DNA of 64,000 nucleotides from the IMG/VR virus record IMGVR_UViG_3300039355_000083, one strand, 5' to 3'. Both the position numbers and the translations under genes were made by a program. This document shows positions 1 through 64,000 of this stretch, piece after piece. How positions within the stretch are numbered: the first letter of the stretch is position 1; each line of letters begins with the position of its first letter. The notes under the pieces are model-generated. The model ran no database searches and was not told the origin of the DNA. It saw only the letters and a list, made by a program, of their open reading frames with translations. This stretch comes from a virus.

Positions 1-63
1 ATATGGCTAAGATTAGAAATAATGAATTTAAAGAAGAAGTAGAGGCAAAAGAGTTATCAATGA

Positions 64-306
64 GTGGATTTTATTAAGTTGAAATTCGACTTTCATTTTA
101 TGAGAAAGATGGTGTTACAAATGGCAAAAGTAAAAGATACAGGGTATAGAATGATTATAGAAAATCATGGTGGAAGATGGATGTTTGTTAATGATGATAT
201 TTATAGTTTTATGGAATGTTCAAATTGTAAAGAGCAGATTTTAATTAAAGATGCTGAAGGATATTGCCCTAATTGCGGAGTAAAATTAGAAGGCGTGGGA
301 GATTAA
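64..306 (+). CDS. small zinc-ribbon protein (two CxxC pairs)
   Basis: 80 aa ORF with 'CSNCKEQ' and 'CPNCG' Cys pairs. No recognisable catalytic motif. Confidence 0.4.
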   Translation: MDFIKLKFDFHFMRKMVLQMAKVKDTGYRMIIENHGGRWMFVNDDIYSFMECSNCKEQILIKDAEGYCPNCGVKLEGVGD

Positions 307-376
307 TATGGAAAAATTAAAGCAAGGTGTGTGAATTTGGAATAACTGTCAATGATTTGTTGTGAGGAGAAATTTT

Positions 377-529
377 ATGTATGATCGTAACGAAATCAAA
401 GAAATAATTGACGAAATTGTGTTTCTGAAAAAATATACATTATTTGACAAGCAGGAATATGATGAAAAAGCAAAAGTTATAGAAGAATTAAAGTCGGATT
501 TATATAATGCATTTGGAATAGATGAATAA
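377..529 (+). CDS. small hypothetical protein (50 aa)
   Basis: Not in the ORF track (<60 aa). ATG preceded by a strong RBS GAGGAG with 7-nt spacing; acidic/charged product. Confidence 0.35.
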   Translation: MYDRNEIKEIIDEIVFLKKYTLFDKQEYDEKAKVIEELKSDLYNAFGIDE

Positions 530-565
530 ACAACATAAAAGGACGGTTTTAAAGGAGTGGTAGAT

Positions 566-712
566 ATGTATAGAGTTATATATAAAGGACATAGTGGCGG
601 TTATCAGATGAGTGATGAAATGACATTGGACGCTGCAAGAAAATTTAAAGATGATTGTTTGAAAATGAATTATCCAAAAGAAAATGTTCATATTATACAA
701 ATTGTAGAATAA
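566..712 (+). CDS. small hypothetical protein (48 aa)
   Basis: Not in the ORF track. ATG preceded by AAAGGAG RBS; fills an otherwise uncovered interval on the plus strand. Confidence 0.35.
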   Translation: MYRVIYKGHSGGYQMSDEMTLDAARKFKDDCLKMNYPKENVHIIQIVE

Positions 713-721
713 GTTGAAAAA

Positions 722-976
722 TTGCTTTTAAGGAGAGGTAAAAGTATGAACAAGTATTCTTTAAGTATTAAATGGAAATTTAATGAGGAATTTGAATCAT
801 GGAACATGATTATTATATCTGACGATAGTAAAGAACATGTTACAGAAGTAATTAAAAATTATCAGAAAACAAACAATGTGGAGTTTGAATCACCAGTAGA
901 CCTTATGGATACTATTTGTGATGAATATGGATGGCAGTGGGAAGATTTTTATTATGATATTGAGATTAAATTTTGA
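722..976 (+). CDS. hypothetical phage protein
   Basis: 84 aa ORF with RBS AAGGAGAGG upstream; no recognisable motif. Confidence 0.45.
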   Translation: MLLRRGKSMNKYSLSIKWKFNEEFESWNMIIISDDSKEHVTEVIKNYQKTNNVEFESPVDLMDTICDEYGWQWEDFYYDIEIKF

Positions 977-1018
977 TGAAATAATAATTTCGGCTAAAGA
1001 AAGAATGAGGTATATGTT

Positions 1019-1273
1019 ATGGAACAATTGCTTAAACATGTAGAAGAATTGAATACAAACACTCCGGATGGTCAAATTGTTGATGCTGACACTATTTTAA
1101 AAGATATAATGGACGAACAGGATTTTGAAATAACTGGCATAGCTCAAGAAATATTTAATATTTATCATAAAAGTAGTGACAAACAAGCGGTAAAAGAAAT
1201 GTTCTTTGAATTTACCGGTATGGAATTTGATCAGTATTTGATGAAATGTAGCAGAGAAATTACACGGAAATAA
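1019..1273 (+). CDS. hypothetical phage protein
   Basis: 84 aa acidic ORF in the same orientation as its neighbours. Confidence 0.45.
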   Translation: MEQLLKHVEELNTNTPDGQIVDADTILKDIMDEQDFEITGIAQEIFNIYHKSSDKQAVKEMFFEFTGMEFDQYLMKCSREITRK

Positions 1274-1379
1274 GATTTTAGGGTTATAAGAGAACGATAC
1301 AAGAGGTAGCTAAGAGCTGCCTCTTTTTATTGTAAAAAATATAATACGATAACAATATAATAATATAGGAGCTGATAAA

Positions 1380-2042
1380 ATGAAAACAGTAAGAGAAAAA
1401 TTTTTGACAGTAGCAGAGGCTGAAAAGGCAACTGGAGTTCATTATACTGTGAATCATTCAGGAAAAATGGAAGGGATGCAGAGTTTGTCAACTAGCTGTT
1501 TATGTAATAAATATTGCAAGAATCGATCAATCAATTCCGATCTGGTATGTTCACATTGTTATGCACAAAGACAAATGAAAATGTATAAAAATTTGAATGC
1601 ATGTTTAGAGCGAAATACAAAAATTTTAACTGGTAGGATATTAAAGGAAGCAGAGATCCCAATGATCAATGCTTCCTTTTTTAGATTCGAGAGTTTTGGT
1701 GATTTAATTAATGTTACACAAGTGATTAATTATTTTCATATCTGTAAAAAGAATAAACATGTGCACTTTGCTTTATGGACAAAAAATCCTTGGATTATCG
1801 AAGAAGCGTTAGATGCCAGCGAAAAAAAGCCAAGTAACTTACAGATTATATATAGTAGCCCTTGCATTAATGATCAAGCAGATCCTGGATATGATTTTAT
1901 TGATAAGATCTTTACAGTATATGATAAAGACTACATCAGTGCACATGATGTAAGCATTAATTGCGGGGCAAAGAGCTGCCTTACATGCCATAAATGTTAT
2001 GTAAAAAGTAAAATAAAATATATCAATGAAAAACTGAAATAA
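1380..2042 (+). CDS. Cys-rich hypothetical protein (possible metal/Fe-S binding)
   Basis: 220 aa. N-terminal cluster 'SCLCNKYCKNRS...CSHCY' and C-terminal 'CGAKSCLTCHKCY'. RBS AGGAG upstream. Confidence 0.45.
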   Translation: MKTVREKFLTVAEAEKATGVHYTVNHSGKMEGMQSLSTSCLCNKYCKNRSINSDLVCSHCYAQRQMKMYKNLNACLERNTKILTGRILKEAEIPMINASFFRFESFGDLINVTQVINYFHICKKNKHVHFALWTKNPWIIEEALDASEKKPSNLQIIYSSPCINDQADPGYDFIDKIFTVYDKDYISAHDVSINCGAKSCLTCHKCYVKSKIKYINEKLK

Positions 2043-2097
2043 AATTTAATGATACATGATTAATAAAATATTGAAAACGTAAAAGAGGAGTGGTATA

Positions 2098-2670
2098 ATG
2101 AAAACAGCAATTGGTTATAAGCTTTTTAGGGTGTCTAAAAAATATCCGGGGAAATTATTTCCTCTGTATGTAAATGCAAATACGAATATTCCAATTGGAG
2201 GATGGATTAGTGCAGAACCAGGAGAAAGATTAGAAAATGGAAAGGTAAAAAGCAAACTTGGGCCATTGAGATATCGTCCTGGCTTTCATATTAATGATGC
2301 AGCTCCGTATGTCTCACATATAGGGCAAAAGGTAAATGGCAAGATTACTTATATGCGGCCGGATACTGTATGGGCTATGGTTGAATATTGTATTGATCAT
2401 GATTACTGTGAAGAAGCAGAAGCAAATGGGATTTCTGAATCTGGAAAATTTAATTATATAAAAGCTGACTTAGATTATATTCCAAAACATGGATTTTACC
2501 GGTATAAAACGTCTCCTGTAATGACTGGAGAATGGATCATTGCCGGAGAAATGAAAGTAATCAAGATATTAAGCGATCAGGAAGTCAAAGAAATTTGTGA
2601 TTCATGTGGATCAGATTATTTACCTCGAAAAGAAACAATTAATTTATCGGAATTTGGATTTGCAGCATAA
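2098..2670 (+). CDS. hypothetical protein
   Basis: 190 aa ORF with RBS AAGAGGAG; no motif recognised. Confidence 0.5.
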   Translation: MKTAIGYKLFRVSKKYPGKLFPLYVNANTNIPIGGWISAEPGERLENGKVKSKLGPLRYRPGFHINDAAPYVSHIGQKVNGKITYMRPDTVWAMVEYCIDHDYCEEAEANGISESGKFNYIKADLDYIPKHGFYRYKTSPVMTGEWIIAGEMKVIKILSDQEVKEICDSCGSDYLPRKETINLSEFGFAA

Positions 2671-2685
2671 GGAGGAAGTATTAAA

Positions 2686-3177
2686 ATGTCTAAAAAGAAA
2701 CGAAGCACTATATCAAATTTTATATGCCCAGAATGTGGACTTGAGTTCCCTATCCCAAGAAAAATTGGGCAACAGAGAGAAAAGGGGCATATTAAAGATT
2801 TGTATTGTCCGATTTGTAATAAAATACAAAAATTTACAGAATATACATATAAGCAGTCTTATAAAACATTAGAAGGTGAAATAATAGAGGAAAAACCATT
2901 AACTGACTTTAAAATAATTATGGAGGATGGTCACTCAAAAGAAGAGACCATATCATATTTAAAAAATGGAGTTCTTGTTTTTGATAAAGAAGAATTTATT
3001 GAGAACTTTAATTCTTACATGATTGAATGGTGTTTTGACAGAAGGCGAATTGAAAAATTGAAGAAGATGATAGATACAGGGGTTCCAATTCGTAATTGGG
3101 GAATAGTTACTAAAAATGGTAAAACTTATTATATTAGATATACTTGTTTAGAAAGGGGTAAGGTGATTTTAAAATGA
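2686..3177 (+). CDS. zinc-ribbon protein
   Basis: 163 aa with 'CPECG' and 'CPICN' pairs; RBS AGGAGGAAG upstream. Confidence 0.5.
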   Translation: MSKKKRSTISNFICPECGLEFPIPRKIGQQREKGHIKDLYCPICNKIQKFTEYTYKQSYKTLEGEIIEEKPLTDFKIIMEDGHSKEETISYLKNGVLVFDKEEFIENFNSYMIEWCFDRRRIEKLKKMIDTGVPIRNWGIVTKNGKTYYIRYTCLERGKVILK

Positions 3178-4007
3178 GGTTAACAAAAGAAGAAGCCAGA
3201 GCATATAAGGGATATGCTCTAACTCCTAAGCAACTCATTGAGAAAGCAAAGAAATTTTATGATGATTTAACACCCGAAGAAAGAGATGAGGAATACATTG
3301 TCTATGGAAATAATATAAAATTTGAAAAAGTGGAGGTAGAAAGGCTTACTACTGGAGAATTTTATATGCGTTGTGTTAATGACATTGAAAAAAGATATGA
3401 AGAATTTAAAAATAGGGAACGTATTTACAATTCTTCAGCTGTAGCACCATATGATCCAAGATATAAAATGGATGATTTTACAGAATCAGAAAAAATGGTA
3501 AGTTTTCTATATTATTTAATGGACAATGGATTTTCTTTAGCCATATTATATCCTGAATATCCAATCGAAGTAATAGAAATGATTTTTTGGAGTATACCGG
3601 AAGTAAGAAAGACACCACAAGAAAGAGCAGCATCAAAAATAACAGAAGAATATACTAAGTATATAAAACCAGGAGAAAAAAATGTCGGAGGAGCAGAGCT
3701 TGTTAAAAGAAGAGCGAAAGCAAATCCACCACAGACCTCTTTGACTCCAGATGAAATTGCGAGTTTTGATCGTATGAGCGAAAAATGGCTAGTAAGATGG
3801 TGTAACTTTTCTACGAATTGGTTATGGGTAGCGCCATGTTTATTATTATGTATTGTGGTGAACAAAGGACTTATTTCAGCAATTGGATTACTTTTGTTTA
3901 TGGGGATTGGAGAGTGGTATTCATGGAAAGTCAAGGAATATTGTAGTGTGATACTGCCATGGTATCAACAAGCTGGAATTATGTTAGAGAGGAGAATGAA
4001 ATTATGA
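3174..4007 (+). CDS. hypothetical protein with C-terminal transmembrane segments
   Basis: 277 aa. The hydrophobic C-terminus 'WLWVAPCLLLCIVVNKGLISAIGLLLFMGI' predicts 2 TM helices. Start overlaps the previous stop (ATGA). Confidence 0.5.
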   Translation: MRLTKEEARAYKGYALTPKQLIEKAKKFYDDLTPEERDEEYIVYGNNIKFEKVEVERLTTGEFYMRCVNDIEKRYEEFKNRERIYNSSAVAPYDPRYKMDDFTESEKMVSFLYYLMDNGFSLAILYPEYPIEVIEMIFWSIPEVRKTPQERAASKITEEYTKYIKPGEKNVGGAELVKRRAKANPPQTSLTPDEIASFDRMSEKWLVRWCNFSTNWLWVAPCLLLCIVVNKGLISAIGLLLFMGIGEWYSWKVKEYCSVILPWYQQAGIMLERRMKL

Positions 4008-4987
4008 ATGGAAGGTTGGAGCATGAATTAAAATTAAATAAGAATGTTAAGAAAATTCTTAATGATATGCCACAATGCGTGAGTGATTTTTATATGAGTA
4101 TTCAGGCTGTTCGCAGCCCGAATACTTGTTTAAATTACGTTAGAAAACTTCATCATTTCTTAGATTATATAGATGTAGAAGATATAAGCGAAATTGATGC
4201 AGATGATATCGCAAGGTATCTGGAGCATATTAAATACGTAAAAGATGGTAATGGTGAAATTAAAAAGTCGTCTGTGGCATATACTAAATTGGTATGTTGC
4301 ACATTAAATAGGTTTTTTGATTTTTTGTATCGGAGAGGAGATATTGAAAGGAATCCGATGGACAATGTAAACCGGCCTATTAGAAAAGACTCGATTAAAA
4401 GAGTGTTTTTATCAATGGATGATTTAAATGGAATATTGGGTGCCGTAAAATATTCTTACATGCCAAAAGAATGGCATTCAAGAGATTATGCTATATTATA
4501 TTTATTTATGGTTACCGGCATGAGAAAAACTGCATTAAGCGAAATTAACTTAAGTGATTTAAATTTTGAGACTCACAATTTGACTATTATCGACAAGCGA
4601 GATAAAGAACAGGTATATCAATTAAATGATGATTCCATACGTGTATTAAGAGATTGGATCCTTGATCGAGATAAAATACTATATAATATGGGGATTAAAG
4701 AGGATGCTCTTTTTATATCAAAAAATGGAAAACGTATGGATCCACAAACGATCTATTGTATGGTAGTCAAATATGCCGAGAAAGGAATTGGTAAACATGT
4801 GTCTCCGCATAAGTTAAGAGCTGCTTTTGCTTCATTATATTATAAGGAAACAAAAGATATCGTTGCTACGAAAAATGCCGTAGGACATGCGGATATACAG
4901 ACAACCAGTATTTATACAGTTGAAGAAAATAACTCAAGAAAGGAAGCAACGGAGTTTATGTCGAAAAATTTATCATCAAAAATATAG
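3959..4987 (+). CDS. tyrosine site-specific recombinase (XerC/XerD-like integrase)
   Basis: 342 aa with the catalytic-domain signature 'HKLRAAFAS...GHADIQTTSIYT' (R..HxxR..Y) and an N-terminal core-binding-like domain. The true start may be the internal ATG near 4004. Confidence 0.8.
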   Translation: MVSTSWNYVREENEIMNGRLEHELKLNKNVKKILNDMPQCVSDFYMSIQAVRSPNTCLNYVRKLHHFLDYIDVEDISEIDADDIARYLEHIKYVKDGNGEIKKSSVAYTKLVCCTLNRFFDFLYRRGDIERNPMDNVNRPIRKDSIKRVFLSMDDLNGILGAVKYSYMPKEWHSRDYAILYLFMVTGMRKTALSEINLSDLNFETHNLTIIDKRDKEQVYQLNDDSIRVLRDWILDRDKILYNMGIKEDALFISKNGKRMDPQTIYCMVVKYAEKGIGKHVSPHKLRAAFASLYYKETKDIVATKNAVGHADIQTTSIYTVEENNSRKEATEFMSKNLSSKI

Positions 4988-5025
4988 ACAAAATTAACTT
5001 TGCGTGATATAATCTGAGAAAAGAG

Positions 5026-6306
5026 GTGAGAAAAATGAATGTCGATAGAAGTATTTTAGAAGATTATTTATCCAAAAAGTTTTTTAATATCTTAATTAAT
5101 AAGAGTGAAGAACTAGAAATTTACAATTATGCATATGAGAAATATAATTATCCAAAAGGCATTTTTTCAGATTTTCTATCTAGTAGAAAGAGTATTGAAG
5201 AAGCAAATGATTATACACTTTTTGTAATTGCAGATAGTATATTAAATGCCACTAAAAAAGATTATCGCAAAAAGTTATCTGACTTTTTTACAGACAGAGA
5301 AATAAGTAAATATAGTGGGATGCGATACGAAGAACCAAATAAAATTGAATTCCCGTTGGTGTTCAATATGATTCAGGTAAGCGATGATCAATGGATAGGA
5401 TCTTTAAATGTAGATGCATTTTGCGCTCTGCAAGAATCAGGATTAATTAACTATAATCCTGTCACACAACGTGCCATGACTAAAGTAACACGAGATAATA
5501 ATGAGCTATATCGTATTACATTGAATAAGAATGCAGTAAAAGAAATTACGGCAGATATGTTGGAACATATTTATGTTCCGGATACAATCACTTTGAATAT
5601 CCCGAAAGATGATGTATACGCAGATTTTCATTATGATGAGCAATCACGTCAGCTTATTATTCATTCTTTAGAGGCATTTGATATAAACGATGGATATCAT
5701 AGATATGTATCAATGTTCCAGGCCAGAAGTAAAAATCCAAATTTTAACTATCCAATGGAGCTGAGAATTACAAACTTTGACATTGATAAATCTCGCCGTA
5801 TGATATATCAGTATGACCAGAAAACTAAAATGAGCAAACAGTTAAGCGACACATATAACTCATATGCAGCTCAGAATAAAGTGGTCCAGCGTATTAATGA
5901 AAGCAGTATGTGTAATTTGCAAGGGGAAATAAAAATAGGCGGGCTTATTGATTCAACAACTCTGGCAGAATGTATTAAGAGATTATATTTCAGTAAAAGG
6001 CAAAGTGATTCTCCTGAGCAACGAAAAGAAATCATTAGAGTATCAAAGGAATTTATCGAAGATCTTAATATGCTTACAGAAGAAGATGACAAGTATCTTG
6101 AAAAAGAATATTCAAAGAAAGAAATTATAATTCTTACGATCTTGTTTCATTATTATGATGGAAAAAATAAAATATCAATGATAGAGAACTATAAGCGTTT
6201 TCTTATTGATGATGCGGAACGTGAGGAAAAAATAATATATGATTTTTCGAGAAACTTTAATAGGATAAGGAAAAGATTAATTCCTTTTTTAGAGGAGAGA
6301 ATGTAA
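5026..6306 (+). CDS. DGQHR-domain (DndB-like, ParB/Srx-fold) protein
   Basis: 426 aa carrying a 'QR' motif ('NPVTQRAM') followed by 'NDGYHRY', which resembles the DGQHR signature of DndB-like ParB-fold proteins. Confidence 0.45.
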   Translation: MRKMNVDRSILEDYLSKKFFNILINKSEELEIYNYAYEKYNYPKGIFSDFLSSRKSIEEANDYTLFVIADSILNATKKDYRKKLSDFFTDREISKYSGMRYEEPNKIEFPLVFNMIQVSDDQWIGSLNVDAFCALQESGLINYNPVTQRAMTKVTRDNNELYRITLNKNAVKEITADMLEHIYVPDTITLNIPKDDVYADFHYDEQSRQLIIHSLEAFDINDGYHRYVSMFQARSKNPNFNYPMELRITNFDIDKSRRMIYQYDQKTKMSKQLSDTYNSYAAQNKVVQRINESSMCNLQGEIKIGGLIDSTTLAECIKRLYFSKRQSDSPEQRKEIIRVSKEFIEDLNMLTEEDDKYLEKEYSKKEIIILTILFHYYDGKNKISMIENYKRFLIDDAEREEKIIYDFSRNFNRIRKRLIPFLEERM

Positions 6307-7218
6307 ATGTATAACGAAGATAGAAAACAAAGGTTTTACGAATTTAAGTTAAAAACTGTTGCAAGCGTTACTCCTCTTGTACCTAGATTTAAGAGAGTTG
6401 CGCCGTTTGAACATATGTATCAAAAGGATTTATGTGACTTTAATTTAAATGAGATTACAGAAATGTATAAGTTGTTCAAATTTACAACATTAGAGTCTAT
6501 TATTGTAGTAAATAATACTCTTACACAATATACGGACTGGTGTGTTAATGAGAATTTAGTGTTAAATGGACAAAATATCTATGCAACTATCACACCTGAT
6601 ATGCTGGCAGCACTATTAAATAAGACATTGTTAAATCATCAGATTGTATCAAGAGATACAATTTTAACATGGATCGAAGCATTAAAGAATCCTAGAGATC
6701 GATTTATGATTCTGAGCATTTTTGAATATGGCAAGTCTAAAGATTTTGAAGACACGATTAGAGCAAAACTTGATGATATCGACGTAGAAAATCATACAAT
6801 GAAATTGTATTCCGGAAGAGTTGTAAATGTAAGTGAAGCATTAATTTTAACTGCACAAAAGAGCAATATGACAATGGAATTAACATATCCATATGGAACT
6901 AAATCCAAACTTATGGACGATGGAACCATTATAAAAAGATCTCATATTGTAAAAGATGATCCGCATTGTCTTGGAAGGCAAATGTATAATTCATTAGCGG
7001 CAGCATTGAAGTCTATAGATGTATCATATATGACTGCTGAAAAAATTAACATTTCCGGACAAATTCATATGACAAATGAATTAATCCGGAAGTATAATTC
7101 AAATAAAAACAAGATTTTATATGATGTTGAAACTCGGTCTATGATTGAACACCAATATGGAATTAAGATTAATAGATCTTCATATTTTCTTAAAAAATAT
7201 GGTGACTATTTAATATAG
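6307..7218 (+). CDS. hypothetical protein
   Basis: 303 aa, start overlapping the previous stop (TAAATG); no motif recognised. Confidence 0.45.
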   Translation: MYNEDRKQRFYEFKLKTVASVTPLVPRFKRVAPFEHMYQKDLCDFNLNEITEMYKLFKFTTLESIIVVNNTLTQYTDWCVNENLVLNGQNIYATITPDMLAALLNKTLLNHQIVSRDTILTWIEALKNPRDRFMILSIFEYGKSKDFEDTIRAKLDDIDVENHTMKLYSGRVVNVSEALILTAQKSNMTMELTYPYGTKSKLMDDGTIIKRSHIVKDDPHCLGRQMYNSLAAALKSIDVSYMTAEKINISGQIHMTNELIRKYNSNKNKILYDVETRSMIEHQYGIKINRSSYFLKKYGDYLI

Positions 7219-7275
7219 TCGCCATGTTTAAATAAAGTAACAAGTTAAATTAACTTTAATTAAAGAGAAAATGTA

Positions 7276-7626
7276 ATGAGGAACAAAAAAATGGTTAGAG
7301 AATTTGTAAAGAATGCAAGTAAAGTAGCTCAGAAAATCGATATTATGTTTGAAAAAGCAGCATATGACAATAAAACTGTTGCGGTACATTTCTCTGTAGG
7401 AGAAAAAGAATCTGCAATAATATCTCATATGCAGTTGAATCCAGTTAATATTACAGTAAATGATAATATTATCACTTTTGAAGAGGGAACAGCAGAGCAT
7501 TATATTGATATTTCTCAGTTTGATTCAGTCAAATGTGATGACGAGTGCGTTAACGATATCGCGGATGCAACAATTGATATGATGTGTGATCATTGGTCAG
7601 TACATTTTGATATTTTGACGATTTAA
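7276..7626 (+). CDS. hypothetical protein
   Basis: 116 aa ORF with an upstream RBS. Confidence 0.45.
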   Translation: MRNKKMVREFVKNASKVAQKIDIMFEKAAYDNKTVAVHFSVGEKESAIISHMQLNPVNITVNDNIITFEEGTAEHYIDISQFDSVKCDDECVNDIADATIDMMCDHWSVHFDILTI

Positions 7627-7650
7627 TTATACATAATACAGGAGGAAAAA

Positions 7651-8802
7651 ATGAACAAGATTGAAGAAATGAAAGCATTGGTTGAAAAACTTAATCAGTA
7701 CCGAGATGCTTATTATAATAATGCAGAGAGTATTGTTACGGATCATCAGTATGATGATCTGTGTGATCAGTTGGAAAAAATGGAAAAAGAAACAGGAATT
7801 ATTTTAAGTAATTCTCCAGTCCATAGTGTTGGATATGAAGTAAAAAGTAAATTAGAGAAAATTGAGCATTCACATTTAATGATGTCTCTTGATAAAACTA
7901 AAGATGTGAATATGCTTCGAAAATTTATTGGTGATAAAGATTCTTTGCTAATGTGTAAGATGGATGGATTGACAATTCTTTTGACGTATGAAGATGGAGA
8001 GCTGATCCAGGCTGAAACTCGCGGAAACGGCGTCACAGGAGAAATTATTACTCACAATGCAAAGGCGTTCGAAAATATTCCTATGCATATTAATCAGAAA
8101 GGCCACGTTGAAATCGAAGGAGAAGCTATTATTACATATACAGATTTTGAGAAAATTAATAATTTAATTAAACACGAAGAAGATAGATATAAGAATCCGC
8201 GAAATCTTGCTTCAGGATCAGTCAGACAGTTAGATAGTAAGGTAGCAGCCAAACGTCATGTTCGTTTTATAGTATGGAAAGTACCTGCCGGTATGGATGA
8301 ACTACCTTTAATGTCAGCAAGATTTGAAAAAGCAAGAGAACTTGGATTTGATATTGTACCTTATATTCGTGTATATAAAGAAAATCAGAATCTTGAAGAG
8401 CTTATTAATCTGTTAAAGGAAAAGGCAGCATACTTATCTTATCCAATTGATGGGCTTGTTGCTGCATATAATGATATCGCTTATGGATTATCACTTGGAG
8501 TCACAGATAAGTATCCACGTCACTCTCTGGCATACAAGTTTTATAATGAAGAATATATTACGACACTTATTAATATTGAATGGCAAGTTGGTAAAACCGG
8601 AATTATTTCTCCGATAGCCGTATTTGAACCTATCGAAATAGAAGGAAGTATTATAACAAAAGCTAGTTTATTTAATCTTTCTATATTAAAAGAAAAATTG
8701 GGGCATCCTTATGTTGGACAAAAATTATGGATAATTAAAGCAAACCAAGTAATTCCATATATTACAAAAGCAGAAATGGTGGATGATAAATGGATAATAT
8801 AA
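7651..8802 (+). CDS. ligA: NAD-dependent DNA ligase, N-terminal fragment (Ia + adenylation + OB domains)
   Basis: Adenylation motif 'CKMDGL' (KxDG) and a LigA-like N-terminus 'LNQYRDAYYNNAESIVTDHQYDDL'. The ORF ends at the expected OB/Zn-finger domain boundary. Confidence 0.8.
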   Translation: MNKIEEMKALVEKLNQYRDAYYNNAESIVTDHQYDDLCDQLEKMEKETGIILSNSPVHSVGYEVKSKLEKIEHSHLMMSLDKTKDVNMLRKFIGDKDSLLMCKMDGLTILLTYEDGELIQAETRGNGVTGEIITHNAKAFENIPMHINQKGHVEIEGEAIITYTDFEKINNLIKHEEDRYKNPRNLASGSVRQLDSKVAAKRHVRFIVWKVPAGMDELPLMSARFEKARELGFDIVPYIRVYKENQNLEELINLLKEKAAYLSYPIDGLVAAYNDIAYGLSLGVTDKYPRHSLAYKFYNEEYITTLINIEWQVGKTGIISPIAVFEPIEIEGSIITKASLFNLSILKEKLGHPYVGQKLWIIKANQVIPYITKAEMVDDKWII

Positions 8803-9350
8803 AAATAGAAATATGGAAAGATATAATAGGATATGAGGGGTATTATCAAATAAGTAATTTAGGTAATGTTAAAAGTTTGAATAGAATTGTAAAAAATAAA
8901 AATGGTTATAGAAATACTGGCGAAAGATTATTAAAAATTTATTTACCTAAAGATAGTCAGCATTATCCATTTGTTATTTTATGCAAGAATGGAAAAACTG
9001 AAAACAAATTAATACATCGTTTAGTAGCCACAGCATTTGTAACTAATGACAATCCTATACATAAAACACAGGTAAATCATATAGATGAAAATAAAATGAA
9101 TAATAGTTCTGATAATTTAGAATGGTGTACTCCTAAATATAATGCAGAATATGGAACAAGAATAGAACGTACTAAAAAATCTACAACAAATAATCAATCG
9201 TGGAAGCGCGTTTTATGCGAAGAAACAGGTAAGACATACAGGTCTATTCGTTCAGCGTCTATGGATACAGGTGATTGCGAACACACCATTGCAAGAATGT
9301 GTAACGGATTAAAAACTAAAAATCTAAAATACCATTGGAGGTATGTATAA
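8790..9350 (+). CDS. HNH homing endonuclease (NUMOD4 + HNH_3 type)
   Basis: N-terminal 'WKDIIGYEGYYQISNLGNVKS' (NUMOD4-like) and 'HRLVA...VNHIDENKMNNSSDNLEWCT' (HNH). It overlaps the ligA N-fragment stop and the C-fragment start in different frames. Confidence 0.75.
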   Translation: MDNIKIEIWKDIIGYEGYYQISNLGNVKSLNRIVKNKNGYRNTGERLLKIYLPKDSQHYPFVILCKNGKTENKLIHRLVATAFVTNDNPIHKTQVNHIDENKMNNSSDNLEWCTPKYNAEYGTRIERTKKSTTNNQSWKRVLCEETGKTYRSIRSASMDTGDCEHTIARMCNGLKTKNLKYHWRYV

Positions 9351-10222
9351 TGAACAATATAAAATTTATTCAAATCCCTGAAGTATGCCCGATTTGTGGT
9401 AAGCCGGTGTCTGTTGTGAAAGAAAATGATTCTGAAGTATTGATGTGCATGAATGCTGGATGCAAAGGCAAGCTTCTGGGTGAATTAAATGCTTTTGTAG
9501 GGAAAAAGGCCCATGATATTAATGGATTATCTGAGGCCACATTGCAGCTATTGATTGATACTGGGCTTGTGGCATCACCAATTGATCTGTATTATTTGAA
9601 GGATCATTCTACAGAATTGTCCAGATTGCCTAGAATGGGAACAAAGAAAATTGCGAATATTTTAGATTCTATTGAGTCTAGTAGGAATACCACCATAGAA
9701 AAATTTATTGTAGGATTAAATATTCCGTTAATTGGTGGTAGAGCTGCAAAGGATATTGCTAGATATGAAGAAATAAGAACTAGGGAATCAGGAATACTCT
9801 ATCCATTTGAAACTTTTATTAAAGATGCTGCTTCTGATTTTAATTTTACCTGTATTGAAGGATTAGGGACGGAGCGAAATATTTCTATCCATAGATATTT
9901 TAAGGAAAATTATGATTACGTTATTGCTTTGGCAGAACAGTTCATATTTTCGAAACTTAATAATGATAAAATATCTTCTGAAAGCGATTCATTGTCCGGA
10001 AAGAAATTCTGTATCACTGGGAAGTTACATATTTTTGCTAACCGGGATGAACTTGTGGCGGATATAGAATCAAAAGGAGGGAAAGTTGTGTCCGGAGTTA
10101 CAAAGGCAACTGATTATCTAATTACCAATGATAAAAACAGTGGATCTAGTAAAAATAAGAAAGCTTCTGAGTTGAATATTCCTATTATCAGTGAAGAAGA
10201 ATACAAAAACAAATTAAATTAA
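9350..10222 (+). CDS. ligA: NAD-dependent DNA ligase, C-terminal fragment (Zn finger + HhH + BRCT)
   Basis: Cys4 Zn finger 'CPICGKP...CMNAGCKGK', helix-hairpin-helix region and BRCT-like 'GKKFCITGKL'. ATG at 9350 overlaps the HNH stop (TAATG) and follows RBS GGAGG. Confidence 0.75.
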   Translation: MNNIKFIQIPEVCPICGKPVSVVKENDSEVLMCMNAGCKGKLLGELNAFVGKKAHDINGLSEATLQLLIDTGLVASPIDLYYLKDHSTELSRLPRMGTKKIANILDSIESSRNTTIEKFIVGLNIPLIGGRAAKDIARYEEIRTRESGILYPFETFIKDAASDFNFTCIEGLGTERNISIHRYFKENYDYVIALAEQFIFSKLNNDKISSESDSLSGKKFCITGKLHIFANRDELVADIESKGGKVVSGVTKATDYLITNDKNSGSSKNKKASELNIPIISEEEYKNKLN

Positions 10223-10260
10223 CTTTTGCTATTGACAAATGCAAATAATGGTGATATAGT
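10210..10260 (+). promoter_or_regulatory. sigma-A/sigma-70-type promoter with upstream AT-rich UP-like box
   Basis: AAATTAAATTAACTTTTGC then TTGACA (10232-10237), a 17-nt spacer and TATAGT (10255-10260). Nearly identical to the cassettes at 20294 and 39131. Confidence 0.6.
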
Positions 10261-10308
10261 TGACCTATCAAAACAAATTAGATTAACTCAATCAGAAAGG
10301 CATGAACA

Positions 10309-10941
10309 ATGATATGTTACTATTTAAAAGGGAAAAATGGAGAGTACATCGCAAGAGATTCAACAGGAAGAATCAAATTAGTATCTGATCTTGCTGATGC
10401 ACTCTTGGTTCCTGAAATTGAAAAGAAAAAGATTAAGGCAATTCAAGCAAATAATATTCCAGACGTATTAAAAAAATTTGGACCATATGAAATTTGTGAA
10501 ACCGATTATAATGGAGTTGAAGCAATTACAACAGATGATATAGTTGGTGAAATTATCGGTAGTATAAATGAATTTTCAAGTAAGATGAATGAAATTACTG
10601 ATTATTCAAAAGAACTTAATTCTATTATTTCATATACTGATTTACAAATTTCAGATATTTTGCATTATATTGAATTTCATAAGTTTTCTGCGGCAGAAGG
10701 ATATAAATTATGCAAAAAGCTGCAAGAGATTTGTGATAGACGAAGAGAAGCTAAGAATAAGATGCAAATTATAAATACAATGAAAATTCAATCATGTGCG
10801 AGCGTTTTATCTGGAAGTGCTACTAAAAGAATAGAAAAAATTGTGCCAGATAAAAAGTATACTCCAAGAGTATTTGATGAATTGTTCAAAAAGAATCAGT
10901 CTCGAATAAGAAAAGAAAAATCAGTGAAAATAAAAATTTAA
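10309..10941 (+). CDS. hypothetical protein
   Basis: 210 aa ORF downstream of the 10232 promoter. Confidence 0.5.
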   Translation: MICYYLKGKNGEYIARDSTGRIKLVSDLADALLVPEIEKKKIKAIQANNIPDVLKKFGPYEICETDYNGVEAITTDDIVGEIIGSINEFSSKMNEITDYSKELNSIISYTDLQISDILHYIEFHKFSAAEGYKLCKKLQEICDRRREAKNKMQIINTMKIQSCASVLSGSATKRIEKIVPDKKYTPRVFDELFKKNQSRIRKEKSVKIKI

Positions 10942-10964
10942 TTAAACAATAAGGAGATAAAAAT

Positions 10965-13031
10965 ATGTTTAGAGATTTTGTAAAGGCAATCCAGAAAAAT
11001 TTACAGCAGATGTCTAAAGATTCTTCAAGATTATTCACAGTAAATGTGGACACCGAGGAGCTTTATAATTTATATCTGGATTCGTTTCCGGCAGGTACAA
11101 ATGAAATTTACAGAGAAAGAAGAGAATATGACTGCAGTTGCTGTAGACATTTTATCAGAGACGTTGGTAACGTTGTATCTATTAAAAATGGTGAGTTACA
11201 TACCATTTGGGGAATTAATCCAGTATCAGATGATAAATATAATGTAGTCGCAGCTGCGCTTGATGCCTATGTAAAACAGAAAGCGGTATCAGGGGTATTC
11301 CTCAAAAAAGAGAAACGAATTGGTACTCATGAAAATAGAGAAATGCTCCCGACAGGAAAAATTAATAAATACGAGCATTTCTTCGTAGATCTGCCAGAAA
11401 TTTGTATCTTTAAGGAATGTTATGGACATACACTTGAAGGTGATTTAAGTCAATTCAGAGATGTCCGTAATGTATTTAAACGTTCTCTTGATGAAATTAG
11501 TAAAGAAGCTGTAGATACTGTACTTGAACTGATTGCTCAAAATTCTTTATATAAAGGTGCCGAATGGAAAAAGCAACTTACTGAATTTAAGAATTATCAG
11601 AAAGAATATGGAAAGCTTACGGATAAACAGAAAGAACTTTGGATCTGGGAAAAGTCAATTTCTGCAGGTGCCGTTATCGGTAAGATTCGTAACCATAGCA
11701 TAGGAACATTGCTGGTGAATATTTCCGAAGGAATGGATCTTGACCTTGCCGTTAGAAAATATGAGCAGATTGTAGCCCCTGTAAATTATAAACGTCCAAA
11801 GGCAATTTTTACAAAGAAGATGCTTGAAAATGCAAAGAAGACTATTACAGAACTTGGTTATATGGATTCATTACAGAGAAGATTTGCTACCTTGGATGAT
11901 ATCACAGTGAACAATATACTTTTCTCTAATAAAGACGCAGCAAAGAGAATTACCGGCGCTATGGATTTGTTTGATGAAATGGAACAGGATGTTGCAATTG
12001 ATCCAAAACGATTCTCTAAGGTAGAGGAAATAAGTGCAGAAGATTTTATTAAGAATGTTTTGCCAGTGGCAAAGGAACTGGAAGTATACCTGGAGAATAA
12101 ACATATTCAAAATATGGTATCTTTGATTGCTCCAGAAGTTGCTGATGCGAAAACAATGTTCAAATGGAACAATGGAATGTCTTGGGCGTATACCGGTAAT
12201 ATTACAGATTCAGATATCAAAGAAAATGTAAAAGCTGCTGGTGGTTCAGTCACAGGCATTGTAAGATTTTCTATTCAATGGAATGACAAAGATGGAAAAG
12301 ATAATTCTGACCTTGACGCACATTGTATTGAACCAAAACGTGGAGAGCATATTTATTTTGGTCACAAAAAAGCACGATCCGGTGGAGAATTGGATATTGA
12401 TATTACTCAGCCAGTTGATCAGTGCTGGAATAGTAATGGAGTTGCCGTTGAAAATATTACATTTCCATCTAAAGAACGCATGATTCCTGGTACATATAAG
12501 TTTTTTGTACATCAGTTCGCATACAGAGGATCTCAGGGATTTAAAGCCGAAATCGAAGTAAATGGAGAAATTCATTCTTATGAATATAATACTCCAGTAC
12601 GTGGCGATGTAGATGTTGCAGAAGTAATTCTTGATCAGGCAGGTAATTTTAAAATTGTGGACAAACTTCCAGGAAATTGTTCTATGATCAGTAAAGATGT
12701 ATGGGGAATTAAAACTCTGCAGTTTACACCGGTATCTGTTGTATGCTACTCACCAAACTACTGGGATGAACAGAAGGGAATTGGTCATCAGCACTTATTC
12801 TTTATGCTGAAGGACTGCATCAATCCAGAAGAGCCGAATGGATATTATAATGAATTCTTGAAACCGGAACTTGAGCAGCATCGAAGAGTATTTGAAGCGC
12901 TTGGAGCGAAGGCACATGTAAAAGATATTGATGATCAGCTTTCTGGAGTAGGATTCTCCCTTACAAAGAGAAATGATTTGATTATTAAGGTAAAGGGTGC
13001 TACAGAGCGAGTATTAAAAATCAAATTCTAA
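10965..13031 (+). CDS. large hypothetical protein (688 aa)
   Basis: Long uninterrupted ORF with RBS AAGGAGATAA and an N-terminal Cys cluster 'DCSCCRHF'. No family recognised by eye. Confidence 0.55.
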   Translation: MFRDFVKAIQKNLQQMSKDSSRLFTVNVDTEELYNLYLDSFPAGTNEIYRERREYDCSCCRHFIRDVGNVVSIKNGELHTIWGINPVSDDKYNVVAAALDAYVKQKAVSGVFLKKEKRIGTHENREMLPTGKINKYEHFFVDLPEICIFKECYGHTLEGDLSQFRDVRNVFKRSLDEISKEAVDTVLELIAQNSLYKGAEWKKQLTEFKNYQKEYGKLTDKQKELWIWEKSISAGAVIGKIRNHSIGTLLVNISEGMDLDLAVRKYEQIVAPVNYKRPKAIFTKKMLENAKKTITELGYMDSLQRRFATLDDITVNNILFSNKDAAKRITGAMDLFDEMEQDVAIDPKRFSKVEEISAEDFIKNVLPVAKELEVYLENKHIQNMVSLIAPEVADAKTMFKWNNGMSWAYTGNITDSDIKENVKAAGGSVTGIVRFSIQWNDKDGKDNSDLDAHCIEPKRGEHIYFGHKKARSGGELDIDITQPVDQCWNSNGVAVENITFPSKERMIPGTYKFFVHQFAYRGSQGFKAEIEVNGEIHSYEYNTPVRGDVDVAEVILDQAGNFKIVDKLPGNCSMISKDVWGIKTLQFTPVSVVCYSPNYWDEQKGIGHQHLFFMLKDCINPEEPNGYYNEFLKPELEQHRRVFEALGAKAHVKDIDDQLSGVGFSLTKRNDLIIKVKGATERVLKIKF

Positions 13032-13064
13032 TACAATTTAATTAAACAAAGAAGGGAGAAAGTT

Positions 13065-13556
13065 ATGAAATTTAAAGAAGCATTTGAAGAAATGAAATCT
13101 GGAATTCCAGTAAAACTTCCGTCATGGGCGGGTTATTGGTGGTGGGATGAAGAATCCCAGACAATCCTTATGTACACAAAAGATGGCGGCTGTCTGGATA
13201 TAAGAGAAACACAGAATGTGGAGTATACGCTTCAGAATATTCTTTCCGATGAGTGGGTTTATGCGGATAGTCGGAACTGCCCAATACTTGGTGGAGAAGC
13301 AACATTCTCATTCGGAGAAGCGATTAAGTACCTGAAAAGAGGATTTAAAGTGGCACGTAAAGGCTGGAATGGAAAGAAACAGTACATTCAGCTTGCCACT
13401 GGGATTTCTTATAAGACTGCCGATAATGAGATTGTAAATTGTGAGCATGACGCAATCGGAAATAAAGCCATCGCTTTTGTAACATCTGGCGTACAGATGG
13501 GATGGCTTGCTACCCAGTCGGATATGCTCGCAGAAGACTGGATGTTTGTTAAATAA
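13065..13556 (+). CDS. tandem DUF2829-like protein (Tad2-like anti-Thoeris sponge candidate)
   Basis: Two copies of the DUF2829-style 'FxEAxxxxKxGxxVxRxxW' motif ('MKFKEAFEEMKSGIPVKLPSW' and 'FSFGEAIKYLKRGFKVARKGWNGKK'). C-terminal 'GWLATQSDMLAEDWMFV' matches the family hallmark 'WLxSQxDLLAEDW' as I recall it. Confidence 0.55.
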   Translation: MKFKEAFEEMKSGIPVKLPSWAGYWWWDEESQTILMYTKDGGCLDIRETQNVEYTLQNILSDEWVYADSRNCPILGGEATFSFGEAIKYLKRGFKVARKGWNGKKQYIQLATGISYKTADNEIVNCEHDAIGNKAIAFVTSGVQMGWLATQSDMLAEDWMFVK

Positions 13557-13562
13557 AATTAT

Positions 13563-13964
13563 ATGTATTGGAGGAATAAAAACATGGAACTTACAAATAT
13601 TTTTGAGGCGGCAACAAGATATAAATACAGATTCCCGTTCAAAGGAATGATTTCAGTAGAGGATTTATGGGATCTGAAATTACAGGATCTGGATTCAGTA
13701 TTTAAACTGCTGAATAAAGAGAAAAAACAGAGTGATGAAGAAAGTCTGTTACAGGTTAAATCTGAAGCAGACCAGGCGCTGGAAAATAAAATTCAGATTG
13801 TAAAATTCATCGTACAGGTAAAACAGGCAGAAGCTGCAGAGAGACTTGCTGCGAAAGATAAGAAAGAGCGTAATCAGAAGATTATGAGAATCATTGAGAG
13901 AAAGCAGAACGAAGCTCTGGAAGGCAAGAGTCTCGAAGAACTGACAGCCATGTTAGAGGAGTAA
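13563..13964 (+). CDS. hypothetical charged/coiled-coil protein
   Basis: 133 aa, K/E-rich. Confidence 0.45.
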   Translation: MYWRNKNMELTNIFEAATRYKYRFPFKGMISVEDLWDLKLQDLDSVFKLLNKEKKQSDEESLLQVKSEADQALENKIQIVKFIVQVKQAEAAERLAAKDKKERNQKIMRIIERKQNEALEGKSLEELTAMLEE

Positions 13965-13967
13965 TAT

Positions 13968-14141
13968 ATGGGAATACTCGGAGATATTGCGGCATTTCTG
14001 TTTATGGTGATTGTGATATTGATTTTACTACTAATTTTGTGTTTTATATGTGCTGCGGTATTAGCTGTAATTGTAGAAGCTATATACGAGGAAACCGGAA
14101 AATTAGAAGCTTTGTATAATATTTTACGCCATATTCTTTAA
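13968..14141 (+). CDS. small hydrophobic membrane protein (57 aa)
   Basis: Not in the ORF track. The product 'MGILGDIAAFLFMVIVILILLLILCFICAAVLAVIVEAIYEE...' is a single TM helix. Sits immediately upstream of the ABC permease. Confidence 0.4.
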   Translation: MGILGDIAAFLFMVIVILILLLILCFICAAVLAVIVEAIYEETGKLEALYNILRHIL

Positions 14142-14151
14142 GGGAAATAAA

Positions 14152-14898
14152 ATGAAAACATTTACAAAAAGAATTCTTTTACTTGCTTCGATACTCCTTA
14201 TTTGGAATATCACAGCAAAACACGTAAATCCCTTGTTCGTTCCGGAGCCAGTTACGGTATTTGATGATCTGATAGGCATGATACATACCGGACAGTTGAT
14301 TAAGGCAATTGAATATTCGTTTCTAAGAATAACTGCTGCTACATTTATATCTGGAGCAATAGCATTTCCTATAGCGATTCTGGTTTATAATTCCAGAATT
14401 GCTAAGGATATTCTTAATCCGATAATCAGTGTTATGCGATATATTCCGGTGACTGCATTTTATCCATTGCTTATTATGTGGTTCGGGATAGATGAAATGA
14501 TGAAAATTGTATTTTTGTTTATTGCAACATTCGTATATATGATGCCGTCAGTTGTATTATGCCTGGAGGAAGTGAACAACGATCTAATAGATACCGGACT
14601 TACAATTGGAATGAGCAAATTACAAACGATATGGAGAATCCAGATTCCGGCATCATTGCCAGGAGTATTAAATAGCTACATTATGATGTATGGAATTGGA
14701 TTTACATATATTGCAGTAGCTGAAACAATAAATGCTAAATATGGACTTGGATATATAATCCAGCAATCATCTTCCAGAGGAAGAACAGATTTAGTATTTA
14801 TGGCAATCATTATGATTATGATCATTAGTGTTATATTTGATTATGTGTCTAAATGGTTAGTAAGGAAGATTTTTAAATGGAGGTATATCAATGATTAA
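14152..14898 (+). CDS. ABC transporter permease (NitT/TauT, SsuC/TauC-like)
   Basis: 248 aa with about 6 predicted TM segments, BPD-transporter-like core, translationally coupled to the following ATPase. Confidence 0.7.
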
Positions 14899-15502
14899 AA
14901 TTCATGATTTATACACAGGATACAGTAGAGATAAACCACTTTTATCTGGATTTAATTACAATTTTGATAATAAGATCTATGGGATCCTTGGAGAATCTGG
15001 ATGTGGAAAGACAACTTTGCTAAGGACTGTTGCAGGATTGCTCAAACCGTTATCTGGAGAAATTATCATAGATAATAATCCGGTTACAAAAGCAAGTAAA
15101 AATGAAATATATATGATGCATCAGAACTATACTTCTTTTGATTGGTTAAATTGTCTTGACAATATACTAATTGCTAAAAAAGTTAAAGGCCATGTAGAAC
15201 CAGAAGATATAGAAGCAGCTAAGAAGATGCTTTATTTAGTTGGTCTGAATGGAAACGAAAATAAATATCCTAAGCAGCTGTCTGGAGGCATGAAACAACG
15301 GCTTGCGTTAGCCAGGACGTTATTTGCAAAACCAAAGATTCTTTTAATGGATGAACCATTGTCAGCACTGGATGCTGAGACACGAAGTAATATGCAATTG
15401 TTAATTATGGATTTACATAGGTTACTTGATAATACTGTGATCATGGTCACACACAGTGAATCAGAAGCAAAGATAATGTGTGATGAAATATTGAAATTTT
15501 AG
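14891..15502 (+). CDS. ABC transporter ATP-binding protein
   Basis: Walker A 'GESGCGKTT', ABC signature 'LSGGMKQR' and Walker B 'ILLMDEP'. Confidence 0.85.
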
Positions 15503-15514
15503 GAAGGAAATACG

Positions 15515-16048
15515 ATGGGAATTTTAAAAAACTTATTTGTGGAAGAAATACCGGATGAGACGCCTGATATTCCAGATATAGATACTGATTTTGACACAAC
15601 TGAGACTGACGTAGAGCTTGATTCAGTCAACACTGACACTTTGATTGATGATATTTACAGCCAGAATAATCTGGCAGATAAAACACAGTCAATTTTTAAA
15701 GTGGAAGAGTTAATAAAATCATTTCCAAAGGAAATGACGACAGAAACAAAAAGAAATTCAGTATTGGCAACACTTGGTGTATTTGGCTTGACAGTGACTG
15801 ATGTTGAGGCAGATGGAGAAAAAAGAGTTGATGTTTTAAGCGACATTCTCTCAAAGATTATTTGTGATTCTGAAGCTGTTGTTACTGAAAAAGAAAATGC
15901 TATTGAAGAACACAAAATGGAAATCGAGCGTCTGGAAAAGGAAATTGCTGATCAAAGAGCTGAAACAAAAACATCTGATGAAACTATTACTGCTGAAATT
16001 GACAGAATTAAAAATTTAATTAACTTTACTGTTGGAGGAAATGCATAA
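15515..16048 (+). CDS. acidic hypothetical protein
   Basis: 177 aa, highly acidic D/E/T-rich N-terminus with a coiled-coil C-terminus. Confidence 0.45.
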   Translation: MGILKNLFVEEIPDETPDIPDIDTDFDTTETDVELDSVNTDTLIDDIYSQNNLADKTQSIFKVEELIKSFPKEMTTETKRNSVLATLGVFGLTVTDVEADGEKRVDVLSDILSKIICDSEAVVTEKENAIEEHKMEIERLEKEIADQRAETKTSDETITAEIDRIKNLINFTVGGNA

Positions 16049-16785
16049 TGGAACTTGGTAAACTGATTTTTATTGTTGTAGTGGTTGTTATTGTATTGAT
16101 ACTGATTCTGTTTCCGGAAGCAAGAAAATTACTGTCTGGATTTACTAGATTATTTATCAAAGATATGGCAACCACACCAGAAGGAGCAGAGGCTATCTAT
16201 GAAGAAAAAATTGACCAGGCTCAGGAATCTTATAATAAAGCGGATAATGCATATAAGATTGCTGCTGGAAAATTAAGCAATGCACAGAAAGATCTCGATA
16301 GGAAAAGAAAAAGACTTATTAATGTTGAAGCTGAGTGTGAATCTCTTGTGAAAACAAATCAAATCGAACTTGCACAGTTAAAAGCAGAGGAAAGAGAAGA
16401 AATTCTTTCAGATATCCGCAGAGTTACCGGTTTGGTAAATGCCTATAAAGAAGCTACGGCCGCTGCAAAAGAGACACAGGAAAGGTGTGAAAAGAATCTT
16501 AGAAGTCTAAAGCGTGAAAGTAAAGAAGTTGTGGAGAATATGAAGGTAAAGAAGCAGCTTCAGGAAGTCTATGATGATATGGATGAACTGAAAAATGTCA
16601 CGGTAACAGATAAATTGCTTGATTCTGTTCGAGATAAAAACAGAGATCTGGATGCTATTGTGGAAGGATCTAAAGTAGTACACAATAATAAGATGTCTAC
16701 CAAACTTGAAAAGGCTGAAGCGGAAGCAAAAAAGAATAACAGCAATGATTATCTGAACAGCTTGAAAAAGAAATATAATAAATAA
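16048..16785 (+). CDS. membrane-anchored PspA/IM30-like coiled-coil protein
   Basis: N-terminal TM helix 'LIFIVVVVVIVLILILF', then an amphipathic start 'FTRLFIKDM...' and a long coiled coil laid out like PspA/Vipp1 (ESCRT-III-like). Confidence 0.4.
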   Translation: MELGKLIFIVVVVVIVLILILFPEARKLLSGFTRLFIKDMATTPEGAEAIYEEKIDQAQESYNKADNAYKIAAGKLSNAQKDLDRKRKRLINVEAECESLVKTNQIELAQLKAEEREEILSDIRRVTGLVNAYKEATAAAKETQERCEKNLRSLKRESKEVVENMKVKKQLQEVYDDMDELKNVTVTDKLLDSVRDKNRDLDAIVEGSKVVHNNKMSTKLEKAEAEAKKNNSNDYLNSLKKKYNK

Positions 16786-16796
16786 GGAGTAGTAAA

Positions 16797-17084
16797 ATGA
16801 AGAAAGCAAAAAGATTTAGATTAACTAAAGCAGCAAAAATTCTGATTATGGTTCTGATTGTAGCACTGCTTGGAGGAGGTATCTTTGCAGGAACACAGAC
16901 TGGAATGATTCAGACGAAGAAAGATAAATCAGTATCCGGTACTACTACATCAGAAACAGTCGCTAAAACAGAATCTACTTCAAATAATGAGGATGATGAC
17001 AAGAAAAACACTGTAAAGAAAGATGAAGCGAAAACTGCTGATGATAATGTTATTAATGTGTCATTAGATGAATGGATTGGTTAA
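16797..17084 (+). CDS. exon 1 of the substrate-binding lipoprotein/OmpA-fusion gene (signal anchor + linker)
   Basis: N-terminal TM/signal anchor 'ILIMVLIVALLGGGIFAG' followed by a T/S/D/K-rich linker. Ends '...DEWIG' directly at the proposed intron 5' splice site. Confidence 0.5.
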   Translation: MKKAKRFRLTKAAKILIMVLIVALLGGGIFAGTQTGMIQTKKDKSVSGTTTSETVAKTESTSNNEDDDKKNTVKKDEAKTADDNVINVSLDEWIG

Positions 17085-18319
17085 TTTCTAGCCCTTTTAC
17101 ATTGGTGACAATGTGATCGAACGCCTTTGAATTGCTGGAATTAAGGCTATACACGTAGCCACCCTAAAGCTTACTAAACTACAACATAATGATGAAATAC
17201 GCATAAGTGTGAATGTGGCGAAAGCAGAAAAAATTAGTAAGATGGCATAAGCTGAAATAAAAGCTTTTTCATTGAAATATGAGAAGGTGCTAAGTGCTGT
17301 AAGAATGGGGAATCAGCTTCCAAAATCCGAACAGGATAAGGTTCAACGAGTAAGAGCTTTTAAATTCGTTAAAGCCAGTGGAGGCGCATCTTATAAAAGA
17401 TGGTGATGTATTCTAATCTATATTGAAAAATATAGTGTTGTAACGTGTAAGGAGAATATAAAGAATTGGAGAAATATGTATACAAAATAGAGAATAACAT
17501 AAATCATAAGATTTATATAGGACAAACTAATAATTTAGAAAGACGTATTAAAGAGCATCGGCATGATAAACGCATGAATCATCCTATCTATAATGCAATA
17601 CATAAATATGGATGGGATAATTTTTCGGTAGAAACATTATATTTCGGAGAAGATTATAATACAAAAGAAAAGGAATATATTAAATTATATCGCAGTAATG
17701 AGAAAGAGTTCGGATATAATATTCAAAATGGTGGGCAAGATAGTTCTGGAGAAAATAATCCGCAAAGTAAGTTAACACAACAGCAGGTTGATTTATTGAT
17801 GAAAGATTTAAAAGAAACGAACGTTGAATTTGATAAGCTTGCCGAAAAGTATAATGTATCAATAAAAACTATTCGAAATGTTAATACCGGAATAGCTTGG
17901 AGAAAAAATGATATCACTTATCCTATCAGAGAACCTTTAATATGTCCATCTATAAATCATGAAAAAATTAAATTAATCAAAAAAATGTTACGAGATGGCT
18001 TTTATAGTATAGACTATATTGCTAGAATGTTTAAAGTAGAAAGATATGTAATTTTAAACATTAATAAAGGTGTTACATATTATGATGAAAACGATGAATA
18101 TCCTATCAGAGAATTAGGATTAACTCATGATGAATTAGAAGAAATTATTAAATTGTTAGAAGATCCTAGCATTCCTATGAAGTATATTGCTAAATTATAT
18201 GGTCGAGCTGTTACTCAGATTTATAGAATTAATAATGGTGGCAGTTGGCATAATCCAAATATAAAATATCCTATACGGAAATCAACAGTTCAGCGTAACG
18301 AACTGAATCAATAGTAATG
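17082..18319 (+). mobile_element. candidate group I intron carrying a GIY-YIG homing endonuclease ORF
   Basis: GC-enriched ~380-nt non-coding core (17085-17465) carrying group-I P/Q/R/S-like elements ('AATGGGGAATCAGC', 'AATCCGAACAGG', 'GTTCAACGAGTAAG', 'AAAAATATAGTG'). A P1 hairpin GGTTA/TAGCC pairs U17081 with G17091. A G at 18314 or 18319 gives an in-frame exon junction. Confidence 0.55.
17466..18314 (+). CDS. GIY-YIG homing endonuclease
   Basis: 'YVYKIENNINHKIYIGQTNNLERRIKEH' contains the GIY...YIG motif with the catalytic R/E. TTG start follows RBS AAGGAG. Confidence 0.8.
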   Translation: MEKYVYKIENNINHKIYIGQTNNLERRIKEHRHDKRMNHPIYNAIHKYGWDNFSVETLYFGEDYNTKEKEYIKLYRSNEKEFGYNIQNGGQDSSGENNPQSKLTQQQVDLLMKDLKETNVEFDKLAEKYNVSIKTIRNVNTGIAWRKNDITYPIREPLICPSINHEKIKLIKKMLRDGFYSIDYIARMFKVERYVILNINKGVTYYDENDEYPIRELGLTHDELEEIIKLLEDPSIPMKYIAKLYGRAVTQIYRINNGGSWHNPNIKYPIRKSTVQRNELNQ

Positions 18320-19663
18320 TGGAAATCCATTATTGACGCTAATGGCGGCTTAACAACTCAGTCAGGTTCCATCTATGATAAACTTGGCGTAAAAGTAAAT
18401 ATTAATGTTATTAACGACGCAACACAATCAAGTAATGCTCTGATTAAAGGAGATCTGAACGCTGCAGGTTATACAATCAACAGAACTGCATTCTTATCTA
18501 AGAAATTCACTGATGCCGGAAAAGAAGTGGTGATGCCGTATATTACAAATTACTCAAATGGTGGTGACGGTATTATTGCGAAGTCTTCTATTCAGAATGT
18601 AAATGATCTTGTAAATGCTAAAATTGGTGTACCAGAATTCTCTGAAGCTCAAACACTTGTAGTATGGTTTGTAAATAATTCTGATCTTTCTAATAAAGCC
18701 AAAGCAAAGATTATTGATAATCTTGTATTGTTCTCAACACCAGATGATGCAGCAAAAGCATTTTTTGCCGGTCAGATTGATGTTGCAGCAACCTGGGAAC
18801 CATACCTGACTCAGGCAAAGAATATGACAGACGCACATGTATTATTTAGCACTGCAAGTTCTTCAAATCTTGTTATGGATGGAATTCTGTTTGATAAGAA
18901 ATTTGCAGAAGCACATGCAGATGTAGTGGAGAAATTTATCCAGGGATCTCTGGAAGCTGCAGATATGTATAATACAGAATTTAATGCAATCCGTGAAGTA
19001 ATGCCTATGTTCAATACTGCATCAGATGAAGATATTGTAGCAAATACGGAGTCTGCAAAACTGACAACATGGAAAGATAATTTAGATCTGTTAAATGGAA
19101 CTGCAAAGACAATTTATTCAGATATGTGTAACGTATGGACATCAATTGGTGAGTCTGTAAATGCTGATCTTGTTAATAGTATTTTTGATGATACATATAT
19201 TAATGCTATTTCAGATAAATTTAGTGCAACGAAAGTGTCTAATACAAATACTGTAAAGGTTACAGAGGATAATAAAAAGGAAATTCAGGATACTGAAGCT
19301 TTATTACAGGGTAAAGCATCTGTTACATTTATTCAGAATACGGCAAAATTCTCTGATTCTGCTGCAGCATCTAAAGAACTTAATAAGTTTATTGACATTG
19401 CAAAGGTACTTGACGGTGCAATCATTGAAATTGCAGGAAATACAGACCCTAATCCGGAATCAGATCCTGAAGACGAGTATAATCAGAAGTTGTCTTTACA
19501 AAGAGCAGAAGCTGTTAAAAACTATTTTGTTATGAATGGAATTTCTAACGGACGTATTGTAGTAGTTGGAAATGGATCCAGCAATCCTGTTGTTGATAAT
19601 GACACTGATGAACATCGCGCAATGAATAGACGTACTGATGTATCATTTAAGATCATTGAGTAA
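18317..19663 (+). CDS. exon 2: NMT1/SsuA-type substrate-binding domain fused to a C-terminal OmpA-like peptidoglycan-binding domain
   Basis: SBP-like motifs ('GQIDVAATWEPYL') and no N-terminal signal peptide of its own. OmpA C-domain signature 'IAGNTDP...LSLQRAEAVKNYF...NRRTDV'. Confidence 0.65.
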   Translation: MWKSIIDANGGLTTQSGSIYDKLGVKVNINVINDATQSSNALIKGDLNAAGYTINRTAFLSKKFTDAGKEVVMPYITNYSNGGDGIIAKSSIQNVNDLVNAKIGVPEFSEAQTLVVWFVNNSDLSNKAKAKIIDNLVLFSTPDDAAKAFFAGQIDVAATWEPYLTQAKNMTDAHVLFSTASSSNLVMDGILFDKKFAEAHADVVEKFIQGSLEAADMYNTEFNAIREVMPMFNTASDEDIVANTESAKLTTWKDNLDLLNGTAKTIYSDMCNVWTSIGESVNADLVNSIFDDTYINAISDKFSATKVSNTNTVKVTEDNKKEIQDTEALLQGKASVTFIQNTAKFSDSAAASKELNKFIDIAKVLDGAIIEIAGNTDPNPESDPEDEYNQKLSLQRAEAVKNYFVMNGISNGRIVVVGNGSSNPVVDNDTDEHRAMNRRTDVSFKIIE

Positions 19664-19777
19664 GGAGTAATTATGGTTGCTTTAAATATAGAAACATTTG
19701 TTGTATGCCTTGTTATTGCTTTTCTGGCAGGTATTCTGGTTACAAAAATTAAATTAAAGAAATAAAGGAGAAAAATT

Positions 19778-20299
19778 ATGGGATTTACATTATTTGGAGA
19801 AAAATATAAATATGAAGTAGACAGTATTAATATTGGGATTTTTTGTCCAGATGGGACATTATTAATAGTTTTAAAACTTAAAGATGGTACATATAAATCA
19901 ATTGATGTTAATCTTGGAGCAGAAAAATATAAGTCATTATGCAAAGAGAATAACATTACAAACAATGTGCCGGTTCTTGTTACACAAGAACATGTTAATA
20001 AATTAGATAAAGAAATAAAACCTAAGTACAAATGGGGAGACTGGAAAGAAGGTTACACTTTTTTTATGGATCCATTTTCTCGTAGAGAAAAACTATTAGT
20101 ATATAATGTTAGAACTAATGGTAAGAGAGTGCAGGTAGAATTCGACGGTGTAAAAGCTATGGCTTCTTGTAATATTGAAGCAGGAGATCAATTTGATTAT
20201 AAGTTTGGTAGGGAACTGGCAGAGCGAAGATTGATTGCGAAATTGATTGAGAAACGTGCAAATTCATATTATATAAGCAAAATCAACAAAACAAATTAA
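19778..20299 (+). CDS. hypothetical protein
   Basis: 173 aa ORF with RBS AAGGAG. Confidence 0.5.
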   Translation: MGFTLFGEKYKYEVDSINIGIFCPDGTLLIVLKLKDGTYKSIDVNLGAEKYKSLCKENNITNNVPVLVTQEHVNKLDKEIKPKYKWGDWKEGYTFFMDPFSRREKLLVYNVRTNGKRVQVEFDGVKAMASCNIEAGDQFDYKFGRELAERRLIAKLIEKRANSYYISKINKTN

Positions 20300-20342
20300 A
20301 TTAACTTTGCATATTGACAAACGAAACTTGATATGCTATACT
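20294..20342 (+). promoter_or_regulatory. sigma-A-type promoter driving the tRNA/AAA-ATPase region
   Basis: AAATTAAATTAACTTTGC then TTGACA (20314-20319), 17-nt spacer and TATACT (20337-20342). Confidence 0.6.
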
Positions 20343-20438
20343 AAATACATAGTCAAGGATGACAACAGCACAGAGGAGTGAAAGCTCCCTGTGCTAAATA
20401 AAAAGAAGAAAGAAATTTAATTATACAAACAATGAATG

Positions 20439-20523
20439 TAGCGGTATGATGAAATTGGCTAGACATAATAGACTTTGACTCTATTGAGCAGTAGCTCGTG
20501 TGGGTTCGAATCCCACTACCGCC
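20439..20523 (+). tRNA. type-II-shaped tRNA (long variable arm) with anticodon UUG
   Basis: Folds by hand: acceptor AGCGGTA/TACCGCC (A1.C72 mismatch), 3-bp D stem, anticodon stem ATAGA/TCTAT with loop CTTTGAC (U33, anticodon TTG, A37), 15-nt variable arm GAGC-AGTA-GCTC, T arm GTGGG-TTCGAAT-CCCAC. No encoded CCA. Confidence 0.5.
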
Positions 20524-20603
20524 GTTTGGCAAGTATTTTATACAAATATACTCCAGCCGAATTGCAGAGAAATATAATTTAATTATACAAAAAGGAGATA
20601 AAA

Positions 20604-21722
20604 ATGAGTAAAATTATTAGTACAGGTTCCACTTTTAGAATCTACGGAGATGATCTTGTAACACATAATCAACTTCCGGCACAAATTTATTCTATCAGAT
20701 GTTCACAGATGACAGGATTTTATTTAGAGAAACATGCTGATATTGAGATCAATGAAGATAAAATATACGGTGTGCACATGGAAAAAGTAAATAAAGTATT
20801 AAATGCTTTTCCAAATTTCAATAAAAATCTTGGCGTGATCTTATCTGGAGCCAAAGGAATTGGCAAATCTTTATTTTCTAAGATTCTTGCTGTAGAAGCT
20901 GTAAAAAAAGGATTGCCAGTAATTATTGTTGATACATATATCCCTGGAATTGCTAATTTTATTGAAGAAATTGAACAGGAAGTATTAGTAATGTTTGATG
21001 AGTTTGATAAAACATTTGGTAATATTAAAGCTGCTGATGGTATGGCTAATCCACAAACAGAGCTGCTTACATTATTTGATGGATTAGCTCAAGGGAAAAA
21101 GTTATATGTTATTACTTGTAATAATCTTAATACTCTGAGTGACTATTTGGTAAATAGACCCGGAAGATTTCATTATCATTTTAGATTTGATTATCCAACA
21201 GATTCTGAAATTACAGAATATATGAGAGACAAGTTACATAAAGAGTATTATGGAGAAATTAGTAAGGTAGTTGCATTTTCTAAAAGAGTCAGCTTGAATT
21301 ACGATTGTTTAAGAGCTATTGCATTTGAACTTAATACAGGCTTACAATTTCAAGAAGCAATTAAAGATATGAATATCCTTCATATAAATAATACTGTTTA
21401 TATAGCTACTTTGTATACTAAAGATGGTAAAAAAGATACAGAAGAAAAAACTCTTGACTTGTTTGATAAGACTTCTAATCATAGTTTATATTTTACAATA
21501 GATGGAAAATGGTTCTATACAAAATTTTCTGGTGTTGATGTAAGATATGATTTTGACAGACACATTGATTTTGTTGATGGAAAAGATGTTGAAATTATTC
21601 CGGATGAAGACTATGCGGATCTTACAAAAGAAGAAAAGAAAAAATACGAAAATATTAAAATTGATCGTATCGTTTTTGCAAGAAAAGAAGAAAAGGGACT
21701 TCATTATAATCTTTCTGTATAA
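20604..21722 (+). CDS. AAA+ ATPase
   Basis: Walker A 'GAKGIGKS', Walker B 'VLVMFDEFDK' and sensor/Arg-finger region 'NRPGRFHYHF'. Confidence 0.7.
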   Translation: MSKIISTGSTFRIYGDDLVTHNQLPAQIYSIRCSQMTGFYLEKHADIEINEDKIYGVHMEKVNKVLNAFPNFNKNLGVILSGAKGIGKSLFSKILAVEAVKKGLPVIIVDTYIPGIANFIEEIEQEVLVMFDEFDKTFGNIKAADGMANPQTELLTLFDGLAQGKKLYVITCNNLNTLSDYLVNRPGRFHYHFRFDYPTDSEITEYMRDKLHKEYYGEISKVVAFSKRVSLNYDCLRAIAFELNTGLQFQEAIKDMNILHINNTVYIATLYTKDGKKDTEEKTLDLFDKTSNHSLYFTIDGKWFYTKFSGVDVRYDFDRHIDFVDGKDVEIIPDEDYADLTKEEKKKYENIKIDRIVFARKEEKGLHYNLSV

Positions 21723-21889
21723 AAATTTAATTAAACATTCCGATGAATAAAAACTTTAGATATGTGGAAGTTCGGTTATAAGCATGTGGCTTTCATTTTA
21801 CTTTTTACCTCTTATAACTCGTTTGAAGCAGGTCTTACGAGTATAAATAAACTGTATAAGGGTAAGCCGGTAGTAACCTTATACAACAA

Positions 21890-21969
21890 GCGGATATGAC
21901 GGAACTGGCAGACGTAGAAGGCTCAAACCCTTCGGAGAAATCGTGTGGGTTCGAATCCCACTATCCGTA
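21890..21969 (+). tRNA. tRNA-Leu (anticodon CAA)
   Basis: Acceptor GCGGATA/TATCCGT, U8, 3-bp D stem ACG/CGT with a GG-containing D loop, anticodon stem GAAGG/CCTTC with loop CTCAAAC, 11-nt variable region, T arm GTGGG-TTCGAAT-CCCAC. Confidence 0.6.
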
Positions 21970-22412
21970 TTCGGACTATTCTTACGGATTTACTTGATGG
22001 CCTAAATAGTAATGAGGAGAAACAAGTCCGGAAGGTTGACCTTTATATTATATAGCGTCTATAGGACATTAAAGAAGATTGAAAAGTTGGTGGAATACTG
22101 GAACCCAGTGATGAGGAAGCTGCGAATGTGTTGGTTGTATGGTTTGGACGCATTGAAAGGAAACATTTATATAGATGTGCTTTGTGCTAATGAGGTTGTA
22201 AGTGGGAAGTTGGAGGATGATCTGGTTAAGCAGATGTGTAGATTAGTTATGAAGCAAAAAAGTAATTGAGTCAGTGAGGTAGAAATAATGTGGGAGGGCT
22301 TTTGAGAGTGATGACGATTGCTCGTGTAACTGACACGATTGCATAAGCAAGTTTTTTTACAGATATTGTTACATTTCTATATTGTGGGTGTAATTATAAC
22401 GCCCACTACAAA

Positions 22413-22486
22413 GGAAACTTAGCTCAGTTGGTTAGAGCAACCGGCTCATAACCGGTCGGTCCTGGGTTCGAGTCCCAGAGTTTCCA
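22413..22486 (+). tRNA. tRNA-Met (anticodon CAU; elongator Met or lysidine-modified Ile2)
   Basis: Canonical cloverleaf: acceptor GGAAACT/AGTTTCC, D arm GCTC-AGTTGGTTA-GAGC, anticodon stem ACCGG/CCGGT with loop CTCATAA, T arm CTGGG-TTCGAGT-CCCAG. Confidence 0.85.
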
Positions 22487-22570
22487 TTAAAAGAAAAATG
22501 AAAGGAGAGATATAAAATTCTTATAAATAATCCCGTAAAAATAATAATTTAAAATAAAGGAGATTAAATT

Positions 22571-23350
22571 ATGGCTATCGTTGGTGCAATCTTAGGTGAT
22601 ATTGCAGGTTCACAATATGAATTTGGTAGACCAATTGATTTAGATTGGAAGAATTGTAAGTTATTTACTGATAGATGTTATTTTACAGATGATACTGTAA
22701 TGACACTTGCTGCTAAATTAGCAATTATTAATAATAAATCTTTCACAGAATCATATAGAGAATGGGGAAGAAAATATCCAAATGCAGGATATGGAAACAA
22801 TTTTGAAACGTGGTTAAGATACGATGATAAAACTGCATACGGAAGTTTTGGTAATGGATCTGCAATGAGATGTTCTTATATTGGAGAACATTTTAACACA
22901 GAGAAAGAAGTTATTGAATGGGCTACTAAGTCTGCTGAGTGTACGCATAATCATCCAGAAGGAATTAAAGGGGCGGTTGTAACAGCAATGTGTATTTATA
23001 TGGCAAGAACAGGAGTTACTAAAGAGGAAATCTATGAATATGCGAAGAAGAATTATCCAAAAGACGATTATCAATATAGTGTTGAATATAAAATTGAAGA
23101 CTATAGAAAGATATATCAGTGGAATGAAACTTGTCAAGGAAGTGTACCTGTTGCAATTAGATGTTTTTTAGAGAGTGGTGATTATGAAAGTTTCTTGCGA
23201 AACGTGTTCTCATTAAAGTGTGATATGGATACGTTATGTGCTATAGGTGGTGGAATTGCGGAAGAATTTTATCACGGAACTGGATTAAACAATGATTACT
23301 TACTTGGACATTACCTGAATAGACAATTGTACAGGATTGTAGAAATGTGA
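22571..23350 (+). CDS. ADP-ribosylglycohydrolase (ARH/DraG family)
   Basis: N-terminal 'IVGAILGDIAGSQYEF' plus the 'TDDT' motif and 'GNGSAMR', all typical of the ADP-ribosyl-(arginine/dinitrogenase reductase) hydrolase fold. Confidence 0.7.
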   Translation: MAIVGAILGDIAGSQYEFGRPIDLDWKNCKLFTDRCYFTDDTVMTLAAKLAIINNKSFTESYREWGRKYPNAGYGNNFETWLRYDDKTAYGSFGNGSAMRCSYIGEHFNTEKEVIEWATKSAECTHNHPEGIKGAVVTAMCIYMARTGVTKEEIYEYAKKNYPKDDYQYSVEYKIEDYRKIYQWNETCQGSVPVAIRCFLESGDYESFLRNVFSLKCDMDTLCAIGGGIAEEFYHGTGLNNDYLLGHYLNRQLYRIVEM

Positions 23351-23544
23351 GGTTAGATATGAAATCTTATATAGGATCATTATTGATAGGAATACTATTA
23401 TCATTAATTTTTACAATTGGTATGTCTTTTTCAAGACTCGATATTCTTGATGATAGAAAGAGACTTGTTTTGGCTATCGGTGATTTTATTATTATGTGTA
23501 TATTATTTTCGTTGTTTATTACGGGAATGTTTTTAATAGGATAA
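23347..23544 (+). CDS. small membrane protein (2 TM)
   Basis: 65 aa hydrophobic ORF translationally coupled to the ARH gene. Confidence 0.4.
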   Translation: MRLDMKSYIGSLLIGILLSLIFTIGMSFSRLDILDDRKRLVLAIGDFIIMCILFSLFITGMFLIG

Positions 23545-23584
23545 TAAGTGATTCGATGGAATGTGAGATTCGAGAGGTGACAGA

Positions 23585-23806
23585 ATGAAAATTAAGAAAC
23601 TATTAATTGGATTGCTTGTATCGGGATTGGCATTTTCGTTTACTGGATGTGGTGACAAAGAGATAAATGACAATGGAGAAAAAGTTCAATCATTCGGTCA
23701 ATTTATTGAAATTAAGGAAATACAAATCGTATCAAGTAATGGGTTTAGTCGATATAGTCAATATTTTGTATATGATAAAACCACTAAAATTGTATATGTA
23801 GTATAA
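23585..23806 (+). CDS. small lipoprotein
   Basis: Signal peptide with lipobox 'FTGCGD'. An in-frame TAA is followed by 34 more sense codons (see findings). Confidence 0.5.
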   Translation: MKIKKLLIGLLVSGLAFSFTGCGDKEINDNGEKVQSFGQFIEIKEIQIVSSNGFSRYSQYFVYDKTTKIVYVV

Positions 23807-23981
23807 GGTTCAGACCGTTATGGTGGCATTGGTGGCATTACACCATATTACGTATTAGATGAAAATGGCAAACCAGAAATCGCAATCTATGGAGAAAATT
23901 ATAATGGATAAGGAGAAAGAATAAGTACACATAATCCTGTTGTGACTGCAGTACGACAGGTCATGCATGTAAAAAAAAAGA

Positions 23982-24051
23982 TGACATATAGTCTAACGGA
24001 AAGAACGTGGCTTTTTAAGCTGAAATATTGGTTCGAATCCAATTGTGTCAT
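23982..24051 (+). tRNA. degenerate tRNA-like element (possible tRNA-Lys UUU remnant)
   Basis: Good acceptor (TGACATA/TGTGTCA) and T arm (ATTGG-TTCGAAT-CCAAT), but the anticodon stem is weak (2 Watson-Crick + 2 wobble pairs) and the variable loop is 3 nt. The best loop reads TTTTTAA (anticodon TTT). Confidence 0.3.
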
Positions 24052-24128
24052 ATTTGTAATGATGTCGCGCGGATCATTACAGAAGAAAATAGTAACTACT
24101 GAAATGTATATTTAAGGAGGCAGTAAAC

Positions 24129-24497
24129 ATGACAAAATATGATTTATGTACGGGTGATATCGTTCTTTCTACAAAGGGAAGCTACGGTATTGTGCTAATC
24201 GGAACTAATGGAGATGATCAAATCAAATGGTACAGTAATAATAAAGGACAGGTTATTAACAGATTTAGATCTTTTTCTATGATTAACGAAGATCTTACAT
24301 TTAAATATGATTTAGGTAATCGTATTATTAAGGTATGGAGAACGAAAGACAAACATTATCTTGGTGATAAAGCAATTACAGAATATAATGCAGCAGAATG
24401 TCATGGATTTGAATGCATCTATGAAGAGTTAATTAAGGAAGTAACTATGGCTGAAGTTGAAGAAAAGTTTGGCTGCAAAGTAAAAATTGTAAAGTAA
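24129..24497 (+). CDS. hypothetical protein
   Basis: 122 aa ORF with RBS AAGGAGG. Confidence 0.5.
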   Translation: MTKYDLCTGDIVLSTKGSYGIVLIGTNGDDQIKWYSNNKGQVINRFRSFSMINEDLTFKYDLGNRIIKVWRTKDKHYLGDKAITEYNAAECHGFECIYEELIKEVTMAEVEEKFGCKVKIVK

Positions 24498-24635
24498 TAA
24501 AATTTAATTATACAGGCACGTATAAATGAGGAATAGGAAATAATATTTGAAGCACTATCTTAAAAGATCAGTGCATAGATGTCAGTGTGACAATAAACTG
24601 CAAAGTTATTCCACTTCGGAAAGCGAGGTGAAATA

Positions 24636-25556
24636 ATGGAGCAGAAGAAATTTATGGATATTCAACGTCTGAAAGAAGGATATGCAGATGGATTTGTACC
24701 GGGTGACTTAATTGTTATCCAGGAAAAATTTGATGGATCTAATGCAGCAGCTAGATATGATGCAGAGACTGGCAAAATGGTAGCTTTTTCCAGAAGACAT
24801 ACGTTGAATCAGAACAATACATTAAATGGTTTTTATAATTATGTGCAGGAGTTAAATCCTGAAGATTATAAAGACGTTCCGGACTATGTAATATTTGGAG
24901 AATGGTCTGGAGCAAGAAATGCGATTATTTATTATCCAGAAAATACTAAGAAATGGTACGTATTTGATATTTATGATGTAAGGGAAGAAAAATATCTTCC
25001 TCAGTCAGAAGTAAAGGCATTTGCAGAAACGCATGGACTTACATATATCAATACATTTTATGTTGGACCGTTTGTCAGTTGGGAACATGTACAAAGTTTT
25101 ATGGATCATCCGGGATATGGAGAAATTCAAGAAGGTATTGTTATAAAGAACCAAACAAGATTAAACGATCCGAATAGCAGATTACCATTTGTAGTGAAAA
25201 TCGTTGGAGATAAATTTCATGAAGTCACAAAAATGAATCATGTTAAAAAGATTCAAGATCCACAAAAGTTGCAAGAACGAACAGAAGCACAGGAACTTGT
25301 AAAATCTGTCGTGACGCGGCGTAGAGTTGAAAAAGAGTTATATAAAATGCGTGATGAAGGAATCATCCCAACAGAGTGGTGTGAACAGGATATGAAAACT
25401 GTTGCAAGGAATCTTCCAAACAGAATTTATACAGATTGTGTAAAAGAAGAACCGGAAGTAGTTCAAGCAGCAGGACAATATTTTGGAAAATTCTGTTCCG
25501 TTATTTCGATGAATTACGCACGAGAGATTATTCTCGGTCCGACTGGAGCAAAGTAA
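24636..25556 (+). CDS. ATP-dependent RNA ligase (Rnl2-like nucleotidyltransferase)
   Basis: Motif I 'EKFDGSN' (KxDG lysine adenylation site) in a ~300-aa protein of Rnl2/DRB0094-like size. Confidence 0.6.
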   Translation: MEQKKFMDIQRLKEGYADGFVPGDLIVIQEKFDGSNAAARYDAETGKMVAFSRRHTLNQNNTLNGFYNYVQELNPEDYKDVPDYVIFGEWSGARNAIIYYPENTKKWYVFDIYDVREEKYLPQSEVKAFAETHGLTYINTFYVGPFVSWEHVQSFMDHPGYGEIQEGIVIKNQTRLNDPNSRLPFVVKIVGDKFHEVTKMNHVKKIQDPQKLQERTEAQELVKSVVTRRRVEKELYKMRDEGIIPTEWCEQDMKTVARNLPNRIYTDCVKEEPEVVQAAGQYFGKFCSVISMNYAREIILGPTGAK

Positions 25557-25574
25557 AGCGAAAGGAGGACACGA

Positions 25575-25790
25575 ATGGTGGCAACAGCATTTAGTAGATT
25601 ATGTACTTCTTGTAAAAAAAGATTTGCATACAAACAAACAGACGCCATCTTTGATGAGAATGGATATGGATATTCAACCAAGCTTGTGAAATGCAAACAT
25701 TGTGGGCGATTAAATGTGATTCGATATTTTGAAGATGACTCGATGAAATTAAACAATGATAGAAAATATTATGATTATGACATGGTATAG
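25575..25790 (+). CDS. small zinc-ribbon protein
   Basis: 'CTSCKK...CKHCG' Cys pairs. Confidence 0.4.
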   Translation: MVATAFSRLCTSCKKRFAYKQTDAIFDENGYGYSTKLVKCKHCGRLNVIRYFEDDSMKLNNDRKYYDYDMV

Positions 25791-25809
25791 AATAGGAGAA
25801 TAATAAATA

Positions 25810-27027
25810 ATGGCAAAACAGAAAGAAAAAAAACCGTTAGATAAAAAAGGCTGGGTTCAGACATTTGAATTGATTGGAAAGGCATGTATTAAAGATTACA
25901 CATTCAAAATTGATGAACATTCTAAGAAAAGTGACTGGATTTACAATTCTATTAACCTGAATGTTGACTGCGGTGATAAATACGGAAAAGTTGGCTGCGA
26001 ATTAATGGGTGGTTATGGAGCTGGCAGAAACAATGTTATTTATGTTCATGGCAAAGATGAGAATGGTGGAGATGATTTTGATAACAGATACCAGATTGAT
26101 TTTGATGATCGATTTGACGAGGATATTCTAAAAGATATCGGAGATCTTTGCTTTATCAAAATTGGCATTGAGAAGGATACAAAAGGTGAAGTTGTTATCA
26201 ATAAATTCTTACATGCATATGATGCAATTAAATATCTGTCTGAAGCATTGCAGGATGGTATGGAGATTAAGGTAAGAGGGCAGTTAAAATATACTGTATA
26301 TGACAAACATATACAAGTAAGAAAAGAAATTAACAGTATTTATCTTCCAAGAGAGAAAGAATTGAATACTTATGAAGCAGCATTTACTCAGTCGATGCTT
26401 CTTGACAAGTATTCAATCGGAAAAGCAGATAAAGATAAATGTGCGTTCCCGATAACGGCATACATTCTGGAGAAATTCAAAGAATATAATGGTAATGACT
26501 TGACTGAAGGTGGCGCTGTAAAAGGCGGAAAGTTTGTACCTTTGAGAAAGACATTTGAATATGTTTATGATCCGGAAGATGAAAAATCTATTGAGCGCGC
26601 AGGAAAACTTTTCAAAGTTAAGAAAAACGTGACATTGATTATTTGTCAAGGAGTATTTGTTGAAGGCGGTGCAGTGATCCAGACAACTGAAGACGATTTA
26701 CCAGACGATATTAAAGAACTGGTAGAAATGGGAGCTTACAGTTTGGAAGAAGCATTAGCACTTTGTACAGAAAATGCTAGTAAAGAACGCAGGATGTTAC
26801 TTACTAGACCAGTTATTAAGTTAGTTGGAGAAGACGGATCTAAGATTCCACAGATTCAGAAATTCGATTCTATGTATTCAGAAGATGATCTTGTATTAGA
26901 TTATCTGATTGAAGCAGATGATGACGAAGAAGTGGATGAAGTAGAGGAAGATTCAGAAACTGATACAACGGAGCAGGATGAAGAAATTGATTATGACTCA
27001 ATGTTAGATTCGTTGCTTGATGATTAA
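25810..27027 (+). CDS. hypothetical protein with SSB-like acidic C-terminal tail
   Basis: 405 aa whose last ~45 residues are almost entirely D/E ('DDDEEVDEVEEDSETD...DSLLDD'). It heads the replication module, so it may be an ssDNA-binding or recombination mediator. Confidence 0.4.
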   Translation: MAKQKEKKPLDKKGWVQTFELIGKACIKDYTFKIDEHSKKSDWIYNSINLNVDCGDKYGKVGCELMGGYGAGRNNVIYVHGKDENGGDDFDNRYQIDFDDRFDEDILKDIGDLCFIKIGIEKDTKGEVVINKFLHAYDAIKYLSEALQDGMEIKVRGQLKYTVYDKHIQVRKEINSIYLPREKELNTYEAAFTQSMLLDKYSIGKADKDKCAFPITAYILEKFKEYNGNDLTEGGAVKGGKFVPLRKTFEYVYDPEDEKSIERAGKLFKVKKNVTLIICQGVFVEGGAVIQTTEDDLPDDIKELVEMGAYSLEEALALCTENASKERRMLLTRPVIKLVGEDGSKIPQIQKFDSMYSEDDLVLDYLIEADDDEEVDEVEEDSETDTTEQDEEIDYDSMLDSLLDD

Positions 27028-27073
27028 CTATAAATAATTAAATTATACAAAGTACAGAAAGGAAACAAATACT

Positions 27074-28222
27074 ATGGGATACGGAAAAAAGAATACAATT
27101 AAAATTGATCCTTTATCATATAATATTGGACTTATTGGGGAAAGTGGTATCGGAAAAACAACAATTATTAAAGAGATGTGCGAGAAACTTGTAGGTGAAG
27201 ATGGATATCGTTTTCTTGAGTGTGGTAAAGAAGATGGCGCTGACGGTATTAATGGAATCAACTATTTAAATTGTCCGGAATGGTCAATGGATTATGATGA
27301 AGAAACAAACAGTATTGGATTTGAAGATTTTGTGGATGATGTCGTTGAGAATAAATCCACAGAATATCCTGATCTAAAGACAGTTGTTATTGATACATAT
27401 GATCAGCTTGTAGAAATTGCAAAGCCAGAAGTCATTCGTATGCATAATGCGGAGAATCCTGAGAAACCGGTAAAATCTATCAAAGCAGCTTTTGGTGGTT
27501 ATATGGCCGGAGAGGATAAGGCAACAGAAATTGTTCTGAATAAGTTATGGGAACTGAAATCGGTTGGTGTTCATTTCATTATTATTGGACACGTTAAGCA
27601 GCGTACACAAGATGATGTAACGACGGGACAGACATATACTTCTCTAACAACTAATATGTCAATGAGAGATTTTAATGCAATCAAAACAAAATTACATTTT
27701 CTTGGTGTTGCTTCTATTGATAGAGAAATCGTGCAGGAAAAGACTGGCAAGACTAAAAAGGAAGGTAAAAAAGATGTAGATATTATGAAAGGTGTAATTA
27801 CAAGCGAAAGCCGTAAAATTACATTCCGTGATGATTCTTATTCTATCGATTCCAAATCAAGATTTGCTGACATTGTTCCGGAAATTGAATTTAGTTCAGA
27901 TGCATTAATCAAGGCTCTTACAGATGCTATCAAAGCCGAAGCATCTAAAGGGAGTAAATCTGTTGATGAATTAAAGAAAGAACAGGATTCAGCTGCAGAA
28001 AAAAGAGCTGAAAAGATTGCGGAAGCTGAGGCAGAAGCTAAAATACAGAAAGAACTTAGTGAAATCACAGAAAAGATTAAGGCGTTCTGTATTGCTAATA
28101 AAGGTAAAACAGCAAAATTAAAACCGCTTGTAGCTGCAGCTAAAGAAATGGGTTATGACAATCCGATGAAAGTAACAAATATTGATGACGCAAAAAAGAT
28201 TCTTGAACTTACTGTTGCGTAA
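27074..28222 (+). CDS. AAA_24/RecA-like ATPase (Sak4-like) with charged C-terminal extension
   Basis: Walker A 'GESGIGKTT' and Walker B-like 'VVIDTYDQL'. Sits upstream of the helicase/primase, as is typical of phage replication modules. Confidence 0.6.
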   Translation: MGYGKKNTIKIDPLSYNIGLIGESGIGKTTIIKEMCEKLVGEDGYRFLECGKEDGADGINGINYLNCPEWSMDYDEETNSIGFEDFVDDVVENKSTEYPDLKTVVIDTYDQLVEIAKPEVIRMHNAENPEKPVKSIKAAFGGYMAGEDKATEIVLNKLWELKSVGVHFIIIGHVKQRTQDDVTTGQTYTSLTTNMSMRDFNAIKTKLHFLGVASIDREIVQEKTGKTKKEGKKDVDIMKGVITSESRKITFRDDSYSIDSKSRFADIVPEIEFSSDALIKALTDAIKAEASKGSKSVDELKKEQDSAAEKRAEKIAEAEAEAKIQKELSEITEKIKAFCIANKGKTAKLKPLVAAAKEMGYDNPMKVTNIDDAKKILELTVA

Positions 28223-28232
28223 ATAAATATTG

Positions 28233-28260
28233 ATCCCAGGGCTTTTGCCTTGGGATTTCT
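28233..28260 (+). terminator. rho-independent terminator candidate
   Basis: 8-bp stem ATCCCAGG/CTTGGGAT, then a short loop and TTTCT. Confidence 0.45.
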
Positions 28261-28273
28261 AAGGAGAATAACA

Positions 28274-28744
28274 TTGAGTAAGGAAAATAAAAAGGACACA
28301 ACTGGTTGGAAAAATGAAGACTTCTTACAAATGTGTAATTGGGTTGAAAGAGAATTGATGGGGTATTCTGGGACGCAGCGTTTGCATAAGAACGCATGTC
28401 TAAGATTGCAGGGGCTAAGAAAAGGACAAAGTATGGCAAATAATTCTCATGAAATGTATGGAGAATATCCTATTGATGTTATTTTTAATACTTTTAAAGC
28501 GAATAAATATGTCATTTTAAAAGCAATAAAAGGAAAAACATTTAACAGCGAAGATCAGAAAATGGCTTACATTTGTGCTATTGTAAGCAGTCGAATTAAT
28601 GATATGTACACCAGAATGAAAAATGCAAAGAAAAGTGAAGAGAAGTCTGAAAAGATTGATATAGGAGCGCAAAATAGTGAAGCCGCTAAATATCAACGTC
28701 AGACGGAAGAGGTCATAAATTCTACATTCGAGGGGATTTGGTAA
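28274..28744 (+). CDS. hypothetical protein
   Basis: The track ORF starts at 28250 inside the terminator hairpin. A TTG at 28274 with RBS AAGGAG 7 nt upstream is the more plausible start. Confidence 0.45.
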   Translation: MSKENKKDTTGWKNEDFLQMCNWVERELMGYSGTQRLHKNACLRLQGLRKGQSMANNSHEMYGEYPIDVIFNTFKANKYVILKAIKGKTFNSEDQKMAYICAIVSSRINDMYTRMKNAKKSEEKSEKIDIGAQNSEAAKYQRQTEEVINSTFEGIW

Positions 28745-30268
28745 TTGACATCTATCACTACTAAGACGAAGGATCGCAGTAGTGCGAAAACAATGTCTCC
28801 TTTTGAAAAGGAATGTATTGAGACTATTAAAAAGGTAAATGAATATAAGTTAATTGCAGAAGCAAATGCAGTGTCTTCTATTTACAAGAACCCGGATTTA
28901 GTCAGAGACACTTCTTTGAAACTGGAAGATATAACAAATAATGCTTGGAGAGTATATTTTTCAATTGCGAACGATATCATCAATGTAGAACAAAAAAATA
29001 CATTAGATGAAATTACAATCAATATGTATCTATCGAAACATTCAAAATTAAGTAAGAAATACGATGAATATGGTGGATATGGGAAGATTGAAAGTTCATT
29101 TACATATATCGAAGAATCTAATTTTGATTCTTATGTGAATGAAGTAAAAAAGTGGAACGCTGTAATGAAATTAGCCCGAATGGGCTTTCCTGTAAAAGAA
29201 AAGTTAAGTAAATATGTCGATGCTAAAGCTGAAGATATATATAATGAACTTGAGGCACTTTTGAATCACACATTTATTAATGTGGAATCTGAAGTTAAAA
29301 CTTATAATGCCTGCGACGGATTATTTGATTTGATTGATAAATTAAATGCTGGGAGTCAGGTAGGAATGCCACTTAAACATTGTGATATTTTGAACAGAGA
29401 AATTGGCGGCATTAATTTTAATGGAAACATTTATGGTCTAGGTGCCAATTCAGGTGTTGGAAAATCAACAACAGCAATCAACTACTTAATGCCTTCAGTG
29501 TTAGAACATAATGAAAAAATGGTCATTATGATTAATGAAGAAGATCAGGACAAAGTAAAGAAAGAGTTACTTATCTGGGTTGCAAATAATTTATATAGTG
29601 CTGGACTACATAAATATATTTTGCGCGACGGCCATTTTAGTAAAGATGTTTTAGATAAGCTTCGTAAAGCAGCAAAATATCTTGAAGAGTTAAAAGAACG
29701 CAGAAATATTACAATCGTTCCCTTTGAAAAATATACTGTCAAAGCAGCAATCAAAGTAATAAAAAAATACTCTAGTATGGGAGTAAGGCTGTTTGTTCTG
29801 GATACATTAAAAGAGTCATCTGATTCAAGAGACACAGAAACATGGAAATCTATGGAACGAGATATGGTTGATCTTTACGATGTTGTGAAACCAGCTGCTA
29901 AAAACGTGGCATTATTTGTTACATATCAGTTAGGGAAAGCTTCAGTAAAGATGAGGTATCTTACAAATAATGAAATTGGACAAGCAAAGAATATATTGGA
30001 TGTATTTAGTGTGAATTTAATGATGCGTAAACCATTTGAAGATGAATTTCCTGGTGGTTCACATGAGATTAAAGCTTATAAGTTGGCGGGGAAAAATAAT
30101 TCCTCAAAGATTCCGTATCATCTGGATCCGGATAAACATTATATGATCACATTTATTACTAAAAATAGATTTGGGGCTACAGACCAATTCCAGATAATCT
30201 CAGAGTATGATCTGAGTACAAATATGCACAAAGATGTTGCTATTTGTAATATAGCACAAGATTTTTAA
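28745..30268 (+). CDS. DnaB-like replicative DNA helicase
   Basis: RecA-fold Walker A 'GANSGVGKST' and Walker B-like 'LFVLDTL' with a DnaB-type N-terminal domain. 507 aa. Confidence 0.7.
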   Translation: MTSITTKTKDRSSAKTMSPFEKECIETIKKVNEYKLIAEANAVSSIYKNPDLVRDTSLKLEDITNNAWRVYFSIANDIINVEQKNTLDEITINMYLSKHSKLSKKYDEYGGYGKIESSFTYIEESNFDSYVNEVKKWNAVMKLARMGFPVKEKLSKYVDAKAEDIYNELEALLNHTFINVESEVKTYNACDGLFDLIDKLNAGSQVGMPLKHCDILNREIGGINFNGNIYGLGANSGVGKSTTAINYLMPSVLEHNEKMVIMINEEDQDKVKKELLIWVANNLYSAGLHKYILRDGHFSKDVLDKLRKAAKYLEELKERRNITIVPFEKYTVKAAIKVIKKYSSMGVRLFVLDTLKESSDSRDTETWKSMERDMVDLYDVVKPAAKNVALFVTYQLGKASVKMRYLTNNEIGQAKNILDVFSVNLMMRKPFEDEFPGGSHEIKAYKLAGKNNSSKIPYHLDPDKHYMITFITKNRFGATDQFQIISEYDLSTNMHKDVAICNIAQDF

Positions 30269-30281
30269 GCGGAAAGTAAAT

Positions 30282-31361
30282 ATGATTGCATTAGAGATTA
30301 AGGAATACATTCAAAAAAATGGAAAAATCCCTTATGTTTTAGAAAGCATTGGGTGTAGCAATATAGTATATCATGATAACAAGGATTATTATAGCTGCTC
30401 TAATGCGGTGGGTGGTGACTGTAACAATCCGGCCGCCATCAATATAAGAAATAATAAATATCTGAATTATCGAAATTATACCAGAGGAGTTGAATATGAC
30501 GATGGTGAGGATTTAATTTCTTTAGTTCAGTATAATAAAAATATTGACTTTGCAAATGCAATGAAATATCTTCATAAACTTTTAGGATTGAAAAATTTAT
30601 ACAAAGGAAAAGAGGAGAAGAAAAAGCCGGATGATTCCTGGTTCGTGTTCTCAAGATTTGTGGTTAAGCGTAGGAAATGTATCGTAAATGACTTTGATCC
30701 TATGAGTGAAGATATTTTAAATGATTTTGTCCCATATATTCATATTGATTTATTTCGCGAAGGGATTGTAAAACGAACAATTAAAAAATTTGGACTTGGA
30801 TATTCGTATAGATGGAGAAGAACAATATTTCCAATTAGATATTGGCTAGATGGAACGCTGATGGGATATAATGCCAGAAGTTCCATCGAAAATTGTTCTG
30901 AATTTGGAATATCAAAGTACTTTATAACACCTGGGATGCGAAAAGAAATTAATATATATGGATTGTGGGAAAATTATAAAGATATTCAGAAAGCAGGATA
31001 TATTGTTATATTCGAAGCCGAGAAATCTGTTCTTAAAAGAGATAGCAGAATGGATCCAACCGGCGGTGCAATTGAAGGCCATGTACTTTCAGATGAGCAG
31101 GTGCGAATTATACTTGGCATTGGAGTAGAAGAAGTTATTATCGCGATGGATAATGATGTTCCAATAGAAGAGGTCTGGAATATGTGTGAGAAGTTTTACG
31201 GATTACGTAAAGTCAGCTACATTCGTGATAAATGGAAACTGCTTGGCCCAAAGGACTCACCTGCAGATGCGCCAAATAAAATATACAATTTTCTGTTTAA
31301 ATGGAGAATTCCTTATGATGAAAGTAAACACAGAGAATATTTAAAGAGTTTGAAAAAATAG
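30282..31361 (+). CDS. DnaG-like DNA primase (Zn-binding + TOPRIM)
   Basis: TOPRIM acidic motifs 'IVIFEAEKS' and 'IIAMDNDVP' with an N-terminal Cys/His cluster. Directly downstream of the helicase. Confidence 0.6.
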   Translation: MIALEIKEYIQKNGKIPYVLESIGCSNIVYHDNKDYYSCSNAVGGDCNNPAAINIRNNKYLNYRNYTRGVEYDDGEDLISLVQYNKNIDFANAMKYLHKLLGLKNLYKGKEEKKKPDDSWFVFSRFVVKRRKCIVNDFDPMSEDILNDFVPYIHIDLFREGIVKRTIKKFGLGYSYRWRRTIFPIRYWLDGTLMGYNARSSIENCSEFGISKYFITPGMRKEINIYGLWENYKDIQKAGYIVIFEAEKSVLKRDSRMDPTGGAIEGHVLSDEQVRIILGIGVEEVIIAMDNDVPIEEVWNMCEKFYGLRKVSYIRDKWKLLGPKDSPADAPNKIYNFLFKWRIPYDESKHREYLKSLKK

Positions 31362-32543
31362 TTGAGATTAAGCTATGAAGAACTGCAGAAGATGTGCGAG
31401 GCACTTGGAGTCGATAGACTCAATTCATGGAGCCGTGTAAACTGCGTACACAATGGTCTCTATGAGTATTTTTTGAAGTATGTATTACATAAAAAAGAGG
31501 ATCGTGATGATTCTATTTATAAAGTAACTGGCGGTATTAGTCATGATATTATAGAGCGATTTTATACTGAAGAATTAGCTTATGAAAAAATGGCTGAAGA
31601 GTTTGACGAAGGATGGATGATAGCATTTGATATTGCTGATCTAAAATTTGTTCGTGGAGATGGTGCCAGAAACAATAGTATTGCAACTAAGTATTATTAT
31701 GATTTGAAAAATTTCTTTGAGACACACGAGAAGATTACTGATCATATTGATATTGAAAAGTTTGTAACCGTAAAGGTTGGTGATGAATATTACCAGGGGT
31801 ATATTGACGCTCTGGTGACAGATGAAAATGGTAATTATACTATATTAGATTGGAAGACAAGCAGCATATATAAAGGAGATAAAGCGAAAAATGAATGTGG
31901 GCAGTTGGTAATGTACTCTCTGGCTTTACATCAGATGGGAATTCCGTTTGAAAAAATCAAAATTGCATGGAATTTCCTTAAATATCAGTGTGTAACTGTT
32001 CAATCTAAAAAAGGTGTAAAGAAAGTAAGAGAAATCGAACGCTTTGAGCTTGGGGAGAAGCTACAGGCAAATGCAAAGATGTGGTTAAAAGAATTCGGAT
32101 ATGAAGAAAACATGTTGGAGTATCTGGATAAATTAGCTCAAACAAATGATATTACCTGTCTTCCACCGGAAGTACAGGAGAAATATGAATTGCATGATTG
32201 TTATGTATATGTTGACTTGACTCCGGAGTTGATTCAGTATTGGGAAAATTTTATTATCAATACTATGAAAATGATTCGTGATAAAGAAGCTACATATGCG
32301 GAACTAAAGGCAGCAGGAAAATATGATGAAGCAGATAAACTTTGGTGGGAAGATGAAGAGAGTCTAAAAAAGCAAAGTTATTATCTTACGAATTTGTGTG
32401 GTTATTCCACTAAACTTTATAAACCGTTAAAAGCTTATCTTGATGCTCAAGATGCAAAGAAAAATGGAGATATTTTGGGTACGAAAAATAAGCAGGATGA
32501 AGAATACGACATTGACAATTTAGATTGGCTTAACGATTTATAA
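31362..32543 (+). CDS. PD-(D/E)XK family exonuclease (Cas4/lambda-exo-like)
   Basis: 'GYIDALVTDENGNYTILDWKTS' fits the D...(D/E)xK nuclease core. Confidence 0.55.
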   Translation: MRLSYEELQKMCEALGVDRLNSWSRVNCVHNGLYEYFLKYVLHKKEDRDDSIYKVTGGISHDIIERFYTEELAYEKMAEEFDEGWMIAFDIADLKFVRGDGARNNSIATKYYYDLKNFFETHEKITDHIDIEKFVTVKVGDEYYQGYIDALVTDENGNYTILDWKTSSIYKGDKAKNECGQLVMYSLALHQMGIPFEKIKIAWNFLKYQCVTVQSKKGVKKVREIERFELGEKLQANAKMWLKEFGYEENMLEYLDKLAQTNDITCLPPEVQEKYELHDCYVYVDLTPELIQYWENFIINTMKMIRDKEATYAELKAAGKYDEADKLWWEDEESLKKQSYYLTNLCGYSTKLYKPLKAYLDAQDAKKNGDILGTKNKQDEEYDIDNLDWLNDL

Positions 32544-32552
32544 GGAGATAAA

Positions 32553-35500
32553 ATGGGACAGTATACTATTTATCATTGCCACTCAAACCGTTCTCTTCTT
32601 GATAGTTGTACTGGTTATAAAGAATATGCAGACCGTGTATCGGAGCTAGGGTATAAAGCCTTAGCTCTGACGGAACATGGTAATGCCTACAATTGGGTTG
32701 AAAAAAAGATGTATATCAATTCAAAAGGATTAAAATACATACACGGAGTTGAGTGTTATTTAACAGCTTCACTAGGAGAGAAGGTAAGGGACAATTATCA
32801 TACAATTCTTTTGGCTAAGAACTATGAAGGTGTAAAAGAAATCAATCTTTTGATTGATAAATCTACACAACCGGATCATAGATATTATAAACCACGTATT
32901 ACATTTGAAGAATTTTTTAATATTTCAGATAATGTAATCAAGATTTCTGCTTGTTTGGCATCACCTTTGAATAAATACCCAAAGGATGTCCAAAAGCAAA
33001 TAGCGGAAAAGTCTGCAGTATTAAAGCAGGAACTGGCAAATAAAGTAGCTGAACTTGAAAAGCAAAAAAGTGATCAAAAAGCCATGATAAAGTGGTTCAA
33101 ACAGTTTGATGACTTTAAAGAAGAGGAGTTACCGTGGGTAATAAACGGATGTATTCCGGGGGATTCATATTTGCATTATATCGAAGCTCAAATTGATAAG
33201 TTGAAGCAATATTATGATAATCTGCTTGAAGAAGTTCAGCTTATGAATGTGACAGCGAGAGAGACTTTTTATAAGTTACTGGAAACATATGATTACTATG
33301 AAATTCAGCCGCATGATTTTCCAGAGCAGAAACGATATAACGAATTTTTATATGCTGCATCAAAACAAACAGGGAAACCTTTAATCGCCGGAACAGATAC
33401 ACATAGCATTGATTATTATAAAGCTGAATGCAGAAGCATTTTACAGAAAGCAAAACGTATCGAATATGCTGATGAAGATAAATTTGATCTGACATTAAAG
33501 ACTTACGAAGAGTTGGTTGAAATGTTTCGTGTTCAGAATTGCGATATTCCATTTGATGTGATTCTGCAAGCAATAGAAAATACAAATGTGATGGCCGATT
33601 CTGTTACTGATTTCAAACTTGATACTTCTGTAAAATATCCAAAATTATACGATAATGAAGAGGAAGTATTAAAGAAAAGAATTTTTGATAAATTGCATGA
33701 GAAAATTGATGCAGGAATTATCAAAAAGAAAAAAATTCCAGAATACGTGAAGCGTATCAAAGAGGAAATGCGTGTATTTAAAAAGATTAATATGATTGGA
33801 TTTATGCTCTTTATGTCCGAACTGGTATGTTGGTGTTGGGAAAATGGTATACCAGTTGGGCCATGTAGAGGATCTGTAGGTGGTTCTACTGTTGCATACA
33901 TAACAGATATCATTGATGTTGATCCAGTTATATGGAATACAATTTTCTCACGATTTGCAAATGAAGATCGTGAAGAGGTTGGAGATATCGATCTTGATAT
34001 TTCACCAGATCAGCGAGAATTAGTTTACAATCACATCATTGAGTCATTTGGATATGATAAGACAGCATATATTCTTGCTATCGGAACTGTGTCTGATAAA
34101 GGCACTATTGATGAAATCGGGCGCGCTTTAGATATTCCACTTGATGAGGTTGCACATATTAAGGAAATGTATAGTGCCTATAAAGATACAATTGAATCAA
34201 CCGGAAAAAGAATTAAAGAAATCGAAGATATGATTCATTTCGATGAAATTAAACAGGCAGATAAAGAATCAGAATATTATGGCCTACGTCGTGATTATGA
34301 AAATAAAATAACTGAGCGTGACAAGGCTATAAAGCAAATGAATGATTTGAAAGATAATCAGTACAGGAAATTGTTCTATTATTTTGATGGAATTAACGGC
34401 ACTCCGGTTTCTCAGTCAATTCATCCGGCAGGCATTGTAGTTTCTCCGGTAACACTTCCAGACAACTATGGAACGTTTTGGAATGATGGAAAACGTATTA
34501 TGTGTATTAATATGGAAGAAATTCATGATGGAGCCGGTCTTGTTAAATACGATTTACTTGGACTAAAGAATCTGGAAATTATTCGAAAGTGCTATGAATA
34601 TGCCGGACTTCCATATCCAAAATCACATCAGATTAACTGGAATGATAAGAAGGTATGGAATGATATTGTTCTTTGTCCTGCTGGTGTATTTCAGTTCGAA
34701 TCGCCATATGCATACGAAATGCTTAAGAATTATGGCCCACAATGTATCAACGATTTATCAATGATAAATGCGTCACTAAGACCATCTGGGGCTTCATATC
34801 GAGATAGGCTGCTGGCAGGTGAGACAAATAAAAATCCATCACCACTTATTGATGAATTGCTGAAAGACAATAGAGGATTTCTTATTTTTCAGGAGGACAC
34901 CATTAAGTTTCTTCAAAATATATGCGGGTTAAGTGGGTCTGCTGCTGATAACGTTCGACGAGCAATCGGACGTAAACAGATGGATCGACTGCAGAAAGCT
35001 TTGCCTGATATTTTGAATGGGTATTGTAAAATGTCTTCTCAGCCAAGAGAAATAGCAGAGAAGGAAGCAAGGGCATTCTTACAGATTATTGAAGATAGTG
35101 CAAATTATCAATTTGGGTACAATCATTCTACAGGCTATTCTATGATTGGTTACATGTGTGCATTCTGTAGGTATTATTATCCAGAAGAATTCATTGCTGC
35201 ATATTTAAACTGTGCAAACAATACAGATGATATTCTGATGGGGACTGAATTGGCGAAGATAAAGAACATTGAAATAAAAAATATCAAGTTCCGAAAATCC
35301 GGTGCCGAATATACCGTAGATAAAGCGAATCATGCATTATATAAGGGTATTGCATCAATTAAATTCTGTAATGCTCAAATAGCAGATGATCTTCTTGAAT
35401 TAGCAACGAATCGATATAACAATTTTACAGAAGTTCTGGCAGATGTAAATACAAAAACATCTGTGAATTCCAGACAGTTAACGATTCTTATTGGATTAAA

Positions 35501-36062
35501 TTATTTCGAGGAGTTTGGAAAAAATCAGTATTTGATGCAAGTATCCGAGATCTACGACAAATTTGCTTTATGTAAGATTATCAGTAAAAAAAAGATGGAA
35601 AGTCTTGGCTTGACAGAGTATCTGATGAAGAAATATGCCGGGAAAGAGACTGCTTCTCAATATAGGGATTTGGATAATACAGGTCTTATAGCTGAGTTAT
35701 CTAGTCGTTTAGAAAATAAAGCAATGTCTGTTATTGATCAGGTGAAGTTTGAAAAAGAATATCTTCAGTATGTTGTATATGTGAATCCAAAAGTAAATCA
35801 ATGTTTTTATGTCGTGACAGATTATAAAACTTTCAAGGAAGTCAGAAAACCATATTGTGTATTGCATAATATTAAAACTGGAGAGGACGTAAAAGCAAGA
35901 GTAACCAGTATTAAAGTATATCAAGATAATCCGTTTGGTGAATTTTCTATTTTGAAAGTCCCACACTTTACAAAGAAAAAGAAGAAAAAATGTGTGAATG
36001 GAACATGGCAGGAAACAGATGAACTTGAAAATATACTTGATGAATATGAAGTAATTAAATAG
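32553..36062 (+). CDS. DNA polymerase III alpha subunit (PHP + DnaE-type polymerase core)
   Basis: 1169 aa. N-terminal PHP 'YHCHSNRSLLDS...LTEHGN' and polymerase core motifs ('GPCRGSVGGSTVAYITDI', 'PAGIVVSP'). Confidence 0.8.
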   Translation: MGQYTIYHCHSNRSLLDSCTGYKEYADRVSELGYKALALTEHGNAYNWVEKKMYINSKGLKYIHGVECYLTASLGEKVRDNYHTILLAKNYEGVKEINLLIDKSTQPDHRYYKPRITFEEFFNISDNVIKISACLASPLNKYPKDVQKQIAEKSAVLKQELANKVAELEKQKSDQKAMIKWFKQFDDFKEEELPWVINGCIPGDSYLHYIEAQIDKLKQYYDNLLEEVQLMNVTARETFYKLLETYDYYEIQPHDFPEQKRYNEFLYAASKQTGKPLIAGTDTHSIDYYKAECRSILQKAKRIEYADEDKFDLTLKTYEELVEMFRVQNCDIPFDVILQAIENTNVMADSVTDFKLDTSVKYPKLYDNEEEVLKKRIFDKLHEKIDAGIIKKKKIPEYVKRIKEEMRVFKKINMIGFMLFMSELVCWCWENGIPVGPCRGSVGGSTVAYITDIIDVDPVIWNTIFSRFANEDREEVGDIDLDISPDQRELVYNHIIESFGYDKTAYILAIGTVSDKGTIDEIGRALDIPLDEVAHIKEMYSAYKDTIESTGKRIKEIEDMIHFDEIKQADKESEYYGLRRDYENKITERDKAIKQMNDLKDNQYRKLFYYFDGINGTPVSQSIHPAGIVVSPVTLPDNYGTFWNDGKRIMCINMEEIHDGAGLVKYDLLGLKNLEIIRKCYEYAGLPYPKSHQINWNDKKVWNDIVLCPAGVFQFESPYAYEMLKNYGPQCINDLSMINASLRPSGASYRDRLLAGETNKNPSPLIDELLKDNRGFLIFQEDTIKFLQNICGLSGSAADNVRRAIGRKQMDRLQKALPDILNGYCKMSSQPREIAEKEARAFLQIIEDSANYQFGYNHSTGYSMIGYMCAFCRYYYPEEFIAAYLNCANNTDDILMGTELAKIKNIEIKNIKFRKSGAEYTVDKANHALYKGIASIKFCNAQIADDLLELATNRYNNFTEVLADVNTKTSVNSRQLTILIGLNYFEEFGKNQYLMQVSEIYDKFALCKIISKKKMESLGLTEYLMKKYAGKETASQYRDLDNTGLIAELSSRLENKAMSVIDQVKFEKEYLQYVVYVNPKVNQCFYVVTDYKTFKEVRKPYCVLHNIKTGEDVKARVTSIKVYQDNPFGEFSILKVPHFTKKKKKKCVNGTWQETDELENILDEYEVIK

Positions 36063-36064
36063 GT

Positions 36065-38368
36065 GTGAATATGAGTAAAAAAGAAGTGAAATTTAATTGT
36101 AAAATCGTAAAGTGCATGTATAATTCGGAGGATTATAAGATTTATGCTACAGATGTAGATAAAAAAGAGTTTCCCAATATTAAACATAATAAATATGATA
36201 ATGTTACTATTTATGGAAACGTACATAATTTAGTAGTTTCACAGTCGTATGAAATTACGGCTGTGGAACAGCTCGATAAATATGGTTTTGGGTATGATAT
36301 TGTAAATGTGAGAATGGATAAGCCTAAAAATGAAGAAGAAGTTTATATGTTCTTAAGAGAAATTTTAACTGAGAACCAGGCAGGAGTACTTTGGCAGCAT
36401 TATCCAGATATTATTGATATTGTGTTAAGAGGAGAAGATGACACTGTTGATCTTGATAAATTAAAAGGCATCGGAGAAAAAACATTTGAAACTATTAAAA
36501 CAAAAATAATTGAGAATTATTGTATCTATGATTTAGTAATTGAATTTGGTGGAATTCTTACAATGTCAATGTTAAAGAAATTATATGATGAATTTAAATC
36601 AATTCCTAAAATGAAACAAGAATTGAGGAAACAACCATATAAATCTTTGACAAAAATATCTGGTGTAGGTTTTATTAAGGCAGATAGTATTCTTTTAGAA
36701 TTGCAGAGACTTGGCAAGATCAATTTTCCGTTTGAATTAAAATCATCTGCGCAAAGATGTGCAGCATGTATGGAATATTATTTGGAAGAGAATCAAAAAG
36801 AGGGAAATACTAAAATGGATCTGCGCGATCTCAGAAAACAGGTTGTAAGACTTGTTCCTGCTTGTTCATCACATTATGTTGAATGTTTAAAGGATCCAGA
36901 TATTTATTATAACAAAGATACTTTTGAAGTATCTTTAAAAGCCACACATGATACTGAAACTGCTATAACTGCTGTATTATTTTCAGCAAACTTAAAACCT
37001 AAAATATGGGATTTTGACTGGAAGAGTTATCAGACGTCGGGAGAGTATCATTTAACTGACGAACAAACCAGTGCATTGGAATGTATATGTAACAATAATA
37101 TTATGATATTGAATGGTTTTGCAGGATCAGGTAAAAGTGCTACTTCCGCAATGATCATTAAAATGTTGGAGGATAACAATATTTCATATACTTTAATGGC
37201 TCCAACAGGACGTGCTGCAAAAGTGTTAAGCGATTATACCGGTAAGCCAGCGGCTACAATTCATCGTGGCTTAGGTTATATGCCGAAGAATAGATGGGGA
37301 TATCATAGCGAATATCAATTACCATATGACGTTGTTCTTGTAGATGAATTTTCTATGACAGATATATTTCTATTCTTACATTTGTGTGACGCGATTGATT
37401 TTAGCAGAACAAAACTTATCGTTGTAGGTGATTCAGCGCAGCTTCCATCTGTTGGACCGGGAAATCTACTTTACGATATGATCAATTCATTTGTTATACC
37501 TACAGTGACTTTGAATCAAATTTTCAGGTATGCTGAGGGTGGGTTAATGAAAGTTGCTACTGATGTTAGAAATATGAAACCATATTTATATGATTTGAGT
37601 AATGGTATGGTAAAATTTGGCAAGGATTATACTTTTATTAATGCTAATAATGAACAATCAGTAAAATGTGCAATTGGATTATATCAGAAGCTTCTTTCTC
37701 AATATGTTCCTGAAGATATCCTTGTTCTATCTGCTTTCAATAAAGGTGATTGTGGTACTATTGCAATTAATAATGCAGTCCAGAAAATTGCTAATCCAAA
37801 CTATGGATCAGAAAAATGTATCAAATCTGGAGATACGACATATTACGTGGGTGATATAGTAATTCAGATCAAAAATAATTATGAAGCAGAAGTGGATATG
37901 GAGGATATGAAAATAGAAAATGATTCTCAAAATGATGAACCTTCTATAAATAACACATTTATTCCTAATGGTATGTTAGGAAAGATTATTGATATTTATG
38001 ACGAAATTATTCCATATACAAATGAACATAAGACAGGCGCTATTATTGATTTTGATGGTGTCAGAGTAAAATATGAAAAATCAGAAATGTCAATGTTGCT
38101 GCTTGGATATGCAATTTCTATTCATAAAAGCCAAGGAGGAAGTGCTAAGGTGACGATTATACTTACACCATCTTGTCATGCTTATATGATGAATTCTAAT
38201 TTATTATATGTGGCATTAACACGTACAAAAGAAAAATGCTTTCATATTGGAGATAAAGACACTGTAAACAGATCCATTAAAAAGAAAGAGAATTTTAAGA
38301 GGAACACTTTTTTATTAGATATATTAAAGAAGTTAAAAATTAAATTAAACAAAAAGGAGAGCAAATGA
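36065..38368 (+). CDS. RecD-like SF1 DNA helicase
   Basis: Walker A 'GFAGSGKSAT', Walker B 'VLVDEFSMTD' and C-terminal SF1 motifs ('ISIHKSQG', 'YVALTRTK'). Confidence 0.75.
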   Translation: MNMSKKEVKFNCKIVKCMYNSEDYKIYATDVDKKEFPNIKHNKYDNVTIYGNVHNLVVSQSYEITAVEQLDKYGFGYDIVNVRMDKPKNEEEVYMFLREILTENQAGVLWQHYPDIIDIVLRGEDDTVDLDKLKGIGEKTFETIKTKIIENYCIYDLVIEFGGILTMSMLKKLYDEFKSIPKMKQELRKQPYKSLTKISGVGFIKADSILLELQRLGKINFPFELKSSAQRCAACMEYYLEENQKEGNTKMDLRDLRKQVVRLVPACSSHYVECLKDPDIYYNKDTFEVSLKATHDTETAITAVLFSANLKPKIWDFDWKSYQTSGEYHLTDEQTSALECICNNNIMILNGFAGSGKSATSAMIIKMLEDNNISYTLMAPTGRAAKVLSDYTGKPAATIHRGLGYMPKNRWGYHSEYQLPYDVVLVDEFSMTDIFLFLHLCDAIDFSRTKLIVVGDSAQLPSVGPGNLLYDMINSFVIPTVTLNQIFRYAEGGLMKVATDVRNMKPYLYDLSNGMVKFGKDYTFINANNEQSVKCAIGLYQKLLSQYVPEDILVLSAFNKGDCGTIAINNAVQKIANPNYGSEKCIKSGDTTYYVGDIVIQIKNNYEAEVDMEDMKIENDSQNDEPSINNTFIPNGMLGKIIDIYDEIIPYTNEHKTGAIIDFDGVRVKYEKSEMSMLLLGYAISIHKSQGGSAKVTIILTPSCHAYMMNSNLLYVALTRTKEKCFHIGDKDTVNRSIKKKENFKRNTFLLDILKKLKIKLNKKESK

Positions 38369-39138
38369 AGTCAGAATTATTTCAGAATGAATTAAAAACG
38401 ATTCAATCAGACGATATCCGTGATTTTGCAAAAGTTGTCTTGGATGATGCTCCTGACTATTTTTTCAAGGTTGCGGCGAGTTCTACAGGTAAATATCACC
38501 CGGCATATGCGCTGGGTGATGGAGGTTTAATGCGCCATACTAAAGCAGTATTAAGGATTTACAACTATATCATCGGATTAGAACAGTACCAGAATCAGTT
38601 TGATGAGAGATGGATAGATCTTGGACGTGTTGCTTGTTTGGCACATGATATTCAAAAGTCTGGTACTGCAGAAACATATGAAGAAAAGGCAAAGGATGGA
38701 AAAAAGGTGTTTACTGTATTTAATCATCCGTTGTTGGCAGCAGAATATATTCGTAATTATAAAGGATTATATCTCGAAGATGATGAACTTGAGATTATTG
38801 CTGATGCTGTTTCGTCTCATATGGGACAATGGAACACAAGTGATAGAGAAAGTATTGTCTTACCAAAGCCAAAATCACAGTTAGGGAAAATTGTACATGT
38901 AGCAGATTATTTGGCTTCCAGAAAAGACATTGATATTTCTTTTAAAGATGATACTGATGCATATGATTTACCGGATATTGAGACATACAAATGTCCATAC
39001 AAAAAGCATAAGGATGAATTACTGACAGATGTTGCAAAGACAGATCCTGAGTATCTGGAGTGGCTACATGAAAATGTTAATATGAGAGAACCTATGAAAA
39101 CATTCGTAAATGAACTTTTAAAAAATAAAACAAATTAA
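38365..39138 (+). CDS. HD-domain phosphohydrolase
   Basis: HD motif 'ACLAHDIQK' plus conserved His ('KYHPAY', 'SSHMGQW'). A (d)NTP/nucleotide hydrolase is plausible. Confidence 0.55.
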   Translation: MKSELFQNELKTIQSDDIRDFAKVVLDDAPDYFFKVAASSTGKYHPAYALGDGGLMRHTKAVLRIYNYIIGLEQYQNQFDERWIDLGRVACLAHDIQKSGTAETYEEKAKDGKKVFTVFNHPLLAAEYIRNYKGLYLEDDELEIIADAVSSHMGQWNTSDRESIVLPKPKSQLGKIVHVADYLASRKDIDISFKDDTDAYDLPDIETYKCPYKKHKDELLTDVAKTDPEYLEWLHENVNMREPMKTFVNELLKNKTN

Positions 39139-39181
39139 ATTAACTATTACTATTGACATCAGAAACCTATAGTGCTATTAT
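39131..39181 (+). promoter_or_regulatory. sigma-A-type promoter upstream of the nucleotide-metabolism operon
   Basis: CAAATTAAATTAACTATTAC then TTGACA (39153-39158), 17-nt spacer and TATTAT (39176-39181). Confidence 0.6.
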
Positions 39182-39229
39182 AATGGCACAGGGAAAACAA
39201 ATTAAATTAACTCAAGGAGATATGTAGAC

Positions 39230-39982
39230 ATGAAAGTGACCCTTACAGAAATGCACTCAATAAGAGATGCAATCAGAACAATGTACATGAGCAAAAGAAC
39301 ATGGAATGGAGAGATAGAGCAGCAACTCAAAGAAATGGTAGATCATTGCACAGATCGTTATGGGAGGCCATTAGATCTGCCAGAGGATGATGAATTAAAA
39401 ATTAAATTTGACAAAGAAGTAGCAAAACTTCTTAAATGGGGACAAAAGCATATCACAATGCTGCGATTTGAAGATATTTCAGTTGTTGTAGAAGGTCTTC
39501 ATAGAGGAGCAACCGACGATCTTGACTCACACGCAAAGAGAATGGATAACAGAATTATTCGTAGCAGTACAAGGCTTGCAGATTACCATGAAGGAGAAGT
39601 TTCTGAATGGTACGAAGATAAAATTATTACATGGGATGAAGTATTAAAATATCTTGGTACGAAAATTCCTGGTGAGATTAGTTATTATGGTGATACTTAT
39701 GTAAGGTCAAATAATGGTTTCATCAAAAAAGGATTAGAAAATAATAAAGATGTAAAACGTGGTTTATATCCACTGGCAATTCCCATGAATTTTACTTTCA
39801 AAATAAATATTACTGAATTAGCGCATATTTATGTTGAGAGAGGATCAAAAGATGGTGGCGCTCATGGAACAGCTGCTCCGGAGCTTCAGATCATGATTGA
39901 AGATTTAATTAATCAGATTGAGTCTTGGTATCCGGGAATTAATAGAGAATTACTTTTAAAGATTGCGAGCAATAATGTATGA
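39230..39982 (+). CDS. flavin-dependent thymidylate synthase ThyX-like
   Basis: N-terminus 'MKVTLTEMHSIRDAIRTMYMS' resembles the ThyX start (V.L...T...E..I..AAR.CY.S) and the size is about 250 aa. Embedded in a nucleotide module. I did not see a clean RHR...S.R motif, so this is tentative. Confidence 0.45.
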   Translation: MKVTLTEMHSIRDAIRTMYMSKRTWNGEIEQQLKEMVDHCTDRYGRPLDLPEDDELKIKFDKEVAKLLKWGQKHITMLRFEDISVVVEGLHRGATDDLDSHAKRMDNRIIRSSTRLADYHEGEVSEWYEDKIITWDEVLKYLGTKIPGEISYYGDTYVRSNNGFIKKGLENNKDVKRGLYPLAIPMNFTFKINITELAHIYVERGSKDGGAHGTAAPELQIMIEDLINQIESWYPGINRELLLKIASNNV

Positions 39983-40209
39983 ATGTATATTTTGCAAACG
40001 GAACTAATATTATAGTTGGATGCGATAATGAAAAAGATAGTTATTATTTTTGCCAGAAAGATGGTAATGAGTGCTGCAAGAAAGATACTTGCAAAAGATT
40101 TCTTGATTCAGATGGCAATGTAAGCACAAGACTTTTTAAGATTATGTGTAATGATGAAAATCATCACATCTTATATATACCGGAAAGGAATGAAACAAAT
40201 AATGCATAA
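39979..40209 (+). CDS. small Cys-rich protein
   Basis: 76 aa with 'CDNEKDSYYFCQKDGNECCKKDTCK'. Confidence 0.4.
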   Translation: MNVYFANGTNIIVGCDNEKDSYYFCQKDGNECCKKDTCKRFLDSDGNVSTRLFKIMCNDENHHILYIPERNETNNA

Positions 40210-40774
40210 AAAGTTAGTATTTTTATTTATTGGAAGAACCGCTTCTGGTAAATCATCGCTTGCAAGATATATATGCGAGACATTAGGACTTCGACAGGTA
40301 AAAAGCATTACAACAAGACTGCCGCGCAAAGATGAAATAACAGGATATGAAGATCATTACTTTGTATCTGAGAGTGAATTCGATGAAATTAAATTTAAAG
40401 AAGGCTTTGTAGCGTATACTGAAATTAACGGAATTAAATATGGCACTACATATAATGAAATTGTGAATTCCGATATTTATGTAATTGATCCGAACGGAGC
40501 AAAGTATTTGAAAAAACATTGCAAAGATGAATTTAAATTTATCGAGATTTATTTTTCTTCACCATTTGAATTAGCAAAAGACAGGTTCCTTAAAAGAGAT
40601 GGATCAGAAGAAGAATTTTACTCCAGATATAACAGTGAAGATGAACAATTCACTAAATATGAAGAAGCTGAAGGGTATGACCACTTATTTGTGAATGATA
40701 TGAGCTTTTCGAAAGCTGCAGAAGCATTATGTGACTTACTTAAGAGTGAAATGGAAAAGGAGAAATCGTTATGA
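40202..40774 (+). CDS. guanylate kinase-like (d)NMP kinase
   Basis: P-loop 'GRTASGKSS' and GMK signature 'SITTRLPRKDEITGYEDHYFVSESEF'. Start chosen at the internal ATG to avoid overlapping the preceding ORF. Confidence 0.65.
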   Translation: MHKKLVFLFIGRTASGKSSLARYICETLGLRQVKSITTRLPRKDEITGYEDHYFVSESEFDEIKFKEGFVAYTEINGIKYGTTYNEIVNSDIYVIDPNGAKYLKKHCKDEFKFIEIYFSSPFELAKDRFLKRDGSEEEFYSRYNSEDEQFTKYEEAEGYDHLFVNDMSFSKAAEALCDLLKSEMEKEKSL

Positions 40775-42948
40775 ATGTAGTTAAAAAGGATTTAACAGTT
40801 GAACCTTTTAACGATCAGAAAATTGTTGATGCCGTAAATAAGTCAGCATCACGAGTAATGGTCGAGTTGACAAATGATGATTATAAAAGAATTATAGATC
40901 TTGTTTGGGACGAGCTTATTGCTGATGATATAGATGAAAATACCACATGTACAGTAGAAGAATTACATAATGCAGTAGAATCCGCATTGGATGAATTTAA
41001 TCCAAAGATTGCAAAGTCTTATAAAGATTATCGTAATTATAAGAAAGAATTTGTTCATATGATGGATGACGTTTTCACCAAGAGTCAGGCAATCCGTTAT
41101 ATTGGTGATAAGAGTAATGCCAATACAGATAGTGCGCTTGTAGCTACAAAGCGAAGCCTGATCTTTAATGAACTGAACAAAAACTTGTATAGAAAATTCT
41201 TCATGACAAGAGATGAATTACAGGCATGCAAGGACGGATATATTTATATTCATGACCAGTCTGCCAGACTTGATACTATTAACTGTTGCTTATTTAGAGT
41301 TGGAGAAGTTATGAAAGGCGGCTTCGAAATGGGAAATGTCTGGTATAACGAACCAAATTCTCTTGATACTGCGTTTGATGTTATGGGTGATATTATCTTG
41401 AGCACTGCTGCACAGCAGTATGGCGGATTCACAGTACCGGAAGTAGACAAGATTCTTGCACCTTATGCAGAAAAAAGTTATCAGAAATATTATAAAGAAT
41501 TTTTTGAAGTTTTTGATTCCGATATTGATGGTGTTTATGTTGATGTTTTTTCAACATCAGAACATTTGATTGAAGAAAAAGCTTGTGAATATGCAACAAA
41601 TAAAGTAAAACGTGATTTTGAACAGGGCTGGCAGGGAATTGAATATAAGTTAAATACTGTAGGATCATCAAGAGGTGATTATCCATTTGTAACAATGACA
41701 TTCGGTCTCTCAACCACAAAATTTGGTAAAATGGCTTCTATTACATTCTTAAATGTTCATAAAGAAGGCCAAGGTAAGGCCGGTAATAAGAAACCTGTGT
41801 TATTCCCCAAATTGGTATTTTTATATGATGAGAATTTACATGGACAAGGAAAGGTTAATGAAGATGTATTTAATGCAGGCATTGAATGTAGTATGAAGAC
41901 AATGTATCCAGACTGGTTATCATTAACAGGGGATGGATATGTACCAAGTATGTACAAAAAATATGGTACGGTTGTTAGTCCAATGGGGTGTCGCGCATTC
42001 TTAAGTCCTTGGTATGAAAAAGGTGGAATGGAACCGGCGGATGAGAATGACAAAGCAATTTTTGAAGGACGTTTCAATCTTGGTGTTGTAAGCCTTCATC
42101 TTCCAATGATTTTGGCAAAAGCGCAGCGTGAAAGTAGAGATTTCTATGAAGTATTGGATTATTATCTTGAGATGATACGTAGCATTCATAAGAGAACATA
42201 TGACTATATTGGTGAAATGAAAGCTAGTACGAATCCATTGGCATACTGTGAAGGTGGTTTCCTTAATGGTTATTTAAAACCAGATGAAAAAATACGTTCA
42301 ATTCTTAAACCTATGACTTTATCATTTGGAATTACTGCTTTGAATGAATTGCAGGAACTTTATAATAAGAAGTCATTAGTTGAGGATGGTAAGTTTGCTG
42401 TAGATGTAATGAAATACATTAATAAAAAGATTACTCAATTTAAACATGAGGACGGATTATTATATGCGATTTATGGAACTCCGGCCGAGAGCCTTTGCGG
42501 GCTTCAGGTAGAACAATTCCGTAAGATGTATGGCATTGTGAAAGGGGTTTCTGACAGAGAATATGTGAGCAACAGTTTCCACTGTGGAGTGTGGGAAGAT
42601 ATTACACCGATTCAGAAGCAGGATTTAGAAAATAGATTCTGGGATCTGTTTAATGGAGGCAAAATTCAATATGTTCGGTATCCAATCAATTATAATCGTG
42701 AGGCCGTAGTTACATTAGTTAGAAGAGCCATGTCTTTGGGATATTATGAGGGAGTAAATCTTTCCCTTGCTTACTGTGATGACTGCGGGCATGAGGAACT
42801 TGAGATGGATGTGTGTCCGGTCTGCGGTTCCAAGAATCTGACAAAGATTGACCGTATGAATGGATATTTGTCTTATAGTAGAGTCCATGGAGATACACGA
42901 TTAAATAAAGCGAAGATGGTTGAAATCGCAGAGAGGAAATCAATGTAA
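40771..42948 (+). CDS. nrdD: anaerobic ribonucleoside-triphosphate reductase (class III RNR)
   Basis: N-terminal ATP-cone, 725 aa, and C-terminal Zn ribbon 'CDDCGHE...CPVCGS' followed by the glycyl-radical region. Immediately followed by the activase. Confidence 0.8.
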   Translation: MNVVKKDLTVEPFNDQKIVDAVNKSASRVMVELTNDDYKRIIDLVWDELIADDIDENTTCTVEELHNAVESALDEFNPKIAKSYKDYRNYKKEFVHMMDDVFTKSQAIRYIGDKSNANTDSALVATKRSLIFNELNKNLYRKFFMTRDELQACKDGYIYIHDQSARLDTINCCLFRVGEVMKGGFEMGNVWYNEPNSLDTAFDVMGDIILSTAAQQYGGFTVPEVDKILAPYAEKSYQKYYKEFFEVFDSDIDGVYVDVFSTSEHLIEEKACEYATNKVKRDFEQGWQGIEYKLNTVGSSRGDYPFVTMTFGLSTTKFGKMASITFLNVHKEGQGKAGNKKPVLFPKLVFLYDENLHGQGKVNEDVFNAGIECSMKTMYPDWLSLTGDGYVPSMYKKYGTVVSPMGCRAFLSPWYEKGGMEPADENDKAIFEGRFNLGVVSLHLPMILAKAQRESRDFYEVLDYYLEMIRSIHKRTYDYIGEMKASTNPLAYCEGGFLNGYLKPDEKIRSILKPMTLSFGITALNELQELYNKKSLVEDGKFAVDVMKYINKKITQFKHEDGLLYAIYGTPAESLCGLQVEQFRKMYGIVKGVSDREYVSNSFHCGVWEDITPIQKQDLENRFWDLFNGGKIQYVRYPINYNREAVVTLVRRAMSLGYYEGVNLSLAYCDDCGHEELEMDVCPVCGSKNLTKIDRMNGYLSYSRVHGDTRLNKAKMVEIAERKSM

Positions 42949-43475
42949 TGAATTATCACGATATTAAACATGATGACATGAACAATGGACCAGGATTAAG
43001 AGTCACGCTTTTTGTTTCCGGTTGTGATCATTATTGCAATGGCTGTCAAAACCCGGAAACATGGGACACCAAATCTGGAATTCCATTTGATAATACAGCA
43101 ATAGAAGAGATTTTTAAACAGCTTGATAATGATTATATTTCTGGAATTACTTTTTCTGGAGGAGATCCGTTAAATGAAAATAACAGAGTTGAAGTTTGTA
43201 ATTTAATAAGTAAAATTAAATCAAGATATGGTAATTCTAAATCTATTTGGATTTATACTGGATACACTTGGAATGAAATTATAGAAGAAGCATTTCCTAT
43301 TTTAACAGATATTTTGTTAAATACAAATGTAATTGTAGACGGTATGTTTCAGAAAGATTTGGCAGATGTAAATTATCATTGGGCTGGATCAACTAATCAA
43401 AGAGTAATTGATGTGCAGAGATCACTCGAAGAGAAAAAGATCGTTCTGTATAAAGATGACATTAATAATGATTGA
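42948..43475 (+). CDS. nrdG: anaerobic RNR activating protein (radical SAM)
   Basis: 'GCDHYCNGCQN' CxxxCxxC radical-SAM cluster motif in a 175-aa protein. Translationally coupled to nrdD (ATGA overlap). Confidence 0.8.
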   Translation: MNYHDIKHDDMNNGPGLRVTLFVSGCDHYCNGCQNPETWDTKSGIPFDNTAIEEIFKQLDNDYISGITFSGGDPLNENNRVEVCNLISKIKSRYGNSKSIWIYTGYTWNEIIEEAFPILTDILLNTNVIVDGMFQKDLADVNYHWAGSTNQRVIDVQRSLEEKKIVLYKDDINND

Positions 43476-43543
43476 TAAGCTATTAAAGCTTTGATATAAA
43501 AATTTAATTAAACAAAACACGGAGAAAAAGGAGAACTAAAAAC

Positions 43544-44524
43544 ATGGCAGAAATTACAATGAAATCAACAAAAGCAGAAATTATGGAAGCGTATAAGGCA
43601 GCGGTGGAGAAACTTGATACAAGAGACCGAATGATTGATGATCCTGCAAAAGAAGCAGCAGCAAAACTGAAAACAGAAGTAATCAAATCTGCAGATGCAA
43701 CAGCAAAAGAGGATATTTTTAATCCAGAGATTATCAAGAAATACAATGATCTTACAGAAGCTATTGAAATTAAACAGCTTGAGTTAGATGAATTATATGG
43801 TATTGAGACAAAAGCAAATGCTATGGCAGCTATGATCAATGCTTATAAAGAGAAAAATGAAGAGTTAAAAGAGGCTCAGGCAGCGAAAGAAGCAGAGATT
43901 GAAGCTGAATTGGGTGAGAAAAAAGATACACTGAAAGCTGAAATTGAGGCACTGAAGCAGCAGAAACAGGAAATTATTTGTTCTATCAATGCAGAAGCTA
44001 AAGCAAGAGAAAATGAAATTAAATTAACTCGTAGCCGTGAGGAAGATGAATACACCTATAATCTGAAACGCAGTCGTAAAGCTGAAAATGATAAATGGGA
44101 AGATGAGAAAGCTGCTAGAGAAAAGATTTTAGAACTTAGAGAAACAGCGGCTCTTGAGAAAGAAACAGAATTGAATGCAAAAGCTGATCATGTAAAGGAA
44201 TTAGAAGCAAAAGTAGAAGAGATTCCGACATTGATTGCAGCAGCAACAGAAGAAGGTATTAAAAAAGGTAAAGCCGATGCTGATAAATCAAATGCGTTTG
44301 AGGTCAGAGCGCTTAAGAAAGATGCAGAATATCAGAAACAGCTTCTGGAAGATAAAAATGAAAGACTTGCAGAGGATCTGGCTAATGCGAGAGCAGAAAA
44401 AGTTGAATTACAGCAGAAACTTGACGATGCATATGCTCAGATGAGAGAACTTGCTGCTAAGACTGTAGAATCTACCGGTGGAGTTAAAATTCTGAACGGT
44501 CAGACTCAGCAGAATAATAAATGA
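43544..44524 (+). CDS. coiled-coil protein
   Basis: 326 aa, A/E/K-rich heptad-like sequence throughout. Confidence 0.45.
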   Translation: MAEITMKSTKAEIMEAYKAAVEKLDTRDRMIDDPAKEAAAKLKTEVIKSADATAKEDIFNPEIIKKYNDLTEAIEIKQLELDELYGIETKANAMAAMINAYKEKNEELKEAQAAKEAEIEAELGEKKDTLKAEIEALKQQKQEIICSINAEAKARENEIKLTRSREEDEYTYNLKRSRKAENDKWEDEKAAREKILELRETAALEKETELNAKADHVKELEAKVEEIPTLIAAATEEGIKKGKADADKSNAFEVRALKKDAEYQKQLLEDKNERLAEDLANARAEKVELQQKLDDAYAQMRELAAKTVESTGGVKILNGQTQQNNK

Positions 44525-44532
44525 TAATTTAA

Positions 44533-44565
44533 TTATACGGTATGCGTAAGAAAACGCATACCGTA
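44533..44565 (+). terminator. stem-loop (terminator-like, weak U-tract)
   Basis: 9-bp stem CGGTATGCG/CGCATACCG with an 8-nt loop right after the coiled-coil gene. The downstream run is not U-rich. Confidence 0.3.
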
Positions 44566-44579
44566 GTAAGGAGAATTAT

Positions 44580-44741
44580 ATGAATCCGGTATTTATATTT
44601 TTAGTATTAGTTGGAGCAGTAATTTTATGGTTTCTATTATCTGCATTGTTTTATCCATTTGGGAGATTCTTACATAGAATCTGGAAAGATGCAGCAGATG
44701 AAATAAATAGAGAAGATCAAAATAAGGAGAAGAAAGATTAA
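44580..44741 (+). CDS. small membrane protein (53 aa), NfeD-like partner candidate
   Basis: Not in the ORF track. Single TM helix 'VFIFLVLVGAVILWFLLSALFYPF'. Its stop overlaps the SPFH start (TAATG). Confidence 0.4.
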   Translation: MNPVFIFLVLVGAVILWFLLSALFYPFGRFLHRIWKDAADEINREDQNKEKKD

Positions 44742-45703
44742 TGAAAAAAGGATTTTTAGGTAGTATTGGATTAGCAGTAATTATTGTAGCAGGATTAATT
44801 TGCGTAGCAAAGTGTACGGTAAGAGTACCTGCCGGTTACGTGGCGGTAAAATATGAGATGAATGGAGGAATTTCTGATGATACGCTTACTCAGGGATGGC
44901 ATTTAGTTTCTCCAACGATCAAAACATCTTTATATTCAGTGGGTATCGAGCAGTCATATCTTACATCTGAAGATAAGGGTGATTCTCCAAAGGATGAAAG
45001 CTTTAAAACTCCTACTGCAGATGGTAAGCAACTTCTTGTAGATCTTGAGTTTTCATATAAATTTGATCAGGAACATGTTGCTGATGTATTTACAAGATTT
45101 AAAGGTCAGTCCGGAGAAAGTGTAAAAAATACTTTCATTAAACCTAAAATGAAAGCATGGACACAGGAAGTGACTGCTAAGTATCCAGTAACAGATGTAT
45201 TTGGTGATAAACGTCAAGAACTGAACGAGGCTCTTGACACATATCTGAAAAAGAAATTTGAGCCATATGGAATTATCATTGACACTGTAAACTTTACTTC
45301 AATTTCTACAGATGATGAAACTCAAGCAGCTATTCAGAAGAAAGTAAATGCACAGCAGGAACTGGAACTTGCAAATATTGAAGCCAAGACTGCAAAAGTA
45401 CAGGCAGATAAAGATAAAGAAGTTGCTCTTATTGCAGCTGAACAGGATAAAGAGAAAGCTGCTATTGAAGCTGAACAGGCAAAAATCACTGCGGAAGGTA
45501 AGGCGGAAGCTACAAAAATTAAAGCGGATGCTGAAGCAGAAGCAAATAAAAAGATCGCTGAGTCACTTACTCCAGAACTTATTGAGAAACAGAAGATTGA
45601 TAAGTGGAATGGTGATGTGCCGAAGGTACAAGGTGGAAATGCTGCAACAATTGTTGATGCAGGTGATTTAACATCAGGAACAGCAAGTGTAAAAGGAGAT
45701 TAA
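44741..45703 (+). CDS. SPFH/band-7 (prohibitin/HflK-like) membrane protein
   Basis: N-terminal TM helix, then an SPFH core ('VPAGYVAVKYEMNGG...GIIIDTVNFTSIS') and a C-terminal A/E/K coiled coil. Confidence 0.7.
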   Translation: MKKGFLGSIGLAVIIVAGLICVAKCTVRVPAGYVAVKYEMNGGISDDTLTQGWHLVSPTIKTSLYSVGIEQSYLTSEDKGDSPKDESFKTPTADGKQLLVDLEFSYKFDQEHVADVFTRFKGQSGESVKNTFIKPKMKAWTQEVTAKYPVTDVFGDKRQELNEALDTYLKKKFEPYGIIIDTVNFTSISTDDETQAAIQKKVNAQQELELANIEAKTAKVQADKDKEVALIAAEQDKEKAAIEAEQAKITAEGKAEATKIKADAEAEANKKIAESLTPELIEKQKIDKWNGDVPKVQGGNAATIVDAGDLTSGTASVKGD

Positions 45704-45881
45704 TATGAGGGGAATGTTACTTATTATTATGTCATTATTGGCATTAGCTTTCAGTTGGATCGTAACATGTGGAATTATAAAATTAATCACATTATGTTTC
45801 GGGGTCGCTTTCAGCTGGTTGATTGCTACAGGAATTTGGCTTGTAATCTTATTACTGAAATCAGTATTTGGGAAATAAACT

Positions 45882-46502
45882 ATGATTAGATGGAAAATAG
45901 AAAAATTTATTGTTGGCGATTATGTAAAATTAACCAATCTCCCTCAAGGTTACGAACGCCTTGAGGGAACTGAGGGAATCATCACGAACATTAATTGCGA
46001 ATTATATACAGTACATAATTCTGATTCTATGATTTTTGAAGTAGAAAAACAATATTTGACGCATTTATATAAATCAGAAGAGGAGAATGGACAAATGGCA
46101 AAATTAACAGGATATTATGCAGTAGCAGTAATTGAAGAAGTAACTTGTTGTTGTAAGAAAGACTATTATTATGCAGTCTTTGACGATGGCAATACATATA
46201 AAGCCGGAGACCAGGTTTTAGTAAGTGGTTGTAACAAAGATGTTCTGACAATTAAAGAAATTTTAACTGTGTCGGAAGCAGAAGTAAAATGCGCCAAGAA
46301 TATTACTGCAGAAATTATCTGTAGAGTTGATACATCTGCATATGACCAGCGTGTTGAAAATAGAAAGAAAGCTGAGAAGCTTAAAAAAGATATGGATGCA
46401 GTTATTAAGCAGATGGATGTAACAAAGAAATATGAAATGTATGCGGCTGAGAATCCGGAACTGGCGACCTTGCTTGATCAGTATAAAGAGTTAACGAAAT
46501 AA
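45882..46502 (+). CDS. hypothetical protein
   Basis: 206 aa ORF. Confidence 0.45.
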   Translation: MIRWKIEKFIVGDYVKLTNLPQGYERLEGTEGIITNINCELYTVHNSDSMIFEVEKQYLTHLYKSEEENGQMAKLTGYYAVAVIEEVTCCCKKDYYYAVFDDGNTYKAGDQVLVSGCNKDVLTIKEILTVSEAEVKCAKNITAEIICRVDTSAYDQRVENRKKAEKLKKDMDAVIKQMDVTKKYEMYAAENPELATLLDQYKELTK

Positions 46503-46641
46503 TGATTAAAACGATATTAAAAAATATTGTGTGTTTCATTATCAGTGGGATATGCATGAGCATTGTTCTGAATAATGTTGTTCCGGGTGGTTATTGGCCT
46601 TCTGCAATATCATTATTTATTTTAAGTGTTAACTACTTCAT

Positions 46642-47394
46642 TTGGGGATCACGGACATGATTTGGGTAACTGGAGATACGCATGGGGATTGGATCCATAG
46701 AGTTAATATGGATTCTTTTCCCGAACAGCGTGAGATGTCGAAGGACGATTATGTGATAATTCTTGGAGATTTTGGGATATGGAGAGATTCACCGCAGCAA
46801 AGGTGGTACCTGAATTGGCTTGAAGAGAAACATTTCACAACACTCTTTATTGACGGAAATCATGAGAATTACGATATATTAGATTCTTATCCGGTAGAAG
46901 AATGGCATGGTGGTAAGGTGCATTTTATTAAACCATCGATAATTCATCTTATGAGAGGACAGGTATTTGATATAGACGGATTAAAATTCTTTACCTTTGG
47001 AGGAGCTTCAAGTCATGATATTTCAGATGGAGTATTAGAGATTGACGATCCAAGAGTAAAAGAATGGAGGGATGATCCGGATAAAATGTACCGAATCAAT
47101 CATATTTCATGGTGGGAACGAGAAATGCCAAATCAAGAAGAGATGGATGAGGGTATAAAGAATCTGGCAGAACATGATAATAAAGTAGATTTTATCCTGA
47201 CACATTGTACAGCTTCTTCTACAGCAGCATTATTATCACATGGATTATATAAGCCAGATAAGTTAACTAATTATTTTGAAGAAATAAGGTGCAATGTTGA
47301 TTATAAGCGTTGGTTGTGTGGACATTACCACGACAATAAAGCAATAACAATAAAAGATATAGTTCTATATGAACAGATTGTGAGGATCGCATAA
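46642..47394 (+). CDS. calcineurin-like metallophosphoesterase
   Basis: Motifs 'GDTHGD', 'GDFGIW' and 'GNHE' of the binuclear metallophosphatase fold. Confidence 0.7.
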   Translation: MGITDMIWVTGDTHGDWIHRVNMDSFPEQREMSKDDYVIILGDFGIWRDSPQQRWYLNWLEEKHFTTLFIDGNHENYDILDSYPVEEWHGGKVHFIKPSIIHLMRGQVFDIDGLKFFTFGGASSHDISDGVLEIDDPRVKEWRDDPDKMYRINHISWWEREMPNQEEMDEGIKNLAEHDNKVDFILTHCTASSTAALLSHGLYKPDKLTNYFEEIRCNVDYKRWLCGHYHDNKAITIKDIVLYEQIVRIA

Positions 47395-47404
47395 TGATAT
47401 AGAT

Positions 47405-47854
47405 ATGTCAGAACTTACAGAAAGTGTTAAGGGATACATTGAAGGATTGCAAGATGTATTACAAAGAAAATATCAAATTTCAGAAGATAAGGCTTTAAAT
47501 ATGATTACTTCTTCTTATATTATGGATTCTCTTATAGATTACCCAGAGGAGACGTTACATGATGACATTGAAGCACATGCAGATAATATATATGAAGACC
47601 AAGTATCAAAAACAGAACGGTTATTGTTAGAGGCCGGATACGAGGGAACGATATTCTTTACAAATCCATCTTATGAAGATGCGTTTCTTGGTATTTCTTC
47701 TGATGATAGAGCAATATATGATTACGAAAAAATGGTTGAATCTTTAGTTAACCATGAGGATATGACAGAAGATGAGGCTAGAGAATTTATAGATTACAAT
47801 GCGACGTTCTATATTGAAGGTGGACCAATTATTTTGTATAGACTGGAGGAATAG
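47405..47854 (+). CDS. hypothetical acidic protein
   Basis: 149 aa ORF. Confidence 0.45.
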   Translation: MSELTESVKGYIEGLQDVLQRKYQISEDKALNMITSSYIMDSLIDYPEETLHDDIEAHADNIYEDQVSKTERLLLEAGYEGTIFFTNPSYEDAFLGISSDDRAIYDYEKMVESLVNHEDMTEDEAREFIDYNATFYIEGGPIILYRLEE

Positions 47855-47856
47855 TA

Positions 47857-48213
47857 ATGCCGGAACGTAACAGAGGGTATTTGAGAAAGCAAAGACTACG
47901 AAATATTGAACGTAGAAAAAAATTAATAAGTCAACGAGAACTTATGTATCATGGATATAAAACTTTGAACGATCCTGATTTTAAAGAGGGGATGTTACAT
48001 AAAGGACACAGTGGACGACTTGGCATGGGTGGAACTGCAGTAAAAACTAATACTCGTAAAGGACATGCTTCATATCGACATAAAGGTGCTTATGGTCCAG
48101 CAGATAATTATTCAAGACATGATAAGCAGCAAGTTGAAGATGGAGCACAGCAAATTAAAGAATGGGAGAATAAAAATGAAAAAAGAGAAAAAGAAAGTTC
48201 TGATTGTGATTGA
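47857..48213 (+). CDS. hypothetical basic protein
   Basis: 118 aa, K/R/H/G-rich. Confidence 0.4.
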   Translation: MPERNRGYLRKQRLRNIERRKKLISQRELMYHGYKTLNDPDFKEGMLHKGHSGRLGMGGTAVKTNTRKGHASYRHKGAYGPADNYSRHDKQQVEDGAQQIKEWENKNEKREKESSDCD

Positions 48214-48727
48214 TGTACAGAATGATTTTGTAACCGGTTCACTTGGTACACCGGAAGCCCAAGCTATTATTCCGAATGTAAAAGAGAAATTTGATGAATA
48301 TAAGAATAATAAGAACTATGTAATTCTTACAAAGGATACTCATCATTCAGATTACGCAGATACTTCAGAGGGCAGAAAACTTCCTGAACATTGTATGTAT
48401 GGTACTAAAGGTTGGGAAATTGTTGATGAACTTGATTATAAAAATCTCGATAGTTTTATGGTATGTTGTAAATCTACTTTTGGATTTGATGACTGGAATT
48501 GGGAAGAAATATTTAATACTACAGATGGTTCTTTATTAGATATTGAAATTATTGGCATATGCACAGATATCTGTGTTATTACGAACGCTCTTTTGATTAA
48601 AACTTATTATCCAGAGGCAAAAATCACAGTTGATGCATCATGCTGCGCAGGATCAACACCGGAAAAGCATAAAGCGGCTCTTGATGTAATGGAAAGCTGC
48701 CAGATTAATGTAATCAATAGAAATTAA
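48176..48727 (+). CDS. pncA: nicotinamidase/pyrazinamidase (isochorismatase fold)
   Basis: 'KKVLIVIDVQNDFVTGSLG' is the canonical PncA N-terminus (catalytic Asp). The Cys-containing C-terminus 'GICTDICV' is present. Start moved to the ATG with RBS GGGAGAA. Confidence 0.75.
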   Translation: MKKEKKKVLIVIDVQNDFVTGSLGTPEAQAIIPNVKEKFDEYKNNKNYVILTKDTHHSDYADTSEGRKLPEHCMYGTKGWEIVDELDYKNLDSFMVCCKSTFGFDDWNWEEIFNTTDGSLLDIEIIGICTDICVITNALLIKTYYPEAKITVDASCCAGSTPEKHKAALDVMESCQINVINRN

Positions 48728-48735
48728 ATTAAACA

Positions 48736-49374
48736 ATGGAGGGAATTAAAATGATGAATAATTTTATGAATGGAATGTTTGGAAAAATCGGTAGTGGAAT
48801 GTGCAAGTTATCCATGAGCGGTAATATTGCGGTAAAAACTTCTAATGGATATAAGAGTTACAATGTTAAATCCGGCAAGCTCACAAACTGTGGCAATTTC
48901 GTGTTTCCTGGAGTAGATGAAAACTTTTTCTTCGTCATTCCTACAAATAAGGTAACTAAAGGAGATATTATCCTTGTAAATGGCAAACCTAAGTGCGTCA
49001 TCGAAGCAGATAAAACAAAGATCACTGTAATTAATTATGAGGACTCTACAGTTGAAACAATCCTGCCGGAACGCCATGTATTTATGGGCAATACTTATTT
49101 CTATGGGAAAATTGTATCGATGTTCGGAAGTAATCTTGGAAAAGATAAGAATAGTGCAAACAAAATCTTTAAATATATGATGATGTCTCAGATGATGAAT
49201 GGAGCAGCCGGTACCGGAACTGGAACTGGAACGGACAACAATCCGATGAATGCTATGATGCCATTTATGATGATGAGTGGAGGTATGGGAGATGTATTTG
49301 ACGGTATGTTTGATTTTAGTATTGATGATACAGATGCAGAAGATAGTGAAGATGATTTAGAGGAGGATGAATAA
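48736..49374 (+). CDS. Met/Gly-rich protein with acidic tail
   Basis: 212 aa with M-rich low-complexity tracts ('MMMSQMMNGAAGTGTGTGTD...PFMMMSGGMG') and a D/E tail. Confidence 0.4.
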   Translation: MEGIKMMNNFMNGMFGKIGSGMCKLSMSGNIAVKTSNGYKSYNVKSGKLTNCGNFVFPGVDENFFFVIPTNKVTKGDIILVNGKPKCVIEADKTKITVINYEDSTVETILPERHVFMGNTYFYGKIVSMFGSNLGKDKNSANKIFKYMMMSQMMNGAAGTGTGTGTDNNPMNAMMPFMMMSGGMGDVFDGMFDFSIDDTDAEDSEDDLEEDE

Positions 49375-49376
49375 TT

Positions 49377-50276
49377 ATGGGATGTGGAAGTTGGGATACT
49401 AGAAGTTTTGTAAGTTATTCAACATCAAAAGGATATGACACTGATTCACGAGGAGTAGTTACAGGAAGTTATTCTAATCAGGAAATGTTTAAAGCAAAAA
49501 ATATTGATGCAGCACTCGATCCTAAAGGTGTTATTAGAGAATGTTGTGATAATGAAGAGCATCCGAATACTTTACCAGTTATTTTAGCTTTGGATGTCAC
49601 AGGATCTATGGGACAGACCGCAGTAGAAATTGCAAAAAGACTTAATGAAATCATGACAAAATTATATGGTCAGATTAAAGATGTAGAATTTATGATTATG
49701 GGTATTGGTGATTTAGCATATGATAATTATCCAATTCAGGCATCACAGTTTGAATCCGATATTAGAATTGCGGAGCAGCTTGATAAAATCTATTTTGAAT
49801 TTGGCGGCGGAGGTAATTGTTTCGAGTCATATACTGCTGCTTGGTATTTTGGATCTCGTCATACAAAACTTGATTGTTGGAATAGGGGTAAAAAAGGCGT
49901 AATTATCACAATTGGGGACGAACGTCTTAATCCGTACTTACCAGTATCAGGACGACGCTCTGGATTAGGAATTACAACTGGCGATACGCTTCAGGCCGAT
50001 GTAGAAACTAAAGATTTATATATGGAAACATCTGAGAAATTTGATATTTATCACATTAATGTAAATCATCGTGATGGATATGACCAGAGAGGAATAGTTG
50101 AGTCTTTTTCAGAGTATCTTGATGATAATCATTTTAGGACCATTAATCGTCTTGATGATATTGCAGATGAAATTGTAAAGATTGTAGTTGCGGCTGCAGA
50201 AAATAATGAACCTGTAGTAGTCTCATCCACTGTAATTTCTGCAGAGACAGATGAATCAGGAGCTATTGTTTGGTAA
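49377..50276 (+). CDS. von Willebrand factor A (vWA) domain protein
   Basis: MIDAS-like 'LALDVTGSMG' plus downstream 'GGGN' and 'TIGDE'. Confidence 0.6.
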   Translation: MGCGSWDTRSFVSYSTSKGYDTDSRGVVTGSYSNQEMFKAKNIDAALDPKGVIRECCDNEEHPNTLPVILALDVTGSMGQTAVEIAKRLNEIMTKLYGQIKDVEFMIMGIGDLAYDNYPIQASQFESDIRIAEQLDKIYFEFGGGGNCFESYTAAWYFGSRHTKLDCWNRGKKGVIITIGDERLNPYLPVSGRRSGLGITTGDTLQADVETKDLYMETSEKFDIYHINVNHRDGYDQRGIVESFSEYLDDNHFRTINRLDDIADEIVKIVVAAAENNEPVVVSSTVISAETDESGAIVW

Positions 50277-50288
50277 GGAGAATAACTT

Positions 50289-51392
50289 ATGAAAGATATA
50301 AAAATTGTCATCGGAGCAAACTTTGGTGACGAGGGCAAGGGCAAATTAACAGATTATTATACTAAAAATGCAGATAACTGTATCGTTGTGTGTTCAAATG
50401 GCGGTGCCCAGAGAGGACATACAGTATTAAAATCAGATGGAACCCGGCATGTCTTTCACCATTTCGGCTCTGGAACATTAAACGGAGCAGATACTTATTT
50501 ACCGGAGGATTTTATTTTAAATCCTCTGGTATTTAGGGAAGAATGGGAAGAGTTGAAGAAATTAGGATGGGAACCTTATGTGTACGTTCATGAACAATGT
50601 ATGATTACGAATCCTCTTGATATGATGGCAAATCAAATTATTGAGCGAAGTCGCGGTAATAATAAACACGGAAGTTGTGGAATGGGTATTTATAATACCA
50701 TTCAACGATATAAAAAGCATATTGATTCATATTCATTATCATGGACATATTATATGAACATGTTCAAAAACATGGGAATTACGTTATCTGAGCAGGAAGA
50801 AGAATTATTTCATCCCGTAAAAAATCCTGGGCTTCGAGACCATTACAATGAAGATCTTGATTTTATGATGTCTCATGTACATGTTGTAAATAATATTCAA
50901 TTACTACTTAATGGATACGACACCATTGTGTTTGAAAATGGTCAGGGGCTTCTTTTGGATCAAAATAATACTGAATATTACCCACATCTTACACCATCAA
51001 ATACTGGTATTAAGAATCCTGCCAGAATTATAAAGGCTATAAGATGGACTGATGAAATTAATATAGAAGCTTGTTATGTGACACGTACATATATGACGCG
51101 GCATGGAGCCGGTGCGTTCCCAACTGAATGTAATAAGGAAGAAATTAATCCGGACATCAAAGATTTAACCAATGTTCCAAATCCACATCAGGATACTTTG
51201 AGATATGGGAAGTTAAATGTTGAAGAACTATATGAAAGATGTCAAGCAGACATAATAAGTGCAGGTTTTCCGTGTCAAAAAACATTGGCTATAACTCATT
51301 TTAAAGAATATTGGGAGCCAGTTGCACTTATACGTGAAACGTTCAAGAAAAGTAACTGGGGATTTAGTATTTTTCATAAGGAAGAGAATTAA
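50289..51392 (+). CDS. short adenylosuccinate synthetase homolog (PurA-like; PurZ candidate)
   Basis: P-loop 'GANFGDEGKGK' and 'GGAQRGHT' match the PurA catalytic motifs. At 367 aa it is nearer archaeal-type PurA/PurZ than the ~430-aa bacterial PurA. Confidence 0.65.
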   Translation: MKDIKIVIGANFGDEGKGKLTDYYTKNADNCIVVCSNGGAQRGHTVLKSDGTRHVFHHFGSGTLNGADTYLPEDFILNPLVFREEWEELKKLGWEPYVYVHEQCMITNPLDMMANQIIERSRGNNKHGSCGMGIYNTIQRYKKHIDSYSLSWTYYMNMFKNMGITLSEQEEELFHPVKNPGLRDHYNEDLDFMMSHVHVVNNIQLLLNGYDTIVFENGQGLLLDQNNTEYYPHLTPSNTGIKNPARIIKAIRWTDEINIEACYVTRTYMTRHGAGAFPTECNKEEINPDIKDLTNVPNPHQDTLRYGKLNVEELYERCQADIISAGFPCQKTLAITHFKEYWEPVALIRETFKKSNWGFSIFHKEEN

Positions 51393-51667
51393 ATTGAATA
51401 AAGTAAAAGAACAAATTATGCAATTATCACAAAAACCAGAATGTATAGATTTAATGCTGCATGACGATTTAAAAGACGATTATTCTTTCAGAACAAATAT
51501 TCAAGATATAGCATCTTTACTGAGTGGGATATTAAATATTATGCAGCAAGCAAATCTTACTGATAAAGAGCTTGCCGAACTAGAACAATTATATAATGAA
51601 AGATATGAAACTAATAAGTCTGGATTGGGAACCAGTAACTGTATTACATGGTAGAAAGGTGATTTGA

Positions 51668-52471
51668 ATGATTAAATTAAACGACGTAGAAATCAAACTT
51701 GATAAATATCCGGATGGAACATTCTTATTTAAGGATATTCCTCCTATTGGCGGATGGCACAGAGATAATATTGAATGGTTCTTTGAATCAATGGAAGAGT
51801 TAACAGCAGTTGAATATATTACTAGATATTGTTGGGATCATAGAGTAGTGCCTAATTTATATATGCCTTATATCCCAGATGCACGTATGGACCGAGTTAA
51901 GCATAAGAACGAATTATTTACTTTAAAATATTTTGCTCAGACTATTAATTCATTACATTTTGGAAAAGTAGAAGTTTTAGATCCGCATTCTGATGTATCT
52001 GCCGCATTATTTAATAAAGTACATGTAGAATCCCCGAATCGAATGATTGAGGATGCTGTTAAGAAGATTGCGAGTAATAACCTTATGATGTTTTATCCGG
52101 ATGCGGGATCCATGAAGCGATATTCTTCAGCAGTACATCTTCCATATGCTTTCGGTATTAAGAATAGAGATTGGGAAACGGGAGAGATTAAAGGTTTAGA
52201 TTTATCAGGTGAAATTGATCAGTTACCAGGTAAAGATATCCTTATTGTAGATGATATTTGCAGCAGAGGCGGAACTTTTTATCACAGTGCTAAAAAACTG
52301 AAAGAGGCCGGTGTAGGTAAGATTTATCTTTATGTAACTCATTGTGAAAACACTATTTATGAAGGAGAACTTCTGAAAAATAATGGATTAATTGAGAAGA
52401 TTTATACGACAGATACGATTTTGACAAATCTGGAAAGTCCTAAGATTGAATTGGTTGAGAGGTTTAGATAA
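51668..52471 (+). CDS. ribose-phosphate pyrophosphokinase-like PRTase (Prs/Adps-like)
   Basis: PRPP-binding motif 'ILIVDDICSRGGT'. The 267-aa length is that of the short Prs-like enzymes that accompany phage NadV genes. Confidence 0.65.
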   Translation: MIKLNDVEIKLDKYPDGTFLFKDIPPIGGWHRDNIEWFFESMEELTAVEYITRYCWDHRVVPNLYMPYIPDARMDRVKHKNELFTLKYFAQTINSLHFGKVEVLDPHSDVSAALFNKVHVESPNRMIEDAVKKIASNNLMMFYPDAGSMKRYSSAVHLPYAFGIKNRDWETGEIKGLDLSGEIDQLPGKDILIVDDICSRGGTFYHSAKKLKEAGVGKIYLYVTHCENTIYEGELLKNNGLIEKIYTTDTILTNLESPKIELVERFR

Positions 52472-52519
52472 GGAGGAATATTATGAAACAAATTATTATT
52501 CCTTTAGGGTGGTGAGAAA

Positions 52520-52990
52520 ATGAAAGAAATTTTAGGAAATAATCTTGAACAATTCTTTTTTGTATTATTAGATTTATTAGATTACCAAAAAGAATGTGGA
52601 GCGATATGCACATACAAGAGTAATAGATATGAAGTTTGGTTAATGTATGATGAAACATTTAATAGGATCTCAGATATGTCAGAAGAAGAATTTGTTAAAT
52701 TCGCAGGTGAAGATGCTTGGTGGAGAAGTAGCAATGGTAGTGTATTATATTCACTTGATAAAGGAGAAATAACAATTAATCATAAGAAAATGATTGGATG
52801 GATTAGAAAACCTGGGGATGAAGAAATATCAACAGATATTGAATATTCATCATTAACAGAATATTTATGTGAATTTATTGGGGCTTCTACACCTCATAAT
52901 GTTGTTGCTTGTGCAATGGATTTGGGTAAATTTAATCATTTGACAATGGGTAGATTGTTTAAAAAATATGAACCAGTGGAGGATGAATGA
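52520..52990 (+). CDS. hypothetical protein
   Basis: 156 aa ORF. Confidence 0.45.
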   Translation: MKEILGNNLEQFFFVLLDLLDYQKECGAICTYKSNRYEVWLMYDETFNRISDMSEEEFVKFAGEDAWWRSSNGSVLYSLDKGEITINHKKMIGWIRKPGDEEISTDIEYSSLTEYLCEFIGASTPHNVVACAMDLGKFNHLTMGRLFKKYEPVEDE

Positions 52991-53285
52991 AGAAATGATG
53001 TTTACAGTTTGTAATGTTCCAAAGTTTTTAGAGGAACAGATGAATAAAATGAAAGACACTATTACGAGTGATATGAATGAAGATAATCTTAAAGGTTATG
53101 AGTATGCAGTTGAAACTATGTTAAGTATTATTAGACAGACAATTCATGCTGCCGAGATGGATGATGAAATTCTTGTGCATAGCGATAAGATTGCTGATGA
53201 GAACGATATTGAAGAGTTTGATTTACATGATTTGTTAGGACTTTATGGTTGTAGAGTTGTGGCACAGAAAGAATTTGAAGAATAA
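52968..53285 (+). CDS. hypothetical acidic protein
   Basis: 105 aa ORF. Confidence 0.4.
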   Translation: MNQWRMNEEMMFTVCNVPKFLEEQMNKMKDTITSDMNEDNLKGYEYAVETMLSIIRQTIHAAEMDDEILVHSDKIADENDIEEFDLHDLLGLYGCRVVAQKEFEE

Positions 53286-53363
53286 TACATGCAAAAAAGC
53301 AATCTTTTTTCGGAGAATCAATGTGAAATATGAAAGAATGCAAGAGGAATGGAGAAATAGTAT

Positions 53364-53705
53364 ATGAAAGCACAGATTTGCGAAACGTGTGTACATAAAC
53401 ATGATAGATGTTATTGCAGTCCGAATAGTACATGTGATAAGTATAAGAAAATTCAAATGGTAGAAAAGAAATCATGGGAAGAATTTAAGAATAACGGATT
53501 TCTCTGGTGGATTAATATGATTTTACATACATTCGGATGGGCGATTTGTGTAGATATCGAAGAAGACGGATCAGTTTCAAATGCTTATCCTGCCAGAGTA
53601 AAATTCAGAGGATTTGCAGAGAAGAATAATACAGATGGTTATATTAAAGTCAGTCAATATTTGAAAGACAATGTGGACGAGCTTGTAAAAGAAGCGAATG
53701 ATTAA
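53364..53705 (+). CDS. Cys-rich hypothetical protein
   Basis: 'CETCVHKHDRCYCSPNSTCDKY' N-terminus. Confidence 0.4.
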   Translation: MKAQICETCVHKHDRCYCSPNSTCDKYKKIQMVEKKSWEEFKNNGFLWWINMILHTFGWAICVDIEEDGSVSNAYPARVKFRGFAEKNNTDGYIKVSQYLKDNVDELVKEAND

Positions 53706-53714
53706 GGAGGAGTT

Positions 53715-55190
53715 ATGAATAATACTTTAGCAATTTTACTTTCAGATACATATAAACAAATTCATAATAAAATCTATCCAAAAGGATTAACAAAACTTGT
53801 TTCCTACTGGACTCCACGACGATCAATGCTTAAGAATCAGAACAAAATGGTTTTCTTTGGTTTACAAGCATTTATTGAAGAATATCTGGTTGACTATTTC
53901 AATGAAAATTTTTTCGAGCTAACAGCAGTAGAAGTTGAGCATACATATAAATACAGTATGGATATACAGTTAGGAAATAGTTATGACCTAGAGCCTATTA
54001 TGAAACTTTATAAATTAGGTTATCTTCCAATTCAGATACGTGCTATCCCGGAGGGAACATTAGTACCAATGGGCATTCCATGCATCGAGATTACAAACAC
54101 ACATCCAGATTTTGCTTGGGTAGTACAGTGGATAGAATGTATCCTGCAGGTTGAACTCTGGAAACCATGTGCTCATGCAACAATTAGTCATATGTATAGA
54201 GAACTTGCAAACAACTACTATAAAATGACTTGTGATGACTTTTTAAGACCTGAAATGGCATGCTCAGACTTTGGTATGAGAGGAATGTCTTGCATGGAAG
54301 AGGCAGTAAGATGTTCATCTGCTTGGTTATTATCATTTGATAAGACAAGTACAATTCCGGCCATTGATTATATAGATACGTATTATGATGCTTGCTGTTG
54401 GACTAAAAGAATCGGAATTGGTGCTGTATCAACAGAACATTCAGTTATGGCTTCAAATTATGCAGTAGACGGTGATGAAATCACATTTGTAAAAAGACTA
54501 CTTACGGAACTATATCCTAATGCATCTTTCAGTATGGTATCTGACACTTATGATTACTGGAATATGATTGATAATATTCTTCCGGCTTGTAAAAAAGAAA
54601 TCATGCAGCATAATGGTAAACTTCTGGTTCGTCCAGATTCCGGAGATATGGTAGAAATTGCTGTAGAGACAATTGAAAAGCTTTGGAATACATTCGGCGG
54701 AACAGTAAATAGCAAGGGATATAAAGTGCTTGATCCGCACATTGGAATTATTTATGGGGACGGATGTACTCTTAATAATGTAAAGCAGGTATGGGAAAAA
54801 CTGAAGAAAAAAGGATTTGCTGCAAACAATATCGTATTCGGAGTCGGAGCATTTTGCTTCTCAGCAGTTATAGAACCCGATGGACATATGGTTGTTGTAA
54901 CCAGAGATATGTTTGGTATTGCTATGAAAGCCACCTATGGAATTGTCAATGGCGAGCCAATTATGATCTATAAAGATCCAAAAACCGATACGAGTCATTT
55001 GAAAAAATCTCATAAAGGGTGTTGTTGTATATATTACGATGACAATGGAGAATTACAGTGTGAAGACGGGTATAATGATGTATTTCGTGACGGAGCGTTA
55101 AGTACCGTATTTGTAGATGGGAAAGCTTGCAATAAAGAAACATTTGAAGACATTAGAGAAAGATTAAACGGAGGAAACAAAGATGAGTAA
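53715..55190 (+). CDS. nadV: nicotinamide phosphoribosyltransferase (NAMPT/NadV-like type II PRTase)
   Basis: N-terminal 'ILLSDTYKQIHNKIYPKGLTKLVSYWTPR' parallels NAMPT 'ATDSYK...YP...VYSYFECR'. 491 aa. Confidence 0.7.
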   Translation: MNNTLAILLSDTYKQIHNKIYPKGLTKLVSYWTPRRSMLKNQNKMVFFGLQAFIEEYLVDYFNENFFELTAVEVEHTYKYSMDIQLGNSYDLEPIMKLYKLGYLPIQIRAIPEGTLVPMGIPCIEITNTHPDFAWVVQWIECILQVELWKPCAHATISHMYRELANNYYKMTCDDFLRPEMACSDFGMRGMSCMEEAVRCSSAWLLSFDKTSTIPAIDYIDTYYDACCWTKRIGIGAVSTEHSVMASNYAVDGDEITFVKRLLTELYPNASFSMVSDTYDYWNMIDNILPACKKEIMQHNGKLLVRPDSGDMVEIAVETIEKLWNTFGGTVNSKGYKVLDPHIGIIYGDGCTLNNVKQVWEKLKKKGFAANNIVFGVGAFCFSAVIEPDGHMVVVTRDMFGIAMKATYGIVNGEPIMIYKDPKTDTSHLKKSHKGCCCIYYDDNGELQCEDGYNDVFRDGALSTVFVDGKACNKETFEDIRERLNGGNKDE

Positions 55191-55656
55191 AATTACAGAT
55201 TATTTATTAAAAGATGATGTGATTGTAGTAATGGATGTAGATGGAGTACTTGCTCCGTATGAGTTCTCTGAATTAAGTCATAGTATGACTGATAATGAAT
55301 GGGATAGACTTGTAGCTTCCAGTGAGAATCCGTATAAAGATGTGCGTCCGATTAAATTAATGCAAGAGTTCATTCAAAAGAAAGGTATTGACAAAGTATA
55401 TGCTTGTTCAAAGAGTCCTTTCAGTGAGATCCCCGGCAAAAGAGCTTTTATCAAAGATAATTACGGCCTTCCGGATGATAATATCTATTTTACTTTAGAA
55501 AAGACAGAAAAACTTACTGTGCTTCAGACGCTGCAACAAAAGCTTGGGCTTAAGCCGTCTCAGATTGCAATTGTAGAGGATACAGTAAAAACTTTGGATT
55601 ATATTCGTGCACATAGTGATTTTGTAACTGTACACGTTTCATCATTTATGGAGTAA
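55183..55656 (+). CDS. HAD-superfamily 5'(3')-deoxyribonucleotidase-like phosphatase
   Basis: Motif I 'VVMDVDGVLAPYEF' (DxDGVL) resembles the NT5C family. Confidence 0.5.
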   Translation: MSKITDYLLKDDVIVVMDVDGVLAPYEFSELSHSMTDNEWDRLVASSENPYKDVRPIKLMQEFIQKKGIDKVYACSKSPFSEIPGKRAFIKDNYGLPDDNIYFTLEKTEKLTVLQTLQQKLGLKPSQIAIVEDTVKTLDYIRAHSDFVTVHVSSFME

Positions 55657-55671
55657 AGAGGAGTAAAGAGA

Positions 55672-56622
55672 ATGAATTTACAAAGTATTAGTAGATATAT
55701 AAGTCTTATATTAAGACATAAGCCTGAAGTTATTGGTATTACTATAGATGAACATGGTTGGGCGAATGTAGAAGAACTGATTCAGGGTATCGCTAAAAAC
55801 AATCCCGGATTCAACAAAGAATTTTTAGAGGAAATTGTACGGACTGACAATAAGCAGCGATATTCTTTCAATGATGACAAGACATTGATCAGAGCGAATC
55901 AGGGACATTCAATTCCGGTAGATGTAGAACTGGAAGAGAAAGAGCCACCTAAAATTCTTTATCATGGAACTGGCGAGAAATATATAGCGTCTATTGATCA
56001 GAATGGACTGATTCCTAAAAGTCGTTTATATGTTCATTTGTCAAAAGATGTTGAAACCGCCAAAGCTGTCGGCAAGAGACATGGTAAAGAAGTTGTTTAT
56101 TCTATCAATAGTGAACAGATGTACAAAGATGGATACAAATTTTACTTATCTAAAAATGGAGTTTGGCTGACTAAAAGGGTTCCAGTGAAATATTTAATGA
56201 AGGAAGGTATAAAAATGAGTAGTACATATTTTACGGATTCAGTTTCAGATCTTTGTCAGGGGATTGTTGATAAAGCAGATACTTATGAAAAACGAATTAA
56301 ATACTTAGAAGAAGAAAACAAGAAGCTCAAAGATGAGCATTATAAAGATTCTGAAATGCAGAGAATGGAAGCAGAACTGAAAAAAGCGAAAGAGGATCTG
56401 TATAGAGGATTTCCAATTTCAGAAAAAGAACAAGAGAAAATCAGAGAGTGGGAATTAAAACATGATGCTGAGAAACATGGTTTGAAAACTATGGAACAGA
56501 GAGCAATGGGACATGGTTGCATAGGCGGCTCTCTTACATGGTGCTTTACACCAACATCAATCGGAACTATTGGAGAAGTGATTTGCTCCTGTGGCGAGAA
56601 GTTTACATTTCAGGATTTATAG
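55672..56622 (+). CDS. kptA: RNA 2'-phosphotransferase Tpt1/KptA with C-terminal coiled-coil/Cys extension
   Basis: Tpt1 signature blocks '[27 protein letters not shown]', 'IRANQGHSI' and 'LYHGT'. Confidence 0.75.
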
Positions 56623-56632
56623 GAAAAGATTT

Positions 56633-57133
56633 ATGATTAAAATTATTGAAGGTAATATCGTTAATGCAAAGACAGATTTTATAATTCATCAGGTTAACTG
56701 CCAAGGAGAAATGAACACTGGAGTCGCTAAAGCATTAAGAGATTATGATGAAGGCATTTATAAACACTATAGAAAGTTTTGTGAGTTTTGTAAGTTCGAG
56801 TCGGAAGAACTACTCGGAACGTGTGATGCATATTTATTGAAAGATAGAGGTCAAATTGTATTGTCTTTATTCGCACAAAATAAATATGGATATGATGGTA
56901 AACAGTATACAGATCTTGAAGCTTTTAGATATGGTTTAAGATATATTTCGCAACATTTTGGAGTATGGCGTGAAAAAAATGGACTAGAAGGAAAAGATCT
57001 TTGTAGAACTTCAGTAGCACTTCCGTATAAGATTGGTTGTGGAAGAGGGGGAGCAGACTGGGAAATGGTTTATAAAATCATTGAAGAGGAACTTAAAGAT
57101 TATGATGTGGAATTATGGAGGCTGGATGAATGA
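56633..57133 (+). CDS. macro domain protein (Poa1p-like, ADP-ribose/ADP-ribose-1''-phosphate processing)
   Basis: 'IIEGNIVNAKTDFIIHQVNCQGEMNTGVAKAL' and 'IGCGRGGADWEMV' match the macro-domain ligand-binding loops. Start moved to the ATG at 56633. Confidence 0.7.
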   Translation: MIKIIEGNIVNAKTDFIIHQVNCQGEMNTGVAKALRDYDEGIYKHYRKFCEFCKFESEELLGTCDAYLLKDRGQIVLSLFAQNKYGYDGKQYTDLEAFRYGLRYISQHFGVWREKNGLEGKDLCRTSVALPYKIGCGRGGADWEMVYKIIEEELKDYDVELWRLDE

Positions 57134-57555
57134 GCGAGGCGATGAATATTATTATAGCCGGTTCACGAGATTTTGATGATTATCGTTTGCTTAAGAAAAC
57201 TGTGTCAGATTATATCGAAGAGAATCAAGTTAATAACACTCAGCAAATTAGAGTTATCAGTGGTGGTGCAAAAGGTGCAGATAGGCTTGGTGAATGTTAT
57301 GCGTTTGATAATGGTTACTCCGTTATAAGATTTCAAGCGTTATGGGGAGTTTATGGAAAGTCTGCTGGCCCTAGACGTAATAATGAAATGGCAAAATTTG
57401 CATCAGAATCAGGCTCTGGTACGTTGATCGCATTTTGGGATGGTGAATCGCGAGGTACAAAAAATATGATTGATACTGCAAGAAGATATGGATTACATGT
57501 AATTGTAGTTGAATATGAAAAAGATTCGGAGGAATTAAATGAACAGAAAAGATAA
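57130..57555 (+). CDS. SLOG-superfamily (DprA/LOG-like, DUF2493-type) nucleotide-binding protein
   Basis: 'IIIAGSRDF...ISGGAKGADRLGE...IAFWDGESRGTKNMI' fits the SLOG Rossmann-like signature common in phages. Confidence 0.55.
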   Translation: MSEAMNIIIAGSRDFDDYRLLKKTVSDYIEENQVNNTQQIRVISGGAKGADRLGECYAFDNGYSVIRFQALWGVYGKSAGPRRNNEMAKFASESGSGTLIAFWDGESRGTKNMIDTARRYGLHVIVVEYEKDSEELNEQKR

Positions 57556-57823
57556 TACATTAGAAGGAATAGGTGCGTTTACAGTAATCATCCTTGCGAT
57601 TTTCACTCTTGTTATTAGTCCGGCATTATCATTTATGTTTGCTTACATAGGTGGATGTATACTGAAATTTTTTGTAGGGGACGCATTGGTTAATGGATTA
57701 AATATCATATTTAATACAACTAGATTTACGAAACCAATGATCCCTGTTATTTGTGCAACAATTGCAACAATTGGTAAATATTTTAAAACAACAGTCGATA
57801 TGTCAAGACATAAAGGACAGTAG
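57539..57823 (+). CDS. small membrane protein
   Basis: 94 aa with 2-3 predicted TM helices. Confidence 0.4.
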   Translation: MNRKDNTLEGIGAFTVIILAIFTLVISPALSFMFAYIGGCILKFFVGDALVNGLNIIFNTTRFTKPMIPVICATIATIGKYFKTTVDMSRHKGQ

Positions 57824-57877
57824 GAGTTACATATAAATTCTTATGAAAGTAAGAAAGGAACTGCAGGAGGAATCAAA

Positions 57878-58237
57878 ATGAAAAAGGTAACTACTATATT
57901 AATTCTTCTGCTTATCAGTGCATTTATGTTGACTGGTTGCGCTAAATGTATTGATAAGAAAGAAGAAAGTGTAAAAGTCAAAATTGTTAATGAATACTAT
58001 AAACCGAAAGAAACTCGTTTCATAGGTATAATTAATCATGTTCCACAATTTCGGACAGATTATGCCGAGTATGAAATTACGGTAGACTATAACGGAGTGG
58101 AATATTCACTTAGTGATGAAAGTACATATCGTAAATATCATGGAAGAATAGGACAAACAGTGTCTGCCGTATTGATTACAAAGACATATGATAATGGCAA
58201 TGTTAAACAATATATTAATTGTTTAGGAGGATTATAA
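57878..58237 (+). CDS. lipoprotein
   Basis: Signal peptide with lipobox 'LTGCAK'. Confidence 0.5.
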   Translation: MKKVTTILILLLISAFMLTGCAKCIDKKEESVKVKIVNEYYKPKETRFIGIINHVPQFRTDYAEYEITVDYNGVEYSLSDESTYRKYHGRIGQTVSAVLITKTYDNGNVKQYINCLGGL

Positions 58238-58238
58238 G

Positions 58239-59000
58239 ATGAAATATTACGATGGATATTTTAAAGAACTCAAGAATGAAATTGTACAGTGGATCAGAGA
58301 CTGGTTCGATCAGAATGGTCCCGGCTGCAATGCAATTGTAGGAATCTCTGGTGGAAAAGATTCTTCCGTAGTAGCAGCGCTTTGTGTAGAAGCTCTTGGA
58401 AAAGATCGTGTAATTGGTGTACTAATGCCACAGGGTCAGCAGAAAGATATTTATGCTGCGTACAAGCTTTGTGAATTTCTTGATATTAAATCATACGAAA
58501 TCAACATTAGCGACACAGTTCGAAGTGTATTGTCAAGACTCGAAAGCTCAGGAATCGAGATCAGCGAACAGACAAAAATAAATCTTCCGGCACGTATTAG
58601 AATGTCTACATTATATGCTGTCTCTCAGTCTTGTAATGGAAGAGTAGCAAATACATGTAATCTTTCAGAATCATATGTCGGTTATGAAACCAGGTATGGT
58701 GATTCGGCAGGTGATTTTAGTCCGTTAGGAAAATTAACTGTATATGAAGTTAAAAAACTTGGATATGAATTATTGCTTCCTACAGAACTTATTGAAAAGA
58801 TTCCAATTGATGGATTATGTGGAAAGACAGATGAGGACAATTTAGGATTCCCATATGAAGTTCTGGACAGATATCTTCGTACAGGAGAGATTGACGATCT
58901 GGCTGTAAAAGCTAAGATTGATTTAATGCATAAACGATGTCTCTTCAAATCAGAGAAGATTCCGGTATTTAATCCTGAATTAAAAGTGGAGGCAGAATAA
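58239..59000 (+). CDS. nadE: NH3-dependent NAD+ synthetase
   Basis: PP-loop 'GISGGKDSSVVAAL' and NadE-like C-terminus ('LGFPYEVLDRYL'). 253 aa. Confidence 0.65.
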   Translation: MKYYDGYFKELKNEIVQWIRDWFDQNGPGCNAIVGISGGKDSSVVAALCVEALGKDRVIGVLMPQGQQKDIYAAYKLCEFLDIKSYEINISDTVRSVLSRLESSGIEISEQTKINLPARIRMSTLYAVSQSCNGRVANTCNLSESYVGYETRYGDSAGDFSPLGKLTVYEVKKLGYELLLPTELIEKIPIDGLCGKTDEDNLGFPYEVLDRYLRTGEIDDLAVKAKIDLMHKRCLFKSEKIPVFNPELKVEAE

Positions 59001-59260
59001 TGGAGAACATATTTATATCATTCTTGTTAATCGAAATTCTTTTCACAACAATTTTAATAATTAATTGTGCAATTGATGAATTATTACCAATAAAAGAATA
59101 TAAAAAGTGGTCCCAAAATAAAAATTGGTTCGGTAAGATATATATATTTCTTACAGTTATATTTACTATTCCTGCAGCAATTATTATATATATCGCTTTT
59201 TCCATTGTGTTCTTAGTAACATTTATTTATACACTTGGAATTAAAGAGGAGAAGAAATAA
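59000..59260 (+). CDS. small membrane protein
   Basis: 86 aa with 2 TM helices. Confidence 0.4.
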   Translation: MENIFISFLLIEILFTTILIINCAIDELLPIKEYKKWSQNKNWFGKIYIFLTVIFTIPAAIIIYIAFSIVFLVTFIYTLGIKEEKK

Positions 59261-59261
59261 C

Positions 59262-59810
59262 ATGAAACCATATGATGTTGGGCTTGTTTGTGGGCGTTTT
59301 CAAACGTTCCACAAAGGCCATGAAAAACTTATTGATACTGGGTTATTGCTTTGTGATCGGATGCTTATTCTTGTTGGCAGTGCACAAGAATGTGGGACAA
59401 AACGTAATCCTTTGAATGTTAATACTAGAATCAAGATGATACGTGAAGTATATGGTGATGATCCAAACATTATGATTTATGCATTATCAGACCTTACTGA
59501 TGAAAATGATATCACACCAGATTGGGGTAGATATCTTCTTCAAAATGCAGATCGATATATTTATAAAAATCCAGATGTAATGATTTATGGTAATGATGAT
59601 AGCCGGAGTGGATGGTTCGACAAGAAAGATTTAAAGAACACAACCGAATTAATCATTAATCGTGAAGAATTACCCATCTCTGGGACCATGTTGAGAGCAC
59701 TTATGATACAGGATAAACGGCGAGAATGGATGACTTTTGTTAATCCTAAGTTACATAAAATGTATGATGAAATTCGTAGTGAACTTATGGAAAGCATAAA
59801 GGAGAATTAA
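59262..59810 (+). CDS. nicotinamide/nicotinate mononucleotide adenylyltransferase (NadM/NadR-type NMNAT)
   Basis: (H/T)xGH motif 'GRFQTFHKGH' and C-terminal 'ISGTMLRAL' (ISxTxxR). Start at the ATG with RBS AAGAGGAG. Confidence 0.7.
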   Translation: MKPYDVGLVCGRFQTFHKGHEKLIDTGLLLCDRMLILVGSAQECGTKRNPLNVNTRIKMIREVYGDDPNIMIYALSDLTDENDITPDWGRYLLQNADRYIYKNPDVMIYGNDDSRSGWFDKKDLKNTTELIINREELPISGTMLRALMIQDKRREWMTFVNPKLHKMYDEIRSELMESIKEN

Positions 59811-59848
59811 AATTATGATAAAAACATTAAAGGAATTATATTAAATTA

Positions 59849-60091
59849 ATGGAGGAAGCAGATATGACACCAGGAAGGCCGCAACAATTGCCTTACGTAT
59901 CACCACCAGATAAAAAAACGTCTCAGGAAAAATCCGGTAGTAACATTGTTGTTGAATGGATGTCTGAAATAAAAGAGCTTGCGAAAAATGGATATGAGAT
60001 ATCTAGCGTAAATGCTTGTATGAAGGATGAAAAATTTCAAAGAATTATTGGTATCTGTGATGCAGTAATTATGGTATTGAAGGAGAATTAG
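59849..60091 (+). CDS. hypothetical protein
   Basis: 80 aa ORF. Confidence 0.4.
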   Translation: MEEADMTPGRPQQLPYVSPPDKKTSQEKSGSNIVVEWMSEIKELAKNGYEISSVNACMKDEKFQRIIGICDAVIMVLKEN

Positions 60092-60232
60092 GATATGGAA
60101 TTTGCAAAAGCAGCAGCATGGATTTCAACTGCATTAGCAGTAATTGTAGGCATTGAAGTCACGCATTCAGCATGGTGCTTATGGGCGTTTTTGTTACCAT
60201 TGTTAATGAGTTAAAGGGAGTAAAAAACTAAA

Positions 60233-60439
60233 ATGAATTGTCTCAATTGTGATTATTATAGAGAAAATTTTTTATTTAACTGTTGTGAGTTAACGCAAGA
60301 GGAATGCTTCTTTATAAAGACAAAAAAGCATCCATGTTACTATATTAATGATGATTATACTTTTAAAGAAGATGTTCCGTTCTTTGGATTTAAGAAAGGA
60401 ACTGATTCTAAAGAGGTTTTTAAATGGCAAAATATCTAA
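60233..60439 (+). CDS. small Cys-rich protein
   Basis: 'CLNCDYY...CC...C' in 68 aa. Confidence 0.4.
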   Translation: MNCLNCDYYRENFLFNCCELTQEECFFIKTKKHPCYYINDDYTFKEDVPFFGFKKGTDSKEVFKWQNI

Positions 60440-61116
60440 TGAAATATAAAGGTACTTACAGACTAAAAGCTGCGATAGATCAAAGTACCAATGATTATCC
60501 CAGAGATGATTCTGGAGGAATAGATCCAAGCTTTGATGATATTTATATTAAGTGTTATGGCGGCGCTCAAATATATCATTATGGGTTTTCTACTCTTGTA
60601 GCTTACATTCCATCTATAGGAAGAGGACACAATATTTTAAAAGCTATAGCCAATGATCTCGGATTACCGGAATATGAAACTTATGCAGAATTATACAAGG
60701 CACTTGAAGATGAAGGAACTGTACGAAGTATCATGGAAAACGACAAAGAAATAGAGTTTAAGTTCCATGCTCGTAAGTTAGAATACATAGCACTTTTTCT
60801 TAAACCTGCGATTGCAGGAGCTGATATTAGTCCTTTCTCGACTAAGAACTTACCCAAATGTGATTACCCTATTTCTGAGGAAGATTTAGCAGAATACAAC
60901 GCTATTTTGGATTCTATGGACAGTAAGGATTACTTGTTAGTCTCTAGGGTAACTGATGCTTTTTTGACCAATAAACTTCAAAAAAGTAAGCAGTATAGGA
61001 CAATTGATTTGAAAAAAGATATGAAGAAAAAATGTTTAAAAACTAAAGAATATATCCATTCATTAGGCGAATGGAATGAATATATTGAATATTTAAAAAA
61101 GGAGATTTGTAAATGA
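60424..61116 (+). CDS. hypothetical protein
   Basis: 230 aa ORF. Confidence 0.45.
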   Translation: MAKYLMKYKGTYRLKAAIDQSTNDYPRDDSGGIDPSFDDIYIKCYGGAQIYHYGFSTLVAYIPSIGRGHNILKAIANDLGLPEYETYAELYKALEDEGTVRSIMENDKEIEFKFHARKLEYIALFLKPAIAGADISPFSTKNLPKCDYPISEEDLAEYNAILDSMDSKDYLLVSRVTDAFLTNKLQKSKQYRTIDLKKDMKKKCLKTKEYIHSLGEWNEYIEYLKKEICK

Positions 61117-61649
61117 AAAGAATAGCAAAGTTTGAAAAAGTGAGCTTAGAAGAATTCATGAAAGATTGGTGTGATACATTCGAATTAGACGCCTCTGATG
61201 CTGACACGAGACGTGAAATAGAAGGCATTTATGGTAGTATTGAACTTCCTAAAAGAGCAACAGTAGGAAGTGCCGGTTATGACTTCTTCACACCGCTTAC
61301 ACTTAATATGAAACCAGGTGAAACAGTAAAAGTGCCAACTGGAATTAGATGTAAGATTGATGAAGGATGGGTACTGAAATGCTATCCAAGAAGCGGCCTT
61401 GGATTCAAATACCGTCTGCAGCTTGATAATACAGTAGGTATCATCGACAGTGATTACTATGATTCTGATAATGAAGGTCATATCTTTATTAAAGTTACTA
61501 ATGATAGTAAAAGACCATGGAAAACTCTTAATGTACTTCGCGGAGAAGGATTCGCTCAGGGTATTTTTGTTGAATATGGTATTACTATTGATGATGAAGC
61601 TGCAGGAGTACGAAATGGCGGATTTGGAAGTACAACAGAGAATAAATAG
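61113..61649 (+). CDS. dut: dUTP diphosphatase
   Basis: dUTPase motifs 'GSAGYDFF', 'PRSGLG', 'GIIDSDYYD' and a C-terminal 'RNGGFGSTT' (motif V). Confidence 0.8.
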   Translation: MKRIAKFEKVSLEEFMKDWCDTFELDASDADTRREIEGIYGSIELPKRATVGSAGYDFFTPLTLNMKPGETVKVPTGIRCKIDEGWVLKCYPRSGLGFKYRLQLDNTVGIIDSDYYDSDNEGHIFIKVTNDSKRPWKTLNVLRGEGFAQGIFVEYGITIDDEAAGVRNGGFGSTTENK

Positions 61650-61658
61650 GAGGGTTTT

Positions 61659-61964
61659 ATGTGGATCAGAAGTCAAAATCAAGAAAATTATTTAGATGCA
61701 TCTGGAAAGACATTTTCTATATATAATGGAAATCAGATTCGTATGAAATATGCAAATAGTTCTGTATTACTTGGAGAATATTCTTCTTCTAAAAAAGCAC
61801 ATAATGTATTGAATAAATTAAGAAAACAAAATGATAAATGGCATTCTATGAATGTATTTTATTCAAGTAATAATATGGGTTTAACTATTTCATCTATGAA
61901 TAATGTACTTGCTGCACTAGAAGAAACCAATACATTTGAAATGCCACAGGATGAAGACGTGTAA
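61659..61964 (+). CDS. hypothetical protein
   Basis: 101 aa ORF. Confidence 0.45.
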   Translation: MWIRSQNQENYLDASGKTFSIYNGNQIRMKYANSSVLLGEYSSSKKAHNVLNKLRKQNDKWHSMNVFYSSNNMGLTISSMNNVLAALEETNTFEMPQDEDV

Positions 61965-61965
61965 C

Positions 61966-62142
61966 TATGCTTACAACAGACAAAGAAAAGGCTATATGCG
62001 AAAAATATAGCGCATATGATAAAAATAATCGTGTCCATTGTAATGAGTGTCCACTTATTAAAGGGGATCCTGCTCAACATGACTTCCGGTGCAAAGCGAA
62101 TAGTCATTATAATAGACACACTCGTGAATGGGAATATGATGA
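61966..62142 (+). CDS. small Cys/His-rich protein (58 aa)
   Basis: Not in the ORF track. 'CEKYSAYDKNNRVHCNECPLIKGDPAQHDFRCKANSH' suggests a zinc ribbon. Confidence 0.35.
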
Positions 62143-62283
62143 TTAAAAGTAAAAAAAGAGGCACTCCGTATATGGTTAGTGCCTCTTTAAAGAAAAATGT
62201 GTATGGTTATATGTATGAATGCTATACATCAAATACAACCATGCATAGTATATCATTTTATTTGATAAAAAGAAAGGATAACT

Positions 62284-62535
62284 ATGAAAATTCGACTAAA
62301 TAATTCAGCAGATGCTACGGCTGTTGTATCTATTGCAAATAAGTTTAAAGATTGCGATATTGATGGAAAATTTGGAAGATATATTATAGATCTTAAATCT
62401 ATTTTAGGAGTGTTATCATTTGAACTTCCAAAAACAATTGAGGTAGTAATTCAGAGTGACAATACTAAATTAATAGAAGATTTGGAGCATCAACTTGGAT
62501 TTTGGAAAGTAGAAGATGATGATCGCATTATCTGA
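62284..62535 (+). CDS. HPr/Crh-like phosphocarrier-fold protein lacking the His15 site
   Basis: Aligns by eye to HPr over its whole length ('DLKSILGVLSFE' vs HPr 'NLKSIMGVMSLG'; 'TIEVVIQSDN' vs 'AEITISASG'). Ser46-equivalent retained; His15 position is Asp. Confidence 0.45.
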   Translation: MKIRLNNSADATAVVSIANKFKDCDIDGKFGRYIIDLKSILGVLSFELPKTIEVVIQSDNTKLIEDLEHQLGFWKVEDDDRII

Positions 62536-62707
62536 GAAATATGCTCTAACTATAGATGAGGCCGCTCAATACTTTAATATAGGAAAGAATAAGCTACGTG
62601 AGCTTGTTAAAGAACCGGGATGTACTTTTGTCATGTACTCCGGTAACAGGTGTCTGATAAAAAGACAGAAGTTTGAAAAATATTTAGATAGCATTGTCTA
62701 TTTATAA
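62516..62707 (+). CDS. xis: Tn916-type excisionase (Xis)
   Basis: 'KYALTIDEAAQYFNIGKNKLRELVKE...YSGNRCLIKRQKFEKYLDSI' closely parallels Xis-Tn916 ('[22 protein letters not shown]...MNGNRIQIKRKQFEKIID'). Confidence 0.7.
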   Translation: MMIALSEKYALTIDEAAQYFNIGKNKLRELVKEPGCTFVMYSGNRCLIKRQKFEKYLDSIVYL

Positions 62708-62715
62708 TTGAAAGA

Positions 62716-62777
62716 AGTCCGTATGTATGATATGATTAATGTAGAAAATTGTCTCATTGTACATACGGACTTTTTGA
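62716..62777 (+). terminator. long-stem hairpin followed by a U-tract (terminator or recombination-site hairpin)
   Basis: 12-bp perfect stem AGTCCGTATGTA/TACATACGGACT flanking a 32-nt loop, followed by TTTTTG. Sits between xis and int. Confidence 0.5.
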
Positions 62778-62791
62778 AAGGATGATGTATA

Positions 62792-64000
62792 ATGGGAAAA
62801 GATTTAAAAGGTAAAGAACTCGGAAAGGGCATTTCACAGAGAAAGGACGGTAGATATCAAGCCCGATTTACAGATAGGTTCGGGAAACGTAGATGCGTAT
62901 ACGGGATAACTTTAAAAGAAGTTAAAAATGCATTAATGAGTGAAGTTGTAGATAATTACAGTAAGAATAATGTAGTAGACTCCAGTATGACTTTGGATCA
63001 GTGGTATGAAAAGTGGATGAGGGTATATAAAGAACCTGTTCTGAAGCCAAGTACAATTAGAATATATATACGTACATACCATTGCTATATAAAACCTGTA
63101 CTAGGTAGATTGCCATTGTCATCAATTACTAAATTGATGGTAACAGATTTACTTAACGGGCTGGGTAAAAGGTTACATAAAAGTACAGTCAATAATATAC
63201 GTACAGTTTTGTGCGATTTATTCTCTTATGCTATGGATAATGATTTATGTACTAAAAACCCGGCAAAAGGCATAAAAATAATCGGAACTGACAAAAGAAA
63301 AATCGTTACCTTATCCCGTGAGGATCAAAGAGATTTCTTCTTTATGGCGAAAGGATGCTTCTATTATAATCTATATGTTGTCGCAGTTAATACAGGACTT
63401 CGCTCAGGAGAACTGAGAGCGCTTACTTTAGATGATATTGATTTTGAAAATAATACTATAAATGTTACTAAAACTTTAACTTATTTTAGAAAATCTTCAA
63501 AAGATGATTTTTTAGGATACAAAATCAGCATACCAAAAACTAAATCCAGTATAAGAACCGTACCGATGAATTCCATATGCAGAAAAGCAATTGAAGATCA
63601 AGTACAGCAGCTCAATACATTGCCACCGATTGATTATGACTCTGACGTTCTTGGTAAGCTCCTTTTCGTGACAAGAAATAATAGACCCTTGATGGATGAA
63701 GTACTTGGTAGTTCGATACGTACAGTAAGAAATAATGTTAATAAAATTAGAGCATCTCAAAATCAGCCTCTGATGCCAAAATTTAGTGCGCATACATTTA
63801 GACACACATTTGCCACACGCTGTTTTGAGGCAGGAATCCCACCAAAGACAGTACAATCATATCTTGGACATACAAATATTCAGATGACCATGGATATCTA
63901 TACAGAAGTTTTAAGTGATAAAAAAATGAGTGACATTAAGTTGTTAGAAAGTACGATGAATGATATAAATACGTGCAGAGCATTCCAAAAAATCAGCTAA
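62792..64000 (+). CDS. int: Tn916-family tyrosine integrase
   Basis: N-terminal Int-Tn-type DNA-binding domain ('SQRKDGRYQARFTDRFGKRR'). Catalytic domain 'TFRHTFATRCFEAGIPPKTVQSYLGHTNIQMTMDIYTEV' (HxxR...Y). The stop codon is the last 3 nt of the window. Confidence 0.85.
   Translation: MGKDLKGKELGKGISQRKDGRYQARFTDRFGKRRCVYGITLKEVKNALMSEVVDNYSKNNVVDSSMTLDQWYEKWMRVYKEPVLKPSTIRIYIRTYHCYIKPVLGRLPLSSITKLMVTDLLNGLGKRLHKSTVNNIRTVLCDLFSYAMDNDLCTKNPAKGIKIIGTDKRKIVTLSREDQRDFFFMAKGCFYYNLYVVAVNTGLRSGELRALTLDDIDFENNTINVTKTLTYFRKSSKDDFLGYKISIPKTKSSIRTVPMNSICRKAIEDQVQQLNTLPPIDYDSDVLGKLLFVTRNNRPLMDEVLGSSIRTVRNNVNKIRASQNQPLMPKFSAHTFRHTFATRCFEAGIPPKTVQSYLGHTNIQMTMDIYTEVLSDKKMSDIKLLESTMNDINTCRAFQKIS

Follow-up and report, generated by a model that had tools for sequence, protein, structure and literature searches.

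A co-oriented motif in the early arm of an SPβ-like gut phage, probably the operator and stoperator-like sites of an MrpR-like repressor

The question raised by this locus is what a short motif, repeated ahead of gene after gene, does in the phage and which protein reads it. The window, i.e., the whole stretch of 64,000 nucleotides analysed here, is the early/replication arm of a temperate phage of gut Clostridia that is SPβ-like and approximately 175 kb in size. The temperate lifestyle is indicated by an integrase gene at 62792 and by a relative located inside a 499-kb Ruminococcus scaffold. A preliminary description presented the repeat as one palindromic motif found 10–25 nt ahead of 14 or more start codons, and offered two options for it, an operator bound by a dimeric regulator or a middle/late promoter specific to the phage. 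Throughout, the phage and its relatives are referred to by the four clusters of MrpR-like proteins that they encode, i.e., G1 (the phage studied here), G2a, G2b, and G3, the last including the Ruminococcus scaffold.

The recurrence of the motif is real. With up to two mismatches, AAATTTAATTAWACA has 24 matches in the window, 22 of them on the + strand, compared with 4.0 ± 2.0 in dinucleotide shuffles, none of which (0/100) reached 24. In a position weight matrix scan, strong copies, defined by a score of at least 18 bits, number 13, and all 13 lie on the + (coding) strand (binomial P = 1e-4), while 12 of the 13 are intergenic or extend over the final codons of a gene (binomial P = 2e-13). The coordinates given previously were all correct to within 2 nt, but the copies at 2042, 16011, and 19746 and those within coding sequence at 8160 and 44014 had been missed. 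Two sub-classes are distinguished, namely A, AATTWAATTAWACA, and B, the 16-mer ACAAATTAAATTAACT (six copies, four of them exact), which have only the core AATTAAATTA in common. The earlier account lumped the two, its copies at 7241, at 39197, and in three early promoters being of type B. The copies and the promoters associated with them are as follows.

2042–2056, + strand: A-type copy with one mismatch here, perfect in about 20 G1 genomes
2071–2099, + strand: σA-type promoter, its −35 box 14 nt downstream of the preceding A copy
4985–5013, + strand: σA-type promoter of the yopQ/mrpR-like genes, TAGACA-17-TATAAT with TG; partial B element AAATTAACTTTGC in the spacer, + strand
7240–7266, + strand: overlapping degenerate copies, B-like (7240–7255) and A-like (7252–7266), between the mrpR-like stop codon, which they closely follow, and gene 7276
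7619–7633, + strand: A copy extending across the end of the preceding gene, with the ligase gene's AGGAG 6 nt on; the orthologous junction in G2a carries the G2a motif
8160–8174, + strand: A copy within the DNA ligase coding sequence, conserved at the DNA level across G1 even with differing flanking codons
10209–10288, + strand: B–σA promoter–B cassette, promoter TTGACA-17-TGaTATAGT at 10232–10260; upstream B (+) ends 7 nt before −35, downstream B (+, 10273–10288) has one mismatch; G2a and G2b carry their own motifs in an identical layout
10934–10948, + strand: A copy overlapping the stop codon of gene 10309–10941, AGGAG 3 nt on
13034–13048, + strand: A copy 2 nt past a stop codon, RBS 5 nt on; retained before alternative downstream genes in different G1 genomes
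16011–16025, + strand: A/B hybrid copy, AATTTAATTA plus ACT, GGAGG of gene 16048 8 nt on
19746–19760, + strand: A-like copy with an AAAGA end, AGGAG of gene 19778 5 nt on
20291–20427, + strand: B–σA promoter–A cassette (B 20291–20306, promoter 20314–20342, A 20413–20427); tRNA-Gln 11 nt downstream of A, no RBS
20575–20589, + strand: A copy after tRNA-Gln, AGGAG of the AAA ATPase gene 3 nt on
21723–21737, + strand: A copy abutting a stop codon, with a 152-nt leader to tRNA-Leu; the orthologous position in G2a is occupied by the G2a motif
24500–24514, + strand: A copy 2 nt past a stop codon, ahead of the RNA ligase gene
27035–27049, + strand: A copy heading the replication operon; G2a motif at the orthologous junction
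38337–38351, + strand: A copy lying in the final codons of the RecD2-like gene, with the HD-domain gene's AGGAG 3 nt on
39130–39212, + strand: B–σA promoter–B cassette before the ThyX-like gene, promoter TTGACA-17-TGcTATTAT at 39153–39181; upstream B (+) ends 7 nt before −35, downstream B (+) ends 2 nt before AGGAG
43500–43514, + strand: A copy before gene 43544; G2a motif at the orthologous junction
44014: copy within coding sequence
44525–44539, + strand: A copy with an ACG end, abutting a stop codon and followed by a 9-bp hairpin and then the RBS
48721–48735, + strand: last A copy of the window, overlapping the end of gene 48065–48727, GGAGG 2 nt on

Motif A follows a stop codon and precedes the RBS or tRNA that comes next, and the standalone copies lack a −35/−10 pair, as was originally described. 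The distance to start codons had been overstated: about 12 copies lie 9–29 nt from one, and the exceptions are 20413 before tRNA-Gln, 21723 before the tRNA-Leu leader, 24500 at 121 nt from the start, and 44525 at 40 nt with the hairpin between. The palindrome does not hold as a feature either. The palindromic form TTTAATTAAA is present only where position 6 of the 15-mer is T and position 12 is A, these two W positions flip freely and without compensation between orthologous sites, and ACA, the most informative part, falls outside the palindrome. The palindrome is thus incidental rather than a selected property. The site is asymmetric and strictly oriented, so the step from palindrome to dimeric regulator is unsupported.

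Motif B flanks σA-type promoters, and the spacing from B to −35 is exactly 7 nt in three of three cases. Each of the five strong extended −10 σA-type promoters of the window is accompanied by an element, either next to it or within its spacer, and three are flanked by one on each side; the placement of copies in the UP-element position of early promoters had been recognized correctly. The fixed 7-nt distance is a DNA-level constraint and speaks against a role in RNA, where the motif would serve a phage or host endoribonuclease as a processing or cleavage site, or act on translation as an operator or enhancer within polycistronic early transcripts. Such a role would account for the presence of the motif on the transcribed strand only, precisely between stop codon and next RBS, and for its flanking of tRNAs, which need processing; furthermore, intrinsic terminators are almost absent from the motif-bearing region, so long polycistronic RNAs are likely. 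However, the motif precedes tRNAs as well as ORFs and is therefore not a translation signal, no Rfam family is found at the sites, no candidate RNase co-varies with the motif, and the SPβ counterpart is bound as DNA by MrpR. A function in RNA is highly improbable.

That counterpart, termed SPBRE, is the repeat bound by the master repressor MrpR/YopR of the Bacillus subtilis prophage SPβ (Lazarevic, 1999; Kohm et al., 2023, PMC10516654). Binding of MrpR to the 15-bp SPBRE is documented by ChAP-seq and EMSA, and MrpR represses PaimR and PyosX (PMC10516654). A homologous gene module is found in the window, in the gene order of SPβ yopP-yopQ-yopR (3959–7218), and is divergent between clades.

3959–4987, + strand: tyrosine recombinase gene in the yopP position (Pfam Phage_integrase, 9e-27)
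5026–6306, + strand: YopQ-like, DndB-family gene (Pfam DndB; BLASTP to SPβ YopQ, E = 1e-13), immediately upstream of the repressor gene
6307–7218, + strand: MrpR/YopR-like repressor gene, the candidate motif reader (303 aa, recombinase fold, catalytically degenerate)

The protein encoded at 6307–7218 matches Pfam PF22822 MrpR_N_CB (E = 1.9e-16; 60.9 bits, cutoff 27) and SPβ YopR (BLASTP, E = 5e-9), and full-length phmmer matches are obtained to the PDB entries of YopR/MrpR, 8bj6, 8bjv, and 8a0a, and also to 9rd5. Identity to MrpR/YopR is 28%, over the N-terminal domain only (PDB E about 1e-5). The catalytic Lys, His, Arg-II, and His/Trp positions are missing; likewise, most recombinase catalytic residues are absent in MrpR (PMC10516654). 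This recombinase-fold protein, rather than the small zinc-ribbon proteins suggested previously, is the candidate reader. On sequence evidence, the motif probably represents the operator and stoperator-like sites of this repressor, which would define immunity types. We infer that the MrpR-like protein binds the A and B sites, that binding represses, and that the junction copies affect elongation, the link from protein to site being built on the N-terminal homology and on covariation across four clades.

The four MrpR-like clusters correspond to four different motifs, set in the same three contexts and at orthologous junctions, and this test spans those four clades only. The MrpR-like protein is only 33–40% identical between clades, compared with about 76% for neighbouring genes. 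G2a and G2b constitute a natural swap, in which a block 87–100% identical is common to both while the repressor module and the motif differ. The difference by clade is repeated at the operon region of a YonO-type RNA polymerase, which the phage encodes on the other strand at an independent locus, mirroring the MrpR peak at yonP-yonO in SPβ. The repressor-family gene, the SPBRE-like layout, and the change of the motif set with the ortholog in four clades together support the operator option of the preliminary description.

Other proteins also co-vary with the motif, namely the YopP-like and YopQ-like proteins, a 188-aa protein, and a 210-aa protein (gene 10309–10941, the first gene after the B–promoter–B cassette) composed of a beta domain and a coiled coil. 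The sites could therefore be operators or roadblocks read by the 210-aa protein or the YopP-like recombinase, or A and B could have separate readers. The clade divergence of these proteins is as great as that of the MrpR-like protein (34–35% identity for the coiled-coil protein, 42–50% for the YopP-like protein), the DNA-binding architecture of a recombinase is intact in the YopP-like protein, and two readers are possible because G1 has two discrete sub-classes and the sister clades one. Against this, a single motif serves both contexts in G2a, G2b, and G3, the coiled-coil protein has no recognisable DNA-binding fold and no ortholog detected in G3, although G3 carries a motif set, and experimental precedent for binding such repeats exists only for MrpR (PMC10516654). 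A reader other than the MrpR-like protein is quite improbable.

Comparison of about 30 G1 genomes reveals a footprint, with 5 of 192 motif columns varying compared with 130 of 883 other columns (P = 2.5e-7), a variability about 6-fold lower in the motif than around it; in the cassette at 20291–20427, B is invariant and the 4–6 nt between B and −35 are hypervariable. Such purifying selection on 14–16 specific bases is left unexplained if the repeats are recombination linkers or boundary sequences that promote module shuffling, or remnants of it, with no regulatory reader. An identical A copy does precede alternative downstream genes or tRNAs across G1 genomes, and an orphan G2b-type site lies at a recombination boundary in a G2a genome, but mosaic junctions are an expected by-product of repeated operators, and strict −35 spacing, promoter bracketing, and replacement of the whole set by clade are likewise unaccounted for. 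The linker explanation is barely credible.

The promoter option is unlikely, but fits several observations. Motif A would be a phage-specific promoter with a very short leader, used by the YonO-type RNA polymerase, by an undetected sigma factor, or by host polymerase with a phage activator, and B would be a variant in tandem with early promoters. The motif is strictly co-oriented with genes, precedes tRNAs and ORFs, and heads plausible transcription units, e.g., the replication operon at 27035 (AAA_24, DnaB-like, PD-(D/E)XK, DnaE, and RecD2-like genes); standalone copies have no −35/−10 boxes, terminators are scarce, and promoter and encoded polymerase could co-vary between clades. However, a scan of 50 window proteins reveals no sigma factor or RNA polymerase (38 further ORFs, most of them at 49–62 kb, lie outside the scan), and the 210-aa protein was rejected as a sigma factor since its beta domain and coiled coil are not sigma-like. 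SPβ YonO has one start site serving a single late operon, early genes being YonO-independent (PMC5467207), and by analogy the polymerase of this phage would likewise depend on a single late promoter. The promoter interpretation is weak on these two grounds. Moreover, at least 30 copies lie among early and replication genes and before the polymerase's own operon, bracketing of σA promoters at fixed spacing is an operator layout and odd for tandem promoters, and the YonO-type protein is 74–78% identical between clades, similar to its neighbours, although the motif is completely different. The T4 late promoter TATAAATA with gp55, the T7-like 23-bp promoters, and the SPO1 gp28 and gp33-34 promoters resemble the motif as short co-oriented repeats with short leaders, but they require a dedicated sigma factor or polymerase and do not bracket host-type promoters on both sides at fixed spacing; by contrast, the homologous SPβ element is experimentally a repressor site.

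By analogy, the motif set is most likely the functional counterpart of SPBRE rather than a new kind of promoter. Both phages are large temperate Firmicutes phages with yopP-Q-R-like and replication synteny, a YonO-type polymerase, and a homologous, catalytically degenerate recombinase-fold repressor, and in both the repeats are AT-rich, asymmetric, about 15–20 bp long, and always oriented with transcription, and have so far been seen only in the early half of the genome. SPBRE was re-derived from the SPβ genome as 11 oriented intergenic copies, which are found 7 nt upstream of −35 at aimR, flanking a promoter on each side at yonX, and 3–6 nt upstream of the RBS at yopM, yopV, and yonX. Each of these placements, and that ahead of the late-polymerase operon, is matched here, and the promoter at 4985–5013 with AAATTAACTTTGC in its spacer resembles the TAGACA-SPBRE-TATAAT promoters of SPβ. 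The sequences are unrelated (AATTWAATTAWACA and ACAAATTAAATTAACT versus ACAAATACAAAWAATATGTAT), and the density is about 4–5 times that of SPβ, there being 19 or more copies at junctions or promoters (22 when three degenerate copies are counted) within 49 kb, compared with 11 in 134 kb. In distant prophages that carry MrpR, from Paenibacillus and Niallia, exact k-mer comparison revealed no obvious set of repeats. The two sub-classes, the gut Clostridium-class host instead of Bacillus, and the tyrosine rather than serine recombinase as integrase also differ from SPβ. Most copies here are promoter-less junction sites, whereas those of SPβ are mostly promoter-associated, five lying inside promoter spacers; hence a roadblock role of junction copies is without direct precedent in the MrpR family.

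A further parallel is provided by the operator/stoperator sites of L5 and other Cluster A mycobacteriophages (Brown, 1997; Mavrich and Hatfull, 2019, PMC6550527; McGinnis, 2022, PMC9283540), with more than 20 asymmetric sites of about 13–15 bp in short gaps between genes as well as at early promoters, orientation strictly tracking transcription, and consensus and repressor co-evolving to give differing immunity specificities among otherwise related phages. The repressors are unrelated, an HTH plus 'Stoperator' domain monomer in L5 versus a recombinase-fold protein here; host phylum and phage lineage also differ, and elongation block with orientation dependence is demonstrated for L5 and would apply here by analogy.

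In the prophage state, the MrpR-like repressor on B copies would shut off early initiation at σA-type promoters, blocking from the UP-element position 7 nt upstream of −35 and from just past the start site. On oriented A copies, which are inserted stoperator-like between one stop codon and the following RBS or tRNA, it would keep read-through and spurious transcripts from entering each block downstream. The regulatory switch proposed earlier would be right in spirit, but between lysogenic and lytic states rather than between early and late transcription. Together, A and B may keep silent about 75 kb comprising early, replication, and nucleotide-metabolism genes, as well as the operon that encodes the YonO-type late RNA polymerase. 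The immunity type of each phage would be set by the motif sequence, sister clades representing different repressor alleles with matching motif sets.

The recurrent motif of the window is real and highly non-random. The pattern AAATTTAATTAWACA is matched 24 times in the window at no more than two mismatches, as against 4.0 ± 2.0 matches expected from dinucleotide-preserving shuffles, a count reached in none of 100 shuffles. The + strand has 22 of the 24 matches and also all of the long ORFs, which cover ~95% of the window. With a position weight matrix built from twelve copies and a threshold of at least 18 bits, 13 sites were detected, all 13 on the + strand; 12 are intergenic or overlap the last codons of a gene, and the copy at 8160 is the sole strong site deep within a coding sequence (binomial P = 2e-13 for location and 1e-4 for strand). 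The copy coordinates listed in the preliminary description are accurate to within 2 nt, but the single motif assumed there separates into two. Motif A, a 15-mer located at gene junctions, has the conserved block AATTWAATTAWACA with sharp edges, and its asymmetric ACA end is its most informative part. The copies at 7241 and 39197, together with those in what were called three early promoters, belong to motif B, a distinct 16-mer (ACAAATTAAATTAACT) flanking σA-type promoters; it has six copies in the window, four of them exact and all on the + strand, and 17 matches at no more than three mismatches against 4.9 expected. The window thus holds at least 19 junction or promoter copies, or 22 when three degenerate ones are counted. 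The core, described as a perfect palindrome, is one only in copies with T and A at the two W positions. Dyad symmetry is not under selection, because the W positions flip between orthologous sites without compensation, and the idea of a palindromic site read by a dimer was discarded, the informative ACA end lying outside the palindrome.

At a typical junction, the order is the stop codon (overlapping the motif or 0–7 nt away from it), the motif, 2–6 nt, AGGAG, and the start codon, and the majority of A copies have no promoter close by. Four A copies are placed in atypical contexts.

Copies of motif A in atypical contexts
20413: 11 nt before tRNA-Gln, with no ribosome-binding site
21723: ahead of the tRNA-Leu leader
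24500: 121 nt from the next start codon
44525: followed directly by a hairpin

By consensus scans, neither σ70-type promoters nor terminators are in overall excess in the window. Non-coding DNA does contain five strong extended −10 σA-type promoters, and each of them adjoins or contains an element.

Strong σA-type promoters, by position of the −35 box
2071: a copy of motif A 14 nt upstream of the −35 box
4985: partial motif B in the spacer of a TAGACA-type promoter, which drives the yopQ-like and mrpR-like genes
10232: motif B on each side
20314: motif B upstream and motif A downstream
39153: motif B on each side

The distance from the upstream B to the −35 box is exactly 7 nt in three of three promoters, which places B in the position of an UP element. 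Such bracketing of σA promoters at fixed spacing is not promoter-like and argues against the motif being a phage-specific promoter in its own right, a reading with which the orientation of the copies and their lack of −35/−10 boxes do agree. An RNA-level signal is contradicted by the same fixed DNA spacing to −35 boxes, by the copies ahead of tRNAs, and by the absence of any Rfam family at the sites.

Two copies lie within coding sequences, an A copy in the ligase gene (8160-8174) and a B-like copy in the gene at 43544-44524 (44014-44029). Both are kept at the DNA level across G1, the clade of the window phage, and the ligase copy is kept even in the fetched locus L048, where the flanking codons differ; the two may therefore be functional sites rather than chance matches. 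Positions 44540-44563, between the A copy at 44525 and the ribosome-binding site, form a 9-bp GC-rich hairpin (GGTATGCGT-aagaaa-ACGCATACC), in which substitutions among G1 genomes are found in the loop or at a stem position still allowing G-U; it is not a classic terminator, as there is no T-tract. At 20439-24052, four tRNA genes (Gln-TTG, Leu-CAA, Met-CAT, and Lys-TTT) are interspersed with copies and small ORFs, and the tRNA behind the same A copy (the 20413 position) differs among G1 genomes.

A candidate reader of these elements is encoded at 6307-7218 (+). Its 303-aa product matches Pfam PF22822 ("MrpR N-terminal core-binding domain"; E = 1.9e-16, 60.9 bits with a cutoff of 27) and YopR, the MrpR repressor of the Bacillus phage SPβ (BLASTP E = 5e-9), and its residues 1–286 match the YopR/MrpR PDB chains 8bj6, 8bjv, and 8a0a, and also 9rd5. 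When the catalytic positions in Table 3 of PMC10516654 were mapped through the alignment to YopR, Lys corresponded to a gap, His to Glu, Arg-II to Asn/Ile, and His/Trp to Ile, and only the acidic residue and Tyr are retained. The MrpR-like protein has no match to Pfam Phage_integrase, whereas both true recombinases in the window do. Of the two genes 5′ of it, one is for a tyrosine recombinase and the other for a DndB-like protein with homology to SPβ YopQ (E = 1e-13), so that the order of the module is that of SPβ yopP-yopQ-yopR; further along, the replication genes follow the same order as SPβ yorG to yorL. The two intact tyrosine recombinases are separate, and either is a candidate integrase: one is at 3959-4987 in the YopP position, and the other, at 62792-64000, has an N-terminal DNA-binding domain of the Tn916 type and runs off the window end.

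MrpR is the master repressor of SPβ, has a tyrosine-recombinase fold with most catalytic residues lost, and binds the repeated 15-bp element SPBRE in ten SPβ early promoter regions, as detected by ChAP-seq and EMSA (PMC10516654). Re-derivation of SPBRE here from the SPβ genome gave, approximately, ACAAATACAAAWAATATGTAT; its 11 intergenic copies all have the orientation of the gene downstream.

Placement of SPBRE copies in SPβ
aimR: 7 nt upstream of the −35 box
yonX: either side of the promoter
yopM, yopV, and the second yonX copy: 3–6 nt upstream of the ribosome-binding site
yorE, yorM, yorZ, yosX, and yonP: within the spacer of TAGACA-17-TATAAT promoters

These are the contexts of motifs A and B, including that of the partial B in a TAGACA-type promoter. 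The window phage likewise encodes a PF22822 recombinase-fold protein with its catalytic residues mostly lost and likewise has an asymmetric ~15-bp repeat between early genes, co-oriented with transcription; in G1 too, elements are located at σA-type early promoters and at the yonO-type polymerase operon. The SPBRE core AATATGTAT and flank ACAAATACAAA are absent from the window, and its motifs are unrelated to SPBRE in sequence, so the element would be a diverged counterpart and not SPBRE itself.

Comparison of related phages links the motifs to the MrpR-like gene. With two anchor proteins, about 90 IMG/VR loci were collected, on contigs of up to 177 kb. All loci with at least 93% anchor identity (G1, about 35 contigs) carry both A and B, A on the + strand only and B with at most one match on the other strand; neither is present in any locus at 79% identity or less. 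The sister clades have motifs of their own at orthologous junctions.

Motifs of the sister clades
G2a: ATAATGTAAAATTTRAAA, 12 copies, all on one strand
G2b: TAATGWTTTAATCAAAA
G3: TCAATAATAAATTTGAT

All three motifs occur alone before a ribosome-binding site, before a tRNA, and flanking the same σA-type promoters. In relatives at 64% or less, the stop codon and ribosome-binding site abut with nothing between them, and no MrpR-like gene is present within the fetched region. The MrpR-like orthologs form exactly four clusters, which correspond to the four motif types; they are near-identical in G1 and share 33–40% identity between clades, against about 76% for neighbouring genes. G2a and G2b have in common a 7-kb block that is 87–100% identical, whereas their yopP/Q/R-like modules are only 43%, 50%, and 37% identical and their motifs are also different; by sequence comparison, this pair is a natural swap of repressor module and motif. 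Across orthologous non-coding regions of G1, the invariance of the motifs and −35/−10 boxes contrasts with variation in the 4–6 nt that separate B from −35 and in the flanks of A; 5 of 192 columns are variable within motifs, as against 130 of 883 elsewhere (Fisher P = 2.5e-7). Repeats serving as recombination linkers would account for the mosaic junctions of these phages, but would leave both this footprint and the replacement of whole motif sets unexplained. On a G2a contig (locus L037, IMGVR_UViG_3300045988_167206), a lone "orphan" site of the G2b type at position 12083 lies exactly at the border of a block 95-100% identical to G2b, and has the appearance of a scar left by recombination, through which a heterologous operator was imported.

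Tracking of the motif type with the MrpR-like allele in four clades and at two independent loci points to the MrpR-like protein as the probable reader. A different reader is possible, as the YopP-like, YopQ-like, and coiled-coil proteins and one 188-aa protein co-vary with the motif as strongly, and the two sub-classes A and B in G1 alone make a second reader possible as well.

The second of the two loci is the polymerase operon. About nine further junction copies, again co-oriented, are found on G1 contigs 10–24 kb upstream of the window start, and one copy on the opposite strand at about −30 kb is oriented correctly for the operon that it heads. This operon encodes an anti-repressor-like (Ant-like) protein, a 572-aa protein, and a 954-aa protein that matches phrog_8308 (E = 1.2e-87), the family of which SPβ YonO is the archetype (1220 bits); the 954-aa protein had no BLASTP match to YonO, and the homology is visible only through the PHROG profile. 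An MrpR ChAP-seq peak lies at yonP-yonO in SPβ (PMC10516654). In G2a the polymerase operon region has the G2a motif, and in three G2b contigs it has that of G2b, so that the covariation holds at an independent locus on the opposite strand. In IMGVR_UViG_3300045988_158059 (loci L334/L376, about 83-98 kb), the 954-aa YonO-type single-chain RNA polymerase has a DFDSD motif; with this phrog_8308 protein, YonO-type polymerases are present in large gut Clostridia prophages.

The preliminary description had left open an operator or a promoter. The operator half is supported by the likeness to SPBRE/MrpR, and the promoter half is not supported, no cognate σ factor or RNA polymerase having been found in the 50 window proteins scanned; of the 38 ORFs outside that scan, most are located at 49–62 kb and about 26 are shorter than 120 aa. 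The co-varying 210-aa early protein (10309-10941) has no σ-like fold: its AlphaFold model (pLDDT 78) comprises a small beta domain and a long coiled-coil hairpin, and Foldseek against the PDB gave nothing below E=0.15. The YonO-type polymerase shows about the same conservation between clades as is seen for other genes; in SPβ, its homolog starts at a single late promoter, early genes being YonO-independent (PMC5467207).

Outside these clades, MT835469.1, the sole megablast match in the phage collection, has neither motif A nor an MrpR-like gene in its whole sequence and shares only scattered genes, and is therefore useless as a whole-genome proxy. In exact-pattern scans of IMG/VR (the 15-mer, and the motif plus GGAG), the matches listed were crowded with chance matches in AT-rich contigs, and also included copies on G1 contigs from beyond the window. 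Exact k-mer counts in 20-kb loci of distant MrpR-bearing prophages (Paenibacillus, Niallia, and a MAG) gave no clear repeat set. In the Paenibacillus sp. QZ-Y1 prophage (locus L225), ACAATAAAATAATACAT stands directly before ribosome-binding sites at 14793 and 15868, with two or three copies in the locus adjoining the distant MrpR-like gene, and may be another lineage-specific SPBRE-like element. Recurrent k-mers in two more distant relatives were set aside as tandem iteron-like arrays, another kind of feature unrelated to the motif under study: GTTATCAAAAAAGATAA is repeated about 6-7 times at 13353-13800 of L054 and TTCAAATAATT 4 times at 1128-1290 of L053, and these arrays may be replication origins.

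Judged from sequence, the window comes from a large phage and represents its early/replication arm. The genes in it include those for a DnaE-type polymerase, RecD2-like and DnaB-like helicases, NrdD, NrdG, a ThyX-like protein, an NAD-dependent ligase, an RNA ligase, NAMPT, four tRNAs, and, at the window end, a candidate tyrosine integrase. The NAD-dependent DNA ligase seems split into adenylation and OB domains (7651-8802) and a BRCT domain (9335-10222), with an HNH/NUMOD4 homing-endonuclease gene (8790-9350) between the parts; G2a has no HNH gene, and its ligase is a single 668-aa ORF. At 17085-18314, a GIY-YIG + HTH_7 homing-endonuclease-like ORF comes after 381 nt of non-coding DNA, which recalls the layout of a mobile intron or of a free-standing homing cassette; Rfam detected no intron family there at the gathering threshold. 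A host-like cargo block (14152-19663) without counterpart in G2 or G3 includes the permease and ATPase of an ABC transporter, together with a 448-aa protein that has NMT1-like substrate-binding and OmpA domains. Genes of NAD/ADP-ribose and counter-defence type at 13065-13556, 22571-23350, 48065-48727, and 53715-55190 encode a Tad2-like anti-Thoeris domain protein, an ADP-ribosylglycohydrolase, an isochorismatase-family (nicotinamidase-like) protein, and NAMPT, and the set suggests NAD+ replenishment or anti-defence functions. Furthermore, 16.9 kb of the G3 relative are found with 100% identity within a 499-kb Ruminococcus sp. AM36-2AA scaffold; this position and the candidate integrase support a temperate lifestyle, and the match indicates a host among gut Clostridia.

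In the best-supported reading, the A and B copies would be the operator set of the MrpR-like repressor. At early promoters, B occupies the αCTD/UP-element position and a second copy the initial transcribed region, a layout that fits looping, or else occlusion combined with a roadblock. The A copies without a promoter have a likeness to the stoperators of L5-type mycobacteriophages. L5-type stoperators are more than 20 asymmetric 13-mers at promoters and short intergenic spaces, their orientation is tied to transcription, repression is lost when a site is inverted, and they co-evolve with the repressor, resulting in immunity groups (PMC9283540). The window phage also has more than 20 asymmetric, transcription-oriented sites at promoters and junctions. 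A monomer with HTH and Stoperator domains (an L5 gp71 homolog) was not detected among the proteins scanned, and the candidate reader has a recombinase fold; the element is therefore at most stoperator-like in its working, outside that family, and the analogy is functional only, as the repressor families are unrelated. The stoperator strategy is, to our knowledge, known only from actinobacteriophages. From two features, promoter-less placement at junctions and uniform orientation, we infer an orientation-dependent block of elongation. The element is interpreted as a diverged counterpart of SPBRE/MrpR whose density and placement are stoperator-like, and the SPβ-like gut prophages that carry it are a clade not characterised before. 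A bolder reading, which we advance tentatively and with some doubt, is that an MrpR-family repressor independently evolved a stoperator strategy, in which at least 30 oriented, promoter-less junction sites, as elongation roadblocks or synapse-like bridges, silence a 75-kb early region, and replacement of the whole set has given rise to four or more immunity types in gut prophages that otherwise recombine.

These observations extend the MrpR/SPBRE lysogeny switch from Bacillus SPβ to abundant ~175 kb human-gut Clostridia prophages, a group found on dozens of IMG/VR contigs and in one Ruminococcus isolate, for which an operator set and its repressor are now predicted. In annotating this group of phages, the motif can serve as a marker of the early region and of the proposed immunity type. 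The four repressor alleles and four matching motif sets would be natural specificity swaps, with which the reading of an asymmetric site by a recombinase fold, and the origin of superinfection-immunity groups, could be studied. Given how densely the promoter-less copies are set at junctions, and their uniform orientation, MrpR-type repressors may block elongation as well, which would be convergent with mycobacteriophage stoperators and is directly testable. If the stoperator reading is true, SPBRE/MrpR would be one sparse case of a much wider, denser, and modular mode of silencing in large Firmicute prophages.

Follow-up and report, generated by a model that had tools for sequence, protein, structure and literature searches.

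A homing endonuclease gene divides the NAD-dependent DNA ligase gene of a gut phage and has probably created a two-subunit ligase

What becomes of a DNA ligase whose gene has been divided by a homing endonuclease gene, and how did the division come about? The question is raised by the window analysed here, i.e., the whole 64,000-nucleotide stretch of gut phage DNA in IMG/VR record IMGVR_UViG_3300039355_000083, in which an HNH homing endonuclease gene separates, at 7651-10222, a phage NAD-dependent DNA ligase gene into two open reading frames (ORFs), hereafter ligN and ligC. All three genes lie on the + strand, each in a different frame, and their stop and start codons overlap. The upstream half, ligN (7651..8802), encodes a 383-aa N-terminal LigA fragment (protein identical to DAZ10985.1) and is preceded, as read directly from the sequence, by a Shine-Dalgarno AGGAGG (7640..7645), 5 nt 5' of its ATG at 7651. 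The endonuclease gene (8790..9350; 186 aa, identical to DAZ10984.1) has GGTGGA at 8778-8783 as a possible ribosome-binding site, and its start region, ATGGATAATATAA, contains the ligN stop codon (8800-8802). The downstream half, ligC (9350..10222), encodes the 290-aa C-terminal fragment (identical to DAZ10983.1; head MNNIKFIQ); its start shares one base with the HNH stop in the TAATG at 9348-9352, and a Shine-Dalgarno GGAGG (9337..9341), likewise read directly, lies within the 3' end of the HNH gene. An alternative ligC start, TTG at 9335, was dropped in favor of the ATG at 9350, which has this GGAGG 8 nt upstream and agrees with the public 290-aa gene calls.

The original prediction, made from the letters alone, had assigned the Ia, nucleotidyltransferase and OB domains to 7651-8802 and the zinc-finger, HhH and BRCT domains to 9350-10222, with the split at the OB/Zn boundary, and Pfam and PHROG matches together with alignment to E. 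coli LigA bear this out. Specifically, ligN aligns with E. coli LigA residues 15-390 and matches DNA_ligase_aden (PF01653, E=4e-57) and DNA_ligase_OB (PF03120, E=6e-17), with a weak, below-cut-off match to Nlig-Ia (PF22745, E=1e-4) for domain Ia. On the + strand, domain Ia extends over about 7651-7845, the nucleotidyltransferase over about 7846-8544 and the OB fold over about 8560-8772, followed by a C-terminal tail of about 10 residues, AEMVDDKWII, that ends at the stop codon. The motifs KMDG (lysine K103), TRGNG, EGEAI, NPRNLASGSVRQLD and AYKF each align to E. coli LigA, and domain Ia retains by alignment the equivalents of E. coli Y22, D32, Y35 and D36, which we take to be the NMN-binding Tyr/Asp residues that confer NAD+ specificity. 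The position of the E. coli motif IV lysine K290 is Ala across the whole clade, intact members included, and canonical ligase activity is therefore an assumption. For its part, ligC aligns with E. coli LigA 402-665, matches BRCT (PF00533, E=3e-12) and the NAD ligase families phrog_3498/3869 (about 1e-57), and encodes, on the same strand, the Cys4 zinc finger at 9386-9463 (C13/C16/C33/C38), the HhH region at about 9480-9985 and the BRCT domain at 9986-10198. The order of OB, Cys4 zinc finger, HhH and BRCT is maintained across the two proteins, and nothing has been lost from the ligase: the two pieces fully tile the intact c-st phage ligase as well as 14 intact close relatives, and alignment to intact ligases places the break in the OB/Zn linker. 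Given the E-values found, the ligase and HNH assignments are not due to chance.

The intervening gene had been described at the outset as a free-standing, NUMOD4-type HNH gene that overlaps both ligase halves in other frames, and the ORFs and profile matches agree with that description (Pfam NUMOD4 E=1e-13 and HNH_3 E=1e-7; phrog_59 HNH endonuclease E=6.5e-43). The protein matches I-HmuI (PDB 1u3e) at E=1e-13 over residues 9-122 and resembles it in having an N-terminal NUMOD4, an HNH catalytic region and a modular C-terminal DNA-binding part. However, I-HmuI resides within a group I intron of the SPO1 DNA polymerase gene whereas the enzyme of the window is free-standing in a ligase gene, and the C-terminal module of the latter, which ends in ...KYHWRYV, differs from that of I-HmuI. 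A protein identical to DAZ10984.1 occurs on 172 contigs. HNH copies that are at least 97% identical are all found at the same ligase site (17 IMG/VR loci and one isolate genome), and homologs at ~40% identity are located elsewhere than this site.

Endonucleases of the I-HmuI family are often intron-encoded, and a full-length ligase might accordingly be restored by a group I/II intron, by protein splicing through an intein, whether whole or split (a "fractured gene"), or by translational bypass. We regard such restoration as extremely improbable. Rfam intron families gave no match in 8400-9800 even at E<=10 and none in the whole window at gathering score, and the HNH ORF overlaps both halves and takes up nearly the whole of the sequence between them, leaving about 40 nt or fewer unoccupied, so that the earlier statement that there is no room for an intron RNA core stands. 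The same is true of the statement that no intein signature is evident: there are no in-frame intein or split-intein blocks at the junction, and the only non-ligase residues, about 10 after the OB fold and about 7 before the zinc finger, are far too few, as compared with about 100 + 35 for split inteins, and belong to different frames, the three ORFs occupying three frames in all. Further, ligC has a GGAGG and an ATG of its own, and a translational bypass of 560 nt would be without precedent.

Related phages without the HNH gene indicate how the split arose. Two of them (L003/L004) carry an intact 665-aa ligase between flanks that are 98-99% identical to the window, with 98% identity over 7 kb upstream and across ligase nt 7651-8522. 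In the comparison with L003, there are 8 mismatches in 7651-8522, mismatches become dense from 8545, and the sequences are identical again from ~9427. That is, relative to a near-isogenic intact allele, the window carries a mobile cassette, or co-conversion tract, of ~880 nt (about 8545-9425, + strand) that comprises a divergent OB-coding tract (8545-8789), the HNH gene, the first ~25 ligC codons, and a new stop and start. A second pair of split and intact alleles is also available (L008 and P0080, respectively). The cassette is 97-100% identical across ligase backbones that are themselves 75-90% identical; for instance, the HNH gene and its flanks are 99-100% identical between the window and another split allele (L005) vs. 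about 83% for the adjacent ligase DNA, and 97% identical to those of L008 and L049 vs. about 75% for the backbone. Consistently, the protein segment encoded by the OB tract of the window is 49% identical to that of the intact allele of its own backbone vs. 100% and 92% to those of other split alleles. The presence of the same cassette in differing backbones is therefore the signature of homing with co-conversion. Among the matches listed, the three full-length proteins most similar to the OB tract (58-65% identical) are 370-379 aa long and end directly after the OB fold, and more proteins ending there occur further down the best 150 OB-tract matches; a 98% match (P0167) was set aside, being an assembly chimera whose N-terminus is dihydroorotase-like. 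When the phage collection was searched at the nucleotide level, with the ligase region or a 25-kb portion of the window as query, nothing came up beyond HNH fragments and a single unrelated match of 1.4 kb; thus, a close deposited phage genome is absent from the collection searched.

We consider it likely that the best explanation of these data is insertion of the HNH gene into the OB/Zn linker, followed by spread through homing and retention of a two-subunit ligase. Under this hypothesis, an I-HmuI-like, site-specific HNH gene would have invaded the linker between the OB fold and the zinc finger of an NAD-dependent ligase; the ligase belongs to a prophage or phage of gut Lachnospiraceae that is SPbeta-like and ~170-200 kb in size. 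With its 5' end, the element would provide the stop codon of the upstream ligase half, and with its 3' end the ribosome-binding site and ATG of the downstream half, so that a single transcript lacking an internal terminator would yield three proteins, LigN, the endonuclease and LigC. The element would spread when the endonuclease cleaves HEG-free ligase alleles in co-infecting or recombining phages and repair copies it in, co-conversion bringing in OB-coding sequence from the donor (about 250 nt) together with about 75 nt from downstream, with putative recombination endpoints in the conserved coding blocks for AYKF (motif V) and the zinc finger. The divergent co-converted tract probably also protects the carrier against its own endonuclease. 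The ligase itself would be a non-covalent, two-subunit enzyme in which LigN performs adenylylation and catalysis and LigC acts as the DNA clamp, as in T5-type LigA/LigB. The gene anatomy, the presence/absence polymorphism, the sharing of the cassette and the signatures of selection are seen in the sequences; we infer the cleavage activity, the target site, the separate polypeptides and the heterodimeric nick sealing. On this view, the free-standing homing endonuclease is likely to have created a real and probably functional two-subunit ligase.

The same linker is broken in other lineages as well. One of these (L011) has an HNH gene that is 44% identical, at the same site and with the same overlaps; two others (L012 and L051) have a GIY-YIG enzyme there, and the C-terminal ...YHWRYV module of the HNH enzyme is common to the GIY-YIG enzymes at this site; and a further one (L009) has an HNH pseudogene between two still-open ligase halves. 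The GGAGG-start arrangement of ligC is retained in L009, L011 and L012. The arrangement is kept by split lineages as distant as about 60% (N half) and 46-48% (C half) identity, and, in all lineages seen, the two ligase halves are neighbors, share an orientation and are coupled in translation. The endonucleases found at the linker form a series, from intact through a swapped nuclease domain to decayed.

All three ORFs are open in each of the 17 split alleles sampled, and the segregating changes among these alleles amount to 46 synonymous and 23 nonsynonymous in ligN and 47 and 28, respectively, in ligC, i.e., a synonymous excess of about 2:1 in both ligase halves. Between split lineages, dN/dS is 0.07-0.25 for the N half and 0.10-0.35 for the C half, and the catalytic KxDG, the NAD-site residues of domain Ia, the Cys4 cluster and the BRCT domain are all kept. 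The HNH gene shows 2 synonymous and 6 nonsynonymous changes, a pattern compatible with relaxed constraint. Both ligase halves thus look selectively maintained at the sequence level, in agreement with the original view of a genuinely split gene as opposed to a decaying pseudogene; frameshifts in relatives, the mark of such decay, were sought and not found among the 17 split alleles. Selection after the split is not cleanly isolated by these numbers because much of the polymorphism could stem from intact alleles via recombination and because the OB tract, being linked to the cassette, varies hardly at all among close alleles.

Alternatively, the split ligase might be non-functional, that is, insertion of the endonuclease gene knocked out a phage gene that is dispensable, the LigA of the host substitutes for it, and what remains is two recent pseudogenes still awaiting decay. 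The near-invariance of the cassette among close alleles, suggesting recent spread, fits this possibility, as does the existence of disrupted ligases in the phage group (an IS66 in the same linker of one relative, and deletion of the 3' part of the ligase in one sample); further, intact alleles appear, by cluster sizes, to outnumber split ones. The ligase may indeed be dispensable to the phage, given these disruptions, the host's own LigA and the prophage state in at least one isolate, the split form being present as a prophage in one isolate genome, Ruminococcus sp. AM36-2AA (QTYB01000001.1, about 342-349 kb). However, inactivation does not readily account for the open halves and synonymous excess in 17/17 split alleles, for the persistence of the split between the distant lineages mentioned above at dN/dS values of 0.07-0.35, for the open ligase halves that flank the decayed HNH gene of L009, or for the conservation of the ligC ribosome-binding site and start between lineages. 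A split enzyme of the T5 type is, moreover, a solved two-chain complex. On balance, we find inactivation unlikely and favor the retention of a working two-subunit enzyme.

The closest precedent for the split is provided by phage T5, in which ligA (T5.116, 323 aa) and ligB (T5.117, 259 aa) are adjacent, co-oriented genes that encode Ia/NTase/OB and Zn/HhH/BRCT, respectively, as in the window, and the break lies in the same OB/Zn linker, within about 5 residues of the break in the window (in the alignments, T5 LigA stops 4 residues beyond the counterpart of window residue 373, and residue 3 of T5 LigB pairs with residue 7 of window ligC). PDB entries 9hu3/9i5i contain both chains of a T5-like two-chain ligase, and PHROGs has separate families for the ligase halves (phrog_3359 and phrog_3498). 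This precedent also bears on whether LigN and LigC might be expressed and yet act independently, the former as a minimal ligase or adenylyltransferase and the latter as a DNA-binding/BRCT scaffold. N-terminal fragments of LigA self-adenylylate and C-terminal fragments bind DNA alone, and purifying selection on both halves is by itself no sign of interaction. Nonetheless, the nick-sealing step of LigA requires the Zn/HhH domains, T5-like LigA and LigB were solved jointly in one entry, and the halves stay adjacent, co-oriented and translationally coupled in all lineages seen; hence, we judge independent action to be quite improbable as compared with assembly into one enzyme.

Despite these likenesses, the two splits differ in several respects. 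The window halves are only 28% and 26% identical to their T5 counterparts and so represent a separate ligase lineage, with ligases of Firmicutes phages (c-st at 46%, for example) as the closest intact relatives. In T5, the halves are separated by 200 bp of promoter-containing spacer and not by an endonuclease gene, and in Vibrio phage phi 3 the intervening position is taken by a DprA-like gene; no endonuclease remnant was recognisable in T5-like phages between the genes for the two ligase subunits, where a DprA-like gene or small unknown ORFs are found. T5 has no known intact sister allele whereas the window has intact alleles at about 98-99% backbone identity. Common descent with the T5 ligA/ligB lineage was rejected, given the 28%/26% identity to T5 vs. 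85-99% to the intact ligases of sister phages, and the window split is independent of the T5 split because its halves are that close to those intact ligases. The literature consulted on the structure of the T5 split ligase and on endonucleases in ligase genes yielded only an annotation-level mention of T5 ligA/ligB (PMC3632103), and no paper for 9hu3 was found.

A parallel in process is offered by nrdA-a/mobE/nrdA-b of Aeromonas phage Aeh1, "genes in pieces" whose product remains functional despite the split (Friedrich et al. 2007; Crona et al. 2011, PMC3045599). There, too, a free-standing HNH-family gene splits a DNA-metabolism gene into two translated ORFs with no intron or intein, and the insertion creates short tails (PMC3045599). 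However, the ribonucleotide reductase of Aeh1 is broken inside the active-site region whereas the ligase of the window is broken in an inter-domain linker, and the window tails of about 10 + 7 residues resemble the native linker of other ligase lineages, so that a role of theirs in assembly is at best putative. The "fractured genes" with split inteins, mostly of phages and including one fractured phage DNA ligase, similarly combine in one locus an N-part of the host gene, a free-standing homing endonuclease and a C-part of the host gene, and in the model of Dassa et al. 2009 the invading element supplies a stop codon and an initiator Met (PMC2677866). Their endonucleases are GIY-YIG or Vsr-like, unlike the HNH enzyme of the window (PMC2677866), and trans-splicing is impossible in the window because no split-intein halves flank the endonuclease. 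Accordingly, with two-piece ligases (T5) and endonuclease-split genes already known, the window is a well-documented example and not a new principle or mechanism. Nonetheless, for HEG gene fracture that involves neither intron nor intein and leaves the enzyme working, essentially a single studied case, Aeh1 nrdA, continues to be cited (PMC10448857); the ligase locus would be a second such system, in an enzyme of practical interest, with plentiful natural variants and, as compared with Aeh1, many HEG+/HEG- alleles and several decay stages sampled. The system could reveal the origin of T5-type two-subunit NAD ligases, map cut-tolerant points of LigA, which is useful for split-ligase engineering, and show the extent to which co-conversion by homing endonucleases reshapes an essential domain.

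A bolder version, which we consider unlikely, is that what moves may be more than the endonuclease gene, namely a self-compensating module whose divergent OB segment and new termini are pre-adapted for non-covalent LigN-LigC assembly, and that HNH/GIY-YIG turnover at the linker, ending in endonuclease decay, may be the route by which endonuclease-free two-subunit ligases of the T5 type originate. This reading rests on the cassette always traveling with its own ~50%-divergent OB segment and new C- and N-terminal ends; if true, homing would fracture the ligase and install the compensation in one step. Finally, two points go beyond the original prediction, namely T5 ligA/ligB as the closest precedent and the fact that the exact proteins had already been deposited (DAZ10985.1, DAZ10984.1 and DAZ10983.1), annotated as ligase, homing endonuclease and ligase, respectively.

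The ligase locus consists of three genes that lie in one orientation (plus strand) and in three different frames, namely ligN (7651-8802; 383 aa), an HNH endonuclease gene (8790-9350; 186 aa) and ligC (9350-10222; 290 aa from the ATG at 9350). The original prediction, that the two parts of an NAD-dependent DNA ligase flank a NUMOD4-type HNH gene overlapping both of them in other frames, was borne out in every detail by the ORF, Pfam, PHROGs and structure-alignment analyses. Specifically, ligN matched the NAD-ligase adenylation domain (Pfam E=4e-57) and the ligase OB fold (E=6e-17), with a weak match to domain Ia, the middle ORF matched NUMOD4 (E=1e-13) and HNH_3 (E=1e-7), and ligC matched BRCT (E=3e-12); PHROGs labelled ligN and ligC as NAD-dependent DNA ligase and the middle ORF as HNH endonuclease. 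Alignment to solved structures placed ligN on residues 15-390 and ligC on residues 402-665 of E. coli LigA, and the middle ORF on I-HmuI (1u3e; E=1e-13). The ligN stop falls within ATGGATAATATAA, at the HNH start, and at TAATG the HNH gene ends and ligC begins, with AGGAGG upstream of ligN and GGAGG 8 nt upstream of ligC. A TTG at 9335 was rejected as the ligC start, its frame being open but without a ribosome-binding site. LigN and LigC would be made separately, via translational coupling. No terminator-like sites and no excess of promoter-like sites were found within the three-gene cluster, and a strong promoter-like site just past ligC (10232-10260; TTGACA-17 nt-TATAGT with an extended TG), upstream of a 210-aa gene at 10309, suggests that the transcription unit of the cluster ends near there.

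No ligase sequence is missing. That is, in alignments to 14 intact relatives and to the 649-aa ligase of Clostridium phage c-st, also intact and 46% identical to the window ligase, the two halves cover the protein from end to end, and the break lies at the OB/Zn boundary, as anticipated: ligN ends about 10 residues past the last OB strand (…KANQVIPYITKAEMVDDKWII) and ligC starts 7 residues ahead of the zinc finger (MNNIKFIQIPEVCPICG). Between them, ligN and ligC keep the adenylylation lysine, the NAD-site residues, Cys4 and BRCT. Lys290 of motif IV is important in E. coli LigA; the corresponding position is Ala in the window ligase (8440-8470; ligN residues ~264-273, IDGLVAAYND), intact relatives also lack a basic residue there (c-st, DGLVFTY; the related locus L002, DGLVALY), and T5 carries Arg. 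The expected absence of splicing elements held as well. Within 8400-9800, no Rfam match to a group I/II intron was seen at E<=10, and the whole window returned only four tRNAs. Inteins do not fit, nor do split inteins like those on either side of the endonucleases in the "fractured genes" described by Dassa et al. (PMC2677866), since the junction offers only about 17 residues, in different frames. We regard it as highly improbable that splicing or recoding restores a full-length ligase.

Relatives of the locus with and without the endonuclease gene occur in the same phage group. The intact allele L003 is 98% identical to the window across 7 kb upstream and differs at only 8 positions in 7651-8522, whereas identity drops to ~55% from ~8545 to the HNH gene and resumes from ~9427, which delimits a foreign cassette of ~880 nt (8545-9425), 561 nt of it being the HNH gene. 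The split allele L005 reverses this pattern, with 8370-9560 being 99-100% identical to the window and the adjoining ligase DNA only ~83%. In protein terms, P0009, the intact ligase on the window's own backbone, shares 49% identity with the window in the OB tract (residues 296-372), vs. 99% elsewhere. By contrast, this tract is 100% identical in the split allele L005 and 92% in L008 (also split, with P0080 as its intact counterpart), the backbones of which are 87% and 68% identical, respectively. HNH copies of at least 97% identity occupy the same ligase site in all 17 IMG/VR loci and an isolate genome; homologs at ~40% identity occur in other contexts. This is the pattern left by a site-specific, free-standing homing endonuclease dragging flanking donor sequence along. 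The HNH enzyme would cleave or nick intact ligase alleles and spread by repair, and the divergent OB tract may confer self-immunity. Both ends of the cassette lie within conserved coding blocks, those of motif V and the zinc finger, and these blocks plausibly serve as homology arms. A second divergent block (9545-9990, HhH-coding) is 62% identical (protein) to P0009 and 94% to another intact ligase, P0065; this is ordinary recombination mosaicism, unrelated to the endonuclease cassette.

Alternatively, the split ligase might be a non-functional, young pseudogene, and the gene can indeed be lost. An IS66-family element (tnpA/tnpB/tnpC, opposite strand) interrupts the same OB|Zn linker of an otherwise intact-type ligase in another relative (L006, 6187-9057, and L007, 5223-8093; related to window 8760-9370), with an 8-bp target duplication (ATTTCTCG), leaving 373-aa and 294-aa ORFs. 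In L014 (4001-5197, related to window 7651-10941), represented by one metagenomic contig, a deletion runs from ligase residue ~273 to midway through the 210-aa gene downstream and yields a 398-aa fusion ORF (P0075); apparently, either the ligase can be lost or this contig is defective or chimeric. Decay of the halves is not what the split alleles show, however, as all three ORFs are open in each of the 17 sampled. Among the 16 alleles sharing the window's backbone, segregating changes numbered 46 synonymous and 23 nonsynonymous in ligN, 47 and 28 in ligC, and 2 and 6 in HNH; as there are roughly three times as many nonsynonymous as synonymous sites, the ligN and ligC counts imply an omega of ~0.2, although part of this variation may stem from intact alleles and have then been recombined in, and the OB tract linked to the cassette is nearly invariant across close alleles. 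Among divergent split lineages, dN/dS was 0.07-0.25 for ligN and 0.10-0.35 for ligC. Hence, we consider the pseudogene explanation unlikely, and favor, as probable, a ligase split by a homing endonuclease whose halves are made separately and assemble as a two-subunit enzyme.

Known systems offer parallels for such an enzyme. In T5, ligA (323 aa) and ligB (259 aa) lie 200 bp apart, with a spacer that holds promoters but no endonuclease (PMC3632103). T5 LigA ends 4 residues past the position aligned to window residue 373, and T5 LigB residue 3 aligns with ligC residue 7. A T5-like enzyme is represented by its two chains, "DNA ligase (NAD(+))" and "DNA ligase subunit B", in PDB entries 9hu3/9i5i. 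By analogy, the window enzyme may work like T5 LigA/LigB, with LigN and LigC assembling on nicked DNA as a two-subunit ligase; that the two act independently of each other seems quite unlikely. The window ligase is nonetheless not of the T5 lineage, given the 26-28% identity and its own intact sister alleles. In L054 (1840-2412; the T5-like Vibrio phage phi 3), the ligase N-part and subunit B are separated by a DprA-like gene (phrog_768, E=7e-39) and by a 73-aa ORF that bears the annotation "ligase subunit A", so the gap in T5-type ligases can hold unrelated genes. The Aeh1 nrdA-a/mobE/nrdA-b case demonstrates that fracture by a free-standing endonuclease need not abolish the function of a gene; the tails there derive from the insertion (PMC3045599), whereas those of the window ligase are very short and resemble the native linker sequence of other lineages.

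The same break recurs in deeper lineages. L011 (backbone ~60% identical) has N- and C-parts of 382 and 278 aa that overlap as in the window around a 169-aa NUMOD4/HNH ORF, 44% identical to the window enzyme and ending in …YHWRYA. L012 (1441-2028) and L051 (4121-5623) carry a GIY-YIG homing endonuclease at this linker (phrog_314, E=1.7e-29) whose C-terminal "…GG(Y/F)HW(R/E)Y" module is also that of the HNH enzymes, indicating a swap of the nuclease domain on a shared DNA-binding module; the L051 endonuclease and ligC form one in-frame fusion (500-aa ORF). In L009 (6130-6530), the HNH gene is a pseudogene, with a frameshift and an internal deletion that removes the catalytic-His region, yet both ligase halves are open, ligC probably starting at a TTG 9 nt past GGAGG. 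In an exhaustive search, the closest full-length relatives of the OB tract (58-65% identical, 370-379 aa) end just past the OB fold, and further N-fragments of 370-397 aa appear lower among the best 150 matches. Together with the deeper split lineages, these relatives show that two-piece NAD ligases are common in phage sequence space, and it is from this pool of ligases that the cassette OB tract derives.

Neither ingredient is new, and public data already include annotations of this locus: the exact proteins are DAZ10985.1, DAZ10984.1 and DAZ10983.1, titled [quoted passage not shown], and 172 contigs carry the exact HNH protein. What is new here is the documentation, that is, an independent origin of a T5-like LigA split with the responsible endonuclease still in place, near-isogenic intact alleles, a defined co-conversion tract replacing most of the OB fold, and stages of endonuclease turnover at a single site.

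A protein search with ligN returned split forms of 383 aa (90-99% identical; clusters of 166, 80, 24 and 12 members), many intact ligases of 665-667 aa (85-88% identical overall), encoded on phage contigs of 170-200 kb, and, as a third kind, further short forms. The conserved neighbourhood (integrase, DndB, MrpR/YopR-like recombinase, 111-aa ORF, ligase, 210-aa ORF, DUF8224) resembles that of SPbeta-like phages; in the window, the flanks include the recombinase (6307-7218; PF22822, E=2e-16) and a 688-aa DUF8224-type protein (10965-13031). The gene order shared with c-st YopQ/YopR suggests a large, SPbeta-like phage or prophage from Lachnospiraceae. Anaerobutyricum soehngenii and Ruminococcus sp. 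AM36-2AA are among the organism names given for cluster members and loci; a split allele lies within a 499-kb contig of the latter isolate's genome, so the element can be a prophage. The four tRNA genes are on the plus strand (20440-20524, 21890-21969, 22413-22486 and 23982-24051; Rfam RF00005, 43-74 bits), and 22518-23921 is 89% identical to MT835469.1, a 176-kb human-faecal phage record; when the phage collection was searched with the window's first 25 kb, there was no other near match.

Follow-up and report, generated by a model that had tools for sequence, protein, structure and literature searches.

A phage protein that joins two diverged Tad2 folds in one chain, a candidate sponge for TIR-derived signals

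An open reading frame (ORF) of the window studied here, that is, of the whole 64-kb stretch of phage DNA that was analysed, encodes a 163-residue protein in which two domains of the Tad2 fold follow one another, a short and diverged N-terminal domain and a canonical C-terminal one (Table 1). The evidence as a whole is best explained by a two-module Tad2 sponge, the canonical module of which would sequester TIR-derived ADP-ribose (ADPR) signals with the N-terminal module as its partner, a reading to which a probability of roughly 0.55 is assigned. Judged from its sequence, the protein probably soaks up the alarm molecules of Thoeris systems. The architecture is a variant of a known family, widespread but apparently unstudied: no paper describing tandem or heteromeric Tad2 proteins was found in the literature, and the N-type motif is absent from the searchable tables of experimentally tested Tad2 homologs. 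An original prediction, made from the letters of the DNA alone, had proposed a tandem Tad2-like sponge at this locus; what it observed is confirmed, and what it made of the observation is partly supported.

Table 1. Positions in the 64-kb window of the two-domain ORF, of its parts and of the NAD-related genes.
Feature	Position	Strand	Remarks
Shine-Dalgarno-like AAGGGAG	13052..13058	+	6 nt upstream of the ATG of the 163-aa ORF; read from sequence
Tad2-like ORF	13065..13556	+	ATG start; encodes 163 aa
N-terminal short Tad2-fold domain, 'WxGYW' type	13065..13268	+	aa 1-68
W21-A22-G23-Y24-W25, N-type signature loop	13125..13139	+	occupies the WNG-loop position of Tad2
Y54-T55-x-x-N58 ... D62-x-W64	13224..13256	+	corresponds to the alpha3 ligand helix and terminal (E/D)DW of Tad2
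Inter-domain linker N71-C-P-x-L75-G-G	13269..13304	+	aa 69-80; conserved
C-terminal canonical Tad2 domain	13305..13553	+	aa 81-163; 25-30-residue insertion (about aa 111-140)
W101-N102-G103	13365..13373	+	aligned to SPO1 Tad2 W25/N26 and HgmTad2 W21/N22/G23 (gcADPR contacts)
W147-L-A-T150-Q-S152-D153	13503..13523	+	aligned to SPO1 W73/S76/T78/D79 and HgmTad2 W87/L88/S90/T92/D93
Prs-like protein	51668..52471		NAD-related gene
NAMPT-family protein	53715..55190		NAD-related gene
NadE	58239..59000		NAD-related gene

The ORF is real and holds two Tad2-fold domains. The spaced motif F-x-E-A-x4-K-x-G-x2-V-x4-W, from which the tandem arrangement had been proposed, occurs at aa 3-21 (FKEAFEEMKSGIPVKLPSW) and again at aa 83-101 (FGEAIKYLKRGFKVARKGW). 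A stop-to-stop search of the window in six frames gives 938 ORFs with 30 aa or more, among which the motif is confined to these two places. The arginine that the motif was said to include is found in the second copy only (R98), the first having a leucine there (L18). The C-terminus, GWLATQSDMLAEDWMFV, aligns with GWLASQTDMLANDWVIV of HgmTad2/AcrIIA7, in agreement with the C-terminal Tad2 hallmark that had been claimed. Seven independent metagenome contigs encode the identical protein, which is therefore no assembly artefact, and the neighbouring genes are the same wherever the flanking DNA suffices. Tad2 is a single domain of about 90-100 aa, whereas the present chain has 163 residues and two domains of that fold. 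The fold itself, with an N-terminal helix, an antiparallel sheet and a short helix before the last strand, is present in the models of both domains.

The assignment of the C-terminal domain is straightforward. Residues 82-162 match Pfam PF11195 end to end (E 1.1e-23, 84 bits, with a cutoff of 25), the Tad2-like family, formerly DUF2829, as had been predicted. The significant matches of the 163-aa protein among PDB sequences are solely Tad2-family chains, namely pdAcrIIA7 (9KZR), HgmTad2 (8KBI), ModTad2 (9EIB/8V3E), SptTad2 (8WJD) and SPO1 gp34.65 (8SME/8WJE), with pdAcrIIA7 on top (E 4.7e-12). An AlphaFold2 model of the full protein, built with 31 homologs, has a pLDDT of 89.7 and a pTM of 0.74, and all of its 24 Foldseek matches in the PDB with E<1e-3 are Tad2 structures. 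Residues in contact with gcADPR have been described both for SPO1 Tad2 (W25, N26, W73, S76, T78 and D79; 10.1101/2023.05.01.538930) and for HgmTad2 (W21, N22, G23, W87, L88, S90, T92 and D93; 10.1101/2023.11.15.567273). They align with W101, N102, G103, W147, L148, T150, S152 and D153 of the C-domain, which, on this alignment, is clearly a canonical Tad2 with the gcADPR-contact residues kept. With SPO1 Tad2 (gp34.65; PDB 8SME/8SMF/8SMG) it shares the fold, the WNG loop and the W-x-x-S/T-Q-T/S-D ... (E/D)DW helix that contacts gcADPR, and both proteins are encoded by accessory genes of phages. SPO1 Tad2, however, consists of one domain of 89 aa and assembles as a homotetramer, whereas here a divergent Tad2-fold domain is fused in front, and one 163-aa chain corresponds to two of the four folds of the Tad2 tetramer.

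The ligands described for Tad2 members include 3'cADPR, 2'cADPR, His-ADPR, N7-cADPR, cGG/cGAMP and cUMP/cCMP (10.1101/2023.11.15.567273, among other sources), and since they differ so widely, membership in the family does not fix the ligand. The alpha3 motif of the C-domain, GWLATQSDMLAEDW, is closest to those of HgmTad2, also known as meAcrIIA7 (PDB 8KBI-8KBM; GWLASQTDMLANDW), and of Tad2_71 (PWLASQTDMLAEDW). HgmTad2 binds 1''-2' and 1''-3' gcADPR (10.1101/2023.11.15.567273), and Tad2_71 binds 3'cADPR and N7-cADPR. Because the C-module keeps the ADPR-signal pocket, the protein most likely sequesters Thoeris signals. The WNG-type module (aa 81-163) would provide a pocket for TIR-derived ADPR signals, as in solved Tad2 proteins, and might take up 3'cADPR/2'cADPR, possibly His-ADPR or N7-cADPR; as a result of such sequestration, the Thoeris effector would stay off during infection. 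The prediction that signals of CBASS type might be bound as well is not borne out. The residues of the HgmTad2 cyclic-dinucleotide pocket that can be aligned, R31, P32, D34, L36 and N85, are replaced here by A111, T112, I114, Y116 and M145; the other four, K46, S47, F70 and T71, lie within the long beta2-beta5 insertion and are not alignable. This insertion has about 30 residues here versus 41 in HgmTad2, and together with the changed pocket residues its shortness means that binding of CBASS dinucleotides is not predicted.

The rank of pdAcrIIA7 among the PDB sequence matches raises a different possibility, that of an AcrIIA7-type inhibitor in which the basic groove of the Tad2 fold would bind structured RNA, for instance tracrRNA, and block type II CRISPR-Cas. 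The resemblance goes beyond that match, as pdAcrIIA7, too, is a chain of about 160 aa in which an extra domain precedes the Tad2 core, the similarity reaches into the linker (LLGEETGTF versus ILGGEATFSF here), and the sgRNA-binding lysines K58, K66 and K71 are kept as K91, K99 and K104. These lysines are nevertheless general features of the Tad2 core, and the add-on of pdAcrIIA7 is a 48-residue two-helix 'head' with no second Tad2 fold. The head moreover abolishes activity, only the truncated form binding RNA, at micromolar doses (PMC13133391), whereas the core described here is not free but carries an N-terminal domain, an arrangement that is maintained in its relatives (see below). In addition, another group observed no Cas9 inhibition by HgmTad2, either in vitro or in vivo (10.1101/2023.11.15.567273). 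An RNA-binding inhibitor is thus regarded as very improbable.

Profile comparison, structure prediction and a bridging relative independently show that the N-terminal half has a Tad2 fold as well, in diverged form. No match was obtained by BLASTP between the N and C halves of the protein, nor any Tad2 match in Pfam for the N half alone (aa 1-77, E<=10), and NCBIfam has no family for the whole protein, for its N half or for the stand-alone relative. When profiles of the two halves were built from 50%-identity cluster representatives, hhalign aligned the N-domain with the C-domain end to end over 67 columns (probability 96.5%, score 49.8), with control scores of 13.0 for a reversed profile and at most 11.7 for ten column shuffles. 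The AlphaFold2 model of aa 1-72 alone has a pLDDT of 95.7, and its top seven Foldseek matches in the PDB are all Tad2 structures (query TM 0.67-0.72), the next match dropping to a TM of 0.26. Searched against PDB sequences, the N-domain profile gave E-values that are marginal (0.1-0.5), six of the seven matches being Tad2. The bridge is provided by gp006 of Clostridium phage CP51, a free-standing 68-aa protein that is 53% identical to the N-domain and matches PF11195 end to end with 27.8 bits (cutoff 25); C. perfringens proteins 94-96% identical to it bear the NCBI name 'Thoeris anti-defense Tad2 family protein'.

This N-terminal copy is no simple duplicate of the C-terminal one, and it represents a distinct short 'WxGYW' subtype. 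Its secondary structure runs helix, four strands, helix, strand, and comprises all core elements of the fold; the insertion in which Tad2 has its helix alpha2 is missing. In the alignment of the two domains, T55 falls on T150 and N58 on D153. Only the first tryptophan (W21) and the threonine (T55) of the canonical contacts are retained, the remaining positions being occupied by A22, V52 or Y54, Q57 and N58. The duplicated Tad2 domain that had been proposed thus holds as far as a second Tad2 fold is concerned, and fails in that this fold belongs to a separate subtype, one with neither the canonical ligand residues nor a Pfam match of its own.

Conservation was measured over 22 diverse two-domain homologs, and the mean pairwise identity is 50% for the N-domain versus 32% for the C-domain. 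The possibility that the N half might be a decaying duplicate is therefore ruled out. W21, G23, W25, T55 and W64 of the N-domain are invariant, Y24 is found in 21 of the 22 homologs, and Y54 and N58 in 19. Invariance in the C-domain is limited to R98, D153 and D158; N102 of the WNG loop occurs in 13 of the 22, the loop being variable in divergent members. It has to be considered whether the N-module binds no ligand and serves as a scaffold, or as a regulatory 'head', setting the oligomeric state, the solubility or the timing of the Tad2 sponge, given that the canonical ligand residues are missing from it and that, as seen in pdAcrIIA7, a Tad2 core can be modulated by an N-terminal add-on. Such a role appears improbable, as the module is better conserved than the ligand-binding C-module, has its invariant residues where Tad2 has its pocket (in the W-x-G loop, and at T55/N58 of the alpha3 helix), and also occurs as a free-standing protein. 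The favored reading, a sponge with two cooperating modules, would instead make the WxGYW module a constrained and functional partner. The linker is also conserved, following the pattern N71-x-P-x-L75-G-G: N71 and L75 are found in 20 and G77 in 18 of the 22 homologs, and its pLDDT is 93-95 in the model of the full protein. Taken together, the pTM of that model and the conservation of the linker suggest that the two domains pack against one another in a fixed intramolecular arrangement.

The fused layout is not restricted to this phage. The whole protein matches PHROG 1048, of unknown function, with an E-value of 7.6e-61, and a database of 5.8 billion proteins contains 4129 matches, the top 120 of which are 78-99% identical and in most cases have about 164 residues. 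In IMG/VR, the N-type signature is present at no fewer than 595 confirmed loci, on contigs of approximately 4 kb to 177 kb. Among the best 80 of these loci, 76 encode the N-C fusion; two others are frameshifted, one is cut by the end of its contig, and the last encodes a three-module relative (N-like, N, C; L095:1216-1992). The fusion is also found in cultured phages, namely Dorea phage DO134P1 (75% identity) and Ruminococcus gnavus phage phiRg507T2_3 (gp19, 68%). A fused Tad2 had been thought unusual; on the contrary, the two-domain layout is common in gut phages, those of gut Clostridia included. Joining of two genes by an assembly error is ruled out by the seven contigs with the identical protein and the 76 fused relatives. 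BFVD viral structures matched one domain at a time, with a query-normalised TM of at most 0.42, so that no two-domain counterpart is shown in that collection.

In other phages, the same two subtypes are encoded in the same order by separate genes. Bacillus phage phi4J1 has overlapping genes gp62 and gp63, the first for an 80-aa protein of WGGYW type with S-I-W-G-G-Y-W, and the second for an 87-aa canonical Tad2 of WNG type with REGWNGK and GWLASQTDMLANDW. Matches to both proteins at the same neighbouring positions, together with two annotated DUF2829 genes, point to this pair also in the related phages SpaA1, BceA1, Waukesha92, TP21T and BMBtp3. In Lactobacillus phage Lenus, gp036 (WGGYW type) is followed by gp035 (canonical type). 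Over its full length, the Bacillus protein of WGGYW type matches the C-domain (E 4e-7), and it also matches the N-domain in the first 26 residues of the latter (E 4e-6). Its canonical QADMLAEDW C-terminus and an insertion make it an intermediate of the two domain types. When two proteins are fused in one lineage and encoded by neighbouring genes in others, this is usually a sign that they cooperate, and the recurrent pairing of N-type and WNG-type modules suggests that they work together.

We infer that the two modules pack within one chain, and that two chains could then form a pseudo-tetramer resembling the Tad2 homotetramer, in which pockets lie at the interfaces of protomers. In the pseudo-tetramer, unlike halves would make up the ligand pockets in full or in part. 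The conserved pairing of the two types argues for such a joint assembly, and the lack of helix alpha2 argues against a canonical V-shaped dimer of N-modules. A bolder version can be put forward tentatively, and is possible though on the unlikely side, namely that the WxGYW and WNG paralogues constitute an obligate heteromeric sponge, with pockets from two unlike halves tuned to an asymmetric or novel TIR signal, and encoded by an adjacent gene pair in Bacillus and Lactobacillus phages and as one fused chain in gut Clostridia phages.

The main rival to joint assembly is a fused sponge of dual specificity, in which N-N pockets of the N-module would take another signal and the C-module would independently take ADPR-type Thoeris signals. 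Several observations speak in its favor. Clostridium phage CP51 and Ruminococcus phage RG-TP1 encode N-type proteins of 68-75 aa that stand alone, which shows that the module can act by itself; next to CP51 gp006 there is no canonical Tad2 gene, so that a partner is not strictly required by the N-type. The N-module furthermore has its own invariant set of residues, a three-module relative is known, and fusions of two sponges are documented: Tad2 is often joined to other sponge domains, Acb4 and Sequestin (10.1101/2025.07.12.664507). Against this, the order of the two types is constant in gene pairs and fusions alike, the conserved linker and the pTM of 0.74 fit a joint assembly better than a flexible tether, and the N-module lacks the very helix, alpha2, that forms the V-shaped Tad2 dimer. 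Independent binding of two signals is accordingly considered rather unlikely. The Acb4-Tad2 protein of Pasteurella phage Pm86 and the Sequestin(PF21825)-Tad2 fusions follow the same principle as the protein described here, Tad2 being combined with a small sponge module that also occurs by itself. Acb4 and Sequestin have unrelated folds, however, whereas the partner in the present case is a diverged Tad2 paralogue; as the N-type module has no Pfam family of its own, a Pfam-based search for fusions would not flag it.

In the literature considered, the phage signal sponges described so far are small homo-oligomers with symmetric pockets at their subunit interfaces. If the conserved pairing of diverged Tad2 folds has the meaning proposed, it would show that duplication is a further route by which sponges can evolve, towards heteromeric or pseudo-symmetric assemblies, and this could change their ligand specificity or stoichiometry; should the heteromeric reading be true, it would be the first heteromeric sponge of an immune signal. 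Sequestin was reportedly discovered by the logic of its fusion to a known sponge. The WxGYW module, which is abundant in gut Clostridia phages, is similarly fused to a known sponge and is for that reason a good candidate for a new binding specificity. The family as a whole might serve as a candidate set for finding TIR or other nucleotide signals that operate in gut Firmicutes.

The genome in which the gene resides is that of a large uncultured phage with no close cultured relative: only 5% of the first 25 kb found a Megablast match among cultured phages, to a human faecal phage. In the window, all genes are on the + strand, the GC content is 33%, and there are four tRNA genes. The original prediction had linked the sponge to an island for NAD+ reconstitution, in a two-layer evasion of Thoeris-like immunity. 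The genes in question do exist in the window, encoding a NAMPT-family protein, a Prs-like protein and NadE; they lie about 40 kb away from the 163-aa ORF, so that the case for two-layer evasion is one of co-occurrence in the same genome and not of a linked island.

The gene looks inserted and behaves as a mobile accessory gene. It is flanked by the genes for a 688-aa DUF8224/PHROG 1735 protein and for a PHROG 2018 protein, which in Clostridioides phage pCD1602_4 are directly adjacent with nothing between them. None of the other ORFs, among 60 compared, reaches its GC content of 41.9% (mean 33.6%, sd 2.7), and a scan for promoters and terminators around it gave nothing above chance. In other, temperate phages, homologs are found in the gap between holin and endolysin genes, beside the endolysin gene at the prophage end, or among head genes. 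These locations might be taken to indicate that the protein has no anti-defence role, and that it binds a housekeeping messenger such as c-di-GMP or c-di-AMP or takes part in lysis or morphogenesis; tight binding of c-di-GMP by HgmTad2 (10.1101/2023.11.15.567273) would be in line with the former. This alternative is very improbable, since the alignable residues of the HgmTad2 c-di-GMP pocket are not conserved. The position of the gene is moreover as varied as is typical of inserted accessory genes, the present copy lying outside any lysis or head module, and all characterised members of the family act against immunity.

Nearly all homologs of the window protein contain a single glycine that the window protein itself is missing (FVGTSGVQMGW vs FVTSGVQMGW in the window), and owing to this one-residue difference it comprises 163 rather than 164 amino acids. 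The deletion site lies a few residues ahead of W147, the residue of the C-terminal domain that aligns with the gcADPR-contacting tryptophan of solved Tad2 structures, and the deletion was found on all seven contigs that encode the exact window protein. In one IMG/VR relative (L095:1216-1992), three Tad2-fold modules follow one another in a single reading frame with a putative start, in the order of a further diverged short module, an N-type domain (the short WxGYW type) and a domain of the canonical WNG type. The sequence of this relative suggests that the Tad2-fold array is capable of expanding.

The DUF8224/PHROG 1735 protein encoded upstream of the Tad2-type gene is conserved in Clostridioides phage pCD1602_4, a related phage devoid of a Tad2 gene at the same junction, and in this phage as in the window its gene is partnered by a PHROG 2018 gene. 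The protein is also kept in Bacillus Herelleviridae phages, including TsarBomba and Bcp1, and in some records of such phages it is labeled ‘galactose-binding domain-like’. The coordinates of the features are collected in the table.

Features of the window, with positions on the window unless a locus is given
Feature	Position	Remark
Integrase	3959..4987	Tyrosine-recombinase type
DndB-like gene	5026..6306	
MrpR-like gene	6307..7218	Tyrosine-recombinase type
NAD-dependent DNA ligase	7651..8802	Adenylation and OB domains
NUMOD4/HNH endonuclease	8790..9350	
Ligase part	9335..10222	BRCT-containing
688-aa protein	10965-13031; also locus L009:3894-5936	DUF8224, PHROG 1735; upstream of Tad2-type gene
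Glycine deletion	13482-13490	aa 140-142; homolog comparison
ABC transporter permease and ATPase; NMT1/THI5-like and OmpA protein	14152-15502 and 18317-19663	
Homing-endonuclease-like gene	17466-18314	GIY-YIG and HTH_7
Four tRNA genes	within 20439-25556	Gln, Leu, Met, Lys
ADP-ribosylglycohydrolase	22571..23350	
RNA ligase	24636..25556	
Adenylosuccinate synthetase	50289..51392	
Prs-like protein	51668..52471	PRPP-synthetase matches weak
NAMPT/NAPRTase-family protein	53715..55190	
Tpt1/KptA RNA 2'-phosphotransferase	55672..56622	
NAD synthase NadE	58239..59000	

Positions 50289-59000 hold a cluster for nucleotide and NAD metabolism. Elsewhere, genes for an AAA/STAND-like ATPase, an ADP-ribosylglycohydrolase and an RNA ligase are interspersed with the four tRNA genes; together with Tpt1, the genes of the 20439-25556 region could form a set for tRNA repair or for the reversal of ADP-ribosylation.

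The NAD-dependent DNA ligase (7651-10222) appears to be interrupted by a homing endonuclease gene. Two homing endonuclease genes lie inside 10 kb, namely the HNH gene within the ligase and the GIY-YIG/HTH_7 gene. The DndB-like gene is located between two genes of the tyrosine-recombinase type (3959-7218). The ABC permease and ATPase and a single phage protein that joins an NMT1/THI5-like substrate-binding domain to an OmpA domain constitute an auxiliary transport set, which is unusual in a phage.
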